64,000 bases of DNA from Alphaproteobacteria bacterium. Its GTDB lineage: Bacteria; Pseudomonadota; Alphaproteobacteria; SMXQ01. Of this stretch, positions 1-64,000 are shown one piece after another. The position numbers were made by a program, and so were the translations under genes. Position 1 is the first letter of the stretch, and the number at the start of each line of letters is the position of its first letter. The notes below the pieces were generated by a model. That model did not search any database, had not been told where the DNA came from, and was given only the letters and a program-made list of their open reading frames with translations. The DNA is taken from the NCBI GenBank assembly GCA_038145705.1, contig JAYQQF010000009.1, forward strand, positions 68,422 through 132,421. The letters are read 5' to 3'.

Positions 1-732
1 GAAGGTGCCAAGCTGATCGGCTTTCCTGAAAACGTCGCTTTCATGGCCCCCGACGGCCAGGGCGTGCGCGAGGCGGCGCGCCCCGAAGCCACCCATCCCG
101 CGCTCGCGCGCTTCCGGGAGCTGGCGAAGGAACTCGACGCCTGGCTTTTGATCGGATCGCTTGGCATTGCCGGCGCCGACGATCAGGGCCGCGTCGCCAA
201 CCGCAGCTTCGTCATCGATGCGGGCGGCAATATTGTCACCCGCTATGACAAGATTCACATGTTCGACGTCGAACTGCCGGGCGGGGAAACTTACCGCGAA
301 TCGGCGACTTTCTGTCCCGGCGCCGAAGCCGTGACCGTGGCGACACCTTGGGCGAAATTGGGGCTGACCATCTGTTACGACGTCCGCTTTCCCTATCTCT
401 ACCGGGCGCTGGCCCATGGGGGCGCGGACATCATCGCGGTCCCGGCCGCCTTCACCCTGACAACGGGCCGTGCGCACTGGCATACCCTGTTGCGGGCGCG
501 CGCCATCGAAACCGGCGCTTTCGTCTTTGCCCCCGCCCAGTGCGGAACCCACCCGCGCGGCCGCAAGACCTTCGGCCATTCGCTGATCGTCGATCCGTGG
601 GGCGAGGTGCTTGCCGACGGCGGCGAGGAACCGGGCTTCGTCACTGCCGAGATCGATCTCGGCATGGTCGCCCGCGTACGTGCGCAGATCCCGTCGCTTC
701 GCCATGACCGGGGCTTTGCGTCACCCGCCTGA
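1..732 (+). CDS. carbon-nitrogen hydrolase (nitrilase superfamily) family protein, 5'-truncated by the window edge
   Basis: The reading frame is open from nt 1 (EGAKLIGFPENVAF...). The C-terminal part has the typical CN-hydrolase pattern (CYDVRFP...IIAVPAAF...). Stop at 730-732. Confidence 0.7.
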   Translation, partial: EGAKLIGFPENVAFMAPDGQGVREAARPEATHPALARFRELAKELDAWLLIGSLGIAGADDQGRVANRSFVIDAGGNIVTRYDKIHMFDVELPGGETYRESATFCPGAEAVTVATPWAKLGLTICYDVRFPYLYRALAHGGADIIAVPAAFTLTTGRAHWHTLLRARAIETGAFVFAPAQCGTHPRGRKTFGHSLIVDPWGEVLADGGEEPGFVTAEIDLGMVARVRAQIPSLRHDRGFASPA

Positions 733-740
733 CCTCTTGC

Positions 741-2015
741 TCATAGCCGATGCTCGATCATGCCTGCCGCGACCGTGGCGTTGGTGCGCGAATCGATGAT
801 GATGAAGGCGCCCGTCGCCCTGCAGGCGGCGTAAGCGTCATAGGCGATGTCGTCTTGCAGGCGGATGCGCGCCTCGCCGATGTCGTTGGTGCAAAGCGGC
901 TCGCCGCCCAGCCCGCGGGCGAGGGTATGGATGTCGAGGCGCGACTCGGGCAGGGCGACGCGGGCGGCAACCTCGCGGGTGCCGATGCGCATCAGGTAGG
1001 GCGCGCGCGGGTCCTGGGGCGCGGGGTCGAGCCAGCACAGCGCCGCCGTCACCTCGCGCGCTTCGGAGGGTGGTGATGCTGTGTCCGCCAGCATGAAGCC
1101 GCGTCCTGCGTCGATGTCGTCGGCGAGCGACACCGTCACCGACTGGCCCGCTGTCGCCGTCGCTGCCGGTCCATGGGGGGTAAGTATTTCCGTCACCGTG
1201 CTTTGACGCCCGCCCGGGGAAATGACGATGCGGTCGCCAACGGCGAGCCTGCCTTGCGCGATGCGGCCCATGTAGCCACGAAAATCGTGGGTGGATGCGC
1301 CCTGCGGCCGGTTGGCGATCTGCACGGCCATGCGGAAGGGGCCGGCGGCAGCGGTGACGCTCGCGGGGATGCCTTCCAGAACGTTCAGCAGCGGCGGACC
1401 CCCGTGCCAGTCCATGTGTTCCGAGCCGCGCACGACGTTGTCGCCACGCTTGGCCGAGAGCGGCACGTAATGGCGCGAGGCGAAGCGCAGTCTTTCGGTG
1501 AAGGAGTCGATTTCGCCGCGCAGGCGGAGGAAGGCCTCTTCGGACCAGTCGACGAGGTCCATCTTGTTCACGGCAAAGACTACGTCCTGAATACCCAGCA
1601 GCGCCGCGATGCAGATGTGGCGCCGGGTCTGGGCGGTCATGCCCGCACGCGCATCGACCAGCAGCAGCGCTGCCGTCGCCTTGGAAGCGCCCGTGACCAT
1701 GTTGCGCGTGTACTGCTCGTGTCCCGGCACGTCGGCAAGGATGAAGCTGCGTTTGGGCGTCGCGAAATAGCGATAGGCGACGTCGATGGTGATGCCCTGT
1801 TCGCGCTCCGCCGTCAGGCCGTCGGTAATGCGGGCAAGGTCGATCTGCTCCTGACCGTCGCGCACGGCCTGTGCGGCGAGCGCGCTCAACTGGTCTTCGG
1901 TCAGGGCGCCGGCGTCGGCAAGAATGCGGCCGATCAGCGTCGACTTGCCATCGTCGACGCTGCCCGCGGTTGTCAGGCGCAAAAGATCGCGCCCTTCGCT
2001 TCCGTATTCGGACAT
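741..2015 (-). CDS. cysN: sulfate adenylyltransferase subunit 1 (GTPase)
   Basis: GTP-binding motifs (DDGKST, DVPGH, NKMD) and EF-Tu-like fold. The ATG at 2013-2015 (MSEYGSEG) is preferred over the longer upstream ORF extension. It lies immediately downstream of cysD. Confidence 0.9.
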   Translation of the reverse strand: MSEYGSEGRDLLRLTTAGSVDDGKSTLIGRILADAGALTEDQLSALAAQAVRDGQEQIDLARITDGLTAEREQGITIDVAYRYFATPKRSFILADVPGHEQYTRNMVTGASKATAALLLVDARAGMTAQTRRHICIAALLGIQDVVFAVNKMDLVDWSEEAFLRLRGEIDSFTERLRFASRHYVPLSAKRGDNVVRGSEHMDWHGGPPLLNVLEGIPASVTAAAGPFRMAVQIANRPQGASTHDFRGYMGRIAQGRLAVGDRIVISPGGRQSTVTEILTPHGPAATATAGQSVTVSLADDIDAGRGFMLADTASPPSEAREVTAALCWLDPAPQDPRAPYLMRIGTREVAARVALPESRLDIHTLARGLGGEPLCTNDIGEARIRLQDDIAYDAYAACRATGAFIIIDSRTNATVAAGMIEHRL

Positions 2016-2025
2016 GTTGAAAACC

Positions 2026-2955
2026 TCAGAAATAACCGGCGAGCTTGCGCCGTTCCATCGCCGCCTCGGAAACGGCATCGTCGAGCCGCGTGGCCCCGCG
2101 TTCGGACGTTTCGGCGGCAAGGGTCTCGATCAGGATGTCTGCCGCCGTGCTGGCCGTGGACGGCACCGGGCAGGTGCAGGTGATGTCGCCCACGGTGCGG
2201 AAGCGCACGCTGCGCCGGACCGGCGTTTCGTTCGCACGCAGCGGCACCAGCGGATGCACGGGGATCAGGCGGTTGCCGCGCTCGACCACCTCGCGCTCAT
2301 GGGCGAAATAGAGCGAGGGGAGCGCGATCTCCTCGCGGGCGATGTAGCGCCAGACGTCGGCTTCGGTCCAGTCGCTGATGGGAAAGACCCGCATGTTCTC
2401 GCCCGGCGCGATGCGTCCGCAATAGAGATCCCACAGCTCCGGACGCTGGCGGCGCGGGTCCCAGCCGCCGAAGGCATCGCGGAAGGAAAACACGCGTTCC
2501 TTGGCGCGGGCCTTTTCCTCGTCGCGGCGGGCCCCGCCGATGCAGGCGTCGAACTGGAATTCCTCGATCGCATCGAGAAGCGTGATCGACTGGTGGGCAT
2601 TGCGGCTTTCGTTCGGATCGCGCAGCACGACGCGGCCCTGGCGGATCGAGTCCTCGACCGAGCGCACGACCAGCCGCGCACCCGCGGCCGCCGCGGCCTC
2701 GTCGCGGTAGGCGATCACTTCGGGATAATTGTGGCCGGTATCGACATGCATCAGCGTGAAGGGCATGCGGCCGGGCCGGAAGGCCTTCACCGCCAGGTGC
2801 AGCACGACGGCGGAATCCTTGCCGCCCGAAAACAGCAGCGCCGGTCGTTCGAACTGGGCGGCGGCTTCGCGCAGGATGTAGATGCCTTCGCTCTCGAGCA
2901 GGTCGAGGTGCCCGGGCGCGGGCCCGGATGCGGAAAGTATGTCGGATGCGGTCAT
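2026..2955 (-). CDS. cysD: sulfate adenylyltransferase subunit 2
   Basis: PAPS-reductase-like ATP pyrophosphatase fold (LFSGGKDSAVVLHL). Start MTASDIL at 2953-2955. Its stop is 10 nt before the cysN start. Confidence 0.9.
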   Translation of the reverse strand: MTASDILSASGPAPGHLDLLESEGIYILREAAAQFERPALLFSGGKDSAVVLHLAVKAFRPGRMPFTLMHVDTGHNYPEVIAYRDEAAAAAGARLVVRSVEDSIRQGRVVLRDPNESRNAHQSITLLDAIEEFQFDACIGGARRDEEKARAKERVFSFRDAFGGWDPRRQRPELWDLYCGRIAPGENMRVFPISDWTEADVWRYIAREEIALPSLYFAHEREVVERGNRLIPVHPLVPLRANETPVRRSVRFRTVGDITCTCPVPSTASTAADILIETLAAETSERGATRLDDAVSEAAMERRKLAGYF

Positions 2956-3005
2956 GGTTTCGGTAAACGGAACTGAAGTCGTTCGTGGGGATTGGGGCCG
3001 GGCGT

Positions 3006-3710
3006 TCACGGGCGCTTGGCGTCGAAGTAACCCGGGTGCAGGCCGCATTCGCGGCTGTCGGCGTTTTCCCACCACCAGCGCCCGGCGCGTTCGTCCTCGC
3101 CGGGCTTGAGCGCGCGCGTACAGGGCGCGCAGCCGATCGAGGCGTAGCCGCGGTCGTGCAGCGCGTTGTAGGGAACCTCGCGGGCGCGGATATAGGCCCA
3201 GACGTCTTCCGACGACCACGCGGCGAGCGGGTTGAACTTGAACAACCCGTGCTCGCCGTCCCAGCTTTTCTCCGGCACTGCCGTGCGGGTGGCCGACTGG
3301 TTCCGGCGCAGGCCGGTGATCCAGCTGCCCCGCCCCGAAAGGGCGCGCTTGAGCGGCACCACCTTGCGCGCATTGCAGCAGGCCTTGCGGGCCGTCACCG
3401 ATTCGAAGATCTGCGCATCGGTCCAGGACTGGCGGAAATCGCGCAGCGCTTCGTCATCGGGCTGATAGACGTCGATGGCGAGCCGGTAGCGCTTGCGCGC
3501 GCGCGCCAGCAGTTCGAGGGTTTCATCGTGCAGGCAGCCGGTATCGAGCATGAAAGCGCCGACCGCGAGCCGGCTGCGAGCGATCAGGTCGAGCAGCACC
3601 ATGTCCTCGGCGCCGAGCGAGCAAGCGAACACGGCCGGCGCGAAGTCGTTGGCGGCTTCGGCGAGAACGGCGCGGGCGGATTCGATGCGGGCGGCAAGTT
3701 CCGGGGTCAT
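3006..3710 (-). CDS. cysH: phosphoadenosine phosphosulfate / adenylylsulfate reductase (thioredoxin-dependent)
   Basis: PAPS-reductase family with a C-terminal ECGLH motif and a Cys pair (KACC...C) typical of the Fe-S APS-reductase subtype. Start MTPELAARIE at 3708-3710. It is the first gene of the cysH-cysD-cysN operon. Confidence 0.88.
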   Translation of the reverse strand: MTPELAARIESARAVLAEAANDFAPAVFACSLGAEDMVLLDLIARSRLAVGAFMLDTGCLHDETLELLARARKRYRLAIDVYQPDDEALRDFRQSWTDAQIFESVTARKACCNARKVVPLKRALSGRGSWITGLRRNQSATRTAVPEKSWDGEHGLFKFNPLAAWSSEDVWAYIRAREVPYNALHDRGYASIGCAPCTRALKPGEDERAGRWWWENADSRECGLHPGYFDAKRP

Positions 3711-3914
3711 TGGAAAACCAAATAATGTTTGTAATTTCTTATATAAGAACGAAACAAAAATGTAAAACAAATTAAACAACAATAATATTTGGTAATTTTG
3801 GCAAGAGGGCCGGCGGGATGTTTGCCTAACCCCCTGGAAAATCGTCAAAGCCCGCCCATTTTTAGTTTCGGTGGCGCTTGCGCCCTGCTGAATTCCCCGC
3901 TATCGGTGGCACCC
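3711..3914. promoter_or_regulatory. AT-rich divergent intergenic region (cysH-cysD-cysN promoter / DUF1178 promoter) with AAACAA-type repeats
   Basis: The first roughly 90 bp (3715-3800) are well below 40% GC and lie between divergent genes in a genome that is otherwise about 65% GC. They contain a degenerate AAACAA repeat array (gaaacaaaaatgtaaaacaaattaaacaacaataat). Confidence 0.35.
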
Positions 3915-4343
3915 ATGATCGTTTTCAACCTCTCCTGTTCGCAGGGACACGCCTTCGAGGGCTGGTTCAAGGACGCCCGCGCCTTTGGCGCGCAGCGCAA
4001 GGCGCGCAAGGTGTCCTGTCCGTCCTGTGGCGATACCGATGTGACGAAGGTGCCCGCGGGGGCGCGCATCTCCCGTGGCCGCGCCCGCGCCGTCGATGAG
4101 GCCGCCGCCGCCGGGGCCCGCGCCCAGGCGCTGCGCGAGGCGGTCGCCGAACTGCATGCCAAGGTGGCGGCGAGCTGCGAGGACGTTGGCCCGCGTTTCG
4201 CCGAAGAGGCCCGCAAGATTCATTACGGCGAAGCCAAGGAGCGCGGCATCTTCGGCGAGGCCACGCTGTCGGATGCCAAGGAACTGGTGGAGGAGGGCGT
4301 ACCGGTTCTGCCGCTCCCCAAACTGCCGGAAACGGATGCGTGA
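3915..4343 (+). CDS. DUF1178 family zinc-ribbon protein
   Basis: N-terminus MIVFNLSCSQGHAFEGWF plus CPSCG is typical of alphaproteobacterial DUF1178. The ATG at 3915 is preferred over the upstream ORF extension. Confidence 0.7.
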   Translation: MIVFNLSCSQGHAFEGWFKDARAFGAQRKARKVSCPSCGDTDVTKVPAGARISRGRARAVDEAAAAGARAQALREAVAELHAKVAASCEDVGPRFAEEARKIHYGEAKERGIFGEATLSDAKELVEEGVPVLPLPKLPETDA

Positions 4344-4901
4344 ATGTTTCTTGTCGGGTCCTACCTTTTTTCCGGTGACAATCTCGAAGCCTATCTCGCC
4401 GGCCGCCGCGACGCGGCGCTGAAGGCGCTGTCGGAAATCCCGCCCGACGACATCAGGGCGAAGGGCCGTAACGCCGTCCTGCGCGAATTGCGCGACCGGT
4501 TCGCCGTTCCCCAGACAACCCTGCATGTGGATGATGCGTATTTCCAGGCCGAGCGCGCGCTCAAGCCCGACGAGCTCGAAGCCATCGGCGCCCGTCCCGA
4601 GGACGCGGAAAAATTCAAGGCGCTCGCCATCGTCATCCCGTTTTCGGGCGACGAGCATCTGCTGACCTGCACGCCGAACATCTATTCGGCGAACCAGCCC
4701 CAGGCGGATGTGGCGGACGGCAAGGTGACGGTCACCTATTTCCTCAACGAGATCGAGGAAATGCAGCTCGAGAACAATTTCAAGCGCCTTGTCGCGCTGG
4801 TCGAGCGCACCCTGGAAGTGACCCAGTGGCAGGCCATGGGCCATAACGAAAAGCTGGTCGACGCGTTGTCTGCGGCGCTCGCCGAGCGCCTGGGCGCCTA
4901 G
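4344..4901 (+). CDS. hypothetical protein (translationally coupled to the DUF1178 gene)
   Basis: Its start sits directly against the upstream stop (TGAATG). It has coding-like codon usage and no recognisable family signature. Confidence 0.5.
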   Translation: MFLVGSYLFSGDNLEAYLAGRRDAALKALSEIPPDDIRAKGRNAVLRELRDRFAVPQTTLHVDDAYFQAERALKPDELEAIGARPEDAEKFKALAIVIPFSGDEHLLTCTPNIYSANQPQADVADGKVTVTYFLNEIEEMQLENNFKRLVALVERTLEVTQWQAMGHNEKLVDALSAALAERLGA

Positions 4902-5677
4902 GGCTTTTCCGCCGCGATCAGGTAATTCACCCCGGTATCCGTGCCAAGCCGCCAGCGCCCGCTGAGCGGATTGTAGATCATGCCCGCCGTGCCCGCAGGG
5001 ATAAGCCCGCGCGCGGCAAGTTGCCCGGAGAGCTCTTCGGGCGGGATGAACTTGTTCCAGTCGTGGGTTCCTACCGGCAGCCAGCGCATGACGTACTCTG
5101 CGCCTATGATGGCGAGTGCGTAGGAGCGGAGCGTCCGGTTGAGCGTCGCCAGCACCACGAGGCCACCCGGCTTCGCCAGCGCTGCGATGGCATCGAGGAA
5201 TACGCCGACGTCGGCGACATGCTCGACAACTTCCATCGCCAGCACGATGTCGAAGCGTGCGCCATCCGCGGCCAGCGCTTCCGCCGTCGTCGCCCGGTAG
5301 TCGATATCCAGTCCCATCTGGCCCGCATGGGTGCGGGCGATGCCGATGTTCTTTTCCGACGGATCAATGCCGGTAACGGCGGCGCCGAGCCGCGCCATGG
5401 GTTCTGCCATCAGTCCGCCGCCGGTTCCGATGTCGACCAGGCTGAGGCCCGAAAGCGGCTGCGCCTGCGCGCCGTCGCGGGAGAATCGGGCAAGGGCATG
5501 GTCGCGCACGAAGCGGACCCGTTCGGGGTTGAACCGGTGGAGCGGCCGGAAACGGCCGTCGGGATCCCACCATTCGGCGGCCATCGCCTCGAAGCGGGCG
5601 ATCTCGGCGGCGTCGACGGTGCTGGCGGGGCCCCGGCCGGGGGCGGGATTGCTCGGATTCTGGGAAGAAGGTGCCAT
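4898..5677 (-). CDS. ubiG: bifunctional 3-demethylubiquinone 3-O-methyltransferase / 2-polyprenyl-6-hydroxyphenol methylase
   Basis: Class I SAM methyltransferase motif (LVDIGTGGG) and a UbiG-like C-terminus. Start MAPSSQ at 5675-5677. Confidence 0.85.
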   Translation of the reverse strand: MAPSSQNPSNPAPGRGPASTVDAAEIARFEAMAAEWWDPDGRFRPLHRFNPERVRFVRDHALARFSRDGAQAQPLSGLSLVDIGTGGGLMAEPMARLGAAVTGIDPSEKNIGIARTHAGQMGLDIDYRATTAEALAADGARFDIVLAMEVVEHVADVGVFLDAIAALAKPGGLVVLATLNRTLRSYALAIIGAEYVMRWLPVGTHDWNKFIPPEELSGQLAARGLIPAGTAGMIYNPLSGRWRLGTDTGVNYLIAAEKP

Positions 5678-5839
5678 TTCAATAACATGATACGCGTTTT
5701 CAGGGCCTTTGGCTTGCCTGGACCCCGGTTCCAGAGTATGAATTGGCGCCTTTTCGGGGGCAAGCCGCGCTTTTCCGCGCTTTTTCTGCGCGTTCGGCCG
5801 GTGCTGGACGCCCCCCCGGAGATCGCGGGAAAGCAGCAC

Positions 5840-7060
5840 ATGGCCCTTATAGTTCAGAAATTCGGCGGCACATCGGTCGCGGACCTCAATCGCATTCGCG
5901 CGGTGGCGGACCGCGTCGCGGCAACCGTGCGTGCCGGCAACCAGGTCGCCGTCGTCGTGTCCGCCATGGCCGGCGTCACCAACCAGCTCGTCGCCTGGGT
6001 GCGCGAGGCGCATGCCGATTTTGATCCGCGCGAATACGATACCGTCGTGTCCACCGGCGAACAGGTGACGACGGGGCTGCTCGCGCTCGCGCTCAACAAC
6101 ATCGGAATTCCCGCGCGCTCGTGGCTCGGCTGGCAGTTGCCGATCCGGACCGACGGTTCGCACGGCCGCGCGCGTATCGACGAGATCGCCACCGACGAGC
6201 TGATGAAGGGCCTGTCGAAGGGCGAGGTCCAGGTCATCGCCGGTTTCCAGGGCCTGGCGCCGGGCAATCGCGTCTCGACGCTGGGGCGCGGCGGCTCAGA
6301 TACTTCCGCCGTAGCGGTCGCGGCGGCGCTCAAGGCGGAACGCTGCGACATCTACACGGACGTCGATGGCGTCTATACGTCGGACCCGCGCATCGTTGCC
6401 AAGGCCCGCAAGCTGGATAAAATCACCTACGAAGAGATGCTCGAGATGGCGTCGCTCGGCGCCAAGGTCCTGCACACCCGCTCGGTCGAACTGGCAATGA
6501 AGTACAATGTGCGCCTGCAGGTGCTCTCCAGCTTCAGTAACGAGCCGGGCACTCTTTGCGTCAACGAGGATGAGATCGTGGAACAGGAACTGGTCAGCGG
6601 CATTACCTATTCGCGTGACGAAGCCAAGATCACGCTGGTGCGCGTGCCCGACAAGCCGGGCATCGCGGCCAAGCTTTTCGGGCCGCTGTCGGACGCCGAA
6701 GTCAACGTGGACATGATCGTTCAGAACGTGTCCGAGGACGGCAAGGCCACCGACATCACCTTTACGGTGACCAAGGGCGATCTCAAGGCGGCCTTGAAGG
6801 TCGTCGAATCGCTCAAGGGCGAGCTCGGCTACGCCGCGCTCGTGCCCGACTCCAACGTGGTCAAGGTTTCGGTCATCGGCGTCGGCATGCGCAGCCATGC
6901 GGGCGTCGCCAAGACCATGTTCGAAACCATGGCCGCCAAGGGCATCAACATCCAGGTGATCTCGACCTCCGAGATCAAGATTTCCGTTCTTATCGCCGAG
7001 GAATACACGGAGCTGGCGCTGCGCGCGCTGCACTCGGCCTACGGGCTCGACTCGGCCTAA
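5840..7060 (+). CDS. lysC: aspartate kinase
   Basis: N-terminus MALIVQKFGGTSV, an amino-acid kinase domain and two C-terminal ACT domains. The long upstream ORF extension (5021-5839) overlaps ubiG on the opposite strand and is rejected. Confidence 0.92.
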   Translation: MALIVQKFGGTSVADLNRIRAVADRVAATVRAGNQVAVVVSAMAGVTNQLVAWVREAHADFDPREYDTVVSTGEQVTTGLLALALNNIGIPARSWLGWQLPIRTDGSHGRARIDEIATDELMKGLSKGEVQVIAGFQGLAPGNRVSTLGRGGSDTSAVAVAAALKAERCDIYTDVDGVYTSDPRIVAKARKLDKITYEEMLEMASLGAKVLHTRSVELAMKYNVRLQVLSSFSNEPGTLCVNEDEIVEQELVSGITYSRDEAKITLVRVPDKPGIAAKLFGPLSDAEVNVDMIVQNVSEDGKATDITFTVTKGDLKAALKVVESLKGELGYAALVPDSNVVKVSVIGVGMRSHAGVAKTMFETMAAKGINIQVISTSEIKISVLIAEEYTELALRALHSAYGLDSA

Positions 7061-7064
7061 CGCC

Positions 7065-8102
7065 ATGGACAGGGCGTCGGCGAAAGCGAGACTGGACCGG
7101 CTCTGGCAACGGGGCAGGGACTTTCTCGGTGTCGAATACGCCATCATGGGCGGCGCCATGTCCTGGGTGTCCGAGCACAACCTCGTCGCCGCCATTTCCA
7201 ACGGCGGCGGTTTCGGCGTCATCGCCTGCGGTTCCATGTCGCCCGACCTGCTGGGGAAGGAAATCGCCGCGACCCGCGCGCTGACGAAGAAGCCCTTCGG
7301 CGTCAACCTGATCACCATGCATCCGGAACTGGTGAAGCTGTCCGACGTCTGCATCGAGGCGGGCATCGGACATGTCGTGCTGGCGGGCGGCCTGCCGGCC
7401 TCCGCAACCATCTCGCGCCTCAAGGATGCGGGCTTGAAGGTGCTGTGCTTTTCGCCGGCTCTGCCCTTCGCCAAGCGCCTTGCGCGCATGGGCGTCGATG
7501 CCATCATCATCGAAGGCAACGAGGCGGGCGGGCATATCGGGCCGGTTTCGACATCCGTGCTGGCGCAGGAAATCCTGCCGGCCCTTCCGGAAGTACCGGT
7601 TTTCGTTGCCGGCGGCATCGGCCGCGGCGAGGCGGTGGTGAGCTATCTTGAAATGGGCGCGTCCGGCGTGCAGATGGGTACGCGCTTCGTCTGTGCCACC
7701 GAATCGATCGCGCACCCCAACTTTAAGCAGGCCTTCATCCGCGCCAATGCGCGCGATGCGGTTCCTTCGGTGCAACTCGATCCGCGTTTCCCGGTCATTC
7801 CTGTGCGCGCGCTCGCCAACAAGGCGACGGAGCGTTTCCTCGAACGCCAGCAGGAAGTGATTTCCCGTTACCGCGACGGCAAGATGGACCAGAAAACCGC
7901 CCAGCTCGAGATCGAGCATTTCTGGGCCGGTGCGTTGCGCCGCGCGGTCATCGACGGCGACGTCGAAAACGGCTCGGTGATGGCGGGCCAGAGCGTCGGC
8001 ATGGTGACCCGCGAACAGCCCTGCGCGGAAATCATTTCTGAAATCGTCGACCAGGCACTGGCCGCGCTGATGGTTCGACACCGATCAGAGGCAGCCGAAT
8101 AA
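7065..8102 (+). CDS. nitronate monooxygenase / NAD(P)H-dependent flavin oxidoreductase (NMO, FabK-like) family protein
   Basis: FMN-binding TIM-barrel signatures (GVEYAIMGGAMSWVS, IIIEGNEAGGH, VFVAGGIG). Confidence 0.8.
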   Translation: MDRASAKARLDRLWQRGRDFLGVEYAIMGGAMSWVSEHNLVAAISNGGGFGVIACGSMSPDLLGKEIAATRALTKKPFGVNLITMHPELVKLSDVCIEAGIGHVVLAGGLPASATISRLKDAGLKVLCFSPALPFAKRLARMGVDAIIIEGNEAGGHIGPVSTSVLAQEILPALPEVPVFVAGGIGRGEAVVSYLEMGASGVQMGTRFVCATESIAHPNFKQAFIRANARDAVPSVQLDPRFPVIPVRALANKATERFLERQQEVISRYRDGKMDQKTAQLEIEHFWAGALRRAVIDGDVENGSVMAGQSVGMVTREQPCAEIISEIVDQALAALMVRHRSEAAE

Positions 8103-10369
8103 TGCAGCCCGTCCCATCCGTTGTGGGGCCCCGGCGGCTGCTGCGACGAATTCGGGACGTCATGGCAAGCGAAGCGGAGGCCCAGTCCAAGCTGGACCAG
8201 GTCGTGCGCGTCATCGCTTCCGATATGGTGGCCGAGGTCTGCTCGATCTACGTTCAGCGCGCGGGCGAAGTGCTCGAACTGTTCGCTACCGAAGGCCTGA
8301 ATCCGGAAGCCGTGCACAACACGCGCCTGCGCGTCGGCGAAGGTCTCGTCGGCGAGGTCGCGGCCCGCGCCCAGCCCCTGGCGCTGGCCGATGCGCAATC
8401 CCACCCGGCCTTCGTCTATCGCCCGGAAACGGGCGAAGACCCGTATCATTCCTTCATGGGCGTTCCGATGCTGCGCCAGGGCCATGTGGTCGGCGTCGTC
8501 GTCGTGCAGAACCGCACCCAGCGCACCTACGACGAGGAAGAGATCGAGGCGATGGAAACCGTCGCCATGGTGCTGGCGGAACTGGTCGGCGGCAGCGGTC
8601 TCGTCAGTCCTGAAGAAACCGCGCCCGCCGAAGGCAATGCGGTTCTGCCGGTGCGCCTCGACGGCGTTCAGGCCAATGGCGGCATCGCGCTCGGCAAGGC
8701 GATCATCCACCGTTCCGACGTCGCCATCCGCCAGCTCGTCGCCGAAGATCCGGAAACCGAGCTGCGCCGTCTCGACGAGGCGCTGGCCGAAGTGCACCGC
8801 AACCTCGACCGCTTGTTCGGTGCGCGCGAACTGGCCCAGCAGGGCGAGCACCGCGACGTTCTCGAAACCTATCGCATGTTTGCCGCCGACGCGGGCTGGC
8901 TCAACCGCATCAGGGATGCGATCACCTCGGGCTTGACCGCCGAAGCGGGCGTCCAGCAGGTGCGCGAAAACACGCGCCTGCGCATGGCCCAGATCACGGA
9001 TCCTTACCTGCGCGAGAGGCTGGCCGACCTCGAAGACCTTGCAGTGCGTGTTCTTCTGCAGCTGACCGGCGCGGAAGCAGGGGCGCGGGCCGATCTGCCC
9101 GACGACGCCATTCTTGTCTGCCGTGTCATGGGGCCGGCGGAACTTCTCGACTACGACCCGAAGAAACTGCGGGCGCTGGTGATGGAGGAAGGCTCGGCCA
9201 CGGCGCATGTTTCCATTGTCGCCCGCGCCCTCGACATTCCCGTGATTGCGCAGGTCAAGGGCCTGCTCACGCGGCTTCGCAACGGCGACACGGTGATCGT
9301 GGACGGCGACAACGCCCAGATTTTCGTGCGTCCGTCCGACGATGCGGTGCAGTCCTTCCACGACAATCTGCGCGTGCGTGCCGCCCGCCGCGAGGTCTTT
9401 GCCCAGTTGCGCGATGCGCCTTCGGTGACCGAGGACGGCGCCGCCGTGTCGCTCAACATCAATGCCGGCCTGGAACTCGACGTGCCGCAGCTGCATGCGA
9501 CGGGGGCCGATGGCATCGGCCTGTTCCGCACCGAAATCCCGTTCATGGTGCGCGCGACCTATCCCGATGTGGGCGCGCAGACGGCCCTTTACCGCAACAT
9601 CCTCGATCAGGCCGAGGGCAAGCCGGTTATCTTCCGTACCCTCGATGTCGGCGGCGACAAGGCCTTGCCCTATTTCGCGAGCGAACCGGGAGAGAACCCG
9701 GCGCTCGGCTGGCGCGCCATGCGCATGACGCTGGACCGTCCCGCGATGCTGCGCCAGCAGATGCGCGCGCTCGTGCGTGCCGCCAACGGCCGCCCGCTCG
9801 CGGTGATGTTTCCGATGATCGCCGAGGTCGCGGAATTTTCCCGCGCCCGCGCCATCCTCGATCTCGAACTTGCGCGTGAGGAAAAATCGGGCGGCAAGCT
9901 GCCGCGCGAACTCAAGGTCGGCGCCATGGTCGAAGTGCCGTCCCTCCTCTGGCAATTGCCCGCGCTGCTGGCCCACGCCGATTTCCTGTCGGTCGGGTCC
10001 AACGACCTGATCCAGTTTCTTTTTGCGTCCGACCGTGGCAACCCGCGGCTCGCCGATCGTTACGATTCGCTCTCCCCCGTCGTACTGCGGGTCGTCCGCG
10101 ATCTCGTTCGCGACGCCGACAAGGCGGGTGTGCCCGTGTCGGTGTGCGGGGAAATGGCGGGCCGGCCGCTCGAGGCCATGGCCCTGATCGGCCTCGGCGT
10201 GCGTACGCTGTCGATGACGGCAAGCTCCATCGGCCCGGTCAAGGCGATGGTCCGGGCGTTGCGTCTGCGGCCGCTGGCCGATTACCTCAAGACCGTCCTC
10301 GACAGTTCGGATCACAGCCTGCGCGACCGGCTCCGGGCCTTTGCCCGGGACCACGAAATACCGGTCTGA
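8102..10369 (+). CDS. ptsP: phosphoenolpyruvate-protein phosphotransferase EI-Ntr (N-terminal GAF domain plus PEP-utilizing enzyme)
   Basis: A GAF domain followed by EI domains. The lysC-ptsP neighbourhood is typical of alphaproteobacteria. The N-terminus LLRRIRDVMASEAE resembles that of E. coli PtsP. Confidence 0.9.
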   Translation: MQPVPSVVGPRRLLRRIRDVMASEAEAQSKLDQVVRVIASDMVAEVCSIYVQRAGEVLELFATEGLNPEAVHNTRLRVGEGLVGEVAARAQPLALADAQSHPAFVYRPETGEDPYHSFMGVPMLRQGHVVGVVVVQNRTQRTYDEEEIEAMETVAMVLAELVGGSGLVSPEETAPAEGNAVLPVRLDGVQANGGIALGKAIIHRSDVAIRQLVAEDPETELRRLDEALAEVHRNLDRLFGARELAQQGEHRDVLETYRMFAADAGWLNRIRDAITSGLTAEAGVQQVRENTRLRMAQITDPYLRERLADLEDLAVRVLLQLTGAEAGARADLPDDAILVCRVMGPAELLDYDPKKLRALVMEEGSATAHVSIVARALDIPVIAQVKGLLTRLRNGDTVIVDGDNAQIFVRPSDDAVQSFHDNLRVRAARREVFAQLRDAPSVTEDGAAVSLNINAGLELDVPQLHATGADGIGLFRTEIPFMVRATYPDVGAQTALYRNILDQAEGKPVIFRTLDVGGDKALPYFASEPGENPALGWRAMRMTLDRPAMLRQQMRALVRAANGRPLAVMFPMIAEVAEFSRARAILDLELAREEKSGGKLPRELKVGAMVEVPSLLWQLPALLAHADFLSVGSNDLIQFLFASDRGNPRLADRYDSLSPVVLRVVRDLVRDADKAGVPVSVCGEMAGRPLEAMALIGLGVRTLSMTASSIGPVKAMVRALRLRPLADYLKTVLDSSDHSLRDRLRAFARDHEIPV

Positions 10370-10500
10370 AGCCGCGGAAACCTGCGGTTTCGGCACTTGG
10401 CGATTGCGCCCGGGCCCTGATATGCGATAACAAATCCCTGTTTTTGTGTAGGAAATTCCGTGTTGCCTGCCCCCGTGGGGAAGGCGCGGCGCGGAGCTGA

Positions 10501-11709
10501 ATGGGGATGGCAATGGCCGACGAACCCTCCAAGCGCAAGGTTTTGCCCGACAGCCAGAACGGCGATGGCGGCGATTTCGCTGCCGTTGTCCAGGGCGAGG
10601 CCCGGGTTGGCGATGTGCTGGCGCATATGCGCGCGGCGCGCGGCATTGAGCTTGGCGAGATCGCGTCGCACCTGCGCATTCGCGAACAGTACCTGGTGGC
10701 CATCGAATCGGGTGATCTCAGCCATCTGCCGGGTCCCACCTATGCCATTGGCTTCGTGCGCAGCTACGCCAATTTCCTTGGCCTCGACGGCGACGAAGCC
10801 GTCCGCCTGTTCAAGGGCGAGCGCGAAGGCGATGCCCAGAAGGCCGCTCTCAATTTCCCCGAACCGGTCTCCGAAAGCCGCATCCCGCGCGGCGCGCTCC
10901 TGTTCGTGTCGCTGGTGCTGGCGCTGGTTGCCTACGGCGGCTGGTATTACCTGTCGTCCCGCGACATGCAATTGGCAGATCTGGTGCCGCAGGTTCCCCA
11001 GAGCATGAATCCCGGCACGCCCGCAGGCGAAACCGCCAAGCCCGATGCCGCCGCGCCCGCGCAGCCGGCTCCGGCCGCTTCCGCGCCTGCCGCTCCGTCG
11101 TCCGAGCCCGCGACGCCTGCTCCCGTGACGGCAGAAGCCGACAAGAAGGCGAAGGAGGCAATGCCCGCGCCCGTTCAGTCCTCTGCGCCGACGCCGACGC
11201 CGGCCCCGGCCGCGGCCACGCAACCGGCACCTGCCGCCGCACCTGCACAGCCTGCCCCCGTCGCGGCGGCTCCTGTTGCGCCCGCGCCCGCGCCTGCGCC
11301 CACACCTGCTCCGGCGGCCCCGGCTCCGGCCGCGTCTGCCCCCGCCCCGACGCCTGCACCTGCGCCTACGCCGGCACCCGCGGCTCCGGCCCCGGTCGCG
11401 AGCGCGCCCCAGGCCGCACCCCAGACCGCTGCCGTGTCGGCTGCCATCGAAATTCGCGCCAAGGGCGACAGCTGGGTGCAGATTCGCGGGCAGGGCGGGC
11501 GCGTTGTCGTCATGCGCATCTTCCGCACCGGCGACACCTACAAGGTTCCCGACGAAAAGGGCCTGACGCTGATGACCGGCAATGCCGGCGCCATCGAGAT
11601 CGCGGTCGACGGCAAGGTCGTGCCTGCGATCGGCCCCTTTGGCGCGGTGCGTCGCGACGTGGCGCTCGACCCCGAACGCCTGAAGGCGGGCACAGCGGCC
11701 GGCCGCTAG
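10501..11709 (+). CDS. rodZ: RodZ-like cytoskeleton protein (HTH_XRE N-terminus, one TM helix, Pro/Ala-rich linker, C-terminal DUF4115)
   Basis: N-terminal HTH ([21 protein letters not shown]), a TM segment ([19 protein letters not shown]), a long PAPAPT linker and a C-terminal DUF4115-like domain. The start could be 10501 or 10513. Confidence 0.7.
11011..11440 (+). repeat. low-complexity GC-rich coding repeat (degenerate GCN-CCN units) encoding the Pro/Ala/Thr-rich RodZ linker
   Basis: Tandem degenerate repeats encoding [19 protein letters not shown]... are visible directly in both the DNA and the translation. Confidence 0.6.
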
Positions 11710-11809
11710 CCCTGCCGGGGCTTGGAATCGCCGCGAATTTGTTGATTTTCAGGGACCGAGCGCGCAGGAATACCGCTCACCGCGCGCCGTTCGCCAACCG
11801 GGACCAAGC

Positions 11810-12958
11810 ATGAGCCAGCGCCCTTATCGCGAGATCATCCGCCGCAAGAGCCGACAGATCCATGTCGGGTCCGTTGCCGTGGGCGGCGATGCGCCGATTT
11901 CGGTGCAGTCGATGACCAATACGCTGACCACCGACGTCAAGGCGACTATCGATCAGGTCCACCGGCTGGAAGCGGCCGGCGCGGATATCGTCCGCATATC
12001 GTGCCCCGACGAAGAGTCGAGCCGCGCGCTCAAGGACATCATCCGTGAGGTCCATGTCCCCATCGTCGCCGACATCCATTTCCATTACCGCCGTGCCATC
12101 GAGGCGGCGGAAGCGGGGGCCGCGTGCCTGCGCATCAATCCGGGCAACATCGGCTCGGCCGAGCGCGTGCGCGAGGTGATCAAGGCCGCGCGCGATCACG
12201 GCTGCTCGATCCGCATCGGCGTCAATGCCGGCTCGCTCGAGAAGCACCTGCAGGAAAAATACGGCGAACCCTGCCCGGAAGCGCTGGTTGAAAGCGCTCA
12301 GGCGCACATGCACATCCTTGAAGACAACGACTTTTTCGAATTCAAGGTGTCGGTCAAGGCGTCCGACGTCTTTCTTGCCGTCGCCGCCTACCAGCAGCTT
12401 GCCGACGTCTGCGACTATCCCCTGCACCTCGGCATCACCGAGGCGGGTGGCCTGCGCACCGGCACGGTGAAATCGGCCATCGGCATGGGATCGCTTCTAT
12501 GGGCCGGAATCGGCGATACCATTCGCGTTTCGCTTTCCGCCGACCCGGTCGAAGAGGTTCATGCGGGATTTGAAATCCTCAAGGCTCTCAACCTGCGTCA
12601 CCGCGGCGTCAATATCATCGCCTGCCCGTCCTGTGCCCGTCAGCAGTTCCAGGTCATCGACACGGTGGCGAAGCTGGAAGAACGGCTCGCCCATATCACC
12701 ACGCCGATCACGCTGTCGATCATCGGCTGCGTCGTCAACGGCCCGGGCGAGGCGAAGGAAACCGACATCGGCATCACCGGTGGCGGCAACCGCAACCACA
12801 TGGTCTACATGGCGGGCGCGCCCGACCATAAAGTGGGCGAGGAGCAGATGATCGAACATATCGTCGAGCTTGTCGAAAAACGCGCCGCGGCCATCGAAGT
12901 CGCGGCAAAAGACCAAGAGGCCGACGCCGGTGCCAAGCGCCCGGCAGGCGCCCATTAG
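11810..12958 (+). CDS. ispG: 4-hydroxy-3-methylbut-2-en-1-yl diphosphate synthase (flavodoxin)
   Basis: GcpE family with cysteines CPSC...C. Full-length protein of 382 aa. Confidence 0.92.
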
Positions 12959-12975
12959 TCCGGGGGAAAGTTCCA

Positions 12976-14220
12976 GTGGCATCGCTTCAGCCGGTTCGCG
13001 GCACCCATGACCTTCTGCCCGATGAAGGGCGCAAGCACCGTCACATCGCCGACACGGCGCGCGGGCTCGCCGCGCACTATGGCTATGAAGAAGTGGCGAC
13101 GCCGATCTTCGAATTTACCGAGGTCTTCAAGCGTACCCTTGGCGACACCTCCGACGTCGTCACCAAGGAGATGTACACTTTCGAGGACCGCTCGGGCGAC
13201 ATGATCACGCTCCGCCCGGAGGGCACCGCGGGCATCGCGCGCGCCGTGATTTCCGGCGGGCTCAGCCAGAACCTGCCGCTCAAGTTCTTCTACTACGGCC
13301 CGATGTTCCGCCATGAACGTCCGCAGAAGGGCCGCCTGCGCCAATTTCATCAGATCGGCGTGGAGCTGCTGGGCGTCCCTGCACCGCTTGGCGATATCGA
13401 GGTGATCGCGCTCGGCGCGCATATCCTCGACGAGCTCGGCATCCTTTCCCGCTGCAGGCTGGAACTGAACACGCTCGGCGATTCCGAAAGCCGCATTGCC
13501 TACCGTGATGTCCTTGTGAAGTATCTGAGCGGCCATATCGACAGCCTGTCCGAAGACAGCCGCGAGCGGCTCAACCGCAATCCGCTGCGCGTCCTCGATT
13601 CCAAGGACGAAGGCGACAAGCGCGTCGTCGCCGATGCGCCGGCCTTCGGCGATTACCTGACGGAAGCCGCCCGCGATTTCTTCGCCCGCGTGACCGACGG
13701 GCTCGATGCGCTCGGCATCCGTTACGAGCTCAATCCGCGTCTTGTGCGCGGTCTCGATTACTACTGCCATACCGCTTTCGAATTCACGACCGACGCGCTC
13801 GGCGCGCAGGGCACGGTGCTGGCGGGTGGTCGCTACGACGGGTTGATCGAAACCATGGGCGGTCCGGCGACGGCGGGCGTCGGCTGGGCGGCGGGCGTCG
13901 AGCGGCTGGCGATGCTGGCCGAGGGTTCGGCTGCCCCGGCGCGGCCCATCGCCGTCATCCCCATCGGCGCCGCGGCGGAAGCGGCGGCATTGAAGATCAC
14001 TTTCGACCTGCGCCGGGCGGGTTTTTCCGTCGACCTCGGCTTTTCCGGCAACCTGTCGCGCCGCATGAAGCGGGCCAACAAGCTCGATGCCGTCTGTGCC
14101 GTGATCCTGGGCGACGACGAGATCGCCAAGGGCGTCGCCACGCTGCGCGACATGGGCTCCGGCGAACAGACTACCGCACCGCTCGGCGAGATCGCCGCCC
14201 GTCTCGCCCGCTACCGTTAG
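12976..14220 (+). CDS. hisS: histidine--tRNA ligase
   Basis: Class II aaRS motifs (GTHDLLP, FRHERPQKGR, GGRYDGL). The start is GTG. Confidence 0.9.
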   Translation: MASLQPVRGTHDLLPDEGRKHRHIADTARGLAAHYGYEEVATPIFEFTEVFKRTLGDTSDVVTKEMYTFEDRSGDMITLRPEGTAGIARAVISGGLSQNLPLKFFYYGPMFRHERPQKGRLRQFHQIGVELLGVPAPLGDIEVIALGAHILDELGILSRCRLELNTLGDSESRIAYRDVLVKYLSGHIDSLSEDSRERLNRNPLRVLDSKDEGDKRVVADAPAFGDYLTEAARDFFARVTDGLDALGIRYELNPRLVRGLDYYCHTAFEFTTDALGAQGTVLAGGRYDGLIETMGGPATAGVGWAAGVERLAMLAEGSAAPARPIAVIPIGAAAEAAALKITFDLRRAGFSVDLGFSGNLSRRMKRANKLDAVCAVILGDDEIAKGVATLRDMGSGEQTTAPLGEIAARLARYR

Positions 14221-14241
14221 CGGCCGGGAAGGGAAGGGCCG

Positions 14242-15567
14242 ATGTCGCCGGATCGCATATCCGAAACGCCGCGGCCCGCCGCGCCGCTGGAAGCGCGCAT
14301 CTTTCTCACCGGTGCCAATCACCGCACGGCCGGACAGGAACTGCGGGACACGCTGTTCGTCGAGGACAAGGCGCTGCCCGCCTTCTACGACCGCCTGCGC
14401 GCGGCAGGGGCCGGGGAATCCATGGTGCTGTGCACCTGCGACCGGGTCATGGTCGCGGCACTTGCCGATGACGCGGACGCGGTTGCCGCGCGTGTACGCG
14501 GCCTGCTTGCCGAAAGCGCCGGCATCAACGATGCCCGCATCGAGGGTGCGTTCCTGACCCTCAAGGGTGTCGATGCGCTCCAGCATCTGTTCGCCATCGC
14601 CGCTTCGCTGGAAAGCCAGGTGGTGGGCGAGCCGGAAGTGCTGGGCCAGGTCAAGGAAGCACACCGCCGCGCGGCGGAACTTGGCGCCATCGGTCCGGGG
14701 CTTCACCGCGTGCTCGATGCGGCCTTTGCCGCGGCCAAGCGGGCGCGCAGCGAAACGGCGATCGGCGAAAGCGCCGTTTCGATCGTTTCCGCCGCGGCGC
14801 AGGTGGCGCGCGAGGTTCTCGGCCGCTTCGATACCGCTCACGCGCTGATGATCGGCGGTGCCGAAATCGGCGTCACCGTGATCGAGCGCCTCAAGGCCGA
14901 GGGGCTGACGCATATTACCGTCGCCGATCCGCTGGCCCCGCGCGGCGACGCGCTGGCGGCCAGGTTCGGTGCCCATCGTCTGGCCATGGACGGGGTCGCG
15001 GCGGGCCTTGGCGAATTCGATATCGTGCTGACCGGCCTTGGTGCGAGCCGCCCTGCGGTTCTTGCCGCAGATGTCGCCGTCGCCTTGAAGGCGCGGCGCT
15101 TCCGGCCCATGTTCCTGCTCGATGCGGCGGTGCCGCCCGACGTGGAAAAGGGCGTGCGCGATCTCGATGACGCCTACCTGTTCGATCTTCACGATCTGGA
15201 GCGCATCGCCCTGACCGGGCAGGAGAAACGCGGCCAGGCCGCGGCCGAGGCGCGCGCCATCGTTGAAGAAGAGGTGGGCCGGTTCGTTGCCGCCGACAGC
15301 GGCCGGCAGGCGGCACCCGTGGTCGCCGAATTACGCCGCCATTTCGAAGACGTGCGCGAGCAGCTCCTGCGCGAACAGCCGGGCATCACTGCCGACGAAG
15401 CGACGCGGCTTCTCGTCAACCGGCTGCTGCATGCGCCTTCGCGGGCGCTGCGTGAAATCGTGGCGGAAGCGCCGTCCGCCGAAAAGGCCGGGCGCCCGGC
15501 CGAGGCGGGACTGATACAGCGCCTGTTCGGGCTTGGCCGCAAGGCGGGCCGGGACGGCGAAAAATGA
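14242..15567 (+). CDS. hemA: glutamyl-tRNA reductase
   Basis: The N-terminus [10 protein letters not shown] with the catalytic Cys (CTCDRV) and an NADPH-binding Rossmann fold (GGAEIG). Confidence 0.88.
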
Positions 15568-15589
15568 TTCCAACCCTGGAGAACGTGAC

Positions 15590-16702
15590 GTGAGTACGGA
15601 ACAGCGTGGCAATGGCGGGTCGCTCGAGGCGATTCGCGAAAAGCTCGATCAGGTCGTGGCGCGCTACGCGACGGTGGGCGATCGCCTGGTGTCGGCGGGC
15701 GATCTCGGGAACGACGAGCGGCGCAAGTTGCAGAAGGAGTATTCCGACCTTTCCGACATCGTCGCGGCGATCCAGGAATGGAGCAAGTCCTGCGCGGAAA
15801 TCGCTTCTCTCAGGGCGATGATCGACAGCCCGTCGGAAGATGCCGACGTCAAGGCCATGGCGGAAGAAGACCTCGAATCCCTGGAGACGCGACTGCCCGA
15901 TCTCGAAAACGCCATCCGGGTCGGCCTTCTGCCCAAGGACGAGGCGGATGAAAAGAACGCGATCCTCGAGGTGCGCGCCGGTACCGGCGGCGAGGAAGCG
16001 GCCCTTTTCGCAGCCGATCTGTTTCGCATGTACCAGCGCTATGCCGAGTTGCATCGTTGGCGCTTCGAGGTGATGGAACTCTCCCACGCCGACAAGGGCG
16101 GCTACAAGGAAGCGACGGCCAATATTTCCGGCGCCGGGGTGTTCGCCCGGCTCAAGTTCGAATCGGGCGTCCATCGCGTGCAGCGCGTGCCCGAAACCGA
16201 AGCCCAGGGCCGCATCCATACTTCGGCTGCGACCGTGGCCGTGCTGCCGGAAGCGGAAGAAGTAGATATCGAGATCAACGAAAAGGACCTGCGCATCGAC
16301 GTCTTTCGCGCTTCCGGCCCGGGCGGCCAGTCGGTGAATACGACCGACTCGGCGGTGCGCATCACCCATATCCCGACCGGCGTCGTCGTGTCCCAGCAGG
16401 ATGAAAAGTCCCAGCACAAGAACAAGGCCAAGGCGATGAAGATCCTGCGCGCGCGCCTCTACGAAAAAAAGCGCGAGGAGCAGGACGCGGCCCGCGCCGC
16501 GAACCGGCGTTCGCAGGTCGGCTCCGGCGACCGTTCGGAGCGCATCCGTACCTACAACTTCCCGCAGGGCCGCGTGACCGATCACCGCATCGGCCTGACC
16601 CTGCATAAGATCGACCGCGTGATGGAAGGAGAGGCCCTCGACGAGGTCATCGACGCGCTGATTTCCCAGGACCAGGCGGCGCGGCTTGCCGCCATCGACT
16701 AG
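15590..16702 (+). CDS. prfA: peptide chain release factor 1
   Basis: GGQ motif (SGPGGQSVN) and PxT-class RF1 features. A GTG start at 15590 preceded by GGAGAA is preferred over the in-frame ATG at 15533, which overlaps hemA. Confidence 0.9.
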
Positions 16703-16706
16703 GCCG

Positions 16707-17630
16707 ATGATGGGCGCCGCTTCCGTTGCCCTTGCCGCGCTGATCAATGACGCCGCACGCCTGATCGGCGGCGCCGGGATCGCGGGCGCGCGGGCCGAGG
16801 CGACGGCCCTTGCCTGTGCCGTGCTCGGGCTCGGTCGCGAGCGTCTGGTGGCGGCGCCGGACATGGCGATCGCTGCCACGGACGCCGCGCGTTTGCTTGA
16901 CGCGGCAAGGCGCCGCGCCGCCCATGAACCCTTTGCCCGTATCGTCGGACGGCGGGAATTCTGGAGCCTCGACTTCGTGCTGTCCCCCGATACGCTGGTA
17001 CCGCGCCCGGAAACGGAAACCCTGGTCGAGGTCGTGCTCGAAGCGGTTGCCGATCGGGCGGCGGAAATTTCGATCCTCGATCTTGGTACCGGTTCGGGGT
17101 GCATCCTGCTGGCGCTCCTGTCGGAACTGCCCAATGCCCACGGCATCGGCATCGACGCGGCGCCCGGCGCCGTCGCGACGGCGCAGGAAAACGCCCGGCG
17201 TCTCGGGCTTGCGGCCCGCGCCGAATTCCGGGTCGGCGACTGGGGGCTGGGTGTCGTCGGCCCCTTCGATGTCGTCGTGTCGAATCCGCCCTATATCGCC
17301 GAAGGCGATCGCAAGACCCTCGATATCGAGGTGCGTGAGCATGATCCGGCGCTTGCGTTGTTTGCCGGCGATGACGGGCTCGCGGCTTATCGCGCGATCA
17401 TGCCGCAGCTCGACGGACTGCTCGCCTGGGGTGGCCTCGCGGCCTTCGAATGCGGGGCCGGGCAGGCCGGAAAAATCCGGCAATTTATTGATCTCGCGGG
17501 CCTCGCCGAGACCGGTTCGCGGCACGATCTGGCGGGCCACGAGCGCGTCGTCTGGGGCCGCCGGGAAGGCTTTAACCGGGCTTTAAGACAAGTGAAAAAA
17601 ACTGTTGGAAAAGGCGACATTCCCGTCTAG
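16707..17630 (+). CDS. prmC: release factor glutamine N5-methyltransferase
   Basis: NPPY motif (VVSNPPYI) and SAM-binding motif (ILDLGTGSG). It lies directly downstream of prfA, the conserved arrangement. Confidence 0.85.
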   Translation: MMGAASVALAALINDAARLIGGAGIAGARAEATALACAVLGLGRERLVAAPDMAIAATDAARLLDAARRRAAHEPFARIVGRREFWSLDFVLSPDTLVPRPETETLVEVVLEAVADRAAEISILDLGTGSGCILLALLSELPNAHGIGIDAAPGAVATAQENARRLGLAARAEFRVGDWGLGVVGPFDVVVSNPPYIAEGDRKTLDIEVREHDPALALFAGDDGLAAYRAIMPQLDGLLAWGGLAAFECGAGQAGKIRQFIDLAGLAETGSRHDLAGHERVVWGRREGFNRALRQVKKTVGKGDIPV

Positions 17631-17780
17631 TTTGCCTTTGCAGAGCGTGCACGGGGGTGCACTGCTCTTATCCCTCAAGGATACTCCCTTCACCGGCGGG
17701 CAGCGATTTAAGGCTGCTGCACCGGCTTCATCGAAGGCGTACCTGGGGCCCGACTCCGACATAACTGCGACAGAAAACGC

Positions 17781-18359
17781 ATGAGACAGGTACCGAACGG
17801 TAAGCGATCGCGTAATCGCCCTGGCCGCAATAACAACCGGCCACAGTACAACAACAGAAACCAGACGTTTGATTCCAGCGGTCCCGAAGGCAAGGTCCGC
17901 GGCACTGCGAATCAGGTCTATGAAAAGTATCTTGCGCTGGCTCGCGATGCGTCCTCTTCGGGCGACCGCGTGACGGCGGAGAACTTCTTCCAGCACGCCG
18001 AACATTATTTCCGAATCATGCTTGCCAGCGGCCAGCAGATGCGGCCCCGTCCGATGGACGGCTTCGGCGCGGACGGTTTCGAGGGCGAAGGCGCCGAAGG
18101 ACAGGACGGCCAGCCGTTCCCGGCCGAACAGCCCCAGCCCCAGCCCCAGGCACAGACTCAGCCCCAGCCGGTTGTGCACGCCGGGGGCAACGGCAACGGT
18201 GCGGCGGTCGAGCCGCAGGAAGCGGCGCCCCAGCCCGCCGCCGAGCGTCGGCCCGAAACGCCGGCGGAGCTTGCCCAGGCGGCGGCGGCCAATGCCGACG
18301 AACGCAGTCGCGAACGCGGACGCCGTCCCCGTCGCGGCAGCGCTCCGGTCGAGGCCTGA
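17781..18359 (+). CDS. DUF4167 domain protein (Arg/Asn-rich N-terminus, Gln/Pro-rich repeats)
   Basis: The motif GTANQVYEKYLALARDA...AENFFQHAEHYFRI typifies alphaproteobacterial DUF4167. The gene sits downstream of prmC, as is common. Confidence 0.7.
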   Translation: MRQVPNGKRSRNRPGRNNNRPQYNNRNQTFDSSGPEGKVRGTANQVYEKYLALARDASSSGDRVTAENFFQHAEHYFRIMLASGQQMRPRPMDGFGADGFEGEGAEGQDGQPFPAEQPQPQPQAQTQPQPVVHAGGNGNGAAVEPQEAAPQPAAERRPETPAELAQAAAANADERSRERGRRPRRGSAPVEA

Positions 18360-18399
18360 CGTCGGGGTTATTCTCGTGGCCAAGGTGCGGGTATAGACC

Positions 18400-19020
18400 A
18401 TGACGTTTCCCGACAAGCGCTACGAGGACATCGCCGGATTTGCCGGTGATTATTTCGCGCATTACGGTCAGGCCGCGGCAAGCGTCCCGCGCGAGGCTCT
18501 CGCCCGGGCGGCCGATGTTCTGAAGGCTGCTTACGCCGGCGGCGCCAATGTCTATGCCTGCGGCAACGGCGGCTCGGCGGCGATTTCCAACCACCTGCTG
18601 TGCGATCATGCAAAATGCGTGCGCACCGATACCGGCTTGATGCCGCGCGTGGTCAGCCTGTCCGCCAACCTCGAACTCATTACGGCCATCGCCAACGACA
18701 TCGCCTATGACGATGTGTTCGTCTACCAGCTCCAGAGCCTGGGGCGCAAAGGCGATGTTTTGGTCACCATCAGTTCCTCGGGCGATTCGGAAAATGTCGT
18801 GCGTGCGATCCAGTGGGCGCGTGACAACGGGCTTCATACCATCGCGATGACCGGCTTTTCCGGCGGGCGCACGGCCAAGCTGGCCGACGTCAGCCTGCAC
18901 GTGGATGGAGACAACTACGGCGTGATCGAGGACGTGCACCAGTCGCTCATGCATATCCTTGCCCAGTACGTCCGTCTGTCCCATATGCCCGACGGTCTGA
19001 TCCGCGAGCGCAAATTCTAG
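18400..19020 (+). CDS. gmhA: SIS-domain sedoheptulose-7-phosphate isomerase (phosphoheptose isomerase)
   Basis: SIS fold with GNGGSAAISNH and TISSSGDSENV motifs, about 200 aa. Confidence 0.65.
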   Translation: MTFPDKRYEDIAGFAGDYFAHYGQAAASVPREALARAADVLKAAYAGGANVYACGNGGSAAISNHLLCDHAKCVRTDTGLMPRVVSLSANLELITAIANDIAYDDVFVYQLQSLGRKGDVLVTISSSGDSENVVRAIQWARDNGLHTIAMTGFSGGRTAKLADVSLHVDGDNYGVIEDVHQSLMHILAQYVRLSHMPDGLIRERKF

Positions 19021-19040
19021 CGCCCGCCCGCCCGCGCCCC

Positions 19041-19069
19041 CTTGCCGCGGCGAAATTTCGACCCATATA
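19041..19069 (+). promoter_or_regulatory. putative RpoH (sigma-32) heat-shock promoter for clpB
   Basis: CTTGCCG, a 14-nt spacer, then aCCCATAT, compared with the sigma-32 consensus CTTGAA-N13-15-CCCCATnT. It lies about 120 bp upstream of the clpB start. Confidence 0.35.
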
Positions 19070-19075
19070 GCTAAT

Positions 19076-19100
19076 AGCCCTTGAAATCCGAGGGCTTTTT
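19076..19100 (+). terminator. hairpin followed by a T-tract (possible terminator of the gmhA-like gene, or an attenuator in the clpB leader)
   Basis: A 6-bp stem (AGCCCT ... AGGGCT), a 9-nt loop and then TTTTT. Confidence 0.3.
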
Positions 19101-19186
19101 AACGGTTCCACAACCCCGGGCCGCGAAGATCGCGGCCGAGCGCTGCCCGATCGGGGGCGCGAGGGGCCGGAGACTGAGGAAGACAT

Positions 19187-21772
19187 ATGGATTTCGAAAA
19201 ACTGTCCGAGCGCGTGCGCGGTTTCGTCCAGGCGGCCCAGACCAAGGCCGCCGGGCTCAAGCACCAGGAACTTTCCCCCGAACATCTGCTCAAGGTCCTG
19301 CTCGAGGACGAGGAAGGACTTTGCGCCAACCTGATGCAGGCTGCGGGTGCCGATCCCAAGGCAGCGCAGAAGGCTGTCGATGCCGAGCTTGCCCGCCGTC
19401 CCAAGGTTGAAGGCCCGGGTGCGTCGCAGGTCTATCTGGGCCGAGCCCTTGCCGCCGTTTTTGAGAGCGCCGCCGAAATCGCCAAGAAGTCCGGCGACAG
19501 TTTCGTTACCGTCGAGCGCATCCTGCTGGCGCTCGCCATGGCCGCCGGTACGCCCGCGGCGAAGATCCTCAAGGATGCGGGCCTTACGCCGCAGGCATTG
19601 AATTCCGCCATCAACGACCTGCGCAAGGGGCGCACCGCCGACACGGCTAGCGCCGAGCAGGGTTATGACGCGCTCAAGAAATACGCGCGCGACCTGACTG
19701 CCGTCGCCCGCGAAGGAAAGCTCGACCCCGTCATCGGGCGCGACGACGAAATCCGCCGCACCATCCAGGTGTTGTCGCGGCGCACCAAGAACAACCCGGT
19801 GCTGATCGGCGAACCCGGCGTCGGCAAGACAGCCATCGCCGAGGGCCTGGCACTGCGCATCGTCAACGGCGACGTGCCAGAGGGCCTCAAGCGCAAGCGA
19901 CTCCTGTCCCTCGACCTCGGCGCGCTGATCGCGGGTGCCAAGTTCCGCGGCGAATTCGAAGAACGCCTCAAGGCCGTGCTGCAGGAAATCTCGGCCGCGG
20001 GCGGCGAGGTAATCGTGTTCATCGACGAGTTGCACACGCTGGTCGGGGCGGGCGCGGCCGAAGGCGCGATGGATGCGTCCAACATGCTGAAGCCCGCGCT
20101 TGCGCGCGGCGAGCTGCATTGCGTCGGCGCCACGACCCTCGATGAATACCGCAAGCACATCGAAAAGGATGCGGCCCTTGCACGGCGCTTCCAGCCGCTT
20201 CTGGTCAGCGAGCCGACGGTGGAAGACACCATTTCGATCCTGCGCGGGATCAAGGAAAAATACGAGCTGCACCACGGCGTGCGGATTTCCGATTCGGCCC
20301 TTGTCGCTGCCGCGACCCTGTCCAACCGCTATATCGCCGACCGATTCCTGCCCGACAAGGCCATCGACCTGATGGACGAGGCGGCGAGCCGGCTGCGCAT
20401 GGAAGTCGATTCGAAGCCTGAAGACATTGACGAACTGGACCGGCGCATCATCCAGCTCAAAATCGAACGCGAGGCCCTGCGCAAGGAAGACGATGCCGCG
20501 TCCCGCGACCGGCTGGTGGCGCTTGAAAAGGACCTTACCGATCTCGAAGCGAAGTCGAAGGACCTGACGGCCGCGTGGCAGGCGGGCAAGGAGAAACTTG
20601 CCTCCGCCCAGAAGATCAAGGAGGAGCTGGACAAGGCCCGCTCCGAGCTCGAGATCGCGAGCCGCGAGGGCAACCTCGCGCGCGCGGGCGAGCTGACCTA
20701 TGGCGTCATTCCCGATCTGGAAAAGAAGCTCAAGTCGGCCGAAAGCGAAGGCAGCGCAGTGAAGGAGGAAGTCTCGCCCGAGAACATCGCCTCTGTCGTC
20801 TCGCGCTGGACGGGCATCCCCGTCGACAAGATGCTGGAAGGCGAGCGCGAGAAGCTCCTGCACATGGAGGAAAAGCTCGGCGAGCGGGTGATCGGACAGA
20901 AACAGGCGATCGAGGCCGTGTCCAACGCCGTGCGCCGCGCGCGCGCGGGCCTGCAGGATCCGAACCGGCCCATCGGCTCGTTCATGTTCCTGGGCCCGAC
21001 CGGCGTCGGCAAGACGGAACTGACCAAGGCCCTTGCCGAATTCCTGTTCGATGACGACACGGCCATGGTGCGCATCGACATGTCGGAATACATGGAAAAG
21101 CACGCGGTGGCGCGTCTGATCGGCGCACCTCCGGGCTATGTCGGCTACGAAGAAGGCGGCGCGCTGACCGAGGCCATCCGCCGCCGTCCCTATCAGGTCG
21201 TGCTGTTCGACGAGATCGAGAAGGCGCACCCGGACGTGTTCAACGTGCTGTTGCAGGTGCTCGACGATGGCCGCCTGACCGACGGCCAGGGCCGCACGGT
21301 CGATTTCACCAATACCCTGATCGTGATGACGTCGAACCTCGGTTCCGAACTGCTGGCGGCGGACGCCGGCGCGAAGGAGGTCGATGCCATGCGCGACACT
21401 GTGATGGAAGTCGTGCGCAGCCACTTCCGGCCCGAGTTCCTCAACCGCCTAGACGAGATCCTGCTGTTCCACCGCCTGACCCGCGACGAGATGGGGGCGA
21501 TCGTTTCCATCCAGTTGAAGCACCTCGAAAAGCTGCTGGCCGACCGCAAGATCACCCTCAAGCTCGACCAGGGTGCCAAGGACTGGCTGGCGAACGCGGG
21601 CTTCGATCCCGTCTATGGCGCGCGGCCCTTGAAGCGCGTCATCCAGCGCGCACTCCAGAACCCGCTCGCGACCCTGCTGCTCGAAGGGGCGGTCGTGGAC
21701 GGCGAAACGGTCAAGGTCAGCGCCGGGGCGGACGGCCTTTCCATCAACGGCAAGGTGGCCCGCGCGGCCTGA
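19187..21772 (+). CDS. clpB: ATP-dependent chaperone ClpB
   Basis: Two AAA+ modules with Walker A motifs ([16 protein letters not shown]), a middle coiled-coil and a Clp N-domain. 861 aa. Confidence 0.95.
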
Positions 21773-21824
21773 CGAAGCCTACGGGCGCGATTACAAGTCC
21801 GGGCCTTTGTGGTAGAAGGCTTGC

Positions 21825-22784
21825 ATGACTGCGCCTCTGACCAAGAGCGATAAAATCTACGTGGCGGGCCACGGCGGCCTTGTCGGCGGCGCCGTGGTGC
21901 GCGCCCTCAAGGCGCGCGGCTACGGCAATGTCCTGACGGCACGCCATCGCGATCTTGAGCTTACCGATCAGCAGGCGGTGCGCGCCTTCTTCGCGCGCGA
22001 GAAGCCTGCCGCCATCATCATGTGCGCGGCGCGCGTCGGCGGTATCGTTGCCAACGACAGCTACCCTGCCGATTTCATCGCCGACAACCTGATGATCCAG
22101 ACCAACACCATCGATGCCGCCTGGCGCGAGGGGGCGAAGAAATTCGTCTTCATGGGCACGTCCTGCATCTATCCGCGCGAGCCCGCGCGCATGCCGATCA
22201 CCGAGGACCTGCTGCTGACCGGCCCGCTGGAGCAGACAAACCAGTGGTACGCGGTGGCCAAGATCGCCGGCATCAAGATGTGCGAGGCCTATCGTCGCCA
22301 GCATGGTTTCGATGCGGTCAGCGTCATGCCCGCCAATCTCTATGGCCCGGGCGATTATTTCGATCTGGAAAAGGCCCATGTCATCCCGGCGCTGATGCGC
22401 AAGTTTCACGAAGCGAAACTGGCAGGGGCGAAATCGGTAACGGTCTGGGGCACCGGCAAGCCGCGGCGCGAATTTCTTTATGTCGACGACCTGGCGGAGG
22501 CGACGGTTTTCGTCATGGAAAACTACAGCGCGCCGGAACTGGTCAACATCGGCACCGGCGAGGACATCGCCATCGGTGATCTCGCCCGCCTGATCGCAGA
22601 CATCGTCGGTTTTGAAGGCAAACTGGAATTCGATACCTCGCGCCCGGATGGCGTTGCCCGCCGTATCCTCGATTCATCGAAGCTGGACAGGCTTGGCTGG
22701 CGGGCCAGCACTTCGCTGGAAGACGGGCTGCGGCGGACCTATGCCTGGTTCGCGGAAAATTTCGAAACCGCCCGCCTGGGCTGA
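21825..22784 (+). CDS. fcl: GDP-L-fucose synthase (GDP-4-keto-6-deoxy-D-mannose 3,5-epimerase-4-reductase)
   Basis: Near-collinear with E. coli Fcl (GGIVANDSYPADFI...SCIYP...GPGDYF...VIPALMRKFHEA). Confidence 0.85.
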   Translation: MTAPLTKSDKIYVAGHGGLVGGAVVRALKARGYGNVLTARHRDLELTDQQAVRAFFAREKPAAIIMCAARVGGIVANDSYPADFIADNLMIQTNTIDAAWREGAKKFVFMGTSCIYPREPARMPITEDLLLTGPLEQTNQWYAVAKIAGIKMCEAYRRQHGFDAVSVMPANLYGPGDYFDLEKAHVIPALMRKFHEAKLAGAKSVTVWGTGKPRREFLYVDDLAEATVFVMENYSAPELVNIGTGEDIAIGDLARLIADIVGFEGKLEFDTSRPDGVARRILDSSKLDRLGWRASTSLEDGLRRTYAWFAENFETARLG

Positions 22785-22800
22785 GTCCCGCAGACAGGTT

Positions 22801-23787
22801 TTACTTTGCCTGCCGCTGGGCCTGGTGCCAGCGCCAGGCATCGCCGATGATTTTCTCGATACCTGAGCGTTTTGCTTCCCACGCCAGAATTTCGCGGGCG
22901 CGCGCAGGGTCGGCGACAAGGGCCGGGGGGTCGCCGGGCCGCCGCGGCGCCTGGATGGTCGGGATTTTCCGGCCGGTGACTTTTTCCGCCGCTGCGATGA
23001 CGTTCCTGACCGAATGGCCGGCCCCCGTGCCGAGGTTGAGGCTTTCGCCCGGGTCGCCCGCCAGCAGGCTGCGCAGGGCGGCCACATGGGCATCGGCCAG
23101 GTCGCAGACATGGATGTAGTCGCGAATGCAGGTGCCGTCGGGTGTCGGGTAGTCGTTGCCGAACACCGATATGTTCGACCGCAGCCCGGCTGCCGCATCG
23201 AGGACGAGCGGAATGAGATGGGTTTCCGGGTCGTGGCATTCGCCGATCTCGCCGTCGGGGTCGGCGCCGGCGGCATTGAAATAACGCAGCGCATAGGAAC
23301 GGAACCCATAAGCCTGCCGGTAGTCGTCGAGGATCTGTTCGATCATCAGCTTGCTGCGGCCGTAAGGGTTGATCGGCCGACAGGGCTCCGATTCGGGGAT
23401 AGGCACGGACTCGGGAACGCCATAAAGCGCACTGGTGCTGGAAAACACCAGGCAGTCGACGCCCGCGTCCCTCAGCGCATCGAGCAGCGACATCGTGCCG
23501 CCGACGTTGTTGCGATAGTAGAGATCGGGTTTTTCGACGGATTCGCCGACACAGATGTAAGCTGCGAAGTGAATCACCCCGGCGGGACGATGCTTTTTGA
23601 TAACGGCATCGAGGCGGGTCCGGTCGTGGAGGTCCCCCTGTTCAAGTGGACCCCATTTCACGGCGGAAGCATGGCCGCGCGCGAGGTTGTCATAAGTGAC
23701 GGGGACGAATCCGGCATGGGCCAGCGTCTTGCAGGTATGGCTGCCGATATAGCCGGCGCCACCGGTGACGAGGATGGTCTGGGTCAT
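22801..23787 (-). CDS. galE: UDP-glucose 4-epimerase
   Basis: Motifs GGAGYIGSH and YGRSK plus GalE-like length. The ATG at 23785-23787, preceded by GGAGGA, is preferred over the upstream TTG. Confidence 0.85.
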   Translation of the reverse strand: MTQTILVTGGAGYIGSHTCKTLAHAGFVPVTYDNLARGHASAVKWGPLEQGDLHDRTRLDAVIKKHRPAGVIHFAAYICVGESVEKPDLYYRNNVGGTMSLLDALRDAGVDCLVFSSTSALYGVPESVPIPESEPCRPINPYGRSKLMIEQILDDYRQAYGFRSYALRYFNAAGADPDGEIGECHDPETHLIPLVLDAAAGLRSNISVFGNDYPTPDGTCIRDYIHVCDLADAHVAALRSLLAGDPGESLNLGTGAGHSVRNVIAAAEKVTGRKIPTIQAPRRPGDPPALVADPARAREILAWEAKRSGIEKIIGDAWRWHQAQRQAK

Positions 23788-23827
23788 GTCCTGCCCGTCC
23801 TCCAATGGCTGCCGGGTGTGGCCGGTA

Positions 23828-25300
23828 TCAGGGCCCGCCCACGCCGAGTTGCTGTTCTGCCCTGGCGCGGGCGGCCCGGGTTTTCTTCGGCGCGCCGGCG
23901 CGGCGCCCGTCGGCAGGCACCGCCGGCAGGGCTGCGAAGGTGCTGTCTATTTCCTGGCGCGCCGAGAGGAAGCGGTTGCGCTCGGCGCCGTGCAGGGTGC
24001 GCCCGGTCGGCAGCTTGATCGACAGCGGATTCATGTGCCGGTTGTTGTAGAGCACTTCGTAGTGCAGGTGCGGGCCGGTCGAGCGCCCGGTGGTGCCGAC
24101 ATAGCCGATGATCTGGCCCTGGCTCACGCGTGCGCCGCGGTTGATGCCCTTGGCGAAGCGGCTCATGTGGGCGTAGGCAGTCGAATAGGTCGTGTTGTGA
24201 CGGATGCGGACGTAGCGGCCATAGGCGCCGTTCCAGCGCGCATCGACCACCACGCCGCGGCCTGCCGCCATGATCGGAGTGCCGGTCGGAGCGGCGAAGT
24301 CGATGCCCTTGTGCACCTTGGTATAGCCGAGGATGGGATGGCGCCGCTTGCCGAAGCGAGACGACAGGCGGGCGCCGTCGATGGGCGTGCGCATCAGCGC
24401 CTTGCGGGTGCTTTCGCCCTTGCCGTTGAAGTAGTCCCAGGTACCGTCGTCGCCGCGGAAGCGGTAAATCTCGAGCTTCTTGCCCGAAAGTGTCAGCGCC
24501 GCGTAGATGACGTCGCCGGAACCGACGACGTTTCCTTCGGTATCCTTGATGCGGTCGAACAGCAGGTCGAAACGGTCCTGGGGCTGGATATCGCGCTGGA
24601 AATCGACGTCATAGGAAAAGGCGCGGATCATCTCGACGATTACGGGCGGCGGCACGCCGGCATTCACCGAATCGACGTAAAGGCTGTTTTCGATACTGGC
24701 CGAGGCGCGGGTCTGTTCGTGAGTCAGCTTGGTTTTCGACAGATAGGCCTCGAATGCATTGTCCCAGGTGCGGGCGACGCCGACGGTTTCACGGATGGAC
24801 GGCATGAATTCGAAGCCGCGGAAGGATTCGCCCGCCTTGTTGTCGGGACCAAGGGGCTGGAAGCTCAGTTCCAGCTCGGTCCCGGCCACCAGTTCGCGCG
24901 GGTTGAACACCTTGCGCAGGGCGGAGACGGCCGCATGGGCATCATCGGAACGTACCCGCGCGCGGGCGAGTACCGTCGTCAGGGTGTCGCCGCTGCGCAC
25001 TTTCACGACCCGGGTGACGCTCCTTTGGCGATTTTCAAGAGCGCTATCGGGGGTGGTCAGGGACAGGACCGCCTGCCGGGCGTCGATGCGTGCCTCGTGG
25101 TCGGCGGGCGCCAGCGCGTCCCCGCGCGGCGCCGGCGCGATCCATGGTGCGACCCAGATCGCGACGCCCCAGGTCAGGGCGCCGATGGCGGCGGCGGTGA
25201 CGAGGCCCGGCTTCGGCAGGTACTGCGGCAGGCGCTGCCACCAGCGTCGTTCGACGGGCGGGGGGGAAGTCTGGTCGGATAAGGGGGTCTGGGAAGTCAT
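23828..25300 (-). CDS. M23 family metallopeptidase with an N-terminal membrane anchor
   Basis: C-terminal LytM/M23 domain (HKGIDFAAPTGTPI...GTTGRSTGPHLHYEV) and an N-terminal TM helix. The start MTSQTPL at 25298-25300 is chosen over the 899-aa ORF extension. Confidence 0.8.
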   Translation of the reverse strand: MTSQTPLSDQTSPPPVERRWWQRLPQYLPKPGLVTAAAIGALTWGVAIWVAPWIAPAPRGDALAPADHEARIDARQAVLSLTTPDSALENRQRSVTRVVKVRSGDTLTTVLARARVRSDDAHAAVSALRKVFNPRELVAGTELELSFQPLGPDNKAGESFRGFEFMPSIRETVGVARTWDNAFEAYLSKTKLTHEQTRASASIENSLYVDSVNAGVPPPVIVEMIRAFSYDVDFQRDIQPQDRFDLLFDRIKDTEGNVVGSGDVIYAALTLSGKKLEIYRFRGDDGTWDYFNGKGESTRKALMRTPIDGARLSSRFGKRRHPILGYTKVHKGIDFAAPTGTPIMAAGRGVVVDARWNGAYGRYVRIRHNTTYSTAYAHMSRFAKGINRGARVSQGQIIGYVGTTGRSTGPHLHYEVLYNNRHMNPLSIKLPTGRTLHGAERNRFLSARQEIDSTFAALPAVPADGRRAGAPKKTRAARARAEQQLGVGGP

Positions 25301-25579
25301 CGAATTCCGGTGACGTTGATATGCGCCTCTGTCCGTTTGCGGTCCTTTTCGCCCGGCGACCGCGAACAGGGGTGAAATTCCGGCCTCCCGAGCCGTGCCT
25401 GCCATCGGCAAACCGTTTACCGGTCTTAAGGCTGGCCGCAGCAGAATGGAGTCAAGCCCCCGCGCTGTCAACAAGGGGCCGGAGGATTTCCGGGGTTTTC
25501 GCTCGCATATGAAAATGATATCGCTACCGCGCGAACGTCGGGCCGGCACAGGCAAGCCGGTTTGGGGATACGGGAAAAA

Positions 25580-26560
25580 ATGGGCGAGAACACGGGTTTT
25601 TCGACACGACAACTCGCGATCATCGAGAGGATTTTCGGTGTCGCGGGGCGGCCCGAGGGCGACGCCATCGTCATCGGCGACAGAAAAATCCCGGTTCGCG
25701 ACGGCGTCATTCTGCTGGATGAGGCGGTCGCCGCGGGCGAGGCGCTCAAGAGCGACGTCATTCGCTCCTTCGGCAACGAATGGCAGGCCTTTGCCGACCT
25801 CAAGCCCGAACATCAGCTCGAATTCGATTGCTATTTCGACGTCGTCGAGGTTGCCGGGCTTGCGGGCAAGTCGGTGATCGACCTCGGCTGCGGCATGGGG
25901 CGCTGGTCGCGTATCCTGATGGACCGCACCACGCCGGACTTCCTCGTTTGCGTGGATCTGTCCGATGCCATTTTCGTTGCCCGCGAAAACCTCAAGGGTT
26001 GCGACAACGTCGTGTTCATCAAGGCGGACCTCGAACACCTCGACTTTCCGGGATTCCGGTTCGACTTCGCCTTTTCGCTGGGTGTTCTGCATCATATTCC
26101 CGCCGGTATCGAGACGGCGGTGGGAAATATCCACGGCTATGCTGCCCGCTTTCTTTGCTATCTTTATTACAGCCTTGAAAACCGGGGCCTCGGCTTTCGC
26201 CTGCTGTTCGGCGCGGCGACCTTGGTGCGCAAGGTTCTGTCGTCGATCGGACATGAGGGCACGCGCCGCTTCCTGTCCTGGCTGATCGCGGTCTTCGTCT
26301 ACAAGCCGCTGACGCTGATCGCTGATCTCGCGGGCGCGCTTGGCATGAACAAGGAGCGCGTGCCGCTCAACGCCTATTGCGGGTTTTCGATCGGCCGTAT
26401 CCAGCAGGATGCCTATGATCGCTTCTTCACCAAGGTCGAGCATAGGTTTTCGCGCGCCGACATCCAGCGCATCTTTTCGCCTTACTGGGAGCGGATAACG
26501 ATCTCGGACATTCAGCCGTTCTGGCATTTCTTTTGCGAGGGACGGCGGGAGAGACGATGA
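25580..26560 (+). CDS. class I SAM-dependent methyltransferase
   Basis: SAM-binding motif VIDLGCGMGRWS. ATG at 25580. Confidence 0.7.
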   Translation: MGENTGFSTRQLAIIERIFGVAGRPEGDAIVIGDRKIPVRDGVILLDEAVAAGEALKSDVIRSFGNEWQAFADLKPEHQLEFDCYFDVVEVAGLAGKSVIDLGCGMGRWSRILMDRTTPDFLVCVDLSDAIFVARENLKGCDNVVFIKADLEHLDFPGFRFDFAFSLGVLHHIPAGIETAVGNIHGYAARFLCYLYYSLENRGLGFRLLFGAATLVRKVLSSIGHEGTRRFLSWLIAVFVYKPLTLIADLAGALGMNKERVPLNAYCGFSIGRIQQDAYDRFFTKVEHRFSRADIQRIFSPYWERITISDIQPFWHFFCEGRRERR

Positions 26561-27438
26561 CCTGGATTTCGTCCGTCGCCGGCAAACTGCCCTGGTGGGC
26601 GAAGATCGCGGGAAAGGTCGTCCTTTCCAGGCTGCCGGTCAGCGGCAAGGTGTGGCAGAAGATCGGCCTGTTTTCGCCGGGCCTGATGTGGCGGCCCGAT
26701 TACGCCATCGGCGTGTTCGATTTCCATTACCGCGCGGCGGGATCGCCCGCGGCGGGCTTTTCCTACCTGGAACTCGGCCCGGGGGATTCCGTGGCCTCGG
26801 CTGTCGTCGGCAAGGCCTATGGCGCGGCGCGAGCGTGGCTGGTCGATTCGGGGTCCTATGCCAGCCGGGACATGGATCTGTACCGGGAAGTGGTGCGGCG
26901 CCTCGCGGCGGAACGGCCGGGCACAGACCTCTCCGTCTTGCGCGATGCGCCGGGCCTCGACGCACTGCTGCAGGCCTGCGCGACGACCTTCCTTGAACAG
27001 GGCCTAGCCAGCCTCAAGCAGGTGCCGGCCGAAAGCTGCGATTTCATCTTTTCCGAAGCGGTGCTGGAGCACGTGCCCCTTGGCGAATTCGATGCCGTCA
27101 TGGGCGAACTGCACCGCATCCTGAAGCCGGGCGGGGTCGCCACGCACCGGGTCGATTTCCGCGATCACCTGGGCGGCGGCTGGAATAACCTGAGGTTTTC
27201 CGCCGATCTCTGGGAGTCGCCGTGGTTCGCCCTGCGGTCGGGGTTCTACACCAATCGGCTGCGTCTTTCGGTAATGACCGCGAGGCTGCAGGCAGCCGGT
27301 TTCGCTGTTGAGGTGTCGCAGCGGTCGTCCTGGCCCGCCCCGCCGATTGCGCGGGGCCTGCTGGATGGCGGCTTCCAGGGTCTTTCCGAGGAAGACCTGA
27401 TGACCGATCAGGCCCATATCCTTGCCAGAAAACCCTAG
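26557..27438 (+). CDS. class I SAM-dependent methyltransferase (Methyltransf_11-like)
   Basis: ATGA overlap with the upstream gene. Motifs LELGPGDS and HRILKPGGV. Confidence 0.7.
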   Translation: MTWISSVAGKLPWWAKIAGKVVLSRLPVSGKVWQKIGLFSPGLMWRPDYAIGVFDFHYRAAGSPAAGFSYLELGPGDSVASAVVGKAYGAARAWLVDSGSYASRDMDLYREVVRRLAAERPGTDLSVLRDAPGLDALLQACATTFLEQGLASLKQVPAESCDFIFSEAVLEHVPLGEFDAVMGELHRILKPGGVATHRVDFRDHLGGGWNNLRFSADLWESPWFALRSGFYTNRLRLSVMTARLQAAGFAVEVSQRSSWPAPPIARGLLDGGFQGLSEEDLMTDQAHILARKP

Positions 27439-27458
27439 GGTTTCGCCCCCGAACCTAT

Positions 27459-27535
27459 ATTCACGCGATGAATCACCGGTTCATTTTTAATTAACTATCT
27501 GATAATATTGAAATATTAATATTCATGGCGTGAAT
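27459..27535. promoter_or_regulatory. cluster of dyad-symmetric ATTCAY/RTGAAT motifs (candidate operator) in an AT-rich intergenic region
   Basis: ATTCACgcgATGAAT at 27459-27473, ATGAATcaccggTTCAT at 27468-27484 and ATTCATggcGTGAAT at 27521-27535. The last is the near reverse complement of the first, with a 47-bp AT-rich spacer between them. Confidence 0.4.
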
Positions 27536-27544
27536 AATCGCGCC

Positions 27545-27573
27545 TTGACGGGGCGGTCGTTAAGCTTATAAAT
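27545..27573 (+). promoter_or_regulatory. sigma-70-like promoter (TTGACG - 17 nt - ATAAAT) for the regulator / rfaH-like operon
   Basis: A near-consensus -35 and -10 with a 17-nt spacer, 25 bp upstream of the GTG start at 27598. An RBS-like AAGGGGA precedes that start. Confidence 0.45.
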
Positions 27574-27597
27574 TGCGCAGATTCAAGGGGATAATCC

Positions 27598-28239
27598 GTG
27601 TTTTCGACGAAGCCGCGCGCCAAGACCGAACTGGATTTCCTTGCCGCCCTCGAGCGCGGCGAGGTCGTAACCCAGGCAACCCTGTCGCGCCGGATCGGCA
27701 TCGCCATCGGGCTGGTCAACGCGCTTCTCAAGCGCGCGACGCTGAAGGGCTTCGTCAAGGTTCGCACCGCCCCCTACAAGCGTTACGCCTATTACCTCAC
27801 GCCCCGCGGCTTCGCCGAGAAGAGCCGTCTGGTGGCCGAATACCTCGAAGTTTCCCTCGAATTCTTCCGCGAGGCGCGGCGCCAGTACCAGGACCTGCTC
27901 TGGCGTGCCGAACAGTCGGGCCGCAAGCGTCTTGTCTTGGTCGGCGGCGGCGAACTTGCGGAAATCGCGGTCCTTGCGTCGCGCGATCTCGGCGTCGAAC
28001 TGGTCGCCGTCGTCGATGCCGAAACCAACAGGAGCAGCCTGTTCGGCCTTCCCGTCGTGAGGAACATTGATCAGGCCGCAGATTGGGACGCCGTCATCAT
28101 TACCGACAGCAAGCGGCCGCAGGCTGTATATGACGAGATTAAGGGCATTGTGGATCCCGCACGCTTGCTGGCCCCCGAACTGCTCAAGATTACCCTTGCA
28201 CCGTCCGAGGGGCTCGAAGAGGGGGAGAGCGCCGCATGA
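27598..28239 (+). CDS. transcriptional regulator with an N-terminal winged helix-turn-helix and a C-terminal CoA-binding-type Rossmann domain (Rex-like architecture)
   Basis: wHTH (TQATLSRRIGIAIGLVNALLKRATLKGFVKV) followed by a Rossmann-like module (RLVLVGGGELAEIAVLASRDLGVELVAVVD...GLPVV...DAVII). GTG start. Its stop overlaps the next gene's start (ATGA). Confidence 0.55.
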   Translation: MFSTKPRAKTELDFLAALERGEVVTQATLSRRIGIAIGLVNALLKRATLKGFVKVRTAPYKRYAYYLTPRGFAEKSRLVAEYLEVSLEFFREARRQYQDLLWRAEQSGRKRLVLVGGGELAEIAVLASRDLGVELVAVVDAETNRSSLFGLPVVRNIDQAADWDAVIITDSKRPQAVYDEIKGIVDPARLLAPELLKITLAPSEGLEEGESAA

Positions 28240-28733
28240 AGGGCTGGTACGTCGTCTGTACCCATCCGAATCAGGAAAGGCGCGCCGAGGAAAACCTCCG
28301 TCGCCAGGGATTCCGCCCTTGGGTGCCGAGTTTCGCGCGCCTGCGCCGGCATGCGCGTCGCGTCGAGCGGGTGCGCGCGCCGCTTTTCCCGGGCTATCTG
28401 TTCGTCGAACTTGACCCCGTGCGCGAACCCTGGTCTGCGATCAATTCGACCTTTGGCGTGAAGCGGCTGATTTGCCGCAAGGATGTTCCGGCCAGGCTGC
28501 CCGAGGGGTTCGCCGAAGATCTGCGCGCCAGCGTCGAATCGCCCGATTTCATTGCCCCCGAAGACCGGCTCGATGCCGGAGATCGGGTACGCATTACCGA
28601 TGGCCCGTTTGCCGATGCGGTCGGCTTTATCAGCTCGATCGATCCGCAGCAGAGGGTGTCGCTGCTTTTGAGTCTGCTCGGACGCGAAGTATCCGTCGTC
28701 GTGCCGCGCGACTTGGTCGTCCTCGCTTCCTGA
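28236..28733 (+). CDS. rfaH: RfaH-like specialised NusG paralog (operon-specific transcription antiterminator)
   Basis: NGN domain (MKGWYVVCTHPNQERRAEENLRRQG...PLFPGYLFVELDP) is collinear with E. coli RfaH (MQSWYLLYC...PLFPNYLFVEFDP). It has a KOW-like C-terminus and is 165 aa. There is no secE/rplK context. It lies immediately upstream of an exact ops element. Confidence 0.7.
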   Translation: MKGWYVVCTHPNQERRAEENLRRQGFRPWVPSFARLRRHARRVERVRAPLFPGYLFVELDPVREPWSAINSTFGVKRLICRKDVPARLPEGFAEDLRASVESPDFIAPEDRLDAGDRVRITDGPFADAVGFISSIDPQQRVSLLLSLLGREVSVVVPRDLVVLAS

Positions 28734-28761
28734 GCGGGGCGTGTTTTCAGTCCTGGTCGAT

Positions 28762-28782
28762 GGGTGAAAGCCGTTTTCACCC
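28762..28782 (+). other. perfect 8-bp hairpin (GGGTGAAA-gccgt-TTTCACCC) in the operon leader, 4 nt upstream of ops
   Basis: Read directly from the sequence. No downstream U-tract, so it is not an intrinsic terminator. Confidence 0.5.
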
Positions 28783-28786
28783 AAAC

Positions 28787-28798
28787 GGCGGTAGCGTG
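28787..28798 (+). promoter_or_regulatory. ops (operon polarity suppressor) element GGCGGTAGCGTG, the RfaH recruitment/pause site
   Basis: Exact 12/12 match to the canonical E. coli ops sequence on the non-template (coding) strand. It lies 53 nt after the rfaH-like stop and 36 nt before the first biosynthetic gene. Confidence 0.75.
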
Positions 28799-28833
28799 CC
28801 GAAAGCCGGCCGCAGTCATATGGGAAGGTTCGC

Positions 28834-29772
28834 ATGAAGATTTTCGTTACCGGGGGATGCGGGTACAAGGGCACGGTGCTGGTGCCGAAGCTCCTGCGCG
28901 ACGGTCATGAGGTCGAGGTCCTCGACACCCAGTGGTTCGGCAATTTCCTTCCGAAGCATGCGGCGCTGAAGGTGCGCAAGGGCAGCGTCCTCGATATCGA
29001 GCGCATCAACCTTGAAGGCTTTGATGCCATCATCCACCTGTCGTCGGTTGCCAACGATCCTTGCGGCGATCTCGACCCGAAACTCACGTGGGAGATCAGC
29101 GCGCTCGCGACCATGCAAATCGCCGACAAGGCGGTTCGCCAAGGGGTGAAGCAGTTCATCTATGCGTCGTCGGGCAGCGTTTACGGCGTCAAGGAGGAAG
29201 AGCAGGTCACCGAGGATCTCGAACTGCTCCCCATCTCCGAATACAACAAGACCAAGATGGTGGCGGAACGGGTGCTGCTGTCCTACGAGCCGCAGATGGC
29301 CATTCAAATCGTTCGACCGGCGACGGTCTGCGGGCTGTCGCCGCGCATGCGCCTCGATGTTTCGGTCAACATGCTGACCATGCAGGCGCTCGAGCGGGGG
29401 CAAATCACCGTGTTCGGCGGTGACCAGACGCGCCCCAACATCCACATGGACGACATCACCGACGTTTACCTGCATCTCCTCGGCAACCCGGAAATCCGCG
29501 GGGTTTACAACGCCGGCTTCGAAAATCTCTCGATCATGGAAATTGCCGAGATGGTGACGTCCTTCGTTCCGGCGAAGATCGTCAAGCAGGGATCGAACGA
29601 TCCGCGCTCCTATCGCGTCAATTCGGACAAGCTTCTTGCGACCGGTTTCACGCCGCGCAAGACGGTGCGCGACGCCATCGCCGAGATCGTCGCGGCCTAC
29701 AAGGCGGGCGATCTCAAGAACGAACCGCATTTCCACAATCTGAAGTGGATGCAGGAAAAGGTTTTGGGTTAG
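28834..29772 (+). CDS. NAD-dependent epimerase/dehydratase (extended SDR) family protein
   Basis: Motifs VTGGCGYKG and the catalytic YNKTK. RBS GGGAAGG. Confidence 0.75.
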   Translation: MKIFVTGGCGYKGTVLVPKLLRDGHEVEVLDTQWFGNFLPKHAALKVRKGSVLDIERINLEGFDAIIHLSSVANDPCGDLDPKLTWEISALATMQIADKAVRQGVKQFIYASSGSVYGVKEEEQVTEDLELLPISEYNKTKMVAERVLLSYEPQMAIQIVRPATVCGLSPRMRLDVSVNMLTMQALERGQITVFGGDQTRPNIHMDDITDVYLHLLGNPEIRGVYNAGFENLSIMEIAEMVTSFVPAKIVKQGSNDPRSYRVNSDKLLATGFTPRKTVRDAIAEIVAAYKAGDLKNEPHFHNLKWMQEKVLG

Positions 29773-29786
29773 GTGGAGTTGTAAAC

Positions 29787-30791
29787 TTGACGCAAGGAGC
29801 GCCGAAGGTTCTGGTTTTGGGCAGCAACTCGTTCTCCGGGGCGAGTTTCGTTGCCCACGCGCTCGCACGCGGCGCGGACGTGATCGGCGTCAGCCGTTCC
29901 CCGGAACCCAACGCTGTCTTCCTGCCTTACCGCTGGGGCGGGGGGCTCGACCGCTTCCGTTTCCGCGCCCTCGACATCAATCGGGACCTTGATGCGATCA
30001 TTTCCCTGACGACCGCGGAAAAGCCCGATTACTTCGTAAATTTTGCCGCCCAGAGCATGGTCGGCGAAAGCTGGGACCGGCCCGAGGACTGGTTTCGTAC
30101 CAATGCGGTTTCCACCGTCATGCTGCACAACAGGCTGCGCAAGGAATGCGGCTTCCTCAGGAAGTTCGTGCATGTGACGACGCCCGAGGTCTATGGCAGT
30201 ACCCAGGGTTTCATCGACGAGACCACGCCCTTCAACCCGAGCACGCCCTACGCAGCGTCGCGCGCGGCGGGCGACATGAGCCTCAAGACTTTCGTCGAGG
30301 CCTACGGGTTCCCGGCCGTTTCCACCCGCGCCGCCAATGTTTACGGGCCGGGCCAGCAGCTTTACCGGATCATTCCGCGCACGATCCTGTTCATCCGCAT
30401 CGGCCGGAAGCTGCAGTTGCAGGGTGGCGGTCTGTCGGAGCGTTCATTCATCCATATAGACGATGTCAGCGACGCGACCTGGCGCGTCATGGAGGATGGC
30501 CCGGCCGGCGAGGTCTATCACATCTCCACCAACGAGATCGTGACCATCCGCGCGCTGGTCGAGCGCATCTGCGCGTTGATGAAGGTTTCCTTCGACGAGG
30601 TGGTCGAGGTCGTCGGCGACCGTCTGGGCAAGGATTCGGCCTACAAGCTCGACAGCACGAAAATCCGCAAATCTCTGGGTTGGACCGACCGCATCGGTCT
30701 GGACGAAGGCCTCGGGCAATGCATCGACTGGGTCGACCGCAACCTCGATGTCCTCAAGACCCAGGAAATGAATTACATCCACAAGCCGTGA
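29787..30791 (+). CDS. NAD-dependent epimerase/dehydratase (sugar-nucleotide 4,6-dehydratase-like) family protein
   Basis: Extended SDR fold (LVLGSNSFSGASF...TPYAASRAAGD). The start is uncertain: TTG at 29787 with a GGTGGAG RBS, or GTG at 29745, which overlaps the upstream gene. Confidence 0.65.
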   Translation: MTQGAPKVLVLGSNSFSGASFVAHALARGADVIGVSRSPEPNAVFLPYRWGGGLDRFRFRALDINRDLDAIISLTTAEKPDYFVNFAAQSMVGESWDRPEDWFRTNAVSTVMLHNRLRKECGFLRKFVHVTTPEVYGSTQGFIDETTPFNPSTPYAASRAAGDMSLKTFVEAYGFPAVSTRAANVYGPGQQLYRIIPRTILFIRIGRKLQLQGGGLSERSFIHIDDVSDATWRVMEDGPAGEVYHISTNEIVTIRALVERICALMKVSFDEVVEVVGDRLGKDSAYKLDSTKIRKSLGWTDRIGLDEGLGQCIDWVDRNLDVLKTQEMNYIHKP

Positions 30792-30813
30792 ACCGTTAGG
30801 GCACATAAAAACG

Positions 30814-32385
30814 ATGGCTGAACAAAAACCTTTCGATCGCCGTAGCCAGCCGCGCATGGCGCGCAACAAGATCCGCTCCATTGCGGAACTCGGCGAGATA
30901 TCTGCGCGCGCCAAGGCCGAGGGCCGCAAGGTCGTTCTCTGCCATGGCGTTTTCGACCTGTTGCACATGGGCCATGTCCGTCACCTTGAGGCCGCGCGCC
31001 GCGAAGGCCATGTCCTGTTCGTGACGCTGACCGCGGACAAGCATGTCAACAAGGGGCCCGGCCGGCCCGTCTTCACGGAACAGCTGCGCGCCGAGATGAT
31101 CGGATCGGTCGAATATGTCGATTGGGTCGGCATCAACGAAGCGCCCAGCGCGGAGCCCGTTCTTCAGGCCATCAAGCCCGATATCTACGTCAAGGGCAGC
31201 GACTACAAGAACCCGGGCGAGGACGTCACGGGCCGCATCGTTTCCGAACAGGAGGTTGTGGAGGCCCACGGCGGAAAGATCGTTTTCACCGACGACATCG
31301 TTTTTTCCTCGTCGGCGCTGATCAACCAGCATCTGGGGATTTACGAGCCGACGCTTCAGGCCTATCTCGGGCGGCTGCGCGACGAAGGCCGCCAGCAGCA
31401 GCTTCTCGATGCGATTGAGCGGCTCAGAGATCTCAAGGTCGTGGTCATCGGCGATGCCATTATCGACGAGTACCAGTACGTCCAGCCGATGGGCCGTTCG
31501 GCCAAGGAAAACATGATCGCGACCCTGTTCCAGGAACGCGAGGTCTTTGCCGGGGGCGTCTTCGCCGCGGCCAACCATGTCGCCGATTTCTGCGAGAACG
31601 TCACGGTCATCACCGGTTTCGGCGGCTACGACACCTACGAGGAAATGGCGCGCGGCAGCCTCAAGCCGAACATCTCGCTTCGGGCCGTATACCGGAAGGA
31701 AGCGCCGACCACGCGGAAGTGCCGCTTCATCGACCATGGCTATTCGATGCGCAAGATGTTCGAGGTCTACTTCATGGACGACAGGCCGTTGTCTGAAGAA
31801 AGCAGGCTGTCTCTAAACCGAGAGATTGAAAAAGCAATCACGGACGCCGATGTAGTCATTGTCACCGATTTCGGTCATGGCCTGCTTAGTGGCGACAGCA
31901 TCGCGCTTCTGGAGCAGAAATCGAAATTCCTCGCGGTGAATTCGCAGTCGAACGCCGGCAATCACGGCTACAACCTGGTCAGCAAATACAGGCGGGCGGA
32001 TTACGTGTGCGTCGACGGAACCGAGGCGCGGCTGGCGGTCCATGACAAATTTTCCGACATGGAAGATGTCGTAACAAAGCTTTTGCCCGGCCTGATTGAC
32101 TGCAACAACATCGTCGTCACGTTGGGCAAAAACGGCTGCTTCGCGTTCGACCGCAAGGCCGGCCTTTGCAAGGTTCCGGCCTTGACCAGTTCCATTGTCG
32201 ATACGGTCGGCGCGGGCGATGCGTTTTTCGCGCTCAGCGCGCCGATGGTAGCCGTCGGCCTGCCGATGGAACTGGTCGGCTTCTTCGGCAATGCGGCGGG
32301 CGCCATGAAGGTCGGCATCGTCGGCCACCGTTCCTCGGTCGAGAAAGTCCCGATGATCAAGTTCCTGACGGCGCTGCTGAAATAG
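30814..32385 (+). CDS. bifunctional heptose-1-phosphate nucleotidyltransferase / heptose-7-phosphate kinase-like protein (HldE-like, domains in reversed order)
   Basis: The N-terminus is an HxGH cytidylyltransferase-like domain (LCHGVFDLLHMGHVRHL...VTLTADKHVNKGPGRPV), as in HldE domain II. The C-terminus is a PfkB/ribokinase-family kinase (DTVGAGDAFF), as in HldE domain I. Confidence 0.65.
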   Translation: MAEQKPFDRRSQPRMARNKIRSIAELGEISARAKAEGRKVVLCHGVFDLLHMGHVRHLEAARREGHVLFVTLTADKHVNKGPGRPVFTEQLRAEMIGSVEYVDWVGINEAPSAEPVLQAIKPDIYVKGSDYKNPGEDVTGRIVSEQEVVEAHGGKIVFTDDIVFSSSALINQHLGIYEPTLQAYLGRLRDEGRQQQLLDAIERLRDLKVVVIGDAIIDEYQYVQPMGRSAKENMIATLFQEREVFAGGVFAAANHVADFCENVTVITGFGGYDTYEEMARGSLKPNISLRAVYRKEAPTTRKCRFIDHGYSMRKMFEVYFMDDRPLSEESRLSLNREIEKAITDADVVIVTDFGHGLLSGDSIALLEQKSKFLAVNSQSNAGNHGYNLVSKYRRADYVCVDGTEARLAVHDKFSDMEDVVTKLLPGLIDCNNIVVTLGKNGCFAFDRKAGLCKVPALTSSIVDTVGAGDAFFALSAPMVAVGLPMELVGFFGNAAGAMKVGIVGHRSSVEKVPMIKFLTALLK

Positions 32386-33357
32386 ATGATGGACGCAACC
32401 ACCCGCAAGGCGCTTTACCGTGCCATGAGCCGCATCCGCACCGTCGAGGAACGGATCGCGGACCTGTATCCCGAGCAGGAGATGCGCTGTCCGGTGCATC
32501 TGTGCATCGGGCAGGAGGCGGCGGAGGCCGGAACCGGTCTGGCGCTCGATCGGCGCGACTATGCGCTGTCGGGGCACCGGTCCCATGGCCATTACCTTGC
32601 CAAGGGCGGCGATCTCAAGGGCATGATGGCTGAAATCTACGGCAAGGCCACGGGATGCGCGGGCGGCAAGGGCGGCTCCATGCACCTTGTCGATCTCGAT
32701 GCCGGGTTCCTCGGCGCCGTGCCCATCGTCGGCAGCACCATTCCCATCGCCGTCGGCACCGCCTTCAGTTCGAAAATGAAGGGCGAGGACCGGGTGACCA
32801 TGGTCTTCTTCGGCGACGGCGCGACGGAGGCGGGCGTGTTTCACGAAAGCCTCAACTTCGCCGCCCTGCATGCTCTGCCCATCGTCTTCGTCTGCGAAAA
32901 CAACCTCTATTCCGTGTATTCGCCGATGGGCGTGCGCCAGCCTGACGGGCGTTCCATCGCCGGGATTGCCGCGGCCCATGGTGTCGCGACCCAAACGGGC
33001 GACGGCAATGATGCCGAGGCGGTCTTCACGCTCGCCAGCAAAGCAGTGGATGCTGCCCGGCGCGGACAGGGGCCGGTTTTCATCGAGCTTTCCACCTATC
33101 GCTGGCGCGAGCATTGCGGACCCAATTTCGACAATCACATCGGCTATCGCACCGAGGCCGAGTACGAGGAATGGCGGCAGCGAGATCCGCTGGCGCTCTA
33201 CCGCGCCCGGCTGATTGCCGACGGCGCCGCCACGGGCGCGGAACTCGCCGCCATCGATGCGGAACTCGCCGCCGAAATGGAGGACGCCGTAACGTTCGCG
33301 AAGTCCTCCCCGTTCCCGCCGCGCGAGAGCGCCGGCCAGCACATCTACGCTGAGTGA
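32386..33357 (+). CDS. thiamine-diphosphate-dependent dehydrogenase E1 component, alpha subunit (PDH/acetoin-DH E1-alpha-like)
   Basis: ThDP-binding motif GDGATEAG...NN and E1-alpha-like length and pattern. Confidence 0.8.
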   Translation: MMDATTRKALYRAMSRIRTVEERIADLYPEQEMRCPVHLCIGQEAAEAGTGLALDRRDYALSGHRSHGHYLAKGGDLKGMMAEIYGKATGCAGGKGGSMHLVDLDAGFLGAVPIVGSTIPIAVGTAFSSKMKGEDRVTMVFFGDGATEAGVFHESLNFAALHALPIVFVCENNLYSVYSPMGVRQPDGRSIAGIAAAHGVATQTGDGNDAEAVFTLASKAVDAARRGQGPVFIELSTYRWREHCGPNFDNHIGYRTEAEYEEWRQRDPLALYRARLIADGAATGAELAAIDAELAAEMEDAVTFAKSSPFPPRESAGQHIYAE

Positions 33358-33367
33358 GGGCCGCGCC

Positions 33368-34426
33368 GTGACCAGACAGATCAAGTTTTTCGAAGCGCTG
33401 CGCGAAGGCCTTGACCAGTGCATGGGGGCCGATGCCTCCGTCTACGTGATGGGCCTCGGCGTGCCCGATCCGGGCGGAATCTTCGGTTCGACCAAGGGGC
33501 TTGTGGAAAAATACGGGGCATCCCGGGTGCTCGACATGCCGCTCGCCGAAAACACCATGACAGGCGTTGCCATCGGTTCGGCGCTGACGGGACTGCGGCC
33601 GGTGCTGACCCACCAGCGCGTCGATTTTGCCATCCTGTCGATGGAGCAGCTCGTCAACCAGGCGGCCAAGTGGCACTACATGTTCGACGGGCGCATGCGC
33701 GTGCCGCTGGTCGTGCGCATGATCATCGGGCGCGGCTGGGGGCAGGGCCCGCAGCATTCCCAGAGCCTGCAGGCGATGTTCGCCCAGGTGCCGGGCCTCA
33801 AGGTGGTAATGCCGACCACGGCGTATGACGCCAAGGGTCTGCTGATCGCCGCCATCGAGGACGATAACCCGGTGGTCATGCTCGAGCACCGCTGGCTTTA
33901 CGGCATCGCCGACGATGTCCCCGAAGAGGCCTATCGGGTTCCGCTCGGCAAGGCCAAGATCATGCGCGAGGGCGGCGACGTCACCATCGTCGGGCTGTCC
34001 TACATGAGCCTGGAAAGCCTGCGCGCGGCAGATATTCTGAAGGGCTACGGCATTTCCGCCGAGGTCATCGACCTTCGTTCGCTGCGTCCCCTCGATGAAG
34101 CGACGATCCTGGCGTCGTTGCGCAAGACGGGCCGTCTTGTCGTCACCGATACGGCGCACGGGCCTTTCGGGGCGACGTCGGAGATCATGGCGCTCGCGGC
34201 GGAAAAGGCATTCGGCGCCCTCAAGGCGGCGCCGTCGCGGGTCTGCCTGCCCGATCATCCAGCACCGACCAGTCCGGCGCTTGCCGACGATTTCTATCCG
34301 CGCGCCGGCCACATCGCCGCCGCGGTGCTGCGCCAGTTGGGCCGCGAACCGGATGCCGCGCTGTTTGCGCCGCCCGCGGGCCGCCGCCTCGACCAGCCCG
34401 ATTCATCGTTTCAGGGGCCATTCTGA
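33368..34426 (+). CDS. E1 component beta subunit (transketolase-like pyrimidine-binding domain plus C-terminal domain)
   Basis: E1-beta pattern (MPLAENTMTGVAIG...RVPLVVR...VVMLEH...VTIVGLS). GTG start. Confidence 0.8.
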   Translation: MTRQIKFFEALREGLDQCMGADASVYVMGLGVPDPGGIFGSTKGLVEKYGASRVLDMPLAENTMTGVAIGSALTGLRPVLTHQRVDFAILSMEQLVNQAAKWHYMFDGRMRVPLVVRMIIGRGWGQGPQHSQSLQAMFAQVPGLKVVMPTTAYDAKGLLIAAIEDDNPVVMLEHRWLYGIADDVPEEAYRVPLGKAKIMREGGDVTIVGLSYMSLESLRAADILKGYGISAEVIDLRSLRPLDEATILASLRKTGRLVVTDTAHGPFGATSEIMALAAEKAFGALKAAPSRVCLPDHPAPTSPALADDFYPRAGHIAAAVLRQLGREPDAALFAPPAGRRLDQPDSSFQGPF

Positions 34427-35619
34427 TGAGTGAATTGCTTTCCAGCCTGTCGACGTCGCTCGGTACCGCTTGCGCAGTCTGTGGTGGGCCCACGGAGTCG
34501 ACCCTTGAACTGCCCGGGTTGCCTCTGACCGATACCTTCACGCGGACGCCGGTCGACAATCCCGTGAGCGGCATCGACCAGACGTTCAGGTTCTGCGAGG
34601 CCTGCGGGCACGGCCAGTTGGGGCATCAGGTCGCGCCCGAGGTGCTTTACGGCAGCAATTACTGTTTCCGCACATCGGCAAGCCCGACGGCGCGAAAGGG
34701 TACCGATTTCTTCATGTCGCTGCTGGACGAGGTAGCGGCAGGACGCCAGTTTCGCTCGGCCATCGATCTTGGCTGCAACGATCTTTTCCTTCTTGATCGT
34801 GTCGGCGACCGTGCCGCATTGCGCACAGGCGTCGATCCGATCTGGAAGGGGCGCGAGCATGAAATGGATGGCCAGCCCATCCGCGTGATCGGCGCCCCCA
34901 TCGAGGACGTGGATCTTTCCGTGCTGGACCAGAAGCCGGACCTCGTGATGTGCCGCCACACGCTCGAACACATCGCGCGTCCGCGCGATGTCGTTGCGGG
35001 ACTGCTGGCGGGCGCGGCTGACGATGCCATTTTCGTTTTCGAGGTTCCGGGCATCGAGGCTCTGGTCAACCGCTGTCGTTTCGACCAGGTGTTTCACCAG
35101 CATCTCCAGTATTTTTCGATGCGGTCGTTTCTGAAAATGCTGGAAGGCCTTGGCGCCAGGGCCATCGCGGTGAAGTCGCACTATCACGACTGGGGCGCCT
35201 TCGCGGTCGCGTTCGCCAAGGGTGGCGATGGTGGCGCGGCGCCCCTGCTGGATGCCCCGGACGGGGAGAAGATGTCTTCTCGGCTGAAGGTTTTCCGCTC
35301 GCAGATGGCTGCGAACGCGGAATTGATACGATTGATCGATGGACCGGCCTTCGGTTACGGCGCCGCGCAGATGTTGCCGGTGCTCGCCTATCACATGGGC
35401 ACGGATCTCGGGTTTCTCGACGCGGTGATCGATGACGATCCGGAAAAGGAAGGCGTATTCTACTGGAACCTGCCGGTCAGCATCCGGCCGCTCGCAGCGG
35501 TGGGAAGCCTCGATGCCGCGACGGTCCTGATTACGGCGGTCGACAGCGCGCAGCCCATTTTGCGCCGTCTTCTCGAAAGGCGGCCCCGTCACATCATTCA
35601 TCCCTTCAACATGATTTAA
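34426..35619 (+). CDS. C-methyltransferase-family protein (N-terminal zinc ribbon, SAM methyltransferase, C-terminal C-MT domain; TylC3/NDP-hexose C-methyltransferase-like)
   Basis: CAVCG...CEACGHG zinc-binding pairs, a methyltransferase core (IDLGCNDLF) and a long C-terminal domain, as in sugar C-methyltransferases. Confidence 0.6.
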   Translation: MSELLSSLSTSLGTACAVCGGPTESTLELPGLPLTDTFTRTPVDNPVSGIDQTFRFCEACGHGQLGHQVAPEVLYGSNYCFRTSASPTARKGTDFFMSLLDEVAAGRQFRSAIDLGCNDLFLLDRVGDRAALRTGVDPIWKGREHEMDGQPIRVIGAPIEDVDLSVLDQKPDLVMCRHTLEHIARPRDVVAGLLAGAADDAIFVFEVPGIEALVNRCRFDQVFHQHLQYFSMRSFLKMLEGLGARAIAVKSHYHDWGAFAVAFAKGGDGGAAPLLDAPDGEKMSSRLKVFRSQMAANAELIRLIDGPAFGYGAAQMLPVLAYHMGTDLGFLDAVIDDDPEKEGVFYWNLPVSIRPLAAVGSLDAATVLITAVDSAQPILRRLLERRPRHIIHPFNMI

Positions 35620-35640
35620 ATCGGAAGCAGGTCGCAACAG

Positions 35641-36330
35641 ATGTCAGACGGCAAAGCCAGGGAATTCCAGAACCAGAGCCAGATCGACGACTATGGGAGC
35701 CGTGGCGGCGTATCCTTCGGGCCGTGGACGAGCCACATCTGGCGCACCGACCCACGCCACCTCGCCTTTCTGATGTCGCGCTACAAGTTCATTTCGAAGA
35801 TGCTGGCCGGACGCGAAAAGGCCTTCGAGGTCGGCTGCGGCGATGCGGCGGGCACACCGGTCGTGCTGCAAACCGTGAAGCGCGTCTTCGCCATCGATTT
35901 CGAGCCGCTGGTTCTCGAGGATGCGCGCAGGCGCTATGCCGCGGAAGGAGACGACCGGGTGCGTTTCGCCGTTCACGATATCTGCAGCGCGCCGGTGGAT
36001 GAAAAAGGTTTCAACGGCGCCTATTGCCTGGACGTGATCGAGCACGTCCCCGCCGAGCGCGAAGCCCTTTTCATGCGCAACATCGTCGCATCCCTCGATC
36101 GCCACGGCGTGTTCATCATCGGCACGCCCAATGTGACGGCCCAGCAGTATTCCAGCCCGGCGAGCATGGAAGGGCATATCAACCTCAAGAGTGCCAAGAC
36201 GCTGCATGAACTGATGGCCGTTCATTTTCACAATGTTTTCGACTTTTCGATGAATGACGAAGTCGTGCACACGGGGTACTCGCCGATGGCGCATTACCTG
36301 TTCTGCATGGGCGTCGGGGTCAAGTCGTAG
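35641..36330 (+). CDS. class I SAM-dependent methyltransferase
   Basis: Motifs FEVGCGDAAG and CLDVIEHV. Confidence 0.65.
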   Translation: MSDGKAREFQNQSQIDDYGSRGGVSFGPWTSHIWRTDPRHLAFLMSRYKFISKMLAGREKAFEVGCGDAAGTPVVLQTVKRVFAIDFEPLVLEDARRRYAAEGDDRVRFAVHDICSAPVDEKGFNGAYCLDVIEHVPAEREALFMRNIVASLDRHGVFIIGTPNVTAQQYSSPASMEGHINLKSAKTLHELMAVHFHNVFDFSMNDEVVHTGYSPMAHYLFCMGVGVKS

Positions 36331-36353
36331 GAACTGGCGCGGGGTATCGAATC

Positions 36354-37133
36354 ATGGACCTTGGAATCAAAGGCAAGCTGGCGCTGGTGACGGGGGCGGG
36401 TCGCGGCCTTGGCCGCGCGATTGCGAAGTCCCTTGCCGACGAGGGCGCGCGGGTCGTCGCGACGTCGCGGACGGAAGCCGACCTCGATGAATTGATGGCC
36501 GAGATCGGCGGAACTGGCGCCGGGCATCTTTCGGTCCCGATGGACATCGTGCCCGAGGGCGGGCCGGCGGAGCTTTTGCGCAAGTCACGCGAAGGCGGTT
36601 TCGATCATTTCGACATCGCCGTCCATAACGTCGGCGGGACCCTCGACATAAAGGATCCTTTCTGCTCCGTCGAGGACTGGCGGCGCGTCTACCGCTTCAA
36701 CTTCGAGGTCGCGGTCGAGCTGAACGCCTTGATCGTGCCCGCCATGCAGAAGCGCAAATGGGGCCGTGTCGTGCATATTTCCTCGATTTCGGCGATGGAA
36801 AACCATGGTCCCGTCACCTATTGCGCGATGAAGGCGGCATTGACCGCCTATACCCGCAGTTTCGGCGGCGTTGTCGCGCCCGACGGCGTGGTGATCTCGG
36901 CTGTCCTGCCGGGCGCCGTATTCACCGAAGGCGGTTACTGGGATACCACATCGCGGGAAAACCCCGAGCATGTGCGCAAGTATCTGACGGAACGTCAGCG
37001 CATCGGCCGCTTCGGCCGGCCCGAGGAAATCGGTAACTACGTAGCCTACCTCTGTTCCGAACTCGCATCCTTCAGCACGGGCAGCATCGTGCCGGTGGAC
37101 GGCGGGCAGGGCAGGGGCTATTTCGGCCAGTAA
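36354..37133 (+). CDS. SDR family oxidoreductase
   Basis: TGAGRGLG with a YxxxK core (YCAMKAA). Confidence 0.8.
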   Translation: MDLGIKGKLALVTGAGRGLGRAIAKSLADEGARVVATSRTEADLDELMAEIGGTGAGHLSVPMDIVPEGGPAELLRKSREGGFDHFDIAVHNVGGTLDIKDPFCSVEDWRRVYRFNFEVAVELNALIVPAMQKRKWGRVVHISSISAMENHGPVTYCAMKAALTAYTRSFGGVVAPDGVVISAVLPGAVFTEGGYWDTTSRENPEHVRKYLTERQRIGRFGRPEEIGNYVAYLCSELASFSTGSIVPVDGGQGRGYFGQ

Positions 37134-37164
37134 TCAGGGCCAGTAATCAGGGCAGGAACCCAAT

Positions 37165-37953
37165 ATGACCGCCAACGTGCTCAACAAGGATTTGCGCCGG
37201 CTGATCGTCGACATGACTGTCGCCGGGCGCGACGGGCATATCCCGAGCGCCTTCTCGATCGTGGATATCATCACCTATCTTTACGACCATGTTCTTCGGA
37301 TCGATCCGAAGAAACCGGATGATCCCGCGCGCGATTATTTCGTCCTCAGCAAGGGGCATGGATGCCTGGCGCTTTACGTCAACCTGCGCCGGCATGGGTT
37401 CATTACCGATCACGATATCGACACCTTCTGCAAGAAGGGCGGGATCCTCGGCGAGCATCCCGATCTGTGCAAGGTGCCGGGCGCCGAAGCGTCGTCGGGC
37501 TCCCTCGGCCATGGGCTCAGTTTTGCGGTCGGCATCGCGATGGGGCACAAGATCAAGAAGATGAACAACCGCATGTTCGTCCTGATCGGCGATGGCGAAA
37601 GCCACGAAGGCACCGTCTGGGAAGCAGCCCATGTCGCGGCCAATCACCGGCTGAAGAACCTCTGCGTGATCGTCGACTGGAACCGCTCGGGCATGCAGCT
37701 TCTGCCGATGGACGACCTGCCGGCGAAGTGGCGGGCCTTCGGCTGGCACACCCAGGAAATCGACGGCCACGACGAGGCCCAGATCAAGGCTGCCTGCGAT
37801 GCGGTCGCGGCCAAGACGACGGACCAGCCGAGCGTGATCGTTGCTCATACGGTCAAAGGCAAGGGCGTGCCGATGATCGAAGGACACGGCATGTGGCATC
37901 ACCGCATTCCCAACAAGGACGAATACGCTCACATCATGGAAGTGTTGTCATGA
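37165..37953 (+). CDS. transketolase, N-terminal (ThDP-binding) subunit of a split transketolase
   Basis: HIPSAFSIVDI...LSKGHG...GSLGHGL...GDGESHEG, the transketolase N-section. Confidence 0.8.
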   Translation: MTANVLNKDLRRLIVDMTVAGRDGHIPSAFSIVDIITYLYDHVLRIDPKKPDDPARDYFVLSKGHGCLALYVNLRRHGFITDHDIDTFCKKGGILGEHPDLCKVPGAEASSGSLGHGLSFAVGIAMGHKIKKMNNRMFVLIGDGESHEGTVWEAAHVAANHRLKNLCVIVDWNRSGMQLLPMDDLPAKWRAFGWHTQEIDGHDEAQIKAACDAVAAKTTDQPSVIVAHTVKGKGVPMIEGHGMWHHRIPNKDEYAHIMEVLS

Positions 37954-38882
37954 CCCCGGAAAAAGCCCTGCGTCAGCAGTTCGCCGATACCATGCTGGCG
38001 GTCGGCCAGGAAGACAGAGACCTCGTCGTCATCGTCGGCGACATCAGTCACGGCATCCTCCAGCCCTTCGCCAAGGCCTGCCCGGAGCGTTATTTCAACA
38101 TCGGCATCCTTGAACCGACGACCATGAGCCTGACCGCCGGCATGGCCCGCGTCGGTTTGTATCCGGTGCTGCACACGATCGCCCCGTTCCTGATCGAGCG
38201 CTCGTTCGAGCAGATCAAGCTCGATTTCTGCTATCACAAGCTGCACGGCAACATCATCACCGTGGGCAGCGCCTTCGACTATTCGAACCTCGGCTGTACC
38301 CATCACTGTTACGGCGACTTCGCCTTGCTCAAGACCCTGCCGGGTGTCGAGATCACCTACCCGGGATCGGCCGTCGAGTTCGATGCGCTCTTCCGTCAGG
38401 CCTATCGCAACGACAAGGTGACCTATTACCGCCTGCCCGGTACGCCGCACGGGGTCGTGTTCAAGCCCGAGGACGTCGTGCTAGGCAGGGGCATCAAGGT
38501 GGCAGAGGGGTCCGATATCACCCTGATCGGGACCGGCCCGCACCTGCGCACCGCACTGGATGTGCGTGACCGCCTGGCGGCCGAAGGCAAGAGCGCCGAG
38601 GTGCTCTACATCCATACCATCCGCCCCCTCGATTGCGAGCTGGTGCGCGCGAGCATTGCCAAGACCCGGAGGGCCGTGGTGATCGAGGAACACATGCGAT
38701 CGGGCGGGCTCGGCGACGAGGTGCTGAGAGAAACGCGGGACATTCCCGATGTCAAGTTTGCCTCCGCTTCGATCCCGGACCGCTTTGTCACCGGCTACGG
38801 TACCTACGAGGACCTGCTCGAGAGCATCGGGCTGACGGTTGATGGGGTCCTGTCGCTGATCGCGGAAAAGCGTTTCTTCTGA
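37950..38882 (+). CDS. transketolase, C-terminal (pyrimidine-binding plus C-terminal domain) subunit
   Basis: ATGA overlap with the upstream subunit. Transketolase C-section motifs (YFNIGILEPTTMSLTAG...). Confidence 0.8.
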   Translation: MTPEKALRQQFADTMLAVGQEDRDLVVIVGDISHGILQPFAKACPERYFNIGILEPTTMSLTAGMARVGLYPVLHTIAPFLIERSFEQIKLDFCYHKLHGNIITVGSAFDYSNLGCTHHCYGDFALLKTLPGVEITYPGSAVEFDALFRQAYRNDKVTYYRLPGTPHGVVFKPEDVVLGRGIKVAEGSDITLIGTGPHLRTALDVRDRLAAEGKSAEVLYIHTIRPLDCELVRASIAKTRRAVVIEEHMRSGGLGDEVLRETRDIPDVKFASASIPDRFVTGYGTYEDLLESIGLTVDGVLSLIAEKRFF

Positions 38883-38893
38883 AAGTCAGGGAA

Positions 38894-39892
38894 ATGAGCA
38901 ACGAGCGCACGCGAGCCATTGTTCTGGAACAGGTCGCTGCCCTTTCGGGCAAGGCGGATACGGTGGTTTCCGTCTGGGACACGCAGATTTTCCCGCTGAC
39001 CGTCGGCGGGCTGCTCATCGGGTTGCAGGAAATCCTGATGCTGCGCGCGCTCGTGGGGGCGCGGCGCGGCGTTCTTTGCGTGATTTCCCCGAAGGATGCC
39101 GGAGGCGGCGTGGCATTCAGGGCCGGCGATGCCGTGCCGAACCCGCTCGTGGAATTTGCGATGGCGACGCAAGCCATCGAGGAGTTCCATTACCTGCCCG
39201 ACCACGCTGCGGTTGCCGGCGTTGTCGCCGGGCGCTCCGCCCTGCTCTGGCCGTCCGAAACGGTTGCGCGGGAGCGGGCCCATGTTTATGGCACCACGCT
39301 TTACCTTCAGGCCCTTTACGACAGGCTCGGCAGGTTGCCGATGCTCTCGGTAGCAGGTCCCGCAAAAGAGTGGGCTCGGCGGTTTCTGGCTGAAAAATTC
39401 GGCGCCCGCCCGGTCATCGCCCTGCACCTGAAGAACAAGCCTGGTGCGATCAACGAAAGCAACGCGAATTTCCCCGCCTGGGCGGAATTCCTCGCAGAGG
39501 CGCCGGTGCGCCACGAGTGCGGCTTCGTCCTCGTCGGCAACGAGCCGGTGCCTGATTCGGTTCGGTCCCTGCCGCATGTCGTGCTCGCAGCCGACCATGG
39601 CAGCGCCTTGTGCCGCGATCTCGCCCTGATCGACTGTGCCCAGGCGTTCATGGGCATGGCGAGCGGCCTTTGCCAGATGGCGATGTTCGGTTCGAAGCCC
39701 TACATCGTGTTCAAGAATCCCGGACACCATGCCCCGGAAATGCAGCTTGAGCTTGGCGATGCCGATGGCTTCAACTTTTCGGGCAGGGCGCAGAAACTGC
39801 TGCGCATCCTTGATTCCCAAGATGTCCTTTTCCGCGAGTTCGGCGACGTTCTCGATGCTCTCGAATGCGGGACCGAGGAGGCCAGAACATGA
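38894..39892 (+). CDS. hypothetical protein, glycosyltransferase family 9 (heptosyltransferase)-like
   Basis: A weak GT9-like pattern (RPVIALHLKNKPGA...FVLVGNEP...ALIDCAQAFMGMASGLCQMAMFGSKPYIVF). Confidence 0.4.
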   Translation: MSNERTRAIVLEQVAALSGKADTVVSVWDTQIFPLTVGGLLIGLQEILMLRALVGARRGVLCVISPKDAGGGVAFRAGDAVPNPLVEFAMATQAIEEFHYLPDHAAVAGVVAGRSALLWPSETVARERAHVYGTTLYLQALYDRLGRLPMLSVAGPAKEWARRFLAEKFGARPVIALHLKNKPGAINESNANFPAWAEFLAEAPVRHECGFVLVGNEPVPDSVRSLPHVVLAADHGSALCRDLALIDCAQAFMGMASGLCQMAMFGSKPYIVFKNPGHHAPEMQLELGDADGFNFSGRAQKLLRILDSQDVLFREFGDVLDALECGTEEART

Positions 39893-40695
39893 CCAGTGGA
39901 ATTTCCGGAAAGATTGCACTCGTGACCGGCGGGGGCAGCGGCATCGGGGCCAATATTTCGAAAAAGCTGGCGGCGCTTGGCGCCCATGTCTGGATGTTCG
40001 GCCTGCACGAGGAGAACCTTGTCCGGACCGCGGATGAAATCCGCCGTGACGGCGGGTCGGCGGAGTTCCGCGTGACGGATTTTGCAAAGCCCCATGCTCC
40101 CGAAGAGGCCGTGCGCCTTGTCGTTTCGCACGCCGGCCGCATCGATATTCTGGTCAACAATGCACGCAACCGGCAGCGGACGAATCTGCAGACGGAGACG
40201 CTTGAAAGCTGGAATGAATCGATTGCAGTGCTGCTGAGCCTGCCTTTTTTCGCCTCCCAAGAGGCCATGAAAAGCATGGAAGCCCGGAAATCCGGGTGCA
40301 TCGTCAACATCAGTTCGACCTCGGGCCTGTATTCGAGCCATGAGTCGCCCGCCTATCATGTGACCAAGGCGGCACTCATTCATCTGACCCGGTATCTTGC
40401 CAACCGGGGCGGCCCTTCGGGTATCCGGGTGAATACCGTCACCCCTGGTTTCATCATCAAGGATGAACATAGGGCGCGATACCAAGGCGACGGAAACGAG
40501 GCTTTTCGCGAAATGGTGGAATACATCCATCCGCTGCGGCGCCCCGGTTACCCGGATGATGTCGCCGAGGCGGTCGCCTTTCTCGCTTCGGATGAGGCGG
40601 CCTTCATCACCGGTCAGAATTTGACGGTTGATGGCGGCCTTGTCGACCAGGGGCCGTGGGAATTGTTGACGGGTTATCTCAAGGACAGGGAATAA
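39889..40695 (+). CDS. SDR family oxidoreductase
   Basis: TGGGSGIG with YHVTKAA. ATGA overlap with the upstream gene. Confidence 0.8.
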   Translation: MTSGISGKIALVTGGGSGIGANISKKLAALGAHVWMFGLHEENLVRTADEIRRDGGSAEFRVTDFAKPHAPEEAVRLVVSHAGRIDILVNNARNRQRTNLQTETLESWNESIAVLLSLPFFASQEAMKSMEARKSGCIVNISSTSGLYSSHESPAYHVTKAALIHLTRYLANRGGPSGIRVNTVTPGFIIKDEHRARYQGDGNEAFREMVEYIHPLRRPGYPDDVAEAVAFLASDEAAFITGQNLTVDGGLVDQGPWELLTGYLKDRE

Positions 40696-40784
40696 ATTCA
40701 GTCTTCATGTGATCAGGTAAGTACTGCCTTGCGAAAATCTTGCGGGGCCATCTGCAAAAGGGAAAAGTCCAAAAAGGATAGCCA

Positions 40785-41453
40785 ATGGGTCAGGAAATCA
40801 ATCTTCTCTCGGAATATCCGCGTTCCAAACGACCGATCGACGATCGCGCCAAGCTGATTACCGAAGAGCATCGCGCCGTCGCCCGCAAATTTGGCCCGGA
40901 ATTCTTCGATGGGGACCGGCTGACCGGGTATGGAGGGTTTAATTACCATCCGAGGTTCTGGACCGATACGGTGCGCCGGTTCCGCGATCATTACAATCTG
41001 GCATCCGACGCGCGGGTTCTCGATGTCGGCTGCGCCAAGGGCTTCATGATATATGACTTCAAGCTGCTGATGCCTGAAGCTGATGTGCGCGGTATCGATG
41101 TTTCCAGCTACGCGATAGAGCATGCGAAAGAAGAGGTTCGGGAGTTCGTGCAGGTTGCCGATGCAATGCAGCTGCCATATCCCGACAACTCCTTCGATCT
41201 TGTGATCTCGATAAACACTATCCATAACCTGCCTCTTGATCAGTGCAAGCAGGCTTTGCGGGAAATCCAGCGCGTATCGAAAAAAAACGCCTTCGTAACG
41301 ATGGACGCTTGGCGCAACGAAGCGGAAAAAAAGGCGATGCTCGCGTGGAATCTCACCGCGCTCACCTACATGCATGTGGATGACTGGAAAAAAGTTTTTG
41401 ATGAGGTCGGTTACACCGGTGACTACTATTGGTTCATTGCTGAATCGGCCTGA
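40785..41453 (+). CDS. class I SAM-dependent methyltransferase
   Basis: Motifs VLDVGCAKG and DLVISINTIHNL. Confidence 0.7.
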   Translation: MGQEINLLSEYPRSKRPIDDRAKLITEEHRAVARKFGPEFFDGDRLTGYGGFNYHPRFWTDTVRRFRDHYNLASDARVLDVGCAKGFMIYDFKLLMPEADVRGIDVSSYAIEHAKEEVREFVQVADAMQLPYPDNSFDLVISINTIHNLPLDQCKQALREIQRVSKKNAFVTMDAWRNEAEKKAMLAWNLTALTYMHVDDWKKVFDEVGYTGDYYWFIAESA

Positions 41454-41474
41454 TTCGACTGGGACCCTGCTCCG

Positions 41475-42470
41475 TTGTCATCCTTAAGACCGGATTTAGG
41501 AACGATCGCGAGGCTGTTGATCGGTTTCGCCCTGCTAGGGCTGCTTTATTACCAGGGGGCGCTGGATCCGGTATGGCTGTTGAACCTGTTCCAGAACAAG
41601 GCCCATGCCAGCCTGGCGATATTGCTGCTGTTTGCGACCGTTCCCCTGTCTGCCGTGCGGTGGCACATACTGCTTCGTGCCGCGGGCCATCGCCAGGCGT
41701 TCAGCAGCAAGATGCGGATGGCTTTCATCGCCAATTTTTTCAACGTCTTCCTGCCCGGATTATTCGGCAGCGATTTCGTGCGGGCGACACTGGCCGTGCG
41801 CGGCGCCCATGAGCGTTATACGGGACTCGCGCTTTCCGTCATCGCTGACCGGCTGATCGGTCTCGGCGGGTTGATCATTCTCGGCGCCATTGTCGTGTTA
41901 TGCGGTGGCGTACAGCCGATGGGCCAGATTGCCGTCCTGATTCTGCCTCTTTTGATTGGGTACGTAATGGGTATAGCGATCGTGGTTTCGCCGGCGCGCG
42001 CCTTGGTGACGAATTTGATGCGGCGGTTCATTCCATCGGGACAAAAAGTAAATGTCTTCATCGAAGAGGTAAGTACGACGCTGAGGTCTTGCAGCGACCG
42101 CTTCCTTGTGTTGTGCCTCGCTCTGGCGCTCTCGGTCATGCTCAGCGTAATGTCGGTCGCCGGTCTCGTGTTTATTGCTGCTGGACTGGGCAGCCTGAGC
42201 CTGCCGGTTCTGACCTTTGGTGCCATCGGCACGCTATCCCTCCTCGCCAACGCGATTCCGCTGACGCCTGTTGGAATCGGAGTTGGGGAGTTAGCCTTTA
42301 TCCACTTCGCCGAAGTGGCCAGCAATGAAGCCGTTGGTTCTATGGCGATGGTATTTCTCGGCTACAGGATGTTTTCCATAATGGTCGGGCTGACGAGACT
42401 GGTGCCCTTTATCCTCTCGCACTGCGCAAAAAATTCTGTCGAAGGACAGCAAAAGGAGCACGTGTCATGA
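41475..42470 (+). CDS. flippase-like domain (lysylphosphatidylglycerol synthase TM region / UPF0104) integral membrane protein
   Basis: About 8 predicted TM helices and the UPF0104-typical RW..LLRA motif near the N-terminus. Confidence 0.55.
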   Translation: MSSLRPDLGTIARLLIGFALLGLLYYQGALDPVWLLNLFQNKAHASLAILLLFATVPLSAVRWHILLRAAGHRQAFSSKMRMAFIANFFNVFLPGLFGSDFVRATLAVRGAHERYTGLALSVIADRLIGLGGLIILGAIVVLCGGVQPMGQIAVLILPLLIGYVMGIAIVVSPARALVTNLMRRFIPSGQKVNVFIEEVSTTLRSCSDRFLVLCLALALSVMLSVMSVAGLVFIAAGLGSLSLPVLTFGAIGTLSLLANAIPLTPVGIGVGELAFIHFAEVASNEAVGSMAMVFLGYRMFSIMVGLTRLVPFILSHCAKNSVEGQQKEHVS

Positions 42471-43522
42471 GTGCGCCAACCATTCAGGCACGCGCCGCGG
42501 TGTTGTCGCAGATCGGGTGTCCACTCGAACTGGTCGATCTCGAGATTCCGGAACTCAAGCCTGGACAGGTCCTGGTCGATATCGCCTGGAGCGGCGTCTG
42601 TCACAGCCAGCTCAACGAAGTCGAAGGCCTTCGCGGACCTGATCCATATATTCCGCATGCTTTGGGACATGAAGGCAGCGGCATCGTCAGGAGCATCGGC
42701 GGTGACGTCGCGAAGGTCCGTCAGGGCGATCGGGTCGTATTGACCTGGATCAAGGGTACCGGCGCCGATGTTCCCGGGACCGTCTATGGGAGCAAGCTTG
42801 GGGCGATCAATTCCGGCGCGGTCAGTACCTTCATGACGAGAGCGGTGGTCAGCGAAAACCGCATCGTACGTATTCCGGATGATTTCCCATTGCGTGAGGC
42901 GGCTTTGTTGGGTTGCGCCGTCCCGACGGGAGCGGGTATCGTCTTCAACACGCTATCGCCCAAGTCGGGCCAATCCATCGCGGTATTCGGTATCGGCGGG
43001 GTCGGCGTGAGCGCCGTCATGGCCGCGGCGATGTTGGGCGCCGGCCCCATCATCGCGGTGGATCTCAACGACGACCGCTTGGCAATTGCCAGGCGCTTCG
43101 GCGCCACACACCTCATCAATGCCGTGCGCGAAGACGTGCTTGCCGCGATCCGTGAAGCGACGGGAGGACAGGGCGTCGATTTCTCGATAGAGGCTGCCGG
43201 CCGCAGCCAGACGATGGAAAATGCCTTTGCCGCGGTCCGTGGCGCCGGAGGGCTGTGCGTGGTGGCCGGAAATCCGCCTCATGGCACGAAGGTAAGTATC
43301 GACCCCTATGATCTCATTCGCGGCAAGCGGCTGGCGGGGTCCTGGGGCGGCGATTCGCGCCCGGACCGCGATATCCCGGTTTACGCGGGCCTTTATCGAG
43401 ACGGCAAAATGCCCCTCGATCTTTTCTCCGGCAGGGAATACGGACTCGACGCAATCAATGCCGCATTGGATGACCTCAGGACAGGCCGCGTCCTGCGTCC
43501 GCTGATCAACATGTCGTCATGA
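42467..43522 (+). CDS. zinc-binding alcohol dehydrogenase family (MDR) oxidoreductase
   Basis: GHEGSG catalytic-zinc motif and the Rossmann motif GIGGVG. Confidence 0.8.
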   Translation: MSAPTIQARAAVLSQIGCPLELVDLEIPELKPGQVLVDIAWSGVCHSQLNEVEGLRGPDPYIPHALGHEGSGIVRSIGGDVAKVRQGDRVVLTWIKGTGADVPGTVYGSKLGAINSGAVSTFMTRAVVSENRIVRIPDDFPLREAALLGCAVPTGAGIVFNTLSPKSGQSIAVFGIGGVGVSAVMAAAMLGAGPIIAVDLNDDRLAIARRFGATHLINAVREDVLAAIREATGGQGVDFSIEAAGRSQTMENAFAAVRGAGGLCVVAGNPPHGTKVSIDPYDLIRGKRLAGSWGGDSRPDRDIPVYAGLYRDGKMPLDLFSGREYGLDAINAALDDLRTGRVLRPLINMSS

Positions 43523-43669
43523 TAGTGTTCGCTCACATCTACGGGGGTCGCTACTCGGTGCTATTCGGCTATTGCCTCGATGTATCCGACCTGTCGCTTG
43601 CCAAGGTGTCGGCGAAATTTCCCATCATGGATTCTCAAGAAAATTATTCCCCAACAAAATAGTTCAGGC

Positions 43670-44863
43670 ATGAAGAAGCGAATCCTTTTCATAACCGTTG
43701 ACTTGGACATCGGCGGAACACAGTGGCACTTGGTGCAGCTCTTGCCGGAACTTGTGAAGCGCGGCATCGAGCCAACGGTTTATACCATCAGACATAAGGG
43801 TAGGCTGGCGGATATCCTCGAAGGTGCCGGAATCGAGGTGATCGCGCCGCCGTTTGCCAAGGGTATGCGATTCATTCCCCAGCCGCTCAGACGCATCGTA
43901 GTCATTGTCGTCAGCGGAATCAGCCTGTATCTGCTGCTTTGGCGGCGGCGGCGGGATTACATACATTTCTTTCTACCGATGGCTTACCTGATGGGTGGCC
44001 TGTTGAGCTTGTTCGTTCCGGTCAAGATTCGAATCATGAGCCGGCGCAGCATGAATCTTTATCAACGTGCGCATCCCGTTCTCGTGCGTATCGAGCGCTG
44101 GCTCCACCAGTTTGTCGATGCCGCACTCGCCAACGCGAAATGCGTCGTTGCCGAGCTTCGGGAAGAAGGCGTAAGCGAGAGCAAGCTGGGATTGATCTAC
44201 AACGGGATCGACCTCAGGCGGTTCGAGGGACTCCCCAGCCGTCGCGAGACACGGGCGGAACTGGGAATCGACGAAAATGCTTACGTGATGACCATGGCGG
44301 CGAATTATCTGGCATCAAAGGGCCACGCCGACCTGTTGACGGCTCTGGCGTTGATCAGGGATGAACTGCCATCAGATTGGCACCTCCTGCTTGCGGGCGA
44401 GGACCACGGGTCCTTGCGCGCCCTCCAGGAGCAGACCGCGCGAAGCGGTCTTGGCCCGCACATCCACTTTCTCGGGGGTAGAAAAGATATTCCCGCGCTT
44501 TTGGGGGCTTCGGATATCGGAATACTCTCCTCTCATCAGGAGGGCTTCTCCAATAGTGTTCTCGAGGGAATGGCGGCGCGCCTGCCGATGATCGTCACGC
44601 GCACGGGCGGTAATCCCGAAGCAATCACGGATCGGCAAAACGGTATCGTGGTGCCGGTCAGTAGCCCGAAGGAACTGGGTGACGCCATACTCGTGCTGGC
44701 CGCAGATCGTGAACTTGGGCGCCGCTATGCGGAAAATGCGCGTGCCCGCGTTGAATCGGAATTCACCATCGACGCCTGTGCTGAACGGTATTGCCGCTTC
44801 TATGCCGGGCTCGGTAAAGGGGAAAAAGTCGACCTAAGGTCGATTCTCCCCAATGACGACTAA
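43670..44863 (+). CDS. glycosyltransferase family 4 (GT-B)
   Basis: C-terminal GT4 motif (SHQEGFSNSVLEGMAARLPMIVT). The start MKKRILFIT at 43670 is chosen over the upstream ORF extension. Confidence 0.8.
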   Translation: MKKRILFITVDLDIGGTQWHLVQLLPELVKRGIEPTVYTIRHKGRLADILEGAGIEVIAPPFAKGMRFIPQPLRRIVVIVVSGISLYLLLWRRRRDYIHFFLPMAYLMGGLLSLFVPVKIRIMSRRSMNLYQRAHPVLVRIERWLHQFVDAALANAKCVVAELREEGVSESKLGLIYNGIDLRRFEGLPSRRETRAELGIDENAYVMTMAANYLASKGHADLLTALALIRDELPSDWHLLLAGEDHGSLRALQEQTARSGLGPHIHFLGGRKDIPALLGASDIGILSSHQEGFSNSVLEGMAARLPMIVTRTGGNPEAITDRQNGIVVPVSSPKELGDAILVLAADRELGRRYAENARARVESEFTIDACAERYCRFYAGLGKGEKVDLRSILPNDD

Positions 44864-45065
44864 ATTGGCGACTTCCTGATATGTCTGGATGCATAAAATG
44901 TTTTGCCGCCCGCAAGGCGCCACTCGATGCAGCCGTTATTCCCGCGCGCTTGAACTTCAGGCAGCGGCAAGCAGGAATTTCCGCTTAGTGAGAACAGCGG
45001 CTTCGGCATTGTCCATTGTGACCGGTCCCGATGTTTCAGAACAGCGAAGTCAGCCGATGGGTGAA

Positions 45066-45668
45066 CTAGTCGCCGTGTCTGCTGGCGTGCTTCAGAATAT
45101 GGGCCGCCGCCGCGCTCAGGTCGGGGAAAATCGCCGTCGCCCGTGGCAGTCCTCGTTCTTTTTCATGTGCCAGCCGATCGATTTCCTTGGCGCCATGGCC
45201 ACTTCGCAGCAGGTAGGTGGTGCCGAGCCCTGCATTGATGCCGGCTTCGATGTCGGTAAGCGTGTCACCGATCATAATGCTGGACGAAAGCTCGATACAG
45301 AAATCGCGGGCGGCCTGCAGAAGGAGACCCGGGCCCGGTTTTCTGCAGTCGCTCGCGCGCCGATAGGCTTCAACAGAAGCTTCAGGATGGTAGGGCGAAA
45401 AATATATTGCGTCGATTTTTGCGCCCTCTATCGCAAGAAGAGTCAGAAGCCGTTCGTGTATTTTTTCGAGCCCCTCCTCACTGAGGTACCCACGGGCAAT
45501 CGCGGATTGATTTGTCACGACGATGACAAGCCATCCCGCAAGATTGAGCGATCGCACGGCTTCCGCCGCGCCAGACAGCAATGCGATCTGATCCGGATCC
45601 GTGATGTAACTTTGCTCACGGTTCAGAACGCCGTCGCGGTCCAGAAAAATTGCACTCCTTTTCCGCAT
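45066..45668 (-). CDS. gmhB: D-glycero-D-manno-heptose 1,7-bisphosphate phosphatase (HAD-IIIA)
   Basis: Motifs FLDRDGVLN, VVTNQS and KP..G. About 200 aa. It is the only minus-strand gene inside the locus. Confidence 0.8.
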   Translation of the reverse strand: MRKRSAIFLDRDGVLNREQSYITDPDQIALLSGAAEAVRSLNLAGWLVIVVTNQSAIARGYLSEEGLEKIHERLLTLLAIEGAKIDAIYFSPYHPEASVEAYRRASDCRKPGPGLLLQAARDFCIELSSSIMIGDTLTDIEAGINAGLGTTYLLRSGHGAKEIDRLAHEKERGLPRATAIFPDLSAAAAHILKHASRHGD

Positions 45669-45865
45669 CGTGTGATGACCTTGGCAAAACTCTCGCGTCT
45701 CAAGTCCGCCCATCCGCAGCGGGTAACGCCCAGAATCTTAGATTGTTTTCAACGAGTCAATTCTTGGTACGCAGGGCACCCATTCTCGGCGCCCCAGGGC
45801 ATGGACATTAAAAATATCCGGCAACAACGGCGATGTATCGAGCCTTATAAGGCGGAGTCAACGAC

Positions 45866-47029
45866 ATGAAAATCTCTCTCTCTCGCATCAAGGGGTTGAT
45901 CAATCACATCCGCAAGGATGGCATCGCCTGGTCGATCCGCAACAGCCTCGTTGTCAGTGGGCTTCGGCGGCATAAACCCAGGAAATCCCCTACGCCGGTG
46001 GGCGGGCAGTTAACAGGTGAGGATACACTATATGCGTTCTATGACATGAGTGTAGACCCCGCCACTTATGACGTCGCCTGGTTCTGCGTCTGCGCTGAAA
46101 TGGCCAGGCGCGAACGCGGTTTGGCGAATCTGGAAATTGTTATCGTTCCCGGGCCGCTCGAGGGATTGCGGGAGGAATCCACCGATTATGATTCATCCGT
46201 GGACCTTCGGGCCCGACATTGGCGGGTGAACAATCTCGTCATTCCGTGCATTTGCCTTTTGCGTCCCCAAGCGGCGCTCCGGATCCTGCGGCGGATTTCG
46301 GATCTCGAGTACGAAGACATCGATCCGAAGAACATATTCCCCCTTGGTTACAACCCGTATTTCTTCCCCGCGCCGATCACGCACGAGGATTTCGCGGCAT
46401 TGAACAAGAAGCTTTGCGAAACCGGGCTGGAGGATTTTTTTTCGGTAGGGCGCATAGGGCGACGCTATGTGGATCAATGGCGTGCATCGGCGCGAGCGGC
46501 GAAAAGGTTGGTTGTCATCACCTTGCGCTACTACAGCTACCATACCGAACGAAACAGTAATCTCGAAGCATGGCTCGAATTCGCAAGGAGTCTCGATAAG
46601 GACTTGTATACGGTTGTTTTCATCCCGGACACGGAGACGGCATTTTCGGAGGCGATGCTCGCAATCGAGAGAGAGTTCATCTTGTTGCGCGAGGCATCGT
46701 TCCTGCTTCACTTGAGGCTCGCGTTTTACGAGGCTGCGTACGTCAACATGGCAGCTCTCACCGGCCCGACGGCGTTATTCACGCTGAATAAGTCATCTCG
46801 TTATATTCTCTTGAAAATGATCGTACCGTCGGCTCCTCTTAATACAGATGCCGCAATGCGAAACCTAGGGTATACGCCCGGTACGGCGCCATCTTATGCA
46901 TCTGAACTACAAAGGTGGGTGTGGGAAACCGACGATGTCGAAGTCATAAAGCGCGAGTTTGTCAAGTTTCAGGCCCTCGCTGAAAAGCAGGGAGTTCCGG
47001 ATGCTCCGCCGGTCGATATCCTCGATTAG
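45866..47029 (+). CDS. hypothetical protein (387 aa, no recognisable family)
   Basis: A long ORF in lower-GC DNA with coding-like periodicity. No motif was recognised. Confidence 0.45.
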   Translation: MKISLSRIKGLINHIRKDGIAWSIRNSLVVSGLRRHKPRKSPTPVGGQLTGEDTLYAFYDMSVDPATYDVAWFCVCAEMARRERGLANLEIVIVPGPLEGLREESTDYDSSVDLRARHWRVNNLVIPCICLLRPQAALRILRRISDLEYEDIDPKNIFPLGYNPYFFPAPITHEDFAALNKKLCETGLEDFFSVGRIGRRYVDQWRASARAAKRLVVITLRYYSYHTERNSNLEAWLEFARSLDKDLYTVVFIPDTETAFSEAMLAIEREFILLREASFLLHLRLAFYEAAYVNMAALTGPTALFTLNKSSRYILLKMIVPSAPLNTDAAMRNLGYTPGTAPSYASELQRWVWETDDVEVIKREFVKFQALAEKQGVPDAPPVDILD

Positions 47030-47082
47030 TCCGGCTACTGCGATGGCTGGTTTGCCGCCTCTGTATGGCGGAATTTTTGCGC

Positions 47083-48501
47083 ATGGGCGAACGAGCGCGC
47101 CGGAAACCCTATTTACCGTTCCATGTCCAATGGCAGGAAAAGCCAGTTTTGTCGTTACCCAATAGGTTAAGCGCGCTTTGGCTGACGCTTCGTTCGAAGG
47201 TCACCAACAACGGCACGTATTTCAATGGCATCCTAGCCGCTTACGTTTCCCAAGCGTTGCAGATGGTCGCGCAAATCATTCTCATCCCGCTTTATGTAAA
47301 TCATCTTGGCGAACAATACTTCGGTGTTCTGATGATCGTCATGACGACGATGGCCGCGACGAACATCATCGCCACATGGTCTATCGGCGGCATCACCCGG
47401 CGCTTTGGTGATTGTTTCAGCCGTGACGATATTGCAGCGCTTCGTGTGCGCTATGCGGCCGCGAAGTACGTTTTTCTGGGTTTCGGCGGGTCGATGATAC
47501 TCATCGAGACCCTCATCGGCCTGGCGATCTGCGGCTACGTTTATTCCAAGCCTGGCGCACATGTTGACTATGACGTCGTGCTGACCATCATTTTTGCAGC
47601 CGTTAATGTGTTCCTGACTGTCGACAACATGGTCGAGGTGGCGGCACTCACGGCAAAGAATCGCTTGTCTGCCGCATACGCCCTGCAAATCGAGAGCCTT
47701 ATTGTTTTTTTCTTTTGCGTCGTCATGTGGTTCGAATTGGGGGGCGGTCTGGCCGGTGTGTTCCCTTCCATGATTGCCGGTGCGATTTGTTCGCGAATTA
47801 CGGTTTGGTTCTATTGGCGCCGCCAGGGCTTGCAACTGCGATGGAGGTGCCTACGCGATGAGGTTCGCGTCGAGGCGGCACAGCTCTTCGATACGTTGAA
47901 GCGTGGGTATCCAATGTATAGTCTGATTTTCGCCGGTCTTCAGATGGATACGGTTGTGCTCGGGATTCTCGGCAACCCGGTGGTTGTCGGAAAATATGTG
48001 CTCATCTGGAAAATCGCCGAGGTCGGCATTTTTCTTATTTGGCGCTTTTCGGAGAATCTGCAGCCGGAAATTTTTCGAGCTTTCGATACAGGAGATCGAG
48101 AGCGGGTGATTCGAATTTATCGCCTTGGGATCAGGTCAATAGCGGCGATATCGGCTCTGGCCGCGATCGTTTATGCGTTGTTCGGAAATTGGCTGGTAAG
48201 AATTTGGATCGGGAGCGGAGCGGTGCCGGAGGATTGGCTCGCTTATGCGCTTGCCGGGGCGGCGATATTCTGGTTGGGAACGGCGCGGCTATCTCAAATT
48301 GTTGCATTCTCGAGTTCCAATCTCAAGGGACTGATACGGGTATCCGCTGTCGAATTGGTCGCTCGTCTTGCGATTTTCGCGGTCTTGGCGCCTTTCGTCG
48401 GATACCTAGCTCCGTTGATAGCGATCAATGCCGTTCACGCTCTCGGCTGCGCCTATGCCTACGTCAAGATTGCCAGGGCGGGTGTCGCGGGTCGCCGATG
48501 A
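47083..48501 (+). CDS. MOP-superfamily polysaccharide flippase (Wzx-like)
   Basis: About 12 TM helices and an N-terminal Polysacc_synt-like pattern (LRSKVTNNG...YVSQALQ...PLYVNHLGEQYFGV). The start is uncertain: ATG at 47083, or TTG at 47149. Confidence 0.6.
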   Translation: MGERARRKPYLPFHVQWQEKPVLSLPNRLSALWLTLRSKVTNNGTYFNGILAAYVSQALQMVAQIILIPLYVNHLGEQYFGVLMIVMTTMAATNIIATWSIGGITRRFGDCFSRDDIAALRVRYAAAKYVFLGFGGSMILIETLIGLAICGYVYSKPGAHVDYDVVLTIIFAAVNVFLTVDNMVEVAALTAKNRLSAAYALQIESLIVFFFCVVMWFELGGGLAGVFPSMIAGAICSRITVWFYWRRQGLQLRWRCLRDEVRVEAAQLFDTLKRGYPMYSLIFAGLQMDTVVLGILGNPVVVGKYVLIWKIAEVGIFLIWRFSENLQPEIFRAFDTGDRERVIRIYRLGIRSIAAISALAAIVYALFGNWLVRIWIGSGAVPEDWLAYALAGAAIFWLGTARLSQIVAFSSSNLKGLIRVSAVELVARLAIFAVLAPFVGYLAPLIAINAVHALGCAYAYVKIARAGVAGRR

Positions 48502-48550
48502 TTCATTTGCCCCGAATTAACGATTTTTCTCGCAGGCCGAGTGCCGATGA

Positions 48551-50437
48551 ATGATTAAGCACTTCCGGATCTTTTTGGCTTATTTCGGGCTCGGCTATGG
48601 CCGAGCCATGATCCTGATCGTTTTGGGCAGCGTTGTCGTTGCTATCTTTGAAGCGATGGGGGTTCTGCTCATATTTCCTTTGATGGCTCTTGTCGTGAAT
48701 CCCGCAGAGGCAATCAGCAGTGGCATGATCGGGCGCCTCTATGATTTTGTCGGAAGTCCGCCCATCAAGGTTTTTACTGCTTTATTCAGTGTAATCGTCG
48801 GGGCCGTTTATCTTGGGAGAGCACTGTTCCAGATCGGCTTCACGCGTTGGCAATACCGCCTTATCGCGCGGTGGAAAATTGCGATCTGCTATCGCTTCTT
48901 CTGCAAGTTTCTTGATGCCGATTACGGCTACCACGTACAGAGAAATTCAACGCGGATCATATCGCTGATTACTACTACCGTAGAGTTGGTGTTGAACAAC
49001 TTTATGTATCACATCATTTCCTTGACGGCCCAAATCATCACTGCAACGCTTTTGTGCCTATCGATGATTATTTTCCACCCTCTCGTCACTGTCGTGGTGG
49101 GTATTTTCTTTTTCGTTTTGTTTCAGTTTCAGAATACGTACATCAAGAAACGCATCCGCGATGTCGGTGGTCATGTTGCCCAGTTCAAGGCGGAAAACGC
49201 ATTCGCCATTCAGCAGGCGCTCGGGGCATACAAGGAGACGAAGGTCAATCTCAAGGAAAAGTACTTCCGGACCATGTTCATGAGTGCAAACAAGAGGCTC
49301 ATGGATGCGGAAGGCAGGCTTCTATTTTTCCAGAGCATCCCAGTAACGACGACCGAAATTATTGTTTTGTCTGTCGTTATTATTGCGTTCAACATGATCA
49401 CGGTGGCAGGCGAGACCAGTCAGGCGGTCATGCAGAGCCTCGCCGTCATTGTCGTGACGATGTTCCGTCTGATTCCCACCGTCAATCGCAGTCTAACGTC
49501 GATTACATTCATCAATAGCGCCATCTATCCGCTCGATATGCTGGTCAAGGAAGCCGATGCGGTCGGTTTCCGCGCCGGTGCGACCGACGCCGTCGACGAG
49601 GCAGAACCGCCTGCGATGGTGTTAGAGCAGGCTCTCAGCCTGCGCGGCGTAGGTTATACCTATCCGGGCGCCGCACAGCCGGCCTTGCGCGACATCAACT
49701 TAACCATTCGCAGGGGCGAATTCGTCGGCATCATCGGGCCTTCCGGAGCGGGCAAGACCACTTTGATCGCTGTCTTGCTTGGGTTTCTTCGGGCTGAAAC
49801 CGGCGATTACGACGTTGACGGCAAGCGGATCGACGATCAGCGTATCAGGTCCCTGCGCCACAGCATCGGTTACGTCGATCAACAGCCGTTTATCTTCGAT
49901 GCGACCGTGATGGAAAACGTCGCCTTCGGTGTCGAGAAGGCGGATATCGACCGCAATCGGGTCGAGCAAGCACTCCATCAGGCCCAATTGTGGGATGTGG
50001 TCAGCGGCCTTGAGAGCGGCATCGATAGCTTTGTCGGTGAAAACGGCAAGTGCTTTTCCGGCGGCCAGAGGCAGCGCTTGGCGATCGCGCGCGCCCTTTA
50101 TAAACAGCCGTCATTGCTCATTCTGGACGAAGCGACGTCGGCGTTGGACGTGGATACCGAACAGCGATTGTCCGAAACGATCCGTCACCTCAAGGGCTCC
50201 CTGACCATCATCGTTATCGCTCACCGGCTTTCGACGCTGCAGGCCTGCGACCGCCTTATCATGATGAAGGACGCACGTATTGTTGACGACGGCGCTTATG
50301 AAGAACTGCTGCAGCGCAACGAGACTTTCCGTCACTTGGTATATGCGTCGCAGGTGCGGGGTACAGACGACAGGGACCGCCGCGAGACGCCGATCGATGC
50401 CGTGTTGGGCTGTGACGACAGCCCGGAGGGGCAATAG
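48551..50437 (+). CDS. ABC transporter, fused permease/ATP-binding protein (type I exporter, MsbA-like)
   Basis: A 6-TM domain followed by an NBD with Walker A (GPSGAGKTT), the ABC signature (LSGGQRQRLAIARAL) and Walker B (ILDEATSALD). Confidence 0.85.
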   Translation: MIKHFRIFLAYFGLGYGRAMILIVLGSVVVAIFEAMGVLLIFPLMALVVNPAEAISSGMIGRLYDFVGSPPIKVFTALFSVIVGAVYLGRALFQIGFTRWQYRLIARWKIAICYRFFCKFLDADYGYHVQRNSTRIISLITTTVELVLNNFMYHIISLTAQIITATLLCLSMIIFHPLVTVVVGIFFFVLFQFQNTYIKKRIRDVGGHVAQFKAENAFAIQQALGAYKETKVNLKEKYFRTMFMSANKRLMDAEGRLLFFQSIPVTTTEIIVLSVVIIAFNMITVAGETSQAVMQSLAVIVVTMFRLIPTVNRSLTSITFINSAIYPLDMLVKEADAVGFRAGATDAVDEAEPPAMVLEQALSLRGVGYTYPGAAQPALRDINLTIRRGEFVGIIGPSGAGKTTLIAVLLGFLRAETGDYDVDGKRIDDQRIRSLRHSIGYVDQQPFIFDATVMENVAFGVEKADIDRNRVEQALHQAQLWDVVSGLESGIDSFVGENGKCFSGGQRQRLAIARALYKQPSLLILDEATSALDVDTEQRLSETIRHLKGSLTIIVIAHRLSTLQACDRLIMMKDARIVDDGAYEELLQRNETFRHLVYASQVRGTDDRDRRETPIDAVLGCDDSPEGQ

Positions 50438-51438
50438 TGGCATCGCTCAGGGGAAGCGATTCGGACGAGTTTACCATCGTCGGCGGATTTAAATCCGATG
50501 TGCCGCTACGGCTGTCAGTCGCTATCATCACCTATAACCAACGCGATCGAATTGCAGCTCTTCTCGATGATCTGGTTTCCGAACTGGGGACAATGACCGG
50601 CGTCGAGGTCATCGTCAGCGACGATGGGTCGCAAGACGGAACACAGGATCTGCTGCGGGACTATGCGGCGCGTTGGCCGCATCTAATTTGGGCGATTCTT
50701 GGCAACAGGAACGTCGGCATCTGGGCTAACGCCAACCGGGTTCGGAACGCCTCGAGGGGCGCGTATGTGGCCCCGATGGCCGGCGACGACCGCATTTTGT
50801 CAGGTAAATTCCGTCGTCAGATGGATTTTCTTGATCACCATCCGGATGTCGGAGTGTGCTACCACGATGTCGAAGTTATCTATGATCCGCCCCTGCGGCG
50901 ACCTTGGCTCTTCAGCAGCCGGCATTGCCAGCGGCGGGGAGATGCCGCGACGGTGATTCGCTATGGAGCATTCTTTCCGTGTCAGTCAGTCATGGGGCGC
51001 CGCGCTGTGTTTCAGGCGGCCGCGACGCGGCCAGAGGTCGGAATTTCCGGGGACTCGCTGTTCTATGCCGAGGCTCTGGCGAATACGGGGAGCAAAATCG
51101 ACTTTATCCCTGGGGTATACATGCAATACATCCGCCATGATTCGAACGTTACGACGATGTGGGCTTCGGAGATCGCCGAGGAAAAAAGCGCGGAACTCGG
51201 CATTTTGAGCACCCAGTTTCCGCAATACGAACGGGAACTGCGGTTGCGGCGCTCAGACCATGAATTTATCCTCGCTATTCGCAGTTTGTTTGATGGCCGG
51301 TTGTGGACGGTACTCCGCCACCTAGGCCGGAGTCTGGTATTGGGCCGCTGGACCTGGCCGGCGCTCGGCATCGCATTTGTGGAGGCACGTTTTTTTGTGA
51401 GCCATAGATTAAAGGAAATTCTGCGTGTTGCTGCTTAG
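50437..51438 (+). CDS. glycosyltransferase family 2
   Basis: SVAIITYNQ...SDDGSQDGT...GDD GT-A motifs. GTG start overlapping the upstream stop. Confidence 0.8.
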   Translation: MASLRGSDSDEFTIVGGFKSDVPLRLSVAIITYNQRDRIAALLDDLVSELGTMTGVEVIVSDDGSQDGTQDLLRDYAARWPHLIWAILGNRNVGIWANANRVRNASRGAYVAPMAGDDRILSGKFRRQMDFLDHHPDVGVCYHDVEVIYDPPLRRPWLFSSRHCQRRGDAATVIRYGAFFPCQSVMGRRAVFQAAATRPEVGISGDSLFYAEALANTGSKIDFIPGVYMQYIRHDSNVTTMWASEIAEEKSAELGILSTQFPQYERELRLRRSDHEFILAIRSLFDGRLWTVLRHLGRSLVLGRWTWPALGIAFVEARFFVSHRLKEILRVAA

Positions 51439-52435
51439 CGGTGCGGCTGGCTTCATCGGAAGCCAGATGGTGCGTACGGCAATCGGCCTGGGGCACCGTG
51501 TTGTCGGCCTGGACAAGCTGACCTATGCTGGGTCGACTGATAATGTTGCCGGTTTGCCGGGGGATCGTTTTGAACTGGTGGTGGGCGACATATGTGACGC
51601 GGACTTGGTGCGGGACCTGTTGCACAGGTGTCGGCCGACGGCGGTACTGAATTTTGCGGCGGAAACCCATGTCGACAGGTCCATCGTCTCTTCCGATGCG
51701 TTCGTCCAGACAAATATCATCGGAACCTTGACGCTGCTGAAAAGCTGTCTCTCCTACTACGAAACTTTGTCCGGTCAGACGCGGGCGGATTTCCGCTACG
51801 TGCAGATTTCTACAGATGAGGTTTACGGCTCTCTGGGCGACGAGGGTGTCTTCGATGAAGGAAGTCACTATCGACCGCGTTCTCCCTATGCGGCATCCAA
51901 GGCCGCCGCCGATCATCTGGTCGATTCGTGGCACCACACATACGGCCTGCCGACGATCGTGACGCATTGCTCGAACAATTATGGCCCCCGGCAATTTGCG
52001 GAGAAGCTGATTCCGCATATGATCACCCAAGCGTTGTCAGGCGCCCAGTTGCCGGTTTACGGCAATGGTCGGAACGTCCGCGACTGGATTCATGTCAATG
52101 ATCATTGCGCCGGCGTCATCGCGGCCCTCAGCCGCGGCATACCGGGACAACACTATTGTTTCGGCGGAAATTGCGAATGGCGCAATATCGATCTGGTTAA
52201 CCGTGTTTGCGACATACTCGACGAGATCTGCCCGCGGGGCGACGGGGCATCCTATCGGTCGCAAATCACCTTCGTGACGGATCGCCTTGGGCACGATTTC
52301 CGCTACGCGATCGATTTCGCGCGTGCCCGTGACGAACTGGGATTTTCACCGAGTGTTGATTTCGCGGCCGGGTTGAGGAATACCGTGTCCTGGTACAGCG
52401 AACGCTACAAGAAAGCCGGGAGCGGGACATCATGA
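51425..52435 (+). CDS. rfbB: dTDP-glucose 4,6-dehydratase
   Basis: Motifs GAAGFIGS, YAASKAAAD and THCSNNYGP. GTG start. Confidence 0.9.
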   Translation: MLLLSGAAGFIGSQMVRTAIGLGHRVVGLDKLTYAGSTDNVAGLPGDRFELVVGDICDADLVRDLLHRCRPTAVLNFAAETHVDRSIVSSDAFVQTNIIGTLTLLKSCLSYYETLSGQTRADFRYVQISTDEVYGSLGDEGVFDEGSHYRPRSPYAASKAAADHLVDSWHHTYGLPTIVTHCSNNYGPRQFAEKLIPHMITQALSGAQLPVYGNGRNVRDWIHVNDHCAGVIAALSRGIPGQHYCFGGNCEWRNIDLVNRVCDILDEICPRGDGASYRSQITFVTDRLGHDFRYAIDFARARDELGFSPSVDFAAGLRNTVSWYSERYKKAGSGTS

Positions 52436-53295
52436 AGGGCATATTGCTGGCTGGCGGGAGTGGCACCCGGCTCGCGCCGCTGACATGGAGCATTTCGAAG
52501 CAGCTTCTTCCTATATACAATAAGCCTTTGATTTATTACCCGCTGACGATGCTCATGTATGCGGGTGTGCGTGACATTCTCGTCATTTCGACGCCGCGCG
52601 ATACGCCTATGATCGAACAACTCATGGGCGATGGAAACCAGTTCGGATTGCAACTGAGCTACGCCGTTCAGGAGCATCCTAGGGGAATCGCCGAAGCATT
52701 TTTGATCGCTGAGGAAAGATGCGGCGGTGAACCCGTCTGTCTGGTGCTAGGCGACAATATTTTCCACGGCCATGAATTGCCCGCACTTCTGGATCGGGCC
52801 GCGCGAAATAATGATGGGGCGACTGTTTTCGCCTGCCATGTCTCCAATCCCACGGCCTATGGCGTGGTGACGCTGGATCATGCGGGGCGACCGATCGAAA
52901 TCGAAGAAAAACCCGTTCATCCAAAGTCCGATTTGGCAGTCGCCGGATTGTATTTCTACGATTCTTCGATCTACGATGTAGCCAGAGGATTGCGCCCCTC
53001 GGCGCGCGGAGAACTGGAGATAACAGACGTCAACCGTCATTATCTTACCGAGGGTCGTTTGAGCGTCCAGAAGATGGGCCGTGGCACTGCGTGGTTTGAT
53101 GCGGGTACGTTCGATAGCATGCTGTCGGCCAGTCAATTCGTGCAAATGCTTGAAGCAAAACAGGGCTTGATGATCGGCCTGCCCGAGGAAGTCGCATTCC
53201 GAAAAGGTTTTATTTCCGTTGAAGAGATCACCGAACAGGCCGAGCTGATGAAGAACAGTCCGCTCGGTGATTACTTGAGGAGGTTGCTGGCATAA
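52432..53295 (+). CDS. rfbA: glucose-1-phosphate thymidylyltransferase
   Basis: GGSGTRLAPLT...YDKPMIYYP-like N-terminus. 287 aa. Confidence 0.9.
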   Translation: MKGILLAGGSGTRLAPLTWSISKQLLPIYNKPLIYYPLTMLMYAGVRDILVISTPRDTPMIEQLMGDGNQFGLQLSYAVQEHPRGIAEAFLIAEERCGGEPVCLVLGDNIFHGHELPALLDRAARNNDGATVFACHVSNPTAYGVVTLDHAGRPIEIEEKPVHPKSDLAVAGLYFYDSSIYDVARGLRPSARGELEITDVNRHYLTEGRLSVQKMGRGTAWFDAGTFDSMLSASQFVQMLEAKQGLMIGLPEEVAFRKGFISVEEITEQAELMKNSPLGDYLRRLLA

Positions 53296-53744
53296 TGGCC
53301 TCTCCTGGTTTGGCTCGGCGCGCGTATTTGGTGCCGGTGACGACGATTCAGGACGCAACCGGTACCATCGGCGTCGCGGAAATCGCCGACTTGGCCGGAT
53401 TCGCCGCCAAACGTTTCTATTTTCTCTACGGTGTTAAAGGGCGACGGGGCGGCCACGCGCATAAGCAGTTGCACCAACTGCTGATTGCCCTGACCGGAAC
53501 TGTCGAAATCAAGGTCGAAGCCGGGCCGGAATCGGCGACATTTGTACTGTCCTCGCCGCGTGAAGCCCTGGTCATAAAGCCGATGGTCTGGCGGGATATC
53601 ACGATGAGCCAAGGCGCGGTGTTAGGGGTGCTGGCATCCGAATCTTTCGATGAAGAGGATTACATCCGTGACCACGCTGCCTTTCGCGCCTTGTCGGCGC
53701 CCTCGGAGACCGGCGGCAAAGTACCGTGGACCACGGAACGTTGA
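53295..53744 (+). CDS. dTDP-4-dehydro-6-deoxyglucose 3,4-ketoisomerase (FdtA/QdtA/WxcM cupin family)
   Basis: Cupin core with RGGHAHK..HQ and VWRD, about 149 aa. It sits between rmlA and a DegT-type aminotransferase. Confidence 0.7.
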   Translation: MASPGLARRAYLVPVTTIQDATGTIGVAEIADLAGFAAKRFYFLYGVKGRRGGHAHKQLHQLLIALTGTVEIKVEAGPESATFVLSSPREALVIKPMVWRDITMSQGAVLGVLASESFDEEDYIRDHAAFRALSAPSETGGKVPWTTER

Positions 53745-53745
53745 A

Positions 53746-54846
53746 ATGACCAACACGCCCATCCCCTTCGTCGATCTTCGGGCCCAGTATGCGGCGATCG
53801 GGAGTGAAATTCAGCAAGCGATTTCCGCCGTTCTTGAAGGCTGTGACTATATCCTCGGGCCTGAAGTGGAGCGTTTCGAGCGCGAATTTGCCGATTATTG
53901 TGGCGTGCCGTATGCCGTTGGCGTCGGCAATGGCGTCGATGCCTTGACTTTGTCGGCCCGTGCTTTGGGAATCGGTCCGGGTGACGAAGTGATCGTGCCG
54001 GCGATGACTTTTGTTGCTACGGCGCTGGCGTTCAGCCTGGTGGGTGCAAAACCGGTCCTGGTGGATGTTGAGGCCGATACGGCGCTGATCGATCCGGCCC
54101 GGATAGAGGGCGCGATCACTAGCCGCACAAAGGCGATCTGTCCCGTGCACCTGTTCGGTCAATGTGCCGACATGGACGCGGTCAAAGCCGTTGCCGCGCG
54201 CCACGGCCTATCAGTAATTGAAGACGCGGCGCAGGCCCACGGCGCCACATTCAACGGTGTCAGGGCCGGCGCCCTGGGGCACACCGGGTGTTTCAGTTTC
54301 TATCCGGCAAAGAACCTCGGGGCCTATGGCGACGGTGGACTGGTTTCGGTAGCTGATCCAGCGGCTTATGAGCGCCTGTTGGCGCTGCGAAATTACGGCT
54401 CCAAGGTGAAGTATCATCACGATATCCAGGGTACCAACAGCCGCCTTGATGTCATCCAGGCAGCCGCCCTGCGCGTCAAGTTGCGCCATCTTGAAGGCTG
54501 GAATGCGGCCCGCCGAGGCCATGCCCGGCGTTATGATGACGTTCTGGCTGATGTCCCGAATGTCCGCCGCACCCGTTATAGAGACGGCAGCGTTTATCAT
54601 CTCTACGTGGTCAGGGTGCCCGATCGCGATGCCGTTCTGGCGCGACTGCATACGGCTGGAATCGGTGCCGCCATCCATTATCCCTTCGCTGTTCATCAGT
54701 CCGCCTGCTACGCCGATCTGGAATATGGCGAAGGTTCGTTCCCTATGGCCGAAAACTGGGCGGCGAATTGTTTGTCGTTGCCGCTCTACCCGGAATTGCC
54801 GTCGGACGCACCGGAACGGGTCGCAGAGGTTCTCAGGCGCGCATGA
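53746..54846 (+). CDS. dTDP-3-keto-6-deoxyhexose 3-aminotransferase (DegT/DnrJ/EryC1/StrS family, FdtB/QdtB-like)
   Basis: PLP-dependent sugar aminotransferase pattern (DALTLS...IVPAMTF...PVHLFGQ...FSFYPAKNLGAYGDGG). ATG at 53746. Confidence 0.8.
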   Translation: MTNTPIPFVDLRAQYAAIGSEIQQAISAVLEGCDYILGPEVERFEREFADYCGVPYAVGVGNGVDALTLSARALGIGPGDEVIVPAMTFVATALAFSLVGAKPVLVDVEADTALIDPARIEGAITSRTKAICPVHLFGQCADMDAVKAVAARHGLSVIEDAAQAHGATFNGVRAGALGHTGCFSFYPAKNLGAYGDGGLVSVADPAAYERLLALRNYGSKVKYHHDIQGTNSRLDVIQAAALRVKLRHLEGWNAARRGHARRYDDVLADVPNVRRTRYRDGSVYHLYVVRVPDRDAVLARLHTAGIGAAIHYPFAVHQSACYADLEYGEGSFPMAENWAANCLSLPLYPELPSDAPERVAEVLRRA

Positions 54847-55013
54847 AACAAAGCGCATCTGTTTCGTTGCGGATGTCATTGACCGCTGGCGATGTAGTTG
54901 GCAAAAGGCTATTCAATTGACTCGCAGCCTGCGACAATGCGTGCACGGAATGATCGGGGCCGTGCCGGGCCACGCGGTTACTGCCTTGGGTAACAATCCG
55001 TAAGGCACTATTC

Positions 55014-56396
55014 GTGACGCCGTTTTACAAGAATATTAATCGCCATCCGATGAATGCGCGATATGTCACGTGGCTTCAGGCGTTATATCTGAAGTACTTT
55101 TGCCGTTACGCCGTATTCAGGTGGTGCAAGCCCTGCGTTGTCGGGGCTATAACCTGGGCGACTTACAAGTTTCGCCAGTTGCTGCCCTATTCCGTACATC
55201 TCTTCAGCGGGCAGGGGTGGTGGCTGCTGCTTCCGAAGCAGCTTACGACGATCAGCACATTGACTGTTGCGCGACGGCAAACACTTGAATCCGACGACTT
55301 CATCGAAGTGCTCGGGCCGCGCTCCTTCAACGGGTTCCCATCGGGTGTATCGATCCTGGATCGCTACAAAATACATTCCCCGTTTGTCGGCGCATATGAA
55401 ATCCAGTCGGCCATTGTGATGGGGAACACCAATTTTGTGATCGGCGACTGGGGGATAGCTTACCCCGATATTTTCGATATCGAAAACCATGCCTGTCCCG
55501 CCGAAATACTCAAGGTGATCACCATAAATTTGGAGAAACACACCGGGCGCATCTTGCCAGCATACAAAACGCGGAATCTTCCTTACAAACGCGCCATTTC
55601 CATCCTTAACCAGTGCAGCAGCAATTACATCCATTGGCTGCTGGAAACGCTGCCACAACTGACGCTCATCGACCAAATTCCGGAGTATGACGGCTTGCCC
55701 ATTCTGGTCGATGGTGAGGTTCATCCGAATATCATGGAGTCGCTGCGGCTTTTAAATTCGACTGGCCGGGAAATCATCCCGGTTGCGGCCTATGAGCCTG
55801 TAATGGTCGAGTCCTTGATCGTTATTTCACCGCCAGGGTATGTGCCTTATGAACCGCGCTCGATCGTCACGGGCAAAGTGGGCGAAGTGCGTTATGATGA
55901 ACTTCATTTTTCTCCTATGGCTCTCTGCGCGCTCAGGCAGGCGGCCTGGCGCGCTGTCTCCGCGGCGCCGGGGCCAGACAGGATATACCTGCGCAGGCAG
56001 GGCCTGCACCGTCCCCTGATCAATTCGGGTGAAATAGAAGCCTTGGTGCGGAACTATGGGTTCGAAGTCGTTGTGCCGGATGTGCTCAGTTTTCGGGAAC
56101 AGGTTTCGCTGTTCAGAAACGCAAAGTGCATTATTTCGCCGGTCGGGGCGGGCCTGGGGAACATGATATTTGCACCCAGTGGGTGTAGGGTCGTGTCCAT
56201 GGGCTTTTTCACCACCGTCCCGAATTTCTACTTTTTCGACGGCATCGCGAAAGTTCTGGGACACAGGCACGAATACGTACTGGGTCCCTATATCGACCGC
56301 CCCGGTGACTCCGTGAACCACAGGAGCTACAGCATTGACGTCGATGTCATGAGACGATTATTGGACGAAATTGTCAGTGAAATCGGACGGTCATAA
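55014..56396 (+). CDS. glycosyltransferase family 61 (DUF563) protein
   Basis: NYIHWLLETLP and IYLRRQG motifs typical of DUF563/GT61. GTG start; an alternative ATG at 55050. Confidence 0.55.
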   Translation: MTPFYKNINRHPMNARYVTWLQALYLKYFCRYAVFRWCKPCVVGAITWATYKFRQLLPYSVHLFSGQGWWLLLPKQLTTISTLTVARRQTLESDDFIEVLGPRSFNGFPSGVSILDRYKIHSPFVGAYEIQSAIVMGNTNFVIGDWGIAYPDIFDIENHACPAEILKVITINLEKHTGRILPAYKTRNLPYKRAISILNQCSSNYIHWLLETLPQLTLIDQIPEYDGLPILVDGEVHPNIMESLRLLNSTGREIIPVAAYEPVMVESLIVISPPGYVPYEPRSIVTGKVGEVRYDELHFSPMALCALRQAAWRAVSAAPGPDRIYLRRQGLHRPLINSGEIEALVRNYGFEVVVPDVLSFREQVSLFRNAKCIISPVGAGLGNMIFAPSGCRVVSMGFFTTVPNFYFFDGIAKVLGHRHEYVLGPYIDRPGDSVNHRSYSIDVDVMRRLLDEIVSEIGRS

Positions 56397-56416
56397 ATGC
56401 AAGAGACATCAATACA

Positions 56417-57592
56417 GTGAAAACACTTCTTGTCGGCACCAGCTTCAGTGCGGCGCCCGTTTACGCAGCCCTCAAGAGAAAAGGGCATCATGTTGCCGTT
56501 TGTGGCGGCATCCCGGGTGATCCCTGCCATCAGTACGCGGACGCATCCATCCACATCGATTATTCCTCACGCGAGGATCTTTTGGCGGCAGTAAAGAGCG
56601 GGGGGTACGACTTCATCGTGCCGACCTGCAATGATACATCGTACATGTCGACCGCGTGGGTCGCGGCCCAACTCGGCTATCCCGGATTCGATTCATTTCG
56701 AACGACCGAAATCCTGCATAACAAACCGCTGTTTCGCGAATTCGCGCTGGGAGTGGGGCTTCCGGTTCCCGCCGCGTATAGGGTTGTCTCCGCCAGCACG
56801 GATGTGGCGGGCAAAGTTCGCTTCCCCGTCCTGGTAAAGCCGTCCGACAGTTTCAGCGGCCGGGGCGTGACCAAGGTCGGGCGACCAGATGAACTAGCGC
56901 TAGCCATCGACGCGGCTTTGGCGGTATCGCACGATGGCAATGCCGTTGTTGAGGACTTTATCGAAGGAACCTTGCACAGCCACTCGGCCTTCATCGTCGA
57001 TCAAAAGATCATTCTCGATTTTTTTGTCGATGAATACTGTACGGTTTACCCCTACCAGGTGAATTGCTCCAATCACCCGTCCGGGCTGGCTGACGACCTG
57101 CGGCGCCAGACTCGCGACGTTATAACGAAGATGATTGTTGCCCTCGGACTATCCGATGGCCTGCTCCATACCCAGTTCATCGCGCAGGACGACAGGATCC
57201 AGATCATTGAGTGTATGCGCCGCGCGCCAGGCGACCTCTACGGACAATTTGTCGGCGCTTCGACCGGGATTGATTACGCCGATTTATATGTGCGCCCCTT
57301 CGTGGGCGAGAAAATTCCGACGGATATTGTCGTCCAGAGCCCAAAACCGATGGCGCGCCACACCATCAGTGTCGATACACCCCAAATCGTCGCAGATTTC
57401 ACCGTTACCGGACCAGCGAAGTCTGTACGCATCATTCCCCTCAAGGAAAGCGGCGAATTATTGGGCGTTGCTCCCTTCGACAAGCTGGCAATCGTTTTTG
57501 CCGAATTCGAAACGATGGATGATATGCTGAACTTGGCGCCCTTTTTCGATCGCTACATTGTCATCGAGCCACTGGACATCCAATGCCGATAA
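56417..57592 (+). CDS. ATP-grasp domain protein (carboxylate-amine ligase)
   Basis: ATP-grasp core (FPVLVKPSDSFSGRGV...VVEDFIEG). GTG start. Confidence 0.7.
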   Translation: MKTLLVGTSFSAAPVYAALKRKGHHVAVCGGIPGDPCHQYADASIHIDYSSREDLLAAVKSGGYDFIVPTCNDTSYMSTAWVAAQLGYPGFDSFRTTEILHNKPLFREFALGVGLPVPAAYRVVSASTDVAGKVRFPVLVKPSDSFSGRGVTKVGRPDELALAIDAALAVSHDGNAVVEDFIEGTLHSHSAFIVDQKIILDFFVDEYCTVYPYQVNCSNHPSGLADDLRRQTRDVITKMIVALGLSDGLLHTQFIAQDDRIQIIECMRRAPGDLYGQFVGASTGIDYADLYVRPFVGEKIPTDIVVQSPKPMARHTISVDTPQIVADFTVTGPAKSVRIIPLKESGELLGVAPFDKLAIVFAEFETMDDMLNLAPFFDRYIVIEPLDIQCR

Positions 57593-58767
57593 TACAGCCC
57601 CCGACACCATTATCGCTCGCGGTCAAGGGCGGACCACGCAAGCTGCGGGTTGCGTTTCTGGGCGGGGGTATAGATTCCGCAGTCGGACAGGTTCATCAGA
57701 TCGCGATCGGCATGGATCAAAGATTCGACTTGGTCGCGGGCTGTTTCAGCCGCGAGATGGAAATCAATCAGTCGAGCGGCGTTGCCTATGGCGTTGATCC
57801 GGATCATGTATACCCTTCGCTCGAAGACCTGATTGCTGCCGAGGCCAAATCAATTGATGCGTTCGTGGTCGTCACGCCGACCGATCAGCATCTGGACCAT
57901 GTGCTCCGCTGCGTAACGGCGGGCATTCCTGTGATCTGCGAAAAGGCCTTGGCACTGGACGATGCCGAAGCGATGAAAATCAAAGAAGCGCTGGATCGCC
58001 ACAACGGCTACTTGGCGGTGACATACAATTATCTTGGATATCCGATGTTGCGCGAACTGAAGGATATCATCGCACGGGGCCAGCTTGGGGCGATCCATCA
58101 GGTGCATGTTGAAATGCCGCAGGAGGGCTTCAGCAAGGTCCGGATTCAAGACGGGAACCCTATCGTTCCGCAGGACTGGAGATTGCATGACGGAAACGTC
58201 CCGACGGTATCGCTCGATCTCGGTGTTCATTTGCACATTATCACCAAATTCCTGACCGATGCCGTTCCATTGGAAACGGTCGCTACGGCGAGTAGCTTTG
58301 GTAACTTTGACAATATCGTCGATAACGTAATTGCGACGGTTCGCTACAGCGGCGACATGGTTACCAGCATCTGGTACGGAAAGGTCGCGTTGGGGTGCCG
58401 AAATGGCTTGAAAGTCAGAGTCTTCGGTGAAGCGGGTGCGGCAGAGTGGTGCCAGGAATATCCCGAAGACCTCCTACTCAGTGACCGTTACGGTCGGCGC
58501 TTCCGGCTGGACCGTGGGCATCCGGATGTGCGCGTGTCTAACGCTGCTCGTTATACTCGTTTCAAGGCGGGGCATCCCACGGGGTTCATTGAGGCGTTCG
58601 CGAACCTTTATGTCGATATAGCCGACCACCTTCTGCGCTTTCATGAAAGCAGGCAATGTGGCGAAACCGAATACGTTTACGGGATCGATGGCGCCATCGA
58701 GGGGTTGCGGCTACTGAGCGCGATTGCCCATTCTGCACGGGAAAAGCGCTGGGTACGCGTGTCCTGA
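57583..58767 (+). CDS. Gfo/Idh/MocA family oxidoreductase
   Basis: N-terminal NAD(P) Rossmann domain (RVAFLGGG) with EKA and a C-terminal alpha/beta domain. Confidence 0.8.
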   Translation: MPIIQPPTPLSLAVKGGPRKLRVAFLGGGIDSAVGQVHQIAIGMDQRFDLVAGCFSREMEINQSSGVAYGVDPDHVYPSLEDLIAAEAKSIDAFVVVTPTDQHLDHVLRCVTAGIPVICEKALALDDAEAMKIKEALDRHNGYLAVTYNYLGYPMLRELKDIIARGQLGAIHQVHVEMPQEGFSKVRIQDGNPIVPQDWRLHDGNVPTVSLDLGVHLHIITKFLTDAVPLETVATASSFGNFDNIVDNVIATVRYSGDMVTSIWYGKVALGCRNGLKVRVFGEAGAAEWCQEYPEDLLLSDRYGRRFRLDRGHPDVRVSNAARYTRFKAGHPTGFIEAFANLYVDIADHLLRFHESRQCGETEYVYGIDGAIEGLRLLSAIAHSAREKRWVRVS

Positions 58768-58921
58768 CCGGCTGCGGCCGATGCTGGAACGAGCGTGCAG
58801 GCCGGCCTTCGGCGCTTGACAGGCTGCCGCCAATATTCTCCACAGGGTCTCGTCGTAGAGATGGGGAACGACGCATCTCGTGCGGCGGCGATTCATAAAT
58901 CAACTTATGCGGTACGGTGTA

Positions 58922-60082
58922 ATGAACAATTTCTATAGCTATAATCCCACCAAGATTCTTTTCGGTAAGGGCATGATTGCGCGAATCGGTGCCGAGCTTC
59001 GCGACGTTTCCAAGATACTGCTGGTCTACGGCGGCGGATCGATCAAGCGGAACGGGGTTTATGATCAGGTTCGGTCCGCGTTGAAGGACTGGAAGGTCGT
59101 CGAATTCGGCGGCGTGGAACCCAACCCTGAATACGAGACCTGCGTCTCGGCCATAAAATTCTCTCGTGCGGAAGGGGTCGACTTCGTTCTAGCCGCCGGC
59201 GGAGGTTCGACGATTGATGCGGCGAAGTTCATCGCCTTGGCCTATGCCGCCGACATCGAAGATTCGTGGCGAATCGTCACCGGCGAGGCGGCGGTGCCTG
59301 CCAAAGTGCTGCCGGTCGGTTGCATCCAGACGCTGCCCGCCAGCGGGGCGGAAATCAACAATGCGTTGGTTCTGAGCCGCAGGTCGATCCGGCGCAAGCT
59401 TTCGTTCAATACCATCGCCCTGTATCCTCGCTTCAGCGTGCTCGATCCCGAGGCAACCATGACCCTGTCGCGTCACCAGACGGCCTTGGGCATGGCCGAT
59501 ATTTTCATGCATGTGCTGGAACAATACATGACCTATCCGGCGGGCGCGCTGCTGCAGGACCGTCAGTCGGAGGCGATACTGTCAACGCTTGTCGAAGTCG
59601 CTCAGCCCCTGCTAGAAAGACTCGATGATTACGATCTGCGCGCGACGGTAGCGTGGTGCGCTGCGCAAACCTCGAATGGCACCATCAATCGTGGCGTGCC
59701 CACCGATTGGGCGACGCATGCAATCGGTCACGAGTTGACGGCGCTTTACGATATTCCCCATGCCCAGACACTCGTCTTGGTCGTCGGCGGAATGTATCTG
59801 CATCAAATCGAACGGAAAAAAGCCAAGCTGGCCCAGTATGGCCGCCGGGTCTGGGGTCTTTCCGGTTCAGATGGCGAAGTTGCCCGTGCGGCAATCGACT
59901 GCACCGTGGCGTTTTTCGATGCGATGGGATTGCCGACGCGATTCTCCGCTTTGGGCATGGATATCGCTGAGGTGGCGCCGGCGGTCCGGCGCCAGTTCGA
60001 GCAAAGCGGATTCCAGCCTATCGGCGAGCACAAGGATATCGACCTGAACGCCATAGATTCAATTCTGGCACTCTGCGCCTAG
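58922..60082 (+). CDS. iron-containing (group III) alcohol dehydrogenase
   Basis: Fe-ADH motifs (GGGS.ID.AK, GHELTALYDIPH). ATG at 58922. Confidence 0.8.
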   Translation: MNNFYSYNPTKILFGKGMIARIGAELRDVSKILLVYGGGSIKRNGVYDQVRSALKDWKVVEFGGVEPNPEYETCVSAIKFSRAEGVDFVLAAGGGSTIDAAKFIALAYAADIEDSWRIVTGEAAVPAKVLPVGCIQTLPASGAEINNALVLSRRSIRRKLSFNTIALYPRFSVLDPEATMTLSRHQTALGMADIFMHVLEQYMTYPAGALLQDRQSEAILSTLVEVAQPLLERLDDYDLRATVAWCAAQTSNGTINRGVPTDWATHAIGHELTALYDIPHAQTLVLVVGGMYLHQIERKKAKLAQYGRRVWGLSGSDGEVARAAIDCTVAFFDAMGLPTRFSALGMDIAEVAPAVRRQFEQSGFQPIGEHKDIDLNAIDSILALCA

Positions 60083-60092
60083 CGGGTCGATC

Positions 60093-61355
60093 GTGGTTCC
60101 ACTTGTTACGCGACAGGGCTTGCCGATTTCGGACCTCAGGTCACTGGTCGGCGAACGCAGAGTCCTGGTCTGGGGAGTCGGCGATATGGCGCTTGATGTC
60201 GTCACCAGCCTGACGAAGGCGGGGTTGCGACCGCGGGCGTTGTTGCACAGCGATATGTCGGTGGTCGGCAGTGACCGCCATGGATTGCCCGTATGGTCGG
60301 CGTCCAGTGTCCTGTCCCCGGCGCAGTCCGATAGAAATTTCATTGTTCTGGCCGCGCCAGCCTATCGGCGAGAGGGTGAGGCTGCCTGCGTCGAAGCCGG
60401 GCTGCGCAAGAGCGCGGACTTTCTTTCGTTCCTGTCCATCCCGCGTCCGCAGGCGATCGTCGAAGTGGCCAACGATTGTTCGTTGCAGTGTCTTGGATGT
60501 CTGCAATCCACCGTCGGTGGTCCGTCTGCGTCCCAGCGGATGTCCGCCGATACGTTTTCGAAGGTGGCAGCCAAATTGGATGCGGACTTGCCCTTGCTCA
60601 GTCATATCGAATTGGCGCTTTGGGGCGAACCGACGCGAAATCCGGATTTGCCTGCAATCATCCGCTTGGCGCAGGCTGTCGCGCCCTGCACGGTGGCGAC
60701 CGGACTGCCGGCCGATGTGTCCTTGGAGTCCGTGGTCAGGGCTGAGCCCGCGCGGCTCGACATCACGGCAATGGGCTTCGGCGAAACCTACGAGGCGCGG
60801 GTGCCCGGCGGGAGCTGGCCTGCCTTCACCCGACAGCTTGCCGTCCTCCGCGAATTGATCGACGATAGCCGACCGTCCACGAGGTTTCAGGTCCGACTTT
60901 ACCGGTGGCGCAACGACCCCTCGGACCTGGTGGAGAAGTGGCGCGGTCTGCTCGGCGACTCGGGCATCCTGCTATCTCCGCAAACGCCCTATGTCATGCC
61001 CTATGACCAGACCCTGGCATATTGTGAAAGCGGGGCGTGGTCGGAGAAGGCTCTGAAGGCTGCGGAAATGCTGCCATGGCACCTGCAGCGCACACTGGAC
61101 GCCTGCCGGGTGGAGCGGGACCGTCCCTGCCTCTCGCAGCGGATTTTCCCGGTCATCAACGTCGATCTCTCGGTCGGGCTGTGCCACCTTTATGCTCAGC
61201 CGCAGGTGGCTGCAAATTTCCTATCAATATCCTGGGATAATTTGCTTCAAGCTCGGCATAAATCGGATTTTTGCCAGCGTTGCCAAAGGTTTGGATTGCA
61301 TAGGCTTGATCTGGATGTTATTAAAAATCAGTATGGTAATCTCCTTGATGTCTAA
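60093..61355 (+). CDS. radical SAM protein with an N-terminal NeuD/PglD-like Rossmann domain and a C-terminal Cys-rich tail (paralog 1)
   Basis: CSLQCLGC (CX3CX2C) about 125 aa from the N-terminus. N-terminal VLVWGVGDMALDV...NFIVLA. C-terminal CQRCQRFGLH. GTG start. Confidence 0.6.
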   Translation: MVPLVTRQGLPISDLRSLVGERRVLVWGVGDMALDVVTSLTKAGLRPRALLHSDMSVVGSDRHGLPVWSASSVLSPAQSDRNFIVLAAPAYRREGEAACVEAGLRKSADFLSFLSIPRPQAIVEVANDCSLQCLGCLQSTVGGPSASQRMSADTFSKVAAKLDADLPLLSHIELALWGEPTRNPDLPAIIRLAQAVAPCTVATGLPADVSLESVVRAEPARLDITAMGFGETYEARVPGGSWPAFTRQLAVLRELIDDSRPSTRFQVRLYRWRNDPSDLVEKWRGLLGDSGILLSPQTPYVMPYDQTLAYCESGAWSEKALKAAEMLPWHLQRTLDACRVERDRPCLSQRIFPVINVDLSVGLCHLYAQPQVAANFLSISWDNLLQARHKSDFCQRCQRFGLHRLDLDVIKNQYGNLLDV

Positions 61356-61375
61356 TTCTTTTCGGGAAGTGCGCG

Positions 61376-62674
61376 ATGAGTCCTGACAGCCGGGTCCTGA
61401 CCCGACCAGACGCGATGTCGACGATGGGGCGGGAGCAATTCAAGGCTCTCGTGGGCAATCGGAAGATCTTCATTTTCTCGGTGAATCTCGAAGGTGTCGG
61501 TTTCCTGCGCCGCTTTACCCGCATGGGGTTGGACGTCGGTGGCTTCATCGATTCCCGCCCGTTCAAGGACGGCAAGCAGCGCGGCAAGCCGGTGATCTCG
61601 CCGGACGAATTTTTTGCCGGCGAAAACCGCGATGTCTTCGTATTGATCACCGCGAAGCATCGGCAGACGCGGAAATGGGCGATCGACCTTTGCGAGTCCG
61701 CTGGGCTCGCAAAGGGGACCGGGTACATGTATTCGACCATGTTGTGCGATTACTTCCCGACCATCGAAGTCGCGGGCGTGTGCAATCTGCGCTGCATTTC
61801 CTGCAACATGGGGCAGCCCGATGCCAACAGGGGCAAGGGCGTAATGTCGGCGGAAAGATACCGCCAAGTCCTTGAGAAAATGAGTCAGGAAATACCCTTC
61901 CTGAATTCGGTTTATCTCTATTTGTGGGGTGAGCCCTTGCTGAACAAGGAGCTGCCCGAAATCGTTCGCATCACCCGCGAACTGGGCGCCGCATCCGAGA
62001 TTTCGTCCAATCTCGTCGATGGCGCCAGGCTCGAAGCTTTGATCGAAGCACAACCCGATGTGCTCGTGGCGCCCTGTTCGGGTGTCGGCGAAAATTTCGG
62101 CCTTGCCCGCACTGGCGGAACTTGGGACGAATACCGGGACAACCTTTACAAGCTGCGCGAATACCTGGATCGCCACAATGCGGAAACGGTGGTCCGCATC
62201 ACTTATCATATGTACAAGCACAATCTCGAGAAGGACTACGATACGGTCGAAAAGATCGCTAAGGAGCTGGGATACCAGTTCCTCCCCGTTCTGGCCCAGA
62301 TTTTCCCGGAAAAGGTGCTGCGCAACGTCATCAACGGGGAGGCCATTCCGGAAGAGATGCTGCGCGCCAACGAGATGTTGTATTTCCCGATCCATGAGCA
62401 GCTCGCCTATGCGCAGAGCGTCAAGGACAGAAACTGCTTCATGATGAAGGTCTTCCCCAGCATTCGTTGGGACGGTTCCGTCGTGCATTGCAGCAATCTG
62501 ATGAATCCGGTGCTGACGCGAAACTATCTGGACATCTCGCTCGACGACCTTCTCGACCAGCGCGGCGCCAATGGCTTCTGCAACTCGTGCATGGATCACG
62601 GAATGCATCGTTTCTTCGATGTGTCGGCTTCCGTGACGGTGAAAAACGGCCGCCGGGTGCCGCAACGCTCCTGA
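61376..62674 (+). CDS. radical SAM protein with an N-terminal NeuD/PglD-like Rossmann domain and a C-terminal Cys-rich tail (paralog 2)
   Basis: CNLRCISC (CX3CX2C), N-terminal KIFIFSVNLEGVGF...VFVLI and C-terminal CNSCMDHGMH. It is collinear with paralog 1 (LYLWGEPLLNKELPEI versus ELALWGEPTRNPDLPAI). Confidence 0.6.
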   Translation: MSPDSRVLTRPDAMSTMGREQFKALVGNRKIFIFSVNLEGVGFLRRFTRMGLDVGGFIDSRPFKDGKQRGKPVISPDEFFAGENRDVFVLITAKHRQTRKWAIDLCESAGLAKGTGYMYSTMLCDYFPTIEVAGVCNLRCISCNMGQPDANRGKGVMSAERYRQVLEKMSQEIPFLNSVYLYLWGEPLLNKELPEIVRITRELGAASEISSNLVDGARLEALIEAQPDVLVAPCSGVGENFGLARTGGTWDEYRDNLYKLREYLDRHNAETVVRITYHMYKHNLEKDYDTVEKIAKELGYQFLPVLAQIFPEKVLRNVINGEAIPEEMLRANEMLYFPIHEQLAYAQSVKDRNCFMMKVFPSIRWDGSVVHCSNLMNPVLTRNYLDISLDDLLDQRGANGFCNSCMDHGMHRFFDVSASVTVKNGRRVPQRS

Positions 62675-62759
62675 CGCGAAGGGCGCGCCAAGCTTCGGCG
62701 CCCCGGCGTTTGCCGGGGTATCATCAAGTTTTCGGCCGACACTGACCGCTGTTTCCGAT

Positions 62760-63869
62760 ATGAGCACAGATACCCTCAAATCCGTCCTGGCAAGTTTCGA
62801 CCAATGGCAGGCGTCTCCGTTGGAGGTGCGTTCGCATCTGGACGATGTGCTTCGCGGTAAACGCCGTTGCTACGTCCTTGGTCGGAATCACAACAGCGCT
62901 TTCATGGCCGAACGCTTGCCGGTCGCCGGGTTTCTGGACGACTTCGTGGAACCGGGCACCGTCTGGCACGGGTTGCCCGTGCTGCCTTGCAGCGACCTCC
63001 CCACCGGATCGGTCGTTATCAATGCCGTCCTCCTGCGCCGGCCCCATCAGGCTCTGGCGCGGCTGGCTTCCTTGCCGCAGCCTCCCATCGTCGTTCACTA
63101 CGCGGATTTCATGCGTCTGGATCCGGTTAAATTTGTGCCGCCGATCTTCGTGCAGGAGGCGCGGTCCGTCGTCGCCGACCGCGCCGATGCCTTCGCTGCG
63201 TTGGGAGACCGACTGGAAGACGAAGAGTCGCGCGAGGTCATGAAGGATGTCCTTTTGTATCGCCTGACCGGTGATCCCGCCTTTACCAGGGGATATCAGA
63301 TCCGGGACGAGGACGAATATTTTGACCTGCCGTTCGTCCTGCCTCAGGGACCGGTTTTCGTTGACGGCGGTGCCTATCGCGGTGAAACGACCGAATTGTT
63401 CTGCCGGCATTATCCCGATTACAGCTGTGTCCACCTGTTCGAGCCGAATGCCGGCTCTCTGGCGAAGGCAAAGTCGAGGCTCGGCAGCCTGGAACACATC
63501 CACTATTACAACAATGCCGTTGGCGATGTTCGTGCTCATGTTGCGTTCGACGACAGCGCGGAGAATGCATCGCGAATCACCGGAGAAGGCGGTGAGGGTA
63601 TCGAAGCAATGCCCATTGATGAATTGTCCGGCAAAGTCGATTTTATCAAGCTGGATGTCGAAGGCTATGAGACCAAAGCCCTGGTTGGTGCTCGGAGATC
63701 GATCTCTGACTTTCATCCGTCGCTTGCGATCTGCATCTACCATCGCATCACGGACTTTATCGACGTTCCAGGCGTGGTTCTCGCTATCCGTGACGATTAC
63801 CGCTTGTATATTCGCCACTACACCGAGGGTCTGGAAGAGACGGTCATGTATTTCGTGCCGCGGAATTGA
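62760..63869 (+). CDS. FkbM family methyltransferase
   Basis: Methyltransf_21 pattern (FVDGGAYRGETT...VDFIKLDVEGYE). Confidence 0.75.
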   Translation: MSTDTLKSVLASFDQWQASPLEVRSHLDDVLRGKRRCYVLGRNHNSAFMAERLPVAGFLDDFVEPGTVWHGLPVLPCSDLPTGSVVINAVLLRRPHQALARLASLPQPPIVVHYADFMRLDPVKFVPPIFVQEARSVVADRADAFAALGDRLEDEESREVMKDVLLYRLTGDPAFTRGYQIRDEDEYFDLPFVLPQGPVFVDGGAYRGETTELFCRHYPDYSCVHLFEPNAGSLAKAKSRLGSLEHIHYYNNAVGDVRAHVAFDDSAENASRITGEGGEGIEAMPIDELSGKVDFIKLDVEGYETKALVGARRSISDFHPSLAICIYHRITDFIDVPGVVLAIRDDYRLYIRHYTEGLEETVMYFVPRN

Positions 63870-64000
63870 CGGCGTCTTGTCATCGGATCGGCATTCTTCC
63901 AAACAGATCGACAGAGTACGGCGGCCGCAGGGAAGTAAAACTTGCCGTTCAAGGCATCTTACAACGAGCAGACGGTGACGGGGCGCGATGAAGGTCGGGA

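Follow-up and report, generated by a model that had tools for sequence, protein, structure and literature searches.

A conserved hairpin-ops element beside RfaH-like genes of Alphaproteobacteria, probably a loading site for antitermination of a long glycan operon

Introduction

The leader of a long glycan operon in an alphaproteobacterium contains an exact copy of ops, a 12-nucleotide element known from E. coli, and the gene directly before it codes for a NusG paralog. Is this copy functional and, if so, is it likely to be read as in E. coli? RfaH and ops are the standard textbook example of an elongation factor that recognises a specific sequence. The RfaH-ops (operon polarity suppressor) system of E. 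coli and Salmonella was reportedly described by Bailey, Hughes and Koronakis and by Artsimovitch and Landick, and the JUMPstart motif is said to go back to work of Hobbs and Reeves in 1994. In E. coli, the non-template strand of ops forms a small DNA hairpin that comprises a C3:G8 pair and a loop of G4-A7, including G5 and T6. The E. coli factor is autoinhibited by a fold-switching C-terminal domain (an alpha-hairpin with an E48-R138 contact) and serves several unlinked ops sites in trans, where RNA polymerase pauses within a transcribed leader; its targets are long operons of horizontally acquired origin that code for envelope or secreted structures.

The structure of E. coli RfaH with ops has been reported by Zuber et al. 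(2018; PMC5995543). RfaH reads the element via residues K10, H20, R23 and R73, and alanine mutants of K10, H20 and R73 lose recruitment (PMC5995543), while an E48A exchange makes the protein independent of ops (PMC13015549). JUMPstart has been described as an RNA motif (RF01707) and is listed for the gamma-Proteobacteria (Weinberg et al., 2010; PMC2864571). About one fifth (18%) of all rfaH genes are alphaproteobacterial, and the mechanism of recruitment has been established for E. coli RfaH only (Wang et al., 2020; PMC7593976). Our search of the literature on Alphaproteobacteria and rhizobia, with most subscription journals outside its reach, returned no earlier description of such an element, and one may exist.

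Results

An exact ops copy in the leader of a glycan operon

We analysed a stretch of 64,000 nucleotides, referred to as the window, whose G+C content of 61.5% and almost exclusively alphaproteobacterial relatives agree with the high-GC, alphaproteobacterial-type genome assumed in a preliminary description of this DNA. That description had pointed out an exact canonical ops sequence, GGCGGTAGCGTG, which is indeed present on the plus strand, the sense and non-template strand of the flanking genes (Table 1), in the local context ...cgaTGGGTGAAAgccgtTTTCACCCAaacGGCGGTAGCGTGcc.... The JUMPstart element of E. coli waaQ has the same ops sequence, and the window copy retains both the consensus-pause bases (G2, T11 and G12) and the bases that make up the E. 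coli non-template DNA hairpin (C3 paired with G8, and a loop of G4-A7 that contains G5 and T6).

The window contains one exact copy of the 12-mer, compared to 0.01 copies expected from 100 dinucleotide shuffles. Sequences with up to two mismatches are not enriched (11 found versus 10.1 expected), so that it is the exact, positioned copy alone that is remarkable. A search for further copies, as recommended in the preliminary description and conducted here for the window, revealed no second exact 12-mer. Two sequences with a single mismatch, at positions 59644 (plus strand) and 42949 (minus strand), were rejected as candidates; both lie within genes and lack a hairpin.

Table 1. Features of the hairpin-ops locus, with positions counted from the first nucleotide of the window.
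Feature	Position	Strand	Basis or remark
Candidate sigma-70-like promoter TTGACG-18-TAAATT	27545..27574	+	consensus match, 1 found vs 0.4 expected; weak
HTH protein, 213 aa, MarR_EPS-like N-terminus	27598..28239	+	MarR_2/HTH_24; stop overlaps rfaH-like start (ATGA)
RfaH-like NusG paralog, 165 aa	28236..28733	+	Pfam NusG 1e-19 + KOW; stop 53 nt before ops
Terminator-like hairpin CCTCGCTTCCTGAGCGGGG over rfaH-like stop, then GTGTTTTCA	28721..28749	+	not above shuffle expectation
Conserved hairpin, 9-bp stem UGGGUGAAA/UUUCACCCA, 5-nt loop	28761..28783	+	aligned as stem by covariance model R1; covariation
Fixed 3-nt spacer AAC (family consensus RAN)	28784..28786	+	alignments
ops 12-mer GGCGGTAGCGTG	28787..28798	+	non-template strand; family consensus [G/T]GCGGTAGC[G/A/Y]TG
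Shine-Dalgarno-like GGGAAGG and ATG of first downstream gene	28822..28836	+	read from sequence
Presumed target, 31 or more closely spaced, co-directional genes for glycan biosynthesis	28834..63869	+	gene-content annotation

The start codon of the first downstream gene follows 35 nt past the 12-mer. The estimate of about 33 co-directional glycan genes was roughly right: 31 genes lie between the element and position 63869, and four more plus-strand genes (two methyltransferase genes, the HTH gene and the rfaH-like gene) precede it. The hairpin-ops element is therefore located inside the co-directional run and not at its very start. The downstream genes code for epimerases/dehydratases, an HldE-like kinase/adenylyltransferase, TPP enzymes, methyltransferases, glycosyltransferases, an ABC exporter, RmlA/B-like proteins, a DegT aminotransferase, an ATP-grasp enzyme and a radical SAM enzyme. 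Over the 35 kb of the operon, the G+C content falls from approximately 0.65 to 0.53-0.58 in the distal half. The presumed target thus shows the hallmarks of RfaH targets, being very long, devoted to an envelope glycan and lower in G+C.

The ops sequence is part of a larger conserved element

The preliminary description had also reported a perfect 8-bp hairpin that ends 4 nt before ops. Its stem, formed by GGGTGAAA (28762-28769) and TTTCACCC (28775-28782), is present as described; when the closing pair T28761-A28783 is included, however, the stem comprises 9 bp and is followed by a 3-nt spacer, and this is the geometry that is conserved in relatives. The hairpin family has the consensus CGGGUG...CACCCG, with the U-A closing pair of the window representing a variant of the C-G pair typical of the family.

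To place the element in a broader context, we used 80 alphaproteobacterial loci that had been fetched solely through their RfaH-like protein. The core octamer GCGGTAGC occurs 35 times within the 200 nt past the stop codon of the rfaH-like gene (16 kb in total), compared to 21 copies on the plus strand and 22 on the minus strand in the remaining 881 kb of these loci. All 12 exact 12-mers lie on the strand of the rfaH-like gene and follow a CACC(C) arm, ten of them within 300 nt past the stop codon and two farther downstream. The distance from the stop codon to ops has a median of 60-68 nt and an interquartile range of approximately 55-75 nt. In relatives whose proteins are 90%, 66% and 64% identical, the hairpin and ops stand out as a conserved island within a diverged spacer, and the genes that follow differ. 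Carriers of the cassette include the cultured Thalassospira mesophila JCM 18969 (L010) and Kiloniella antarctica (L016) as well as the complete genomes OZ240674.1, OZ243926.1 and OZ244947.1.

Since MAFFT alone did not align the 5' arm of the hairpin, the alignments were based on a covariance model, R1, built from 13 other loci of identical geometry with the window excluded, to which the remaining sequences were realigned. R1 recognises the window element with 48.5 bits (E ~1e-11), its single strong match in the window even with filters off. A weak match at 23643-23675 (16.7 bits), located antisense inside an epimerase gene and devoid of the ops core (GGCGGAAGCATG), was treated as chance. Among the 80 loci, 46 show plus-strand matches up to E = 1, and 30 of these score below 1e-4. 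The arms of the hairpin are conserved in sequence as well as in pairing. In 31 sequences, 91.8% of the cells are paired and four of the nine pairs have changed on both sides, a level of covariation matched by none of 500 shuffles. G-U pairs are included, and the arms enclose 12-23 nt in most copies, with loops of 3-13 nt. Within ops, GCGGTAGC is invariant in the 45 aligned copies, which were chosen for carrying this 8-mer, whereas position 1 is occupied by T as often as by G and position 10 is free. Judged by these patterns of conservation, the functional unit is the conserved hairpin, the 3-nt spacer and ops together, rather than the 12-mer alone.

No motif was detected within 6 kb in about 40% of the 80 loci, and these approximately 32 loci share no alternative signal in the 130 nt past the stop codon. 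Among the loci scored as motif-free, two contain near-variants (L054 and L074, the latter with T6 changed to C).

A motif-first scan of metagenomes identified at least 120 contigs with the element. Among the matches listed, 81 of about 106 assessable contigs have an rfaH-like gene directly upstream on the same strand. Roughly 22 of the same assessable contigs among these matches carry stand-alone copies, with no rfaH-like gene in at least 650 nt upstream. Scanning six genes downstream of listed stand-alone copies, we found five to be polysaccharide genes, coding for a Wzy_C/O-antigen ligase, a CpsB/CapC protein, a WecG glycosyltransferase, an FkbM methyltransferase and an epimerase.

The hairpin differs from that of JUMPstart

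Like JUMPstart, the element combines a short stem-loop right before ops with a location in the 5' regions of polysaccharide gene clusters. However, the alphaproteobacterial stem consists of 9 bp with the motif CGGGUG/CACCCG and a 3-nt spacer, whereas JUMPstart has a 5-bp cUGG/CCAg stem and a 1-nt spacer. The window scores 13.7 bits on RF01707, far below the cut-off of 35, with the ops part alone being aligned at a permissive E-value. The E. coli waaQ element, used as a positive control, reaches 55.2 bits on RF01707 and 13.2 bits on R1, compared to 13.7 and 48.5 bits, respectively, for the window. At the gathering threshold, Rfam gave no match in the window or in 11 related loci. By score, the window element is thus not a member of the Rfam JUMPstart family, and its hairpin is a different one; it can be regarded as a separate variant of the JUMPstart/ops system known from Gammaproteobacteria.

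The adjacent NusG paralog resembles RfaH but lacks most of its ops-reading residues

Family searches bear out the earlier assignment of an RfaH-like gene directly before the hairpin. Its product is a NusG paralog with RfaH as the best family match, scoring 119.3 bits with the NCBIfam model for RfaH (TIGR01955), followed by UpxY (74.8), NusG (64.8) and LoaP (58.2). It stays below the equivalog cut-off for RfaH (144.5 bits) as well as below the cut-offs for UpxY (100 bits) and LoaP (125 bits). Among solved structures, E. coli RfaH is the top match (2.4e-16), with NusG at 3.6e-11. The Leu-rich LLLxLL stretch typical of RfaH is kept, and an AF2 model of the protein (pLDDT 86.5) predicts a NusG-like C-terminal domain (CTD) that folds into a beta-barrel.

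At the positions that correspond to K10, H20, R23, R73 and E48 of E. coli RfaH, the window protein has H10, N20, R23, F73 and A48, and R138 is kept as R140. A similar picture emerges for the 121 members of its family. R73 is found in none of them, K10 in four and H20 in 23 (N20 in 95), whereas R23 is present in 119 and, together with Q24, nearly invariant; E48 is missing from all 121. Overall, the family conserves R16, R23, Q24, T72, G74 and R138 and shows replacements of K10 by H, Q, L or R, of H20 by N, of R73 by F, Y or V, and of E48 by A. Because three of the four ops-reading side chains and E48 are missing, the E. coli mode of recognition and autoinhibition is not simply transferable. Protein residues did not clearly separate motif-bearing from motif-free loci, and the identity of ops position 1 (G/T) or 10 showed no significant association with protein residues 10, 16, 20 and 73 (Fisher p = 0.10; confounded by phylogeny).

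The HTH protein encoded in front, whose C-terminal half is unassigned, scores 46.7 bits with TIGR04176, for which the cut-off is 88. Its gene lies directly upstream of, and co-directional with, the rfaH-like gene in approximately 64 of the 80 genome loci and in most metagenome contigs.

Discussion

The comparative data support, with four amendments, the RfaH/ops-type antitermination that the preliminary description had proposed for this locus, a function that we infer. We regard it as probable (roughly 0.7) that positions 28761-28798 constitute a functional hairpin-ops element, the alphaproteobacterial counterpart of JUMPstart/ops, at which RNA polymerase pauses and the RfaH-like antiterminator encoded next to it is loaded. 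This view builds on the presence of the element at a position that is not random, on its joint conservation with the RfaH-like gene, on the covariation of its hairpin and on its presence before other polysaccharide operons. From the sequence, we further infer transcription through the site, pausing, protein binding and antitermination. RNA polymerase coming from upstream would most likely transcribe the HTH and rfaH-like genes first, proceed through the hairpin and then pause within GGCGGTAGCGTG. The RfaH-like NusG paralog, encoded 53 nt upstream, would bind the paused complex, travel with the polymerase, exclude NusG/Rho and suppress pausing, and the 35-kb, lower-G+C glycan operon would thereby be transcribed to its end. 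Recognition of ops would involve a partly different surface, with R23 and Q24 kept, N or H at position 20, an aromatic residue (F or Y) at position 73 and no K10. As suggested by A48 and the predicted beta-barrel CTD, the RfaH-like protein may not be autoinhibited, and the position of ops about 60 nt past the stop codon may for this reason favour loading in cis. Several observations weigh against a functional pause and loading site of this kind. Three of the four side chains that touch ops in E. coli RfaH are exchanged in the family, E48 is always missing and the CTD is predicted to be beta-folded, whereas in E. coli the E48A exchange frees RfaH from its need for ops (PMC13015549). Moreover, about 40% of the 80 loci show no motif within 6 kb, and the protein falls short of the RfaH equivalog cut-off.

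The locus shares with the E. coli RfaH-ops system an identical 12-nt ops, which occupies the non-template strand of the leader to a very long, lower-G+C operon for an envelope polysaccharide, as well as an associated NusG paralog that is closest to RfaH. It differs in the class of its host, the Alphaproteobacteria, and in having the gene for the factor in cis, preceded by an HTH gene. In this latter respect, it is reminiscent of UpxY from Bacteroides, LoaP from Bacillus, TaA from Myxococcus and the monomorphic RfaH homologs (PMC13015549), whose genes head or adjoin their presumed target operon. Further common traits are targets concerned with polysaccharides or secondary metabolites and a NusG-like CTD that is, as far as the structural model can tell, probably not autoinhibited. 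In contrast to these systems, whose recruitment signals are unknown or different according to Wang et al. (2020; PMC7593976), the factor gene in the window is followed by a defined ops of the E. coli type. The monomorphic RfaH homologs tested are gammaproteobacterial, and recruitment in cis has been proposed for those encoded beside long operons (PMC13015549). Moreover, Wang et al. (2020; PMC7593976) describe an RfaH cluster, 'CL4', that occurs together with a transcriptional regulator of the HTH type. By description, it resembles the present locus, in which an HTH regulator gene adjoins the RfaH-like gene and the neighbouring genes concern the cell envelope, but the published account reports no ops or hairpin beside those genes (PMC7593976).

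Several other explanations need to be weighed against a recruitment site read by the RfaH-like protein. The closest one, which we consider unlikely, is that ops acts as a pause site only and that a constitutively active, DNA-blind RfaH-like protein loads in cis from the ribosome trailing a polymerase paused about 60 nt past the stop codon. It would accommodate the residue pattern of the 121 family members, with R73 and E48 absent, K10 nearly absent and H20 mostly replaced, as well as the beta-barrel CTD of the AF2 model, the tight distance between stop codon and ops (median 60-68 nt) and the proposal of cis recruitment for monomorphic RfaH homologs (PMC13015549). However, the bases C3, G4, G5, T6, A7 and G8, which form the DNA hairpin and are not part of the pause signal, are invariant (in copies preselected for GCGGTAGC), whereas some of the pause bases other than G2 do vary, and a bare pause signal would allow far more variation. 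In addition, R23 and Q24, which make up half of the T6 pocket, are nearly invariant. Finally, about one quarter of the assessable copies among the matches listed lack an upstream rfaH-like gene; such stand-alone copies would require action in trans and, hence, some specific recognition.

We give still less credit to an RNA-level element that works independently of the RfaH-like protein, be it as a 5'-UTR structure that stabilises the transcript, as a site of processing or as the origin of a small RNA comparable to RirA of E. coli. The RNA-type covariation of the hairpin, including its G-U pairs, would fit this notion, as would the overlap of the E. coli JUMPstart with the annotated small RNA rirA and the -10-like sequence seen by eye just upstream of some stand-alone copies, which would let the transcript begin with the hairpin. 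Yet, it leaves unexplained both the exact RfaH ops tail and the rfaH-like gene before 81 of the approximately 106 assessable contigs among the matches listed; an RNA-level role is compatible with the RfaH-dependent loading site as an added function, not as a replacement. Very improbable, in our estimate, is that the inverted repeat CGGGTGA...TCACCCG serves as a DNA operator bound by the adjacent HTH regulator, or belongs to a promoter, with the likeness to ops being secondary. Both arms are conserved in sequence and an HTH gene is nearby in about 64 of 80 genome loci, but a dimeric winged-helix operator would not tolerate so variable a distance between the arms, which enclose 12-23 nt in most copies and have loops of 3-13 nt. 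G-U pairing and compensatory exchanges are in keeping with a single strand that folds on itself, it is the single-stranded ops tail that stays invariant, and the interval from the element to the start codon is too short to accommodate a promoter. A chance 12-mer in G+C-rich DNA, finally, can practically be dismissed, as the preliminary description had already argued. One- and two-mismatch sequences do occur at the chance rate in the window, but with 0.01 exact copies expected and the position of hairpin and ops conserved in dozens of genomes as well as in over 100 contigs from metagenomes, coincidence no longer provides an explanation.

Going beyond the probable loading site, it is conceivable, albeit doubtful, that the HTH gene, the rfaH-like gene, the hairpin and ops form a self-loading antitermination module, in which case the recognition of ops would predate the K10/H20/R73 reading head and the fold switch of enterobacterial RfaH and would not depend on them. 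Pausing about 60 nt past the stop codon of the rfaH-like gene, with the hairpin filling the gap to the terminating ribosome, would allow the just-released, non-autoinhibited factor to be picked up by the same polymerase that has just transcribed its gene. The flipped bases G5 and T6 would be read through a pocket of N20, R23, Q24 and the aromatic residue 73, and stand-alone hairpin-ops leaders would be served in trans. If true, such a module would revise the model of RfaH evolution in which ops contacts and autoinhibition arose late and together (PMC7593976). Given that the ops core is invariant across classes although most contact residues have changed, the order 'DNA reading, then autoinhibition' is directly testable. 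Loading in cis, if it occurs, would be a simple way to target a non-autoinhibited NusG paralog without poisoning NusG function.

The locus and its relatives provide a concrete, conserved candidate recruitment site for the alphaproteobacterial RfaH clade. Moreover, the occurrence of a second, structurally different hairpin beside ops hints that the pairing of hairpin and ops, in JUMPstart as well, is functional. R1 may be used to predict RfaH-type regulons, namely operons for capsule, O-antigen and EPS, in Alphaproteobacteria from environmental samples and from symbioses.

Regarding the upstream end of the transcription unit, a scan for promoters and terminators showed no promoter-like site within the 3' end of the rfaH-like gene, and the candidate promoter before the HTH gene (Table 1) is a possible start of the ops-carrying transcript. 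A counterpoint to antitermination is the terminator-like hairpin between the stop codon of the rfaH-like gene and the hairpin-ops element, which may act as a leaky terminator or attenuator ahead of ops. Other loci contain variable hairpins at its position, and the T-run that follows it is longer in the 90%-identical relative L201.

Conservation of a hairpin-ops element behind RfaH-like genes

The spacer between an RfaH-like gene and a large glycan operon (28751-28800 in the window reads tcctggtcgaTGGGTGAAAgccgtTTTCACCCAaacGGCGGTAGCGTGcc) contains an exact copy of the 12-mer ops, the RfaH-recruiting sequence of E. coli, 53 nt behind the stop codon of the RfaH-like gene (see table). This copy and its placement on the coding strand, as given in the preliminary description, are borne out by the sequence, and its occurrence was rightly judged unlikely by chance, with one exact copy in the 64-kb window as opposed to a mean of 0.01 in 100 dinucleotide-preserving shuffles and an enrichment of the ops core after the stop codons of RfaH-like genes in 80 loci. 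Matches with up to two mismatches are not enriched in the window (11 versus 10.1 expected), so that the peculiarity lies in the exact copy at this place. The 8-bp stem and 4-nt spacer described previously are also correct; an additional T28761-A28783 pair extends the stem, yielding a hairpin with a 9-bp stem, a 5-nt loop and a 3-nt spacer, with a stem and spacer geometry that is conserved in relatives and a closing U-A instead of a C-G pair, one of the compensatory variants of the family.

Features around the hairpin-ops element in the window
Feature	Position	Strand	Remarks
Promoter-like match	27545-27574		before the HTH gene; only one in the promoter scan
HTH gene	27598-28239	+	213 aa; MarR_EPS-like winged-helix N-terminus
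RfaH-like gene	28236-28733	+	165 aa; NusG N-terminal and KOW domains
Terminator-like hairpin, then T-run	28721-28749	+	overlaps the stop codon of the RfaH-like gene
Hairpin of the element	28761-28783	+	9-bp stem
ops 12-mer	28787-28798	+	GGCGGTAGCGTG; sense strand of all neighbouring genes
First downstream gene	28834 (start)	+	GGGAAGG Shine-Dalgarno-like sequence ahead

Eighty loci were collected from one-genome-per-species contigs by a profile search with the RfaH-like protein, and hence by protein only. Nearly all belong to Alphaproteobacteria (Rhodospirillales, Hyphomicrobiales, Kiloniellaceae, Thalassospira and many metagenome-assembled genomes). The 200-nt stretches behind the stop codons, 16 kb altogether, contain 35 copies of the ops core GCGGTAGC on the strand of the gene, compared with 21 (+) and 22 (-) copies in the other 881 kb, and all 12 exact ops 12-mers lie on the gene's strand. 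Nine of the remaining + copies are found 1-5 kb downstream of the RfaH-like gene, each preceded, like the proximal ones, by a CACC(C)-type arm. Stop codon and ops are separated by a median of 60 nt in the genomes and 68 nt among the metagenome matches listed (interquartile range about 55-75). At this offset, a relaxed scan revealed few near-variants, for instance GGCGGTCGCGTG in locus L078 and TGCGGCAGCAGT in locus L074. In relatives with 90%, 66% and 64% identical RfaH-like proteins, the hairpin-ops block stands out as conserved within a spacer that has otherwise diverged, and other genes follow downstream.

A motif-first scan of metagenome contigs for TCACCCRRANKGCGGTAGCRTG yielded at least 120 contigs. 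Among the 120 listed, 81 carry an RfaH-like gene directly upstream on the same strand, usually preceded by the HTH gene, and three have one elsewhere on the contig; 22 lack such a gene despite at least 650 nt of upstream sequence, and in 14 the upstream sequence is too short to judge. The stand-alone copies among the matches listed are intergenic, and five of the six downstream genes scanned encode polysaccharide functions: a Wzy_C/O-antigen-ligase protein (to which, by eye, 5 of 10 extracted proteins seem homologous), CpsB/CapC, a WecG-type glycosyltransferase, an FkbM methyltransferase and an epimerase. The sixth, a solute-binding protein, lies 400 nt from the motif. The element thus occurs in two settings, directly behind the factor gene and as a signal in the leaders of other glycan operons, the look expected of a regulon that acts in cis and in trans.

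The order of gene and motif within the cassette is not fixed, as in several loci the hairpin-ops adjoins an HTH gene copy, which it either precedes or follows, instead of lying directly behind the rfaH-like gene (L012 11224-11263, L053 10763-10802, L070 9594-9635 and L013 6539-6573). Contig CBDCKM010000001.1 encodes two RfaH-like paralogs 25 kb apart, each with an HTH gene ahead; the hairpin-ops follows one (L007, with a further ops-like copy, CGCGGTAGCGTG, at 1381) and not the other (L064).

Hairpin, spacer and ops as one unit

When anchored on ops, the family consensus reads as a CGGGTG...CACCCG inverted repeat, followed by RAN and [G/T]GCGGTAGC[G/A/Y]TG. A covariance model of this motif (R1), built from 13 copies of identical geometry with the window left out, assigns the window element 48.5 bits (E about 1e-11) and, with filters off, finds a single strong copy in the window. 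A second, weak match at 23643-23675 (+; 16.7 bits, tail GGCGGAAGCATG) lies antisense within an epimerase gene (22801-23805, -) and is probably due to chance. Up to E = 1, R1 has + strand matches in 46 of the 80 loci (46 of 56 matches), the weakest of which (14-18 bits) are tentative; 30 loci match below E = 1e-4. In the 31 best matches, in an alignment fitted to the model, 91.8% of the cells are paired, and in four of the nine pairs both partners have changed, which affects 22 cells. When the partner is shifted by 1-3 columns, pairing falls to 30-52%, and none of 500 shuffles reached the covariation observed in this model-fitted alignment. The length enclosed by the hairpin arms ranges from 12 to 23 nt in most copies; this variation fits a folded single strand and disfavours a rigid operator for a dimeric HTH protein.

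The Rfam motif JUMPstart (RF01707), listed for gamma-Proteobacteria with a conserved stem-loop (Weinberg et al., PMC2864571), shares with the alphaproteobacterial element the ops sequence and the plan of a hairpin right before it, whereas the hairpin itself differs. The E. coli waaQ leader scores 55.2 bits on RF01707 (gathering threshold 35) and 13.2 bits on R1, the window element 13.7 and 48.5 bits, respectively, and in both low-scoring comparisons the ops part alone aligns. In waaQ, a single nucleotide separates a 5-bp stem (cUGG...CCAg) from the identical 12-mer downstream; at the gathering threshold, JUMPstart has no match in 11 alphaproteobacterial loci. The JUMPstart hairpin-ops of the E. 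coli K-12 waaQ leader (L205 12167-12239, -) lies within the annotated small RNA gene rirA, so that this leader fragment occurs as a stable RNA as well, prompting the question whether a similar RNA arises from the alphaproteobacterial leader.

Divergence at ops-contact positions in the RfaH-like protein

The gene just upstream of the hairpin had been called RfaH-like, and RfaH is indeed the best NCBI family of its product (TIGR01955, 119.3 bits; UpxY 74.8, NusG 64.8, LoaP 58.2), yet the score stays below the equivalog cut-off of 144.5. The nearest solved structure is E. coli RfaH (2.4e-16; NusG 3.6e-11). In E. coli, the C3:G8 pair holds together a small hairpin of the non-template DNA, whose flipped bases T6 and G5 are read by RfaH; the side chains of K10, H20, R23 and R73 contact ops, and the K10A, H20A and R73A variants lose recruitment (Zuber et al., PMC5995543). 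Among 121 members of the family collected here, R23 and Q24 are kept in 119 and 120, respectively, and R138 is invariant. K10 is replaced by H (42), L (31), Q (29) or R (14) and kept in 4, H20 corresponds to N in 95 and H in 23, and R73 is never R (F 84, Y 15, aliphatic 21). The autoinhibition residue E48 is never E (A in 71). The window protein has H10, N20, R23, Q24, F73 and A48.

On the DNA side, bases C3 to G8 are invariant and the pause bases G2, T11 and G12 largely so in the aligned copies, which is partly built in because these were chosen for GCGGTAGC; the independent evidence for conservation of the core is the positional enrichment of this 8-mer. Compared with the E. coli pair, the DNA bases are kept, whereas the ops-reading residues of the protein are mostly replaced. 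We infer that an unchanged DNA shape is recognised through a pocket that differs in part from that of E. coli RfaH, possibly involving aromatic stacking by F/Y73. The main rival reading, in which ops is mainly a pause and the factor is loaded in cis, appears unlikely. As the ops core does not vary, no co-variation between it and the RfaH-like residues could be demonstrated. AlphaFold2 with the family alignment (pLDDT 86.5) predicts residues 117-157 to form a beta-barrel KOW domain, not the alpha-hairpin of RfaH; fold switching is possible, since the window protein retains an RfaH-like, Leu-rich LLLxLL stretch.

A proposed model of factor loading

The anatomy of the element, its positional and structural conservation and its linkage to the RfaH-like gene and glycan operons are observed directly. 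We consider it likely, with a probability of about 0.7, that the element is a functional ops-type loading and pause site for the adjacent RfaH-like factor. Polymerase would arrive from upstream, as the gap between stop codon and hairpin (roughly 25-40 nt) is too short for a separate promoter. The terminator-like hairpin, whose T-run is longer in locus L201 (RfaH-like protein 90% identical) and whose place is taken by unrelated hairpins in other loci, may be a leaky terminator that would limit basal read-through into ops. Polymerase would then transcribe the hairpin, pause in ops and, once bound by the RfaH-like factor, finish the 35-kb operon in a termination-resistant state. The constant 3-nt spacer puts the hairpin base 14 nt behind the expected pause position U11, close to the place at which hairpins in the exit channel act during hairpin-stabilised pausing. 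With only about 60 nt between the end of the factor gene and ops, the new factor would leave its ribosome beside the paused polymerase. Such release would fit the cis recruitment suggested for non-autoinhibited RfaH homologs, although a defined DNA signal like the one found here is not described there (PMC13015549).

The RfaH/ops-type interpretation of the preliminary description is hence supported with amendments: the unit comprises hairpin, spacer and ops, its hairpin is not that of JUMPstart, the factor is a sub-threshold RfaH with altered ops-reading residues, and the co-directional run starts ahead of the element, with two methyltransferase genes and the HTH/rfaH-like pair before it on the same strand. 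RfaH homologs are known in Alphaproteobacteria (18% of rfaH genes); clusters other than CL1 tend to adjoin envelope genes, one of them an HTH regulator, recruitment is understood for E. coli RfaH only, and R73 and autoinhibition have been modelled as late acquisitions tied to ops reading (PMC7593976). In the literature searched, coverage of which was incomplete, we found no description of an ops or hairpin-ops motif in Alphaproteobacteria. The principle and the ops sequence are thus as known, and the novelty lies in the hairpin, in the cassette being linked in cis and in the divergent reading surface. While establishing no new principle, the alphaproteobacterial hairpin-ops provides a clean, widely conserved and experimentally tractable system that bears on an open question in the RfaH/NusG field.

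The HTH gene and the glycan operon

The HTH gene is probably part of the same regulatory cassette, since about 64 of the 80 genome loci and most of the listed metagenome contigs share the synteny of the HTH-rfaH pair. Its stop overlaps the start of the RfaH-like gene, and the C-terminal half of its product has only a faint NeuD/PglD-N-like match.

Downstream of the element, 31 tightly packed + strand genes extend up to 63869. They encode sugar-nucleotide enzymes (epimerases/dehydratases and RmlB/RmlA-like proteins among them), glycosyltransferases (GT1, GT2, GT61), an ABC exporter, a DegT aminotransferase and oxidoreductases. The first 24 kb of the window are of housekeeping type (aspartate kinase, PtsP, IspG, HisS, PrfA, ClpB), with a G+C content of 0.64-0.68 that drops to 0.53-0.58 in the distal operon (40000-64000). 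This drop gives the distal glycan genes the look of foreign DNA and suggests their horizontal acquisition; RfaH-type factors typically shield such DNA from silencing.

Two stretches of the operon (30814-38882 and 56417-63869, +) contain an unusual glycan set, comprising an HldE-like heptose kinase/adenylyltransferase, two separate TPP-dependent E1/transketolase-like pairs, a C-methyltransferase, several other SAM methyltransferases, an ATP-grasp enzyme, an Fe-ADH, a radical SAM enzyme and an FkbM methyltransferase. Such a pathway content suggests a heptose-containing polysaccharide that is heavily modified and possibly branched or methylated. Four consecutive or neighbouring ORFs of the operon, of 326, 387, 478 and 420 aa (44889-48501 and 60093-61355, +) have no Pfam match, and some of them may be Wzy-like polymerases or other membrane proteins.

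Follow-up and report, generated by a model that had tools for sequence, protein, structure and literature searches.

A horizontally acquired gene island in an uncultured alphaproteobacterium that probably encodes a surface glycan combining a carbon-branched heptose with a modified amino sugar

The window, i.e., the whole 64-kb stretch of DNA that was analysed, comes from the chromosome of an uncultured, probably Rhodospirillales-like alphaproteobacterium and carries a gene array at positions 28834–63869, counted from its first ATG to the stop codon of its last complete gene (features lie on the plus strand unless stated otherwise). An earlier note, made from the sequence alone, had proposed about 33 consecutive plus-strand genes here; the tight plus-strand arrangement was confirmed, with mostly operon-like gaps of −28 to 57 nt and ten overlaps or abutments, whereas the count had to be corrected to 31 genes on the plus strand and a single one on the minus strand, which is indeed gmhB (45066–45713, minus strand), the only reversed gene that the note had named. 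A plus-strand ORF at 44889–45869, without family match and overlapping gmhB, was discarded as spurious. As gmhB splits the plus-strand genes at 44.9–45.9 kb and there are no transcript data, the array has not been shown to be one transcription unit. GC content is 66% in the flanking housekeeping genes, 62% and 56.5% within the island, and 66% in the downstream mtnA; the island, about 36 kb long, is horizontally acquired. Comparison with other genomes splits the array into conserved modules, and this conservation, like the family and fold assignments, the gene order and the ops site given below, is directly observed. Nearly every enzyme class on the note's list was recovered by Pfam, NCBIfam or PDB searches: a kinase/nucleotidyltransferase fusion, E1 alpha/beta, split transketolase N and C subunits, RmlB, RmlA, FdtA, a DesV/QdtB-like aminotransferase, a Zn-ADH, a Fe-ADH, a Gfo/Idh/MocA oxidoreductase, an ATP-grasp ligase, two radical-SAM proteins, GT2, GT4 and GT61 glycosyltransferases, and an MsbA/PglK-like ABC exporter. 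Its tallies of at least five methyltransferases and three SDRs did not hold, as the interval contains only four of the former (at 34426, 35641, 40785 and 62760; two more lie just upstream, at 25580–27438) and five SDR-superfamily genes.

Upstream of the array, a 41%-GC intergenic region (27439–27597) ahead of the regulator genes contains a promoter-like site (27545–27574), which is a consensus match only and the sole sigma-70-like match between 25 and 45 kb; promoter and terminator scans performed no better than on shuffled sequence. It is followed by a putative regulator of 213 aa (27598–28239) that joins an N-terminal winged HTH to a Rossmann-like, CoA_binding_3-like C-terminal part (weak Pfam matches to MarR_2, HTH_24 and CoA_binding_3), and by an RfaH-like NusG paralogue with NGN and KOW domains (28236–28733; Pfam NusG, 1e-19, and KOW). 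The top NCBIfam model of the latter is RfaH (TIGR01955, 1.5e-34), which outscores NusG, UpxY and LoaP while remaining below its own cutoff (119 vs. 144.5 bits), and the protein shares 34% identity with E. coli RfaH along 154 aa. Directly upstream of the array, within a 100-nt leader, lies an ops element, GGCGGTAGCGTG (28787–28798). The window has no other exact match to GGCGGTAGNNTG, for which 128 kb should yield about 0.24 exact matches and a leader of 100 nt 2e-4. A related locus, L011, has an ops element in the equivalent position and, just before it and the first SDR gene, a homologue of the 213-aa regulator (38% identical). LPS and capsule operons are classically governed by RfaH together with ops, and E. 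coli core (waa) operons also come under this control. Transcription would start within the AT-rich stretch around 27.5 kb and pass through the small regulator gene and the rfaH-like gene; on reaching the ops site, RNA polymerase is predicted to recruit the RfaH-like protein and read through the long array.

The first conserved module (28834–43522 plus gmhB), whose function is inferred, appears to be devoted to heptose. One of its genes (30814–32385) encodes an HldE-like fusion in which the domain order is opposite to that of HldE, with an N-terminal nucleotidyltransferase and a C-terminal PfkB kinase; the HxGH and GAGD motifs are invariant, and 7759 homologues and 560 genome loci were found. 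The score of this protein falls well short of the HldE cutoffs (154 vs. 521 bits), its domains are reversed, and the heptose assignment leans mainly on the gene neighbourhood. The gmhB product is a GmhB-like heptose 1,7-bisphosphate phosphatase of the HAD-IIIA type (NF006506, 9e-50, 168.7 bits vs. a cutoff of 178; above the cutoffs of TIGR01656 and TIGR01662). Outside the island, a GmhA-like SIS-domain gene (18400–19020) was detected by tblastn with the GmhA-like protein of locus L009 (33% identity, E 6e-28); it is a possible source of heptose 7-phosphate, and in 48 of 83 related loci a GmhA-like gene adjoins the reversed HldE. GmhA, the reversed HldE and GmhB would together convert sedoheptulose 7-phosphate to NDP-heptose.

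The same module encodes a set of enzymes that may modify this sugar. The first of them, SDR1 (28834–29772), is an extended SDR (Pfam Epimerase) with 6vo6 as its top PDB match (1.8e-35), a structure that we take to be C. jejuni Cj1427. The latter is a GDP-heptose C4-dehydrogenase (PMC10680097), and SDR1 is a candidate NDP-heptose C4 oxidase. The adjacent RmlB-like extended SDR (DH2, 29787–30791) matches dTDP-glucose 4,6-dehydratases (PDB, 1e-41; NCBIfam, 205 bits vs. a cutoff of 365), but its activity is uncertain because TPE replaces TDE, removing the canonical Asp, and Arg takes the place of the lysine in YxxxK. There is also a slender link between this RmlB-like gene and the "gdh" of the unsolved bradyrhizose pathway. 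Two ThDP systems follow. E1 alpha (32386–33357) and E1 beta (33368–34426; Pfam E1_dh, 6e-70, Transket_pyr and Transketolase_C) retain the ThDP motif GDG...NN and score below the PDH equivalog cutoffs, E1 beta coming close to the subfamily cutoff; no lipoyl, E2 or E3 gene was found for them in the locus. The split transketolase (37165–38882; N subunit 37165–37953, C subunit 37950–38882) keeps the cofactor and catalytic residues, while H461 is replaced by G and D469 by L (E. coli TktA numbering). Between the two systems lie a TcaB9/TylC3-type NDP-sugar C-methyltransferase (34426–35619; Pfam Methyltransf_13, _14 and _23; PDB TcaB9, 3e-21), missing through an indel from a co-occurring strain (contig L001), a 229-aa class I SAM methyltransferase (35641–36330; Pfam) and a 259-aa classical SDR (36354–37133), the last two with homologues in a Magnetovibrio locus, L012 (63% and 79% identical, respectively). 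The module ends with a 276-aa classical SDR identified by sequence family search (39865–40695), a 222-aa class I SAM methyltransferase of the conserved core (40785–41453), an LPG_synthase_TM/flippase-like membrane protein with about 7–8 transmembrane segments (41475–42470; Pfam, 4e-21; TIGR00374, 54.7 vs. a cutoff of 43.2) and a Zn-dependent alcohol dehydrogenase assigned by family search (42467–43522), a gene that immediately follows the 222-aa methyltransferase in L009, L011 and L012 as well.

From these assignments we infer that the Cj1427-like SDR and/or the RmlB-like SDR would oxidise NDP-heptose to a 4-keto intermediate, to which the two ThDP carboligases could attach two-carbon branches, E1 alpha/beta donating an acetyl group from pyruvate and the split transketolase a hydroxyacetyl group. 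The TcaB9-like enzyme would C-methylate the sugar, the SDRs and the Zn-ADH would reduce it and the methyltransferases would methylate it, resulting in a branched sugar of at least nine carbons; the product of this module is probably a C-branched higher-carbon heptose. It can be argued instead that the ThDP enzymes do not branch sugars at all, i.e., that the split transketolase supplies sedoheptulose 7-phosphate or another sugar phosphate and that E1 alpha/beta acts with the SDRs and ADHs in the synthesis or breakdown of some small acyloin or acyl donor. Central-metabolism transketolase produces sedoheptulose 7-phosphate, the canonical cofactor and catalytic residues of transketolase are kept here, as may be Arg residues that possibly correspond to R358 and R520, and the locus contains a YqhD-like aldehyde reductase; however, the housekeeping pentose-phosphate pathway already provides this precursor, and, as a weak pointer, each of the four module transketolases compared has G and L where the canonical acceptor site has H461 and D469. 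Moreover, 66 of 83 loci have their transketolase or E1 genes flanked by NDP-sugar-modifying genes and next to a Cj1427-like 4-oxidase, and E1 alpha/beta lacks E2/E3 just as known sugar-branching systems do. E1 alpha/beta enzymes of this class have been reported to branch keto sugars, while sugar branching by split transketolases has been proposed and never demonstrated biochemically (PMC12247030). All in all, we regard a non-branching role as unlikely, if still a real possibility, and retain branching as our reading of the module.

At least 560 alphaproteobacterial genomes contain the core of this module, among them Bradyrhizobium, Magnetospirillum and Azospirillum; Magnetospirillum sp. ME-1, Terasakiella sp. 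PR1 and Bradyrhizobium spp. are carriers available in culture. The module is collinear in other alphaproteobacterial glycan loci (e.g., a ten-gene collinear block with 56–79% identity in L012). SDR1 was adjacent in 75 of the 83 reversed-HldE loci; 53 of them had the split transketolase, 48 the 222-aa methyltransferase and 13 the E1 alpha/beta pair.

Three glycosyltransferases were assigned to known families: GT4 (43580–44863; Pfam Glycos_transf_1, 4e-33, with an alternative start called at 43670), GT2 (50437–51438; family search) and GT61 (55014–56396; Pfam, 4.9e-21, 75.8 bits vs. a cutoff of 27). The transferase described as GT9-like in the earlier note proved to be so in structure only. A 387-aa protein (45866–47029) belongs to an unannotated family of just 28 homologues, all of which lack a Pfam domain and some of which carry fused TPR repeats; its AF2 model (pLDDT 90.5) has a GT-B fold that Foldseek places nearest GT9 (3tov, 7e-5), then WaaC, WaaF, TagF and NodZ, with TM-scores of only 0.3–0.4. 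A 332-aa protein (38894–39892) without sequence match in Pfam, NCBIfam or PDB is a distant paralogue of this family (hhalign against its profile: probability 95.6%, E 1.3e-8, 293 columns), and neither protein has a Pfam GT9 match. Likewise, the proposed Wzx-like flippase (47065–48501) holds at fold level, as a divergent member of the MOP superfamily (AF2 model, pLDDT 88.8; best match WzxE 9g9n, TM 0.68/0.78), and lacks sequence support, with no match in Pfam or PDB; some of its 25 homologues are called O-antigen export by JGI. A fused TMD-NBD ABC exporter follows (48551–50437), for which every match falls under its equivalog cutoff, the best NCBIfam model being MsbA (299 bits vs. 602), with HepA and PglK nearly equal. 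The reported absence of Wzy, Wzz and an initiating phosphoglycosyltransferase was borne out: none occurs in the window, WaaL is missing too, the whole 64 kb encodes only three polytopic membrane proteins, and no Wzy, Wzz, WaaL or polytopic initiating transferase was found in the 6.3 kb downstream of the window end. An oligosaccharide would be built up on a lipid carrier by the GT4, GT2, GT61 and two novel GT-B transferases and may then cross the inner membrane by way of the Wzx-fold flippase, the PglK/MsbA-like exporter or both; initiation, polymerisation and ligation would be encoded elsewhere.

The missing genes would be dispensable if the locus extended an LOS-type core, with the GT9-like GT-B, GT4 and GT2 enzymes acting directly on lipid A-core at the cytoplasmic face and the MsbA-like exporter flipping the product, since undecaprenyl-phosphate initiation, Wzy, Wzz and WaaL are then not needed. 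The top match of the exporter to MsbA, the proximity of both novel GT-B folds to the heptosyltransferase family GT9 and the RfaH/ops control of waa operons fit this proposal; a Wzx-fold flippase in the middle of the locus, the large shortfall of the exporter from the MsbA cutoff, with HepA and PglK nearly as good, and the lack of Kdo or lipid A genes close by do not. Features typical of polymers are also seen in related loci, namely Wzm/Wzt-type ABC-2 transporters in L009 and giant polymerising glycosyltransferases in L091, and we consider core extension quite doubtful. The absence of polymerase and ligase would also suit a protein O-glycosylation island, with a target such as flagellin, pilin or an S-layer protein, in place of one making a lipid-anchored polysaccharide, as would the TPR fusions among the 387-aa GT-B homologues, the TPR-methyltransferase genes of related loci and the GT61 family, which includes eukaryotic protein O-glycosyltransferases. 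Nevertheless, flagellin, pilin, Maf, PglB and PglL-type genes are absent from the window, the Wzx and ABC flippases suggest a lipid-linked, periplasm-directed intermediate, and control by RfaH/ops is a typical feature of operons for LPS and capsule, which leaves a protein target very unlikely.

The second module (51425–63869), partly observed and partly inferred, begins with RmlB (51425–52435; 392.6 vs. an NCBIfam equivalog cutoff of 365.1), RmlA (52432–53295; 424.5 vs. 360.65), an FdtA-type 3,4-ketoisomerase (53295–53744; Pfam, 6e-33) and a C3-aminotransferase (53746–54846; 2oga, 2e-107; QdtB, 4e-97). With RmlA and RmlB above their equivalog cutoffs, the dTDP-3-amino-3,6-dideoxyhexose pathway proposed in the earlier note was recovered, and the four enzymes, the last one QdtB/DesV-like, are predicted to yield this sugar. 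Downstream lie an ATP-grasp ligase (56417–57592) and a Gfo/Idh/MocA oxidoreductase (57583–58767), both from family searches, a YqhD-like Fe-ADH (58922–60082; 4e-106), two radical-SAM paralogues, each with CxxxCxxC (60186–61355 and 61376–62674), and an FkbM methyltransferase (62760–63869; family search). These six decoration genes stand beside FdtA and the aminotransferase in L091 (35–64% identity), and decoration genes co-occur with the same pair in L093; they may make and attach a non-acetyl N-acyl group or another decoration. For both modules, substrates, step order and product, including the branching and N-acylation chemistry, are inferred. Several enzymes of the island (E1 alpha/beta, split transketolase, TcaB9-like, DesV-like, ATP-grasp and twitch-like radical-SAM) are best known from actinomycete antibiotic pathways, which could point to a secreted aminoglycoside- or nucleoside-like compound instead of a surface glycan. 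Such a cluster is hardly credible here: genes for a cyclitol or aglycone synthase, a PKS, an NRPS or resistance are all missing, the Fe-ADH resembles YqhD and not DHQS, RfaH/ops, Wzx and 4–5 glycosyltransferases are present, and related modules occupy loci with O-antigen-type transporters and RmlABCD-type genes.

Taken together, an RfaH/ops-controlled, horizontally acquired surface-glycan island, combining both modules with lipid-carrier assembly and export, is the interpretation we favour, with a probability of roughly 0.7. A single surface glycan is supported by the RfaH-like gene and its perfect ops site, the Wzx-fold flippase, the ABC exporter and the 4–5 glycosyltransferases; one decorated glycan with heptose and aminodeoxyhexose, as put forward in the earlier note, remains the best reading. 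According to the note, it would have been refuted had the genes belonged to unrelated pathways, which is not the case, given that the first module is collinear elsewhere and the amino-sugar and decoration genes co-occur. With genes for an initiating phosphoglycosyltransferase, Wzy, Wzz and WaaL missing from the window and from about 6 kb downstream, the pathway type remains open, and whether the glycoconjugate is an O-antigen, a capsule, an LOS-like core extension or a protein glycan is undecidable from the window. The probable product is an exported sugar chain on the cell surface in which a carbon-branched heptose is combined with a modified amino sugar, and the enzyme types of the island are so far uncharacterised in gene clusters of this kind.

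We interpret the genes at 28834-63869 as an RfaH-controlled surface-glycan island that combines a heptose/ThDP module (28834-43522, together with gmhB) with a 3-amino-sugar and decoration module (51425-63869), a reading to which we assign a probability of roughly 0.7 and which supports the surface-glycan locus proposed in the earlier note. The dense, nearly unidirectional array claimed there was confirmed by the ORF listing and by family searches, but its count of about 33 plus-strand genes was not, as 31 plus-strand genes and one minus-strand gene were resolved. Gaps between neighbours within the array mostly range from -28 to 57 nt, and ten gene pairs abut or overlap. The sole reversed gene is, as already noted from the sequence, gmhB (45066-45713, minus strand), which lies antisense between 44863 and 45866 and encodes a GmhB-like HAD-IIIA phosphatase (GmhB match 9e-50, 168.7 bits vs. 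a cutoff of 178; above the NCBIfam cutoffs for HAD-IIIA and the histidinol-phosphatase domain); it was also predicted by an independent gene caller on a 100% identical contig (L090). A plus-strand ORF at 44889-45869 overlaps gmhB, had no match whatever in family searches, and was rejected as spurious.

The flanks consist of housekeeping genes (aspartokinase, ptsP, rodZ, ispG, hisS, hemA, prfA, prmC, and clpB upstream, mtnA downstream) with a GC content of 66%, compared with 62% (28834-40695) and 56.5% (40785-63869) inside the island, which is therefore probably a chromosomal, horizontally acquired element. Its right border was found at 63869, where the earlier note had placed it, and no tRNA or Rfam match marks either border. 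On a contig reaching past the window (L003, 11229-14415, i.e., from approximately 120 nt to 3.3 kb past the window end), an MtnA (472 bits, cutoff 271) is followed by a bifunctional class II aldolase/SDR (1065 bits, cutoff 639; GC 66%). The two look like a methylthioribose/5-deoxyribose salvage pair and, being bona fide salvage-type equivalogs at the 66% GC of the host, were rejected as locus members; in position they directly follow the radical-SAM genes, and 4.4 kb downstream there is another gene for an FkbM methyltransferase. On the other side, between clpB and the regulator genes, four genes interrupted by an M23 peptidase gene occupy 21825-27438; these two nucleotide-sugar-type SDRs (21825-22784, plus strand; 22801-23805, minus strand) and two SAM methyltransferases (25580-26560 and 26557-27438) may be part of the glycan locus. 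At the window start there is a CysN-like GTPase of the sulfate adenylyltransferase subunit 1 type (741-2120, minus strand), and sulfotransferase-like genes were seen in related heptose loci (e.g., L009), so that glycans of this type may be sulfated in relatives.

A control region, absent from the earlier note, lies directly 5' of the island. It includes an intergenic stretch of 41% GC with a promoter-like match (27545-27574), the only such match in 20 kb; apart from this one site at 27545, promoter and terminator scans gave counts that were not above those of shuffled sequence. Upstream of an ops element follow a gene for a 213-aa winged-HTH protein (27598-28239) and, overlapping it by 4 nt, one for a 165-aa NusG paralogue (28236-28733) with NGN and C-terminal KOW domains (Pfam NusG 1e-19, KOW 9.6e-5). 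This paralogue is 34% identical to E. coli RfaH over its full length (E 6e-23), and its best NCBIfam model is RfaH (TIGR01955, 1.5e-34, 119.3 bits, under the cutoff of 144.5), ahead of UpxY (74.8 bits), NusG (64.8 bits), and LoaP (58.2 bits). The ops element GGCGGTAGnnTG is exact at 28787-28798 (+), on the non-template strand and 36 nt before the first ATG; the match GGCGGTAGCGTG at 28787-28798 is the only exact 12-nt one in the window and falls inside the 100-nt leader, where 2e-4 would be expected by chance (approximately 0.24 per whole window). Another MAG (L011) keeps the order HTH homologue, ops, first SDR gene. The RfaH-like gene, the ops element, and this shared order fit a surface-polysaccharide operon and argue strongly, if circumstantially, for RfaH-type antitermination across the array, while KOW refolding, an effect on distal expression, and co-transcription are unproven. 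The arrangement resembles the enterobacterial RfaH/ops (JUMPStart) operons for LPS and capsule in pairing an NGN-KOW NusG paralogue with a perfect sense-strand ops in the 5' leader, but differs from them in that the rfaH-like gene sits immediately upstream of its own target together with a small HTH protein, that its product scores below the NCBIfam RfaH cutoff, and that the host is an alphaproteobacterium. The HTH proteins at 27598-28239 and in L011 (6696-7259) both join a winged-HTH N-terminus to a CoA_binding_3-like Rossmann C-terminus and stand ahead of ops in two unrelated MAGs; this small protein may be a locus-specific regulator of unknown type.

Every enzyme of the locus except RmlA and RmlB falls below the curated NCBIfam equivalog cutoffs, so that no specific product names can be assigned. 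The heptose module is built around a 523-aa protein (30814-32385) in which a nucleotidyltransferase domain (residues 29-170) precedes a PfkB kinase domain (201-505), the reverse of the HldE order. Its HxGH (H51, G53, H54) and GAGD (G466-D469) motifs are invariant in 16 homologues, and it scores 154 bits against the HldE equivalog NF008454 (cutoff 521). The family comprises 7759 homologues at E<1e-10 and was confirmed in at least 560 genome loci, all or nearly all of them in Alphaproteobacteria, with many Bradyrhizobium species, Magnetospirillum, Azospirillum, Skermanella, Terasakiella, and Magnetovibrio among the carriers; the closest homologues (~70% identity) come from Thalassospiraceae and Magnetovibrio MAGs. 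Neighbourhoods were counted over 83 related loci, where the reversed HldE is accompanied by a homologue of the first SDR of the island in 75, a split transketolase in 53, a 222-aa methyltransferase in 48, a DegT-type aminotransferase in 34, and E1 alpha/beta subunits in 13. A GmhA-like SIS gene adjoins it in 48/83, and the window itself has GmhB inside the locus and a GmhA-like gene at 18400-19020; by these associations, heptose is the best-supported substrate. The likeness to the GmhA-HldE-GmhB route to ADP-heptose thus extends to a PfkB kinase and a cytidylyltransferase-like domain with intact motifs, GmhB, and a GmhA-like neighbour, whereas the reversed domain order, the scores far under the equivalog cutoffs, and the unassigned nucleotide set the window protein apart from HldE.

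A variant of the module is carried by a cultured and fully sequenced organism, Magnetospirillum sp. ME-1 (L007; CP015848, 2780437-2802008), which offers a practical experimental system. Preceded by an MsbA-like ABC gene and rhamnose-type genes, it encodes in order an SDR, the reversed HldE, an SDR, a 203-aa unknown protein, an APH-type kinase, and the split transketolase, and then two DegT aminotransferases, two unknown proteins, a radical-SAM protein, a NUDIX hydrolase, and a methyltransferase.

Two extended SDRs precede the reversed HldE in the window. For the first (28834-29772), the best PDB match was 6vo6 (1.8e-35), which we take to be Cj1427 of C. jejuni. Cj1427 is a dehydrogenase that converts a GDP-heptose to a 4-keto sugar, in a pathway that also uses a 4,6-dehydratase and reductases (PMC10680097). 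The second (29787-30791, hereafter DH2) resembles dTDP-glucose 4,6-dehydratases (1e-41) and belongs to a separate clade (also in L009, L011, L062, and L081) in which TPE replaces the TDE of the dehydratases and the glycine-rich loop is degenerate (GSNSFSG); its closest members have YxxxR where SDRs usually have YxxxK, and [ST][ST]PE is present in 118 of the 150 top representatives of the family. A Cj1427-like SDR and a 4,6-dehydratase-like SDR therefore link the window to the route by which C. jejuni modifies GDP-heptose, but the later steps in the window involve ThDP carboligases and a C-methyltransferase instead of the epimerase/reductase set.

The first of these ThDP systems consists of adjacent E1 alpha and beta subunits (32386-34426) with an intact ThDP motif, encoded beside the enzymes predicted to form NDP-keto sugars, and no lipoyl, E2, or E3 domain was found in any gene of the locus. 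The rest of module 1 comprises a sugar C-methyltransferase resembling TcaB9 (3e-21), a split transketolase (37165-38882), a Zn-ADH, and two each of class I methyltransferases and classical SDRs. The association of ThDP enzymes with the reversed HldE is widespread in Alphaproteobacteria. Both ThDP systems together were found, among the 83 loci, only in the window and in a Magnetovibrio MAG (L012), whose collinear block HldE-E1a-E1b-CMT-MT-SDR-TKN-TKC-MT-ZnADH is 56-79% identical to the window.

According to a 2025 review, three classes of ThDP enzymes branch keto sugars: YerE-like ones account for the branched sugars of LPS, E1 alpha/beta enzymes of the "alpha-KADH2" type occur in approximately 120 secondary-metabolite clusters (e.g., aldgamycin, avilamycin, paulomycin, and kibdelomycin), and split transketolases, proposed for miharamycin and amipurimycin, are known from 13 predicted cases, all in Streptomyces and none proven (PMC12247030). 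The window resembles these systems in having E1 alpha/beta without E2/E3 and a split transketolase next to NDP-keto-sugar enzymes, but the review describes these two types from secondary metabolism, whereas here both are found in a Gram-negative surface-glycan locus and on what would be a heptose scaffold. Given this enzyme set and the reviewed classes, the most economical mechanism that can be inferred is that an NDP-heptose would be oxidised to a 4-keto intermediate, branched by ThDP-dependent transfer of a C2 unit, and then C-methylated, reduced, and methylated. We give the proposal that the ThDP enzymes branch an NDP-heptose an even chance at best, and the acetyl transfer from pyruvate that it involves is likewise inferred.

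The transketolase could also have the simpler role of making sedoheptulose 7-phosphate, i.e., of supplying the heptose precursor, as the module enzymes keep the ThDP and catalytic histidines of E. coli TktA along with its other residues for catalysis and cofactor binding. However, in all four module transketolases compared (window, L007, L012, and L033) the TktA acceptor-site residues H461 and D469 are replaced by Gly and Leu, respectively, two substitutions that are robust in the alignment and by which the acceptor pocket is predicted to differ from that of a canonical transketolase. The alignment around the phosphate-binding R358/R520 is ambiguous and unreliable in these enzymes.

The TcaB9-like C-methyltransferase gene varies between co-occurring strains. 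A JGI contig from a sister sample (Ga0606696_000009, L001, 13614-13767) is identical to the window up to the stop codon of E1 beta, continues with a 47-nt spacer, and resumes at window position 35618, where the next methyltransferase gene begins; what is missing is thus precisely the C-methyltransferase gene (34426-35619), a presence/absence polymorphism. Differences of this sort, affecting one decoration gene, are typically seen in surface antigens subject to diversifying selection.

One lead towards a known product comes from DH2. Bradyrhizose is an O-antigen sugar of photosynthetic Bradyrhizobium for which a putative 11-gene operon around gdh has been described, the pathway being otherwise unknown; the primers used for gdh disruption in strain ORS285 encode the peptides DAFLPYK(W) and DMSLRTYF and delimit fragments of 300-400 bp (PMC4743980). 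These peptides match two motifs specific to the DH2 clade, FLPY[KR]W and DMSL[KRQ][TS][FY], located in the window at approximately 29919 and 30273 and 384 nt apart, as expected from the published fragments. The motif pair was found in no other gene among the 95 loci compared, nor in the true RmlB of the window, and a 250-aa fragment among the representative proteins contains the exact peptide DMSLRTYF and is 65% identical to DH2. In all cases compared, the DH2 clade is part of a module with the order SDR1-(GmhA)-DH2-HldE(reversed)-E1a-E1b-...-MT-ZnADH. The similarity to the bradyrhizose operon is limited to two short peptides, the only ones compared, and the window locus differs in having many more genes than the 11 of that operon; the link is thus speculation.

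Bradyrhizose is a ten-carbon bicyclic sugar in which ring closure onto C1 is possible from any of the hydroxyls at positions 4, 5, and 9 (PMC9912281); this allows a tertiary alcohol at C4, bonded to C9, to be inferred. This C4-C9 pattern would arise if a ThDP enzyme added a C2 unit to a 4-keto-heptose and the branch was then ring-closed onto C7, and the carbon count would be met by a C7 heptose, a C2 branch at C4 with closure from C7 to the branch, and one methyl group. In its broadest form the hypothesis would be that of a widespread and previously unrecognised alphaproteobacterial pathway, in which C4 oxidation of an NDP-heptose is followed by C-branching through ThDP carboligases (E1 alpha/beta, a split transketolase, or both), yielding branched or carbocycle-fused sugars of at least nine carbons, with the inositol-fused bradyrhizose possibly being one product; as a whole, we consider this unlikely on present evidence.

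In the second module, RmlA and RmlB score above their NCBIfam equivalog cutoffs, their genes overlap that of an FdtA-family 3,4-ketoisomerase, and the accompanying C3-aminotransferase is closest to 2oga (2e-107), presumably DesV, and to QdtB (4e-97); together these four enzymes are predicted to yield a dTDP-3-amino-3,6-dideoxyhexose. The absence of a canonical N-acetyltransferase, which the earlier note had pointed out, was borne out for the locus genes by domain searches: none is of the FdtC/QdtC type, and no hexapeptide-repeat or GNAT domain was detected in any of them. The later genes of the module encode instead a GT61 glycosyltransferase, an ATP-grasp ligase, a Gfo/Idh/MocA oxidoreductase, a YqhD-like aldehyde reductase (4e-106), two radical-SAM proteins, and an FkbM methyltransferase, and none of these was found in any of the 83 heptose loci. 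The radical-SAM paralogues share 28% identity, both carry CxxxCxxC and C-terminal Cys clusters, and both are weakly similar to BtrN and SPASM enzymes.

Two contigs, L091 and L093, were retrieved when metagenomes were scanned with the second radical-SAM protein. In L091, FdtA, the aminotransferase, the YqhD-like reductase, and both radical-SAM genes are grouped, the FkbM, Gfo, and ATP-grasp genes run divergently from them (35-64% identity for the set), and the set adjoins a gene for a 1589-aa multidomain glycosyltransferase; in L093 a radical-SAM gene adjoins the aminotransferase and FdtA. On this co-occurrence, the decoration set is a functional unit tied to the 3-amino sugar. Most plausibly it supplies a non-acetyl N-acyl group and attaches it in an ATP-dependent manner, with further modification, the exact chemistry being unassigned. 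The module is thus akin to the dTDP-Fuc3NAc and dTDP-Qui3NAc pathways in having RmlA, RmlB, an FdtA-family isomerase, and a QdtB/DesV-like aminotransferase in one overlapping run, but has the ATP-grasp, Gfo, YqhD-like, radical-SAM (two), and FkbM genes in place of FdtC/QdtC.

Concerning assembly, family searches gave clear glycosyltransferases of families GT4, GT2, and GT61. For three further proteins (38894-39892, 45866-47029, and 47065-48501) PDB and Pfam sequence searches returned nothing, and structure prediction and profile comparison were the only informative methods. The 387-aa protein at 45866-47029 comes from a rare family, with 28 homologues that all lack Pfam domains. Its predicted model (pLDDT 90.5) has a GT-B fold with the GT9 structure 3tov as the top Foldseek match (E 7e-5, probability 1.0), followed by WaaC and WaaF, with TM-scores of just 0.33-0.42 and other GT-B families scoring similarly; the 332-aa protein at 38894-39892 is distantly paralogous to this family (hhalign 95.6%). 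The "GT9-like" label of the earlier note consequently holds at the level of the fold only and not by sequence, as neither protein matches Pfam Glyco_transf_9 at E<5. Some homologues of the 387-aa protein (P0163, P0168, and P0172) have N-terminal TPR repeats, a fused architecture found in several protein-glycosylating transferases.

The Wzx-like flippase previously suggested is backed by the predicted fold of the 478-aa membrane protein at 47065-48501, which has only 25 homologues, no Pfam Polysacc_synt match even at E<5, and WzxE as its best structural match (probability 1.00, TM 0.68/0.78). An ABC protein with similar scores against MsbA, HepA, and PglK, all under cutoffs, and an LPG-synthase-TM flippase-like protein are also encoded, and the 64-kb window has no polytopic membrane proteins besides these three. 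None of them is a Wzy, Wzz, or initiating phosphoglycosyltransferase, whose absence the earlier note had stated correctly; its suggestion that an initiating transferase and polymerase be sought past the window end proved unproductive, since no Wzy, Wzz, WaaL, or polytopic initiating transferase was found in the window or in the 6.3 kb beyond its end. This inventory fits a lipid-linked oligosaccharide, with the genes for its initiation, polymerisation, and ligation located elsewhere, but neither an LOS-type core extension nor a protein glycan is ruled out.

The overall kind of locus is already known, i.e., a polysaccharide gene cluster under RfaH/ops control, and each single part has relatives. 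What is new is the combination of a reversed-HldE heptose pathway with E1 alpha/beta, a split transketolase, and a C-methyltransferase in a Gram-negative surface-glycan locus, and no description of the heptose-ThDP association was found in the literature. Further new elements are an unannotated GT-B family, a Wzx of extreme divergence, and a 3-amino-sugar pathway that is coupled to a conserved radical-SAM/ATP-grasp set instead of an acetyltransferase. The heptose-ThDP association is common in Alphaproteobacteria, cultivable ones included, and is not peculiar to one metagenome; the data suggest that both ThDP types are commonly coupled to the uncharacterised reversed-HldE pathway, within surface-glycan loci of hundreds of these bacteria. 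With cultivable carriers such as Bradyrhizobium, Azospirillum, and Magnetospirillum, this provides concrete enzymes to probe the still-unproven branching reaction of transketolases, new carboligases toward tertiary alcohols, and a testable, gene-level hypothesis for bradyrhizose-type sugars. In bacterial surface glycans, branched and higher-carbon sugars influence how phages, hosts, and immune systems recognise the cell.

Follow-up and report, generated by a model that had tools for sequence, protein, structure and literature searches.

Bacterial surfaces are built in part from NDP-heptoses, which are also potent agonists of ALPK1 in vertebrates. The GDP-heptose pathway employs GmhA, the GHMP kinase HddA, GmhB and HddC, has a 6-deoxyheptose branch (DmhA/DmhB), and is associated with capsules and S-layer glycans. 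Its kinase and NTP_transferase folds are unrelated to the PfkB and HxGH folds used in the ADP route and it yields an alpha-anomer, whereas the ADP route yields the beta-anomer. In canonical HldE the ADP-route kinase is followed by the adenylyltransferase within one polypeptide; in Burkholderia and Neisseria the two activities reside in separate proteins, HldA and HldC (PDB 4e84; 5x9q/5xf2). Biosynthetic enzymes of NDP-heptoses with nucleotidyltransferase (NT) activity, termed HENases, have been assigned three architectures, NT, kinase/NT and isomerase/kinase/NT, with the septacidin pathway as an example (Tang et al., Science 2024, as summarised in PMC11573728 and PMC11461863). These sources give a conserved (F/L)XXGXSTT motif as the HENase hallmark (PMC11573728, PMC11461863) and attribute NTP promiscuity to an Arg near the STT motif (PMC11573728).

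We analyzed a 64,000-nucleotide stretch of DNA from an alphaproteobacterium (the window), in which one gene encodes the same two catalytic domain types as HldE (Table 1). An open reading frame with an ATG start and a TAG stop coincides exactly with the gene given in the preliminary description, the strings quoted there (CHGVFDLLHMGHVRHL...KGPGRPV and DTVGAGDAFF) both occur in its translation, and its GC3 of 0.79 is like that of the real genes of the window. In Pfam, residues 43-134 match CTP_transf_like (E 5e-13) and residues 208-510 match PfkB (PF00294; E 1e-19; 1.4e-19). When the protein is aligned by BLASTP with E. coli-type HldE (P0280), residues 25-157 match HldE 327-454 (39% identity, E 1e-21) and residues 209-507 match HldE 13-302 (23% identity, E 3e-13). 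Because the NT half thus falls on the C-terminus of HldE and the kinase half on its N-terminus, the domain order is permuted relative to HldE, which bears out the earlier proposal of an HldE-like enzyme with the NT first and the PfkB kinase second. For the homologues, we read domain order from collinear alignments, as Pfam strings are uninformative here (canonical HldE gives the same string).

Table 1. Features of the window that bear on the NT-kinase fusion
Feature	Position	Strand	Evidence and remarks
SIS protein, GmhA/DiaA-like	18400..19020	+	TIGR00441 gmhA, 126 bits (cut-off 209); among housekeeping genes
MarR-type EPS regulator	27598-28239	+	TIGR04176; head of operon
NusG-like antiterminator	28236-28733	+	Pfam NusG and KOW; head of operon
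Extended SDR (SDR-B)	28834..29772	+	Pfam Epimerase; shares 43% identity with the SDR next to the fusion in loci L003/L005
dTDP-glucose-4,6-dehydratase-like SDR	29745..30791	+	TIGR01181, 204.8 bits (cut-off 365); directly upstream of the fusion
NT-kinase fusion, permuted HldE-like	30814..32385	+	ORF, Pfam, NCBIfam, BLASTP; 523 aa
HldC-like NT domain (residues ~19-175)	30868..31338	+	HGVFDLLHMGH, NKGPGRP loop, FSSSALIN motif
HldA-like PfkB kinase domain (residues ~201-510)	31414..32343	+	GDAIIDEY, AGG, PTTRKxRF, DFGHG, DGTE, DTVGAGDAF
ThDP-dependent E1 alpha	32386-33357	+	Pfam (pair: E1_dh, Transket_pyr, Transketolase_C); directly downstream of the fusion
ThDP-dependent E1 beta	33368-34426	+	Pfam (pair: E1_dh, Transket_pyr, Transketolase_C)
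Sugar C-methyltransferase-like protein	34426..35619	+	Methyltransf_13 zinc-binding domain and Methyltransf_23
Split transketolase, TK-N	37165-37953	+	Pfam
Split transketolase, TK-C	37950-38882	+	Pfam; ATGA overlap with TK-N
Class I methyltransferase of the module	40785..41453	+	Pfam; 41-42% identical to the L004/L005 methyltransferase
GmhB-like HAD-IIIA phosphatase	45066..45713	-	PRK08942, 168.7 bits (cut-off 178); TIGR00213, 141.5 bits (cut-off 149.6)

A fusion of this kind might arise artificially, from a sequencing frameshift or from the chimeric assembly of two adjacent genes, but the probability of this is negligible. An identical protein is encoded on two independent JGI metagenome contigs, the fusion also occurs in plasmids and in finished genomes, CP015848 among them, and most of the top 150 representatives are single-stretch, full-length and collinear. 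Moreover, when 21 or 27 members are aligned collinearly, each half retains invariant residues and the helical linker that joins the halves is conserved. The artefact explanation is refuted.

The N-terminal half is nearest to HldC both by sequence and by predicted fold. Its best NCBIfam match is rfaE_dom_II (TIGR02199; 110.1 bits, residues 29-170, E 7.9e-32), and a fold search with its model returned HldC (5xf2) as the best hit (E 6e-12, TM 0.78-0.86, rmsd 2.3 A). The HxGH signature, H51-M-G-H54, is invariant in the family (PF01467, E 5e-13), and the KGxxRP loop is one that HldE and HldC also have. There are also departures from canonical HldE, including an insertion of five residues and an altered STT motif; specifically, MAFFT places F-E-D-G-C-S-T-T of canonical HldE opposite D-D-I-V-F-S-S-S of the target, and the C-terminal ISTT-type motif of the PF01467 superfamily is present as the variant F-S-S-S. 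Across the family the consensus is [DEKN]-[DE]-[IV]-[TV]-[FY]-S-S-[ST], which lacks the (F/L)XXGXSTT motif of the HENases and keeps only S-[ST]-[ST], and an invariant aromatic residue, F164 in the target, occupies the 'STTR5' position, that of the Arg associated with NTP promiscuity.

Members of the PfkB/ribokinase superfamily are marked by a GG dipeptide, an NXXE motif and a C-terminal GAGD catalytic motif, and the C-terminal half qualifies as one of them. AGG (246-248) and DTVGAGDAF (463-471) are invariant in the family alignments, and NXXE is present as the variant D401-G-T-E404, in which E404 is invariant both in alignment A1 and in the broader alignment A3 and D401 in A1 only. The preliminary description had left room for a generic sugar kinase; the domain-level HMM comparison speaks against this, with rfaE_dom_I (TIGR02198) as the best NCBIfam match over its full length (105.5 bits, residues 201-505, E 2.8e-30) against 42 bits for ribokinase. 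Foldseek likewise ranks HldA (4e84/4e8w) first, at E 7.5e-21 to 1.8e-19 and TM 0.75-0.82, followed by Pfk-2 and ribokinases at 1e-16. By sequence and predicted fold, then, this half is nearest to HldA.

The protein has hundreds of collinear full-length homologues, and among the matches listed at least 150 representatives at 50% identity have the swapped form below E 1e-89. The family spans more than 10 phyla and its range includes Alphaproteobacteria, Elusimicrobia, Omnitrophota, Planctomycetota and Cyanobacteria; it also reaches lineages without classical LPS cores, namely DPANN archaea, where versions of the target's own subfamily are unfused, Chloroflexi, and one actinobacterium with a kinase-only homologue. 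In phage genomes we found stand-alone NT-domain matches and no full-length fusion. The target reaches none of the curated cut-offs (154.4 of 521 bits for NF008454, 105.5 of 345 for TIGR02198, 110.1 of 181.5 for TIGR02199). In 27 diverse members the rfaE domain models are likewise the best matches, with best E-values of 2e-56, 1e-40 and 6e-35 for the same three models, and all scores lie below the equivalog cut-offs. Databases give these proteins only generic names, and a literature search found no description of the NT/kinase swapped architecture. Judged by these comparisons, the target is a member of a distinct, widespread HldE-type subfamily in which the two halves have changed places. Two members are natural fusions with further enzymes: P0126 joins a GmhB part (matching PDB 4pnh, E 6e-25) to the NT and kinase, and P0220 joins the NT and kinase to a GmhA part (matching PDB 2i22, E 5e-18).

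Within the window, the fusion gene lies in a tight operon with the SDRs and the E1 alpha/beta pair. Its start codon is 22 nt past the upstream stop codon; its own stop codon is immediately followed by the ATG of the next gene, and it is likely translationally coupled to the downstream E1 pair. The operon is of the variable O-antigen/capsule type and stands behind a NusG-like antiterminator. Orthologues of the upstream dehydratase-like SDR, with 44-56% identity, occur in seven family loci (L012, L032, L036, L039, L041, L045 and L049); the JGI call for this gene starts at 29787.

The preliminary description had also drawn on a gmhB at 45066-45668 and a GT9-like gene. A gmhB-like gene does exist, but it spans 45066-45713 on the minus strand, 13 kb from the fusion and in the opposite orientation, and falls slightly short of the GmhB cut-offs (168.7 versus 178 bits); its product is 37.5% identical to the GmhB domain of P0126 (E 8e-31) and is a candidate for the third-step enzyme of the relay considered below. 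A plus-strand open reading frame at 44889-45869 was rejected as gmhB, as it has no family matches. The GT9-like gene did not survive scrutiny, a Pfam scan of the chief candidate ORFs throughout the window having found no GT9 domain (PF01075).

To define the context of the fusion more generally, we counted neighbours in 40 full-length family loci from more than 10 phyla, using tblastn with reference proteins from real gene calls. The most conserved partner is SDR-B, present at 35% identity or more in 31 of the 40 loci, followed by SDR-A (26/40). A GmhA-like SIS protein is found in 22 loci, directly adjacent to the fusion in 14 of them; it keeps the GmhA signature blocks, and the SIS proteins, that of the window included, score 97-126 bits against the gmhA cut-off of 209. 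An HAD-like protein with a DxDxT motif and no curated family match occurs in 22/40 loci, a split transketolase pair also in 22/40, and a class I methyltransferase like that of the window in 20/40. The transketolase subunits of the window are 44-46% (TK-N) and 33-34% (TK-C) identical to those of the family loci. In 10 family loci the fusion has an E1 alpha/beta pair close by, as it also does in Azospirillum oryzae, where the orthologue of the target is WP_149200362.1 and the SIS protein beside it WP_149200361.1. The arrangement of SDR, fusion and E1 recurs in A. oryzae, Magnetospirillum sp. ME-1 and Solidesulfovibrio carbinolicus. None of the 40 loci combines transketolase with E1, and this mutual exclusion suggests that they act downstream in C2 transfer rather than in precursor supply. 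Other partners include aminotransferases and radical SAM enzymes, APH-family kinases are common neighbours, and the fusion often sits inside nonulosonic-acid loci. The typical module includes cluster-type SIS, HAD-like and APH genes that the window lacks; the sole SIS protein of the window shares just 35% identity with its cluster counterpart in L004 and is not of the cluster type, making it a possible but unproven relay isomerase.

Taken with the domain assignments, the SIS and HAD neighbours and the GmhB and GmhA fusions support a four-step relay of the NDP-heptose type, and the fusion is probably a bifunctional HldE-type enzyme with reversed halves that works in such a relay to feed a surface glycan. 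A GmhA-like SIS isomerase would act on a ketose phosphate, for which sedoheptulose 7-phosphate is the likeliest candidate, and turn it into the aldose phosphate; the C-terminal HldA-like domain would use ATP to phosphorylate the anomeric O-1, giving the 1,7-bisphosphate; a GmhB-type or HAD phosphatase would remove the distal phosphate; and the N-terminal HldC-like domain would use an NTP to activate the resulting sugar 1-phosphate as an NDP-beta-heptose or a close analogue. The product would enter a surface-glycan pathway rather than the LPS inner core, after tailoring by the flanking SDRs (of 4,6-dehydratase, epimerase or reductase types), by ThDP-dependent C2-transfer enzymes (E1 alpha/beta in the window, and the split transketolase) and by methyltransferases. 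The NDP-heptose-type pathway of the preliminary description is thus supported, though mostly on grounds other than those given there: the SIS/HAD neighbours and the GmhB-NT-kinase and NT-kinase-GmhA fusions argue for it, but the GT9 support is gone and the gmhB-like support is partial. The link to isomerase, kinase and phosphatase that characterizes the HENase relay takes the form here exclusively of genomic association and fusion. For the proposed pathway, the regiochemistry, the choice of nucleotide and the glycan eventually made are inferred by analogy. As to the substrate, heptose 7-phosphate has close to an even chance of being correct, and another chain length or configuration is a weaker but real prospect. 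The reversed order had earlier been taken as a hint of a different nucleotide or anomer, but the order of the domains is in itself uninformative about the chemistry; there is room for another nucleotide or anomer because the family has diverged, with scores below equivalog cut-offs and an altered STT motif, and not because the order is reversed.

This divergence also bears on an unlikely variant in which the same four steps operate on something other than D-glycero-D-manno-heptose or with a nucleotide other than adenine, for example on a hexose 6-phosphate or an octose 8-phosphate made from another ketose phosphate, or to give a CDP-, UDP- or GDP-linked product. The fusion, SIS and HAD-like proteins are all divergent paralogues below equivalog cut-offs, and the dedicated split transketolase could supply a non-standard ketose phosphate. 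Consistent with such a variant, the STT motif is altered and the aromatic residue is invariant where HENases have the promiscuity Arg (PMC11573728). However, the nearest characterized relatives of every component are heptose enzymes, the mutual exclusion of transketolase and E1 suggests downstream C2 transfer, and nothing positive points to any particular alternative. Less probable still is that the gene is the housekeeping ADP-heptose synthase of the LPS inner core with its domains permuted: both halves are homologous to HldE and the window does contain GmhB-like and GmhA-like genes, but the gene sits in a variable operon, it does not occur together with hldD, waaC or waaF, no GT9 was seen in the window genes scanned, and all members tested fall short of the equivalog cut-offs. 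The presence of the family in lineages without classical LPS cores, and its company of SDRs, ThDP enzymes, aminotransferases and radical SAM enzymes, often in nonulosonic-acid loci, are likewise at odds with a housekeeping role in the core.

The generic cytidylyltransferase-like Pfam assignment of the NT half would also accommodate a TagD/ECT-like cytidylyltransferase yielding a CDP-alcohol or CDP-polyol, with the PfkB half phosphorylating the alcohol or sugar at a non-anomeric position, so that the pathway would deliver a phospho-substituent donor and no glycosyl donor. APH-family kinases, relatives of the choline and ethanolamine kinases, would be at home in such a scheme, and eukaryotic ECT scores about as well as HldC with the NT half in phmmer against the PDB and tops that list by summed score. 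ECT leads, however, because its score sums two repeats, and the best single-domain match is HldC. The fold search, in which TagD and others follow at ~1e-7, prefers HldC by four orders of magnitude, rfaE_dom_II beats TagD by 74 bits (110 versus 36), and fusions with GmhA and GmhB make no sense in a CDP-alcohol route, which we regard as highly improbable.

The reversed HldE-type enzyme that we favor can now be set beside the described systems. Canonical HldE and the target are mutually nearest curated relatives that share the HxGH, KGxxRP, GG, PT.TK.R and GAGD motifs, and enzymes of the GmhA and GmhB types accompany both; the target differs in its reversed halves with a ~30-residue helical linker between them, in scores of a third to half of the equivalog cut-offs, in DxxE for NXXE in addition to the NT changes, and in belonging to a surface-glycan operon rather than the LPS core. 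HldA and HldC are the best structural matches of its halves and, like them, the DPANN members of its subfamily are separate proteins, but the target is fused, 21-31% identical and of a distinct subfamily. The GDP-heptose pathway resembles the proposed one as a second, non-core nucleotide-heptose route feeding SDR 4,6-dehydratase/reductase tailoring; in its folds, the target sides with the ADP route. With the HENases the family has in common the four-activity relay and multi-domain relay fusions (P0126, P0220), but its NT/kinase, GmhB/NT/kinase and NT/kinase/isomerase orders fall outside the three architectures listed for HENases (PMC11573728, PMC11461863). Finally, 12-13 of the 40 loci carry, in the same module as the fusion, markers of the 'sporadic carbohydrate cluster', TIGR04323 (LIC12192 family) and TIGR04324 (2OG-Fe(II) oxygenase); tblastn against the whole window found neither. 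This cluster has no defined product or function, and a literature search found no paper on it.

If the fusion were an ordinary ADP-heptose synthase, the finding would shrink to a curiosity of domain order. Otherwise, the swapped family would add at least one architecture to the three recognized, plus two tri-domain forms, and the fusion is a handy genomic marker of a conserved glycan module so far annotated only as a 'sporadic carbohydrate cluster'. Tentatively, these strands may be joined as follows: with the fusion, NDP-heptose biosynthetic enzymes would gain a fourth architecture, and a phylum-spanning pathway its signature gene. In that pathway an NDP-beta-heptose, possibly not ADP-linked, would undergo dehydration and amination, and ThDP-dependent C2 transfer would then extend or branch it into a new higher-carbon surface sugar, often alongside nonulosonic acids. 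Both the product and what the ThDP enzymes do can be tested directly, since the fusion has hosts that grow in culture, namely Azospirillum oryzae KACC 14407, Magnetospirillum sp. ME-1 and Solidesulfovibrio carbinolicus DSM 3852. The family would also single out a large number of organisms as possible makers of heptose-derived nucleotide sugars, and many of these have no classical LPS.

The ORF at 30814..32385 (+), hereafter the target, runs from an ATG start to a TAG stop and encodes 523 aa, with a third-position GC (0.79) like that of other real genes in this region of ~60-65% GC. It starts 22 nt past the stop of the SDR gene before it, and its TAG abuts the ATG of the next gene downstream. 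The preliminary description had placed an HldE-like fusion with swapped domain order here, and this is borne out: the ORF is exact, Pfam assigns residues 43-134 to a cytidylyltransferase-like HxGH domain and 208-510 to a PfkB kinase, and BLASTP alignments to an E. coli-type HldE taken from the database (P0280) are permuted, with target residues 25-157 aligning to HldE 327-454 (39% identity, E 1e-21) and residues 209-507 to HldE 13-302 (23% identity, E 3e-13). The full-length AlphaFold2 model has a mean pLDDT of 83.8, and a separate model of the nucleotidyltransferase (NT) domain 80.8.

Searched separately, as the preliminary description had proposed, the two halves find different domains of the same enzyme as their best NCBIfam models: the NT half matches rfaE_dom_II (110.1 bits against a curated cut-off of 181.5; runner-up TagD, 36 bits) and the kinase half rfaE_dom_I (105.5 bits against 345; runner-up ribokinase, 42 bits). 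On the bifunctional HldE model the target scores 154 bits where the cut-off is 521, such that it lies below all curated HldE membership thresholds; 27 phylogenetically spread family members all behave in the same way. Using predicted structures, the best fold match of the NT half is HldC (5xf2, E 6e-12, rmsd 2.3 Å), followed by pantothenate synthetase, TagD and Fom1 at ~1e-7 and ECT at 3e-6, and that of the kinase half is HldA (E 7.5e-21 to 1.8e-19, TM 0.75-0.82), followed by Pfk-2 and ribokinases at ~1e-16. Because rfaE_dom_I and HldA rank best in the HMM and fold tests, the C-terminal domain is related to heptose kinases and is not just a generic sugar kinase.

Judged by its sequence, the target probably works like HldE, but it is not a member by curated criteria: its domain order, its scores relative to the equivalog cut-offs and its residues at the hallmark motif of the HENases (NDP-heptose biosynthetic enzymes with NT activity) all depart from those of the known enzymes. 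In commentaries on Tang et al. 2024 (PMC11573728, PMC11461863), three HENase architectures are described (NT, kinase/NT and isomerase/kinase/NT), as is the hallmark, (F/L)XXGXSTT; none of the three covers the orders found in this family (NT/kinase, GmhB/NT/kinase and NT/kinase/isomerase). At the hallmark the target aligns D-D-I-V-F-S-S-S, and the family consensus is [DEKN]-[DE]-[IV]-[TV]-[FY]-S-S-[ST], in which the Ser/Thr triplet alone survives. At the position where an Arg confers CTP/UTP promiscuity in HENases (PMC11573728), the family has an invariant aromatic, which could stack on the base. Other motifs are kept across the family: HxGH (H51-M-G-H54 in the target), the KGxxRP loop also present in HldE and HldC, the PfkB GG dipeptide, a PT.(T/R)K.R(F/V) strand common to HldE, and the catalytic DTVGAGDAF. 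The ribokinase-type NXXE motif is DGTE in the target, and the NT half carries a five-residue insertion (D137-x-T-G-x-I-x-x-E145). The KGPGRP and FSSS loops are the sole low-confidence parts of the full-length model, as expected of loops predicted to close over ligands.

That two known domains should be fused in permuted order is unsurprising in itself. The architecture is abundant in public databases and constitutes a family rather than a one-off. Two JGI metagenome contigs, one of them 340 kb long, encode an identical protein; 120 proteins at 56-100% identity came from a word-indexed search, and when 1.84 billion representatives at the 50%-identity level were scanned exhaustively with HMMER, 1,196 matched at E <= 1e-30. 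The best 150 of these all have E < 1e-89, mostly span ~500-530 aa and mostly align collinearly in one piece across query residues ~18-523. It is because of this collinearity that the domain order can be said to be shared, as the Pfam string precomputed for each homolog carries no positional order and reads identically for canonical HldE. When 21 and 27 members are aligned, both halves prove to contain invariant residues, and the helical linker is conserved. In a scan of one genome per species, full-length members occur in Alphaproteobacteria (including Bradyrhizobium, Azospirillaceae, Rhodospirillales and Rickettsiales), Deltaproteobacteria, Gammaproteobacteria, Elusimicrobia, Omnitrophota, Verrucomicrobiota, Planctomycetota, Bdellovibrionota, Chlamydiales, Anaerolineales and Microcoleus. 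Database names are generic ('PfkB family carbohydrate kinase', 'adenylyltransferase/cytidyltransferase family protein', 'rfaE ... nucleotidyltransferase chain/domain'), and a full-text literature search found no description of the family.

Variants of the arrangement also occur. In two DPANN archaeal loci (L046, L051) the kinase and NT of the subfamily are encoded separately, on opposite strands and ~1-1.6 kb apart; these and L043-L045 carry an unfused kinase of the target's subfamily (35-41% identity), in some cases with SIS (GmhA-like isomerase fold), DegT and transketolase genes nearby. In an Elusimicrobia MAG (L039:857-2802), tandem NT matches at 857-1276 and 1300-1815 precede a kinase domain, which would be an NT-NT-kinase order reminiscent of eukaryotic ECT tandem repeats.

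Two natural tri-domain proteins bear directly on function. P0126 (699 aa) has an N-terminal GmhB domain followed by the NT and kinase halves; the best PDB matches of this domain are D,D-heptose 1,7-bisphosphate phosphatases (4pnh, E 6e-25; E. coli 2gmw, 3e-20), and the GmhB-like gene of the window is 37.5% identical to it. P0220 (764 aa) has the NT and kinase halves followed by a C-terminal SIS domain, which best matches phosphoheptose isomerases (2i22, E 5e-18) and is 48-62% identical to SIS proteins encoded near family members. All four activities of an NDP-heptose relay are thus covalently linked within the family, and these fusions are the strongest available evidence that the target works in a relay of this type.

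Features of the window around the target (single values are gene starts)
Feature	Coordinates	Strand	Remarks
SIS protein	18400-19020		GmhA/DiaA-like only, 126 vs 209 bits
ORF, 899 aa	23828-26527	-	over-extended
MarR-type 'EPS-associated' regulator + NusG-like (KOW) protein	27598-28733		immediately upstream of operon
SDR-B	28834	+
dTDP-glucose-4,6-dehydratase-like SDR	29745	+
Target, NT-kinase fusion	30814	+
E1 alpha / E1 beta	32386 / 33368	+
TylC3-like C-methyltransferase	34426	+
Methyltransferase	35641	+
SDR	36354	+
Split transketolase	37165 / 37950	+
Gene without assigned family, 332 aa	38894-39892	+	no significant Pfam, no NCBIfam match
SDR	39865	+
Methyltransferase	40785	+
ORF, 326 aa	44889-45869	+	probable shadow ORF
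GmhB-like HAD-IIIA phosphatase	45066-45713	-	168.7 vs 178 bits, just under GmhB cut-offs
ORF, 387 aa	45866-47029	+	no significant Pfam, no NCBIfam match
ORF, 478 aa	47065-48501	+	no significant Pfam match

Upstream of ~21.8 kb the window holds housekeeping genes (cysDN-like, ask, ptsP-like, rodZ, ispG, hisS, hemA, prfA, prmC and clpB, the last assigned from domains in the JGI contig gene table), and a glycan region opens there with fcl and galE. Within the 899-aa ORF, M23 peptidase domains are confined to the C-terminal part; the JGI annotation has a 490-aa gene at this place and, over 25.6-26.6 kb, a methyltransferase on the + strand. The MarR-type and NusG-like pair resembles dedicated antiterminator pairs of polysaccharide loci; downstream of it lies a long + strand operon that includes the target. 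Beyond about 40 kb (~40000-64000) GC falls from ~0.62-0.65 to ~0.53-0.58, and this distal region, with genes for GT4, an ABC exporter, GT2, rmlA/B, DegT, GT61, ATP-grasp, two radical SAM proteins and an FkbM methyltransferase, may differ in origin and have been acquired horizontally. A gmhB gene had been proposed at 45066-45668; a GmhB-like gene is indeed present, but on the minus strand, with a longer extent and a score just short of the cut-off. The 326-aa ORF antisense to it has no family matches; its stop overlaps the next + gene start by 4 bp, so that it seems operon-linked and is an easy mis-call. The proposed GT9-like gene did not hold up, as a domain scan gave no GT9 heptosyltransferase signal in any main ORF of the window; one of the 332-, 387- and 478-aa ORFs may have been meant.

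A recurring gene module accompanies target homologs in the gene tables of Magnetospirillum sp. ME-1, an Azospirillum assembly and marine contigs. Searching 40 full-length loci by tblastn with reference proteins, and settling cross-hits between paralogs at >=35% identity, we counted SDR-B in at least 31 and SDR-A in at least 26; a GmhA-like SIS protein (directly adjoining the fusion in 14), a ~205-aa HAD-like protein and the split transketolase pair in at least 22 each; a 222-aa methyltransferase in at least 20; DegT aminotransferases in at least 16; an APH-like kinase in at least 15; and the E1 alpha/beta pair in at least 10, all lower bounds given that several contigs are incomplete. The best model match of the cluster SIS proteins is gmhA, and a supportive comparison with an E. 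coli GmhA sequence indicates that they keep the GmhA signature blocks. The HAD-like partner begins IGLDFDNTI, with a DxDxT nucleophile motif, followed by VSHKT and FIDD. The transketolase and E1 pairs never occur together in the 40 loci (22 with the former, 10 with the latter, 0 with both); the window is the exception, carrying E1 alpha/beta (32386-34426) and split transketolase (37165-38882), which points either to a pair of C2-transfer steps or to the merging of two pathways here. Two further partners, conserved unknowns at L004:15699-16935 and equivalents in the related loci L003 and L005, match TIGR04324 ('sporadic carbohydrate cluster 2OG-Fe(II) oxygenase') and TIGR04323 ('LIC12192 family sporadic carbohydrate cluster protein'). 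The names of these curated families refer to this very gene neighbourhood, which NCBIfam/TIGRFAM curators have noticed, and derive from Leptospira LIC12192. Neither gene was found in the window, and a literature search found no publication on either family.

Setting the observed domain identities, order, relatives, neighbourhood and fusions side by side, we consider it probable that the target acts in a relay whose substrate, regiochemistry, nucleotide and final glycan we infer. A GmhA-like isomerase would convert a ketose phosphate, most plausibly sedoheptulose 7-P, to an aldose phosphate; the C-terminal HldA-like domain would phosphorylate O-1; GmhB or the HAD phosphatase would remove the distal phosphate; and the N-terminal HldC-like domain would form the NDP-sugar. 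The products of the closely linked SDR, ThDP-enzyme and methyltransferase genes would then tailor this sugar in a manner resembling 4,6-dehydration followed by C2-branch or C2-extension chemistry, which is the province of E1-type and transketolase-type enzymes in deoxysugar pathways. That the substrate is specifically D-glycero-D-manno-heptose 7-P is a tentative proposal, somewhat short of even odds.

The same relay acting on another sugar or nucleotide is rather unlikely: it fits the changed STT motif and the fact that fusion, SIS and HAD components alike have diverged from their canonical counterparts, but it has no positive evidence of its own. It is improbable that the target is a plain housekeeping HldE with permuted domains, given the operon in which it lies, the lack of an accompanying hldD and of any GT9 signal in the main ORFs of the window, the sub-threshold scores, and the presence of the family, or of unfused or kinase-only relatives, in archaea, Chloroflexi and an actinobacterium. 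A TagD/ECT-like CDP-alcohol route runs counter to the fold ranking and to the fusions with GmhA and GmhB, and we regard it as very improbable; that the fusion is an artefact is excluded.

Two cultured strains carry the recurring gene module in their annotated records. Azospirillum oryzae KACC 14407 has it on a plasmid of 318 kb, in the order SDR, SDR, fusion, SIS, SDR, E1 alpha, E1 beta, two DegT genes, radical SAM, NUDIX and then GT4s; L003, too, has a NUDIX gene after the module. Solidesulfovibrio carbinolicus DSM 3852 (pDCAR1) carries the module within a pseudaminic-acid locus, and in the marine loci L005/L006 it adjoins NeuB paralogs and a CMP-sugar synthetase, the nonulosonic-acid genes around it in these loci being pseB/pseC/pseF, NeuB-family synthases and CMP-sugar synthetases. 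This context hints at a link between the family and Pse/Leg-type flagellin or capsule glycosylation.
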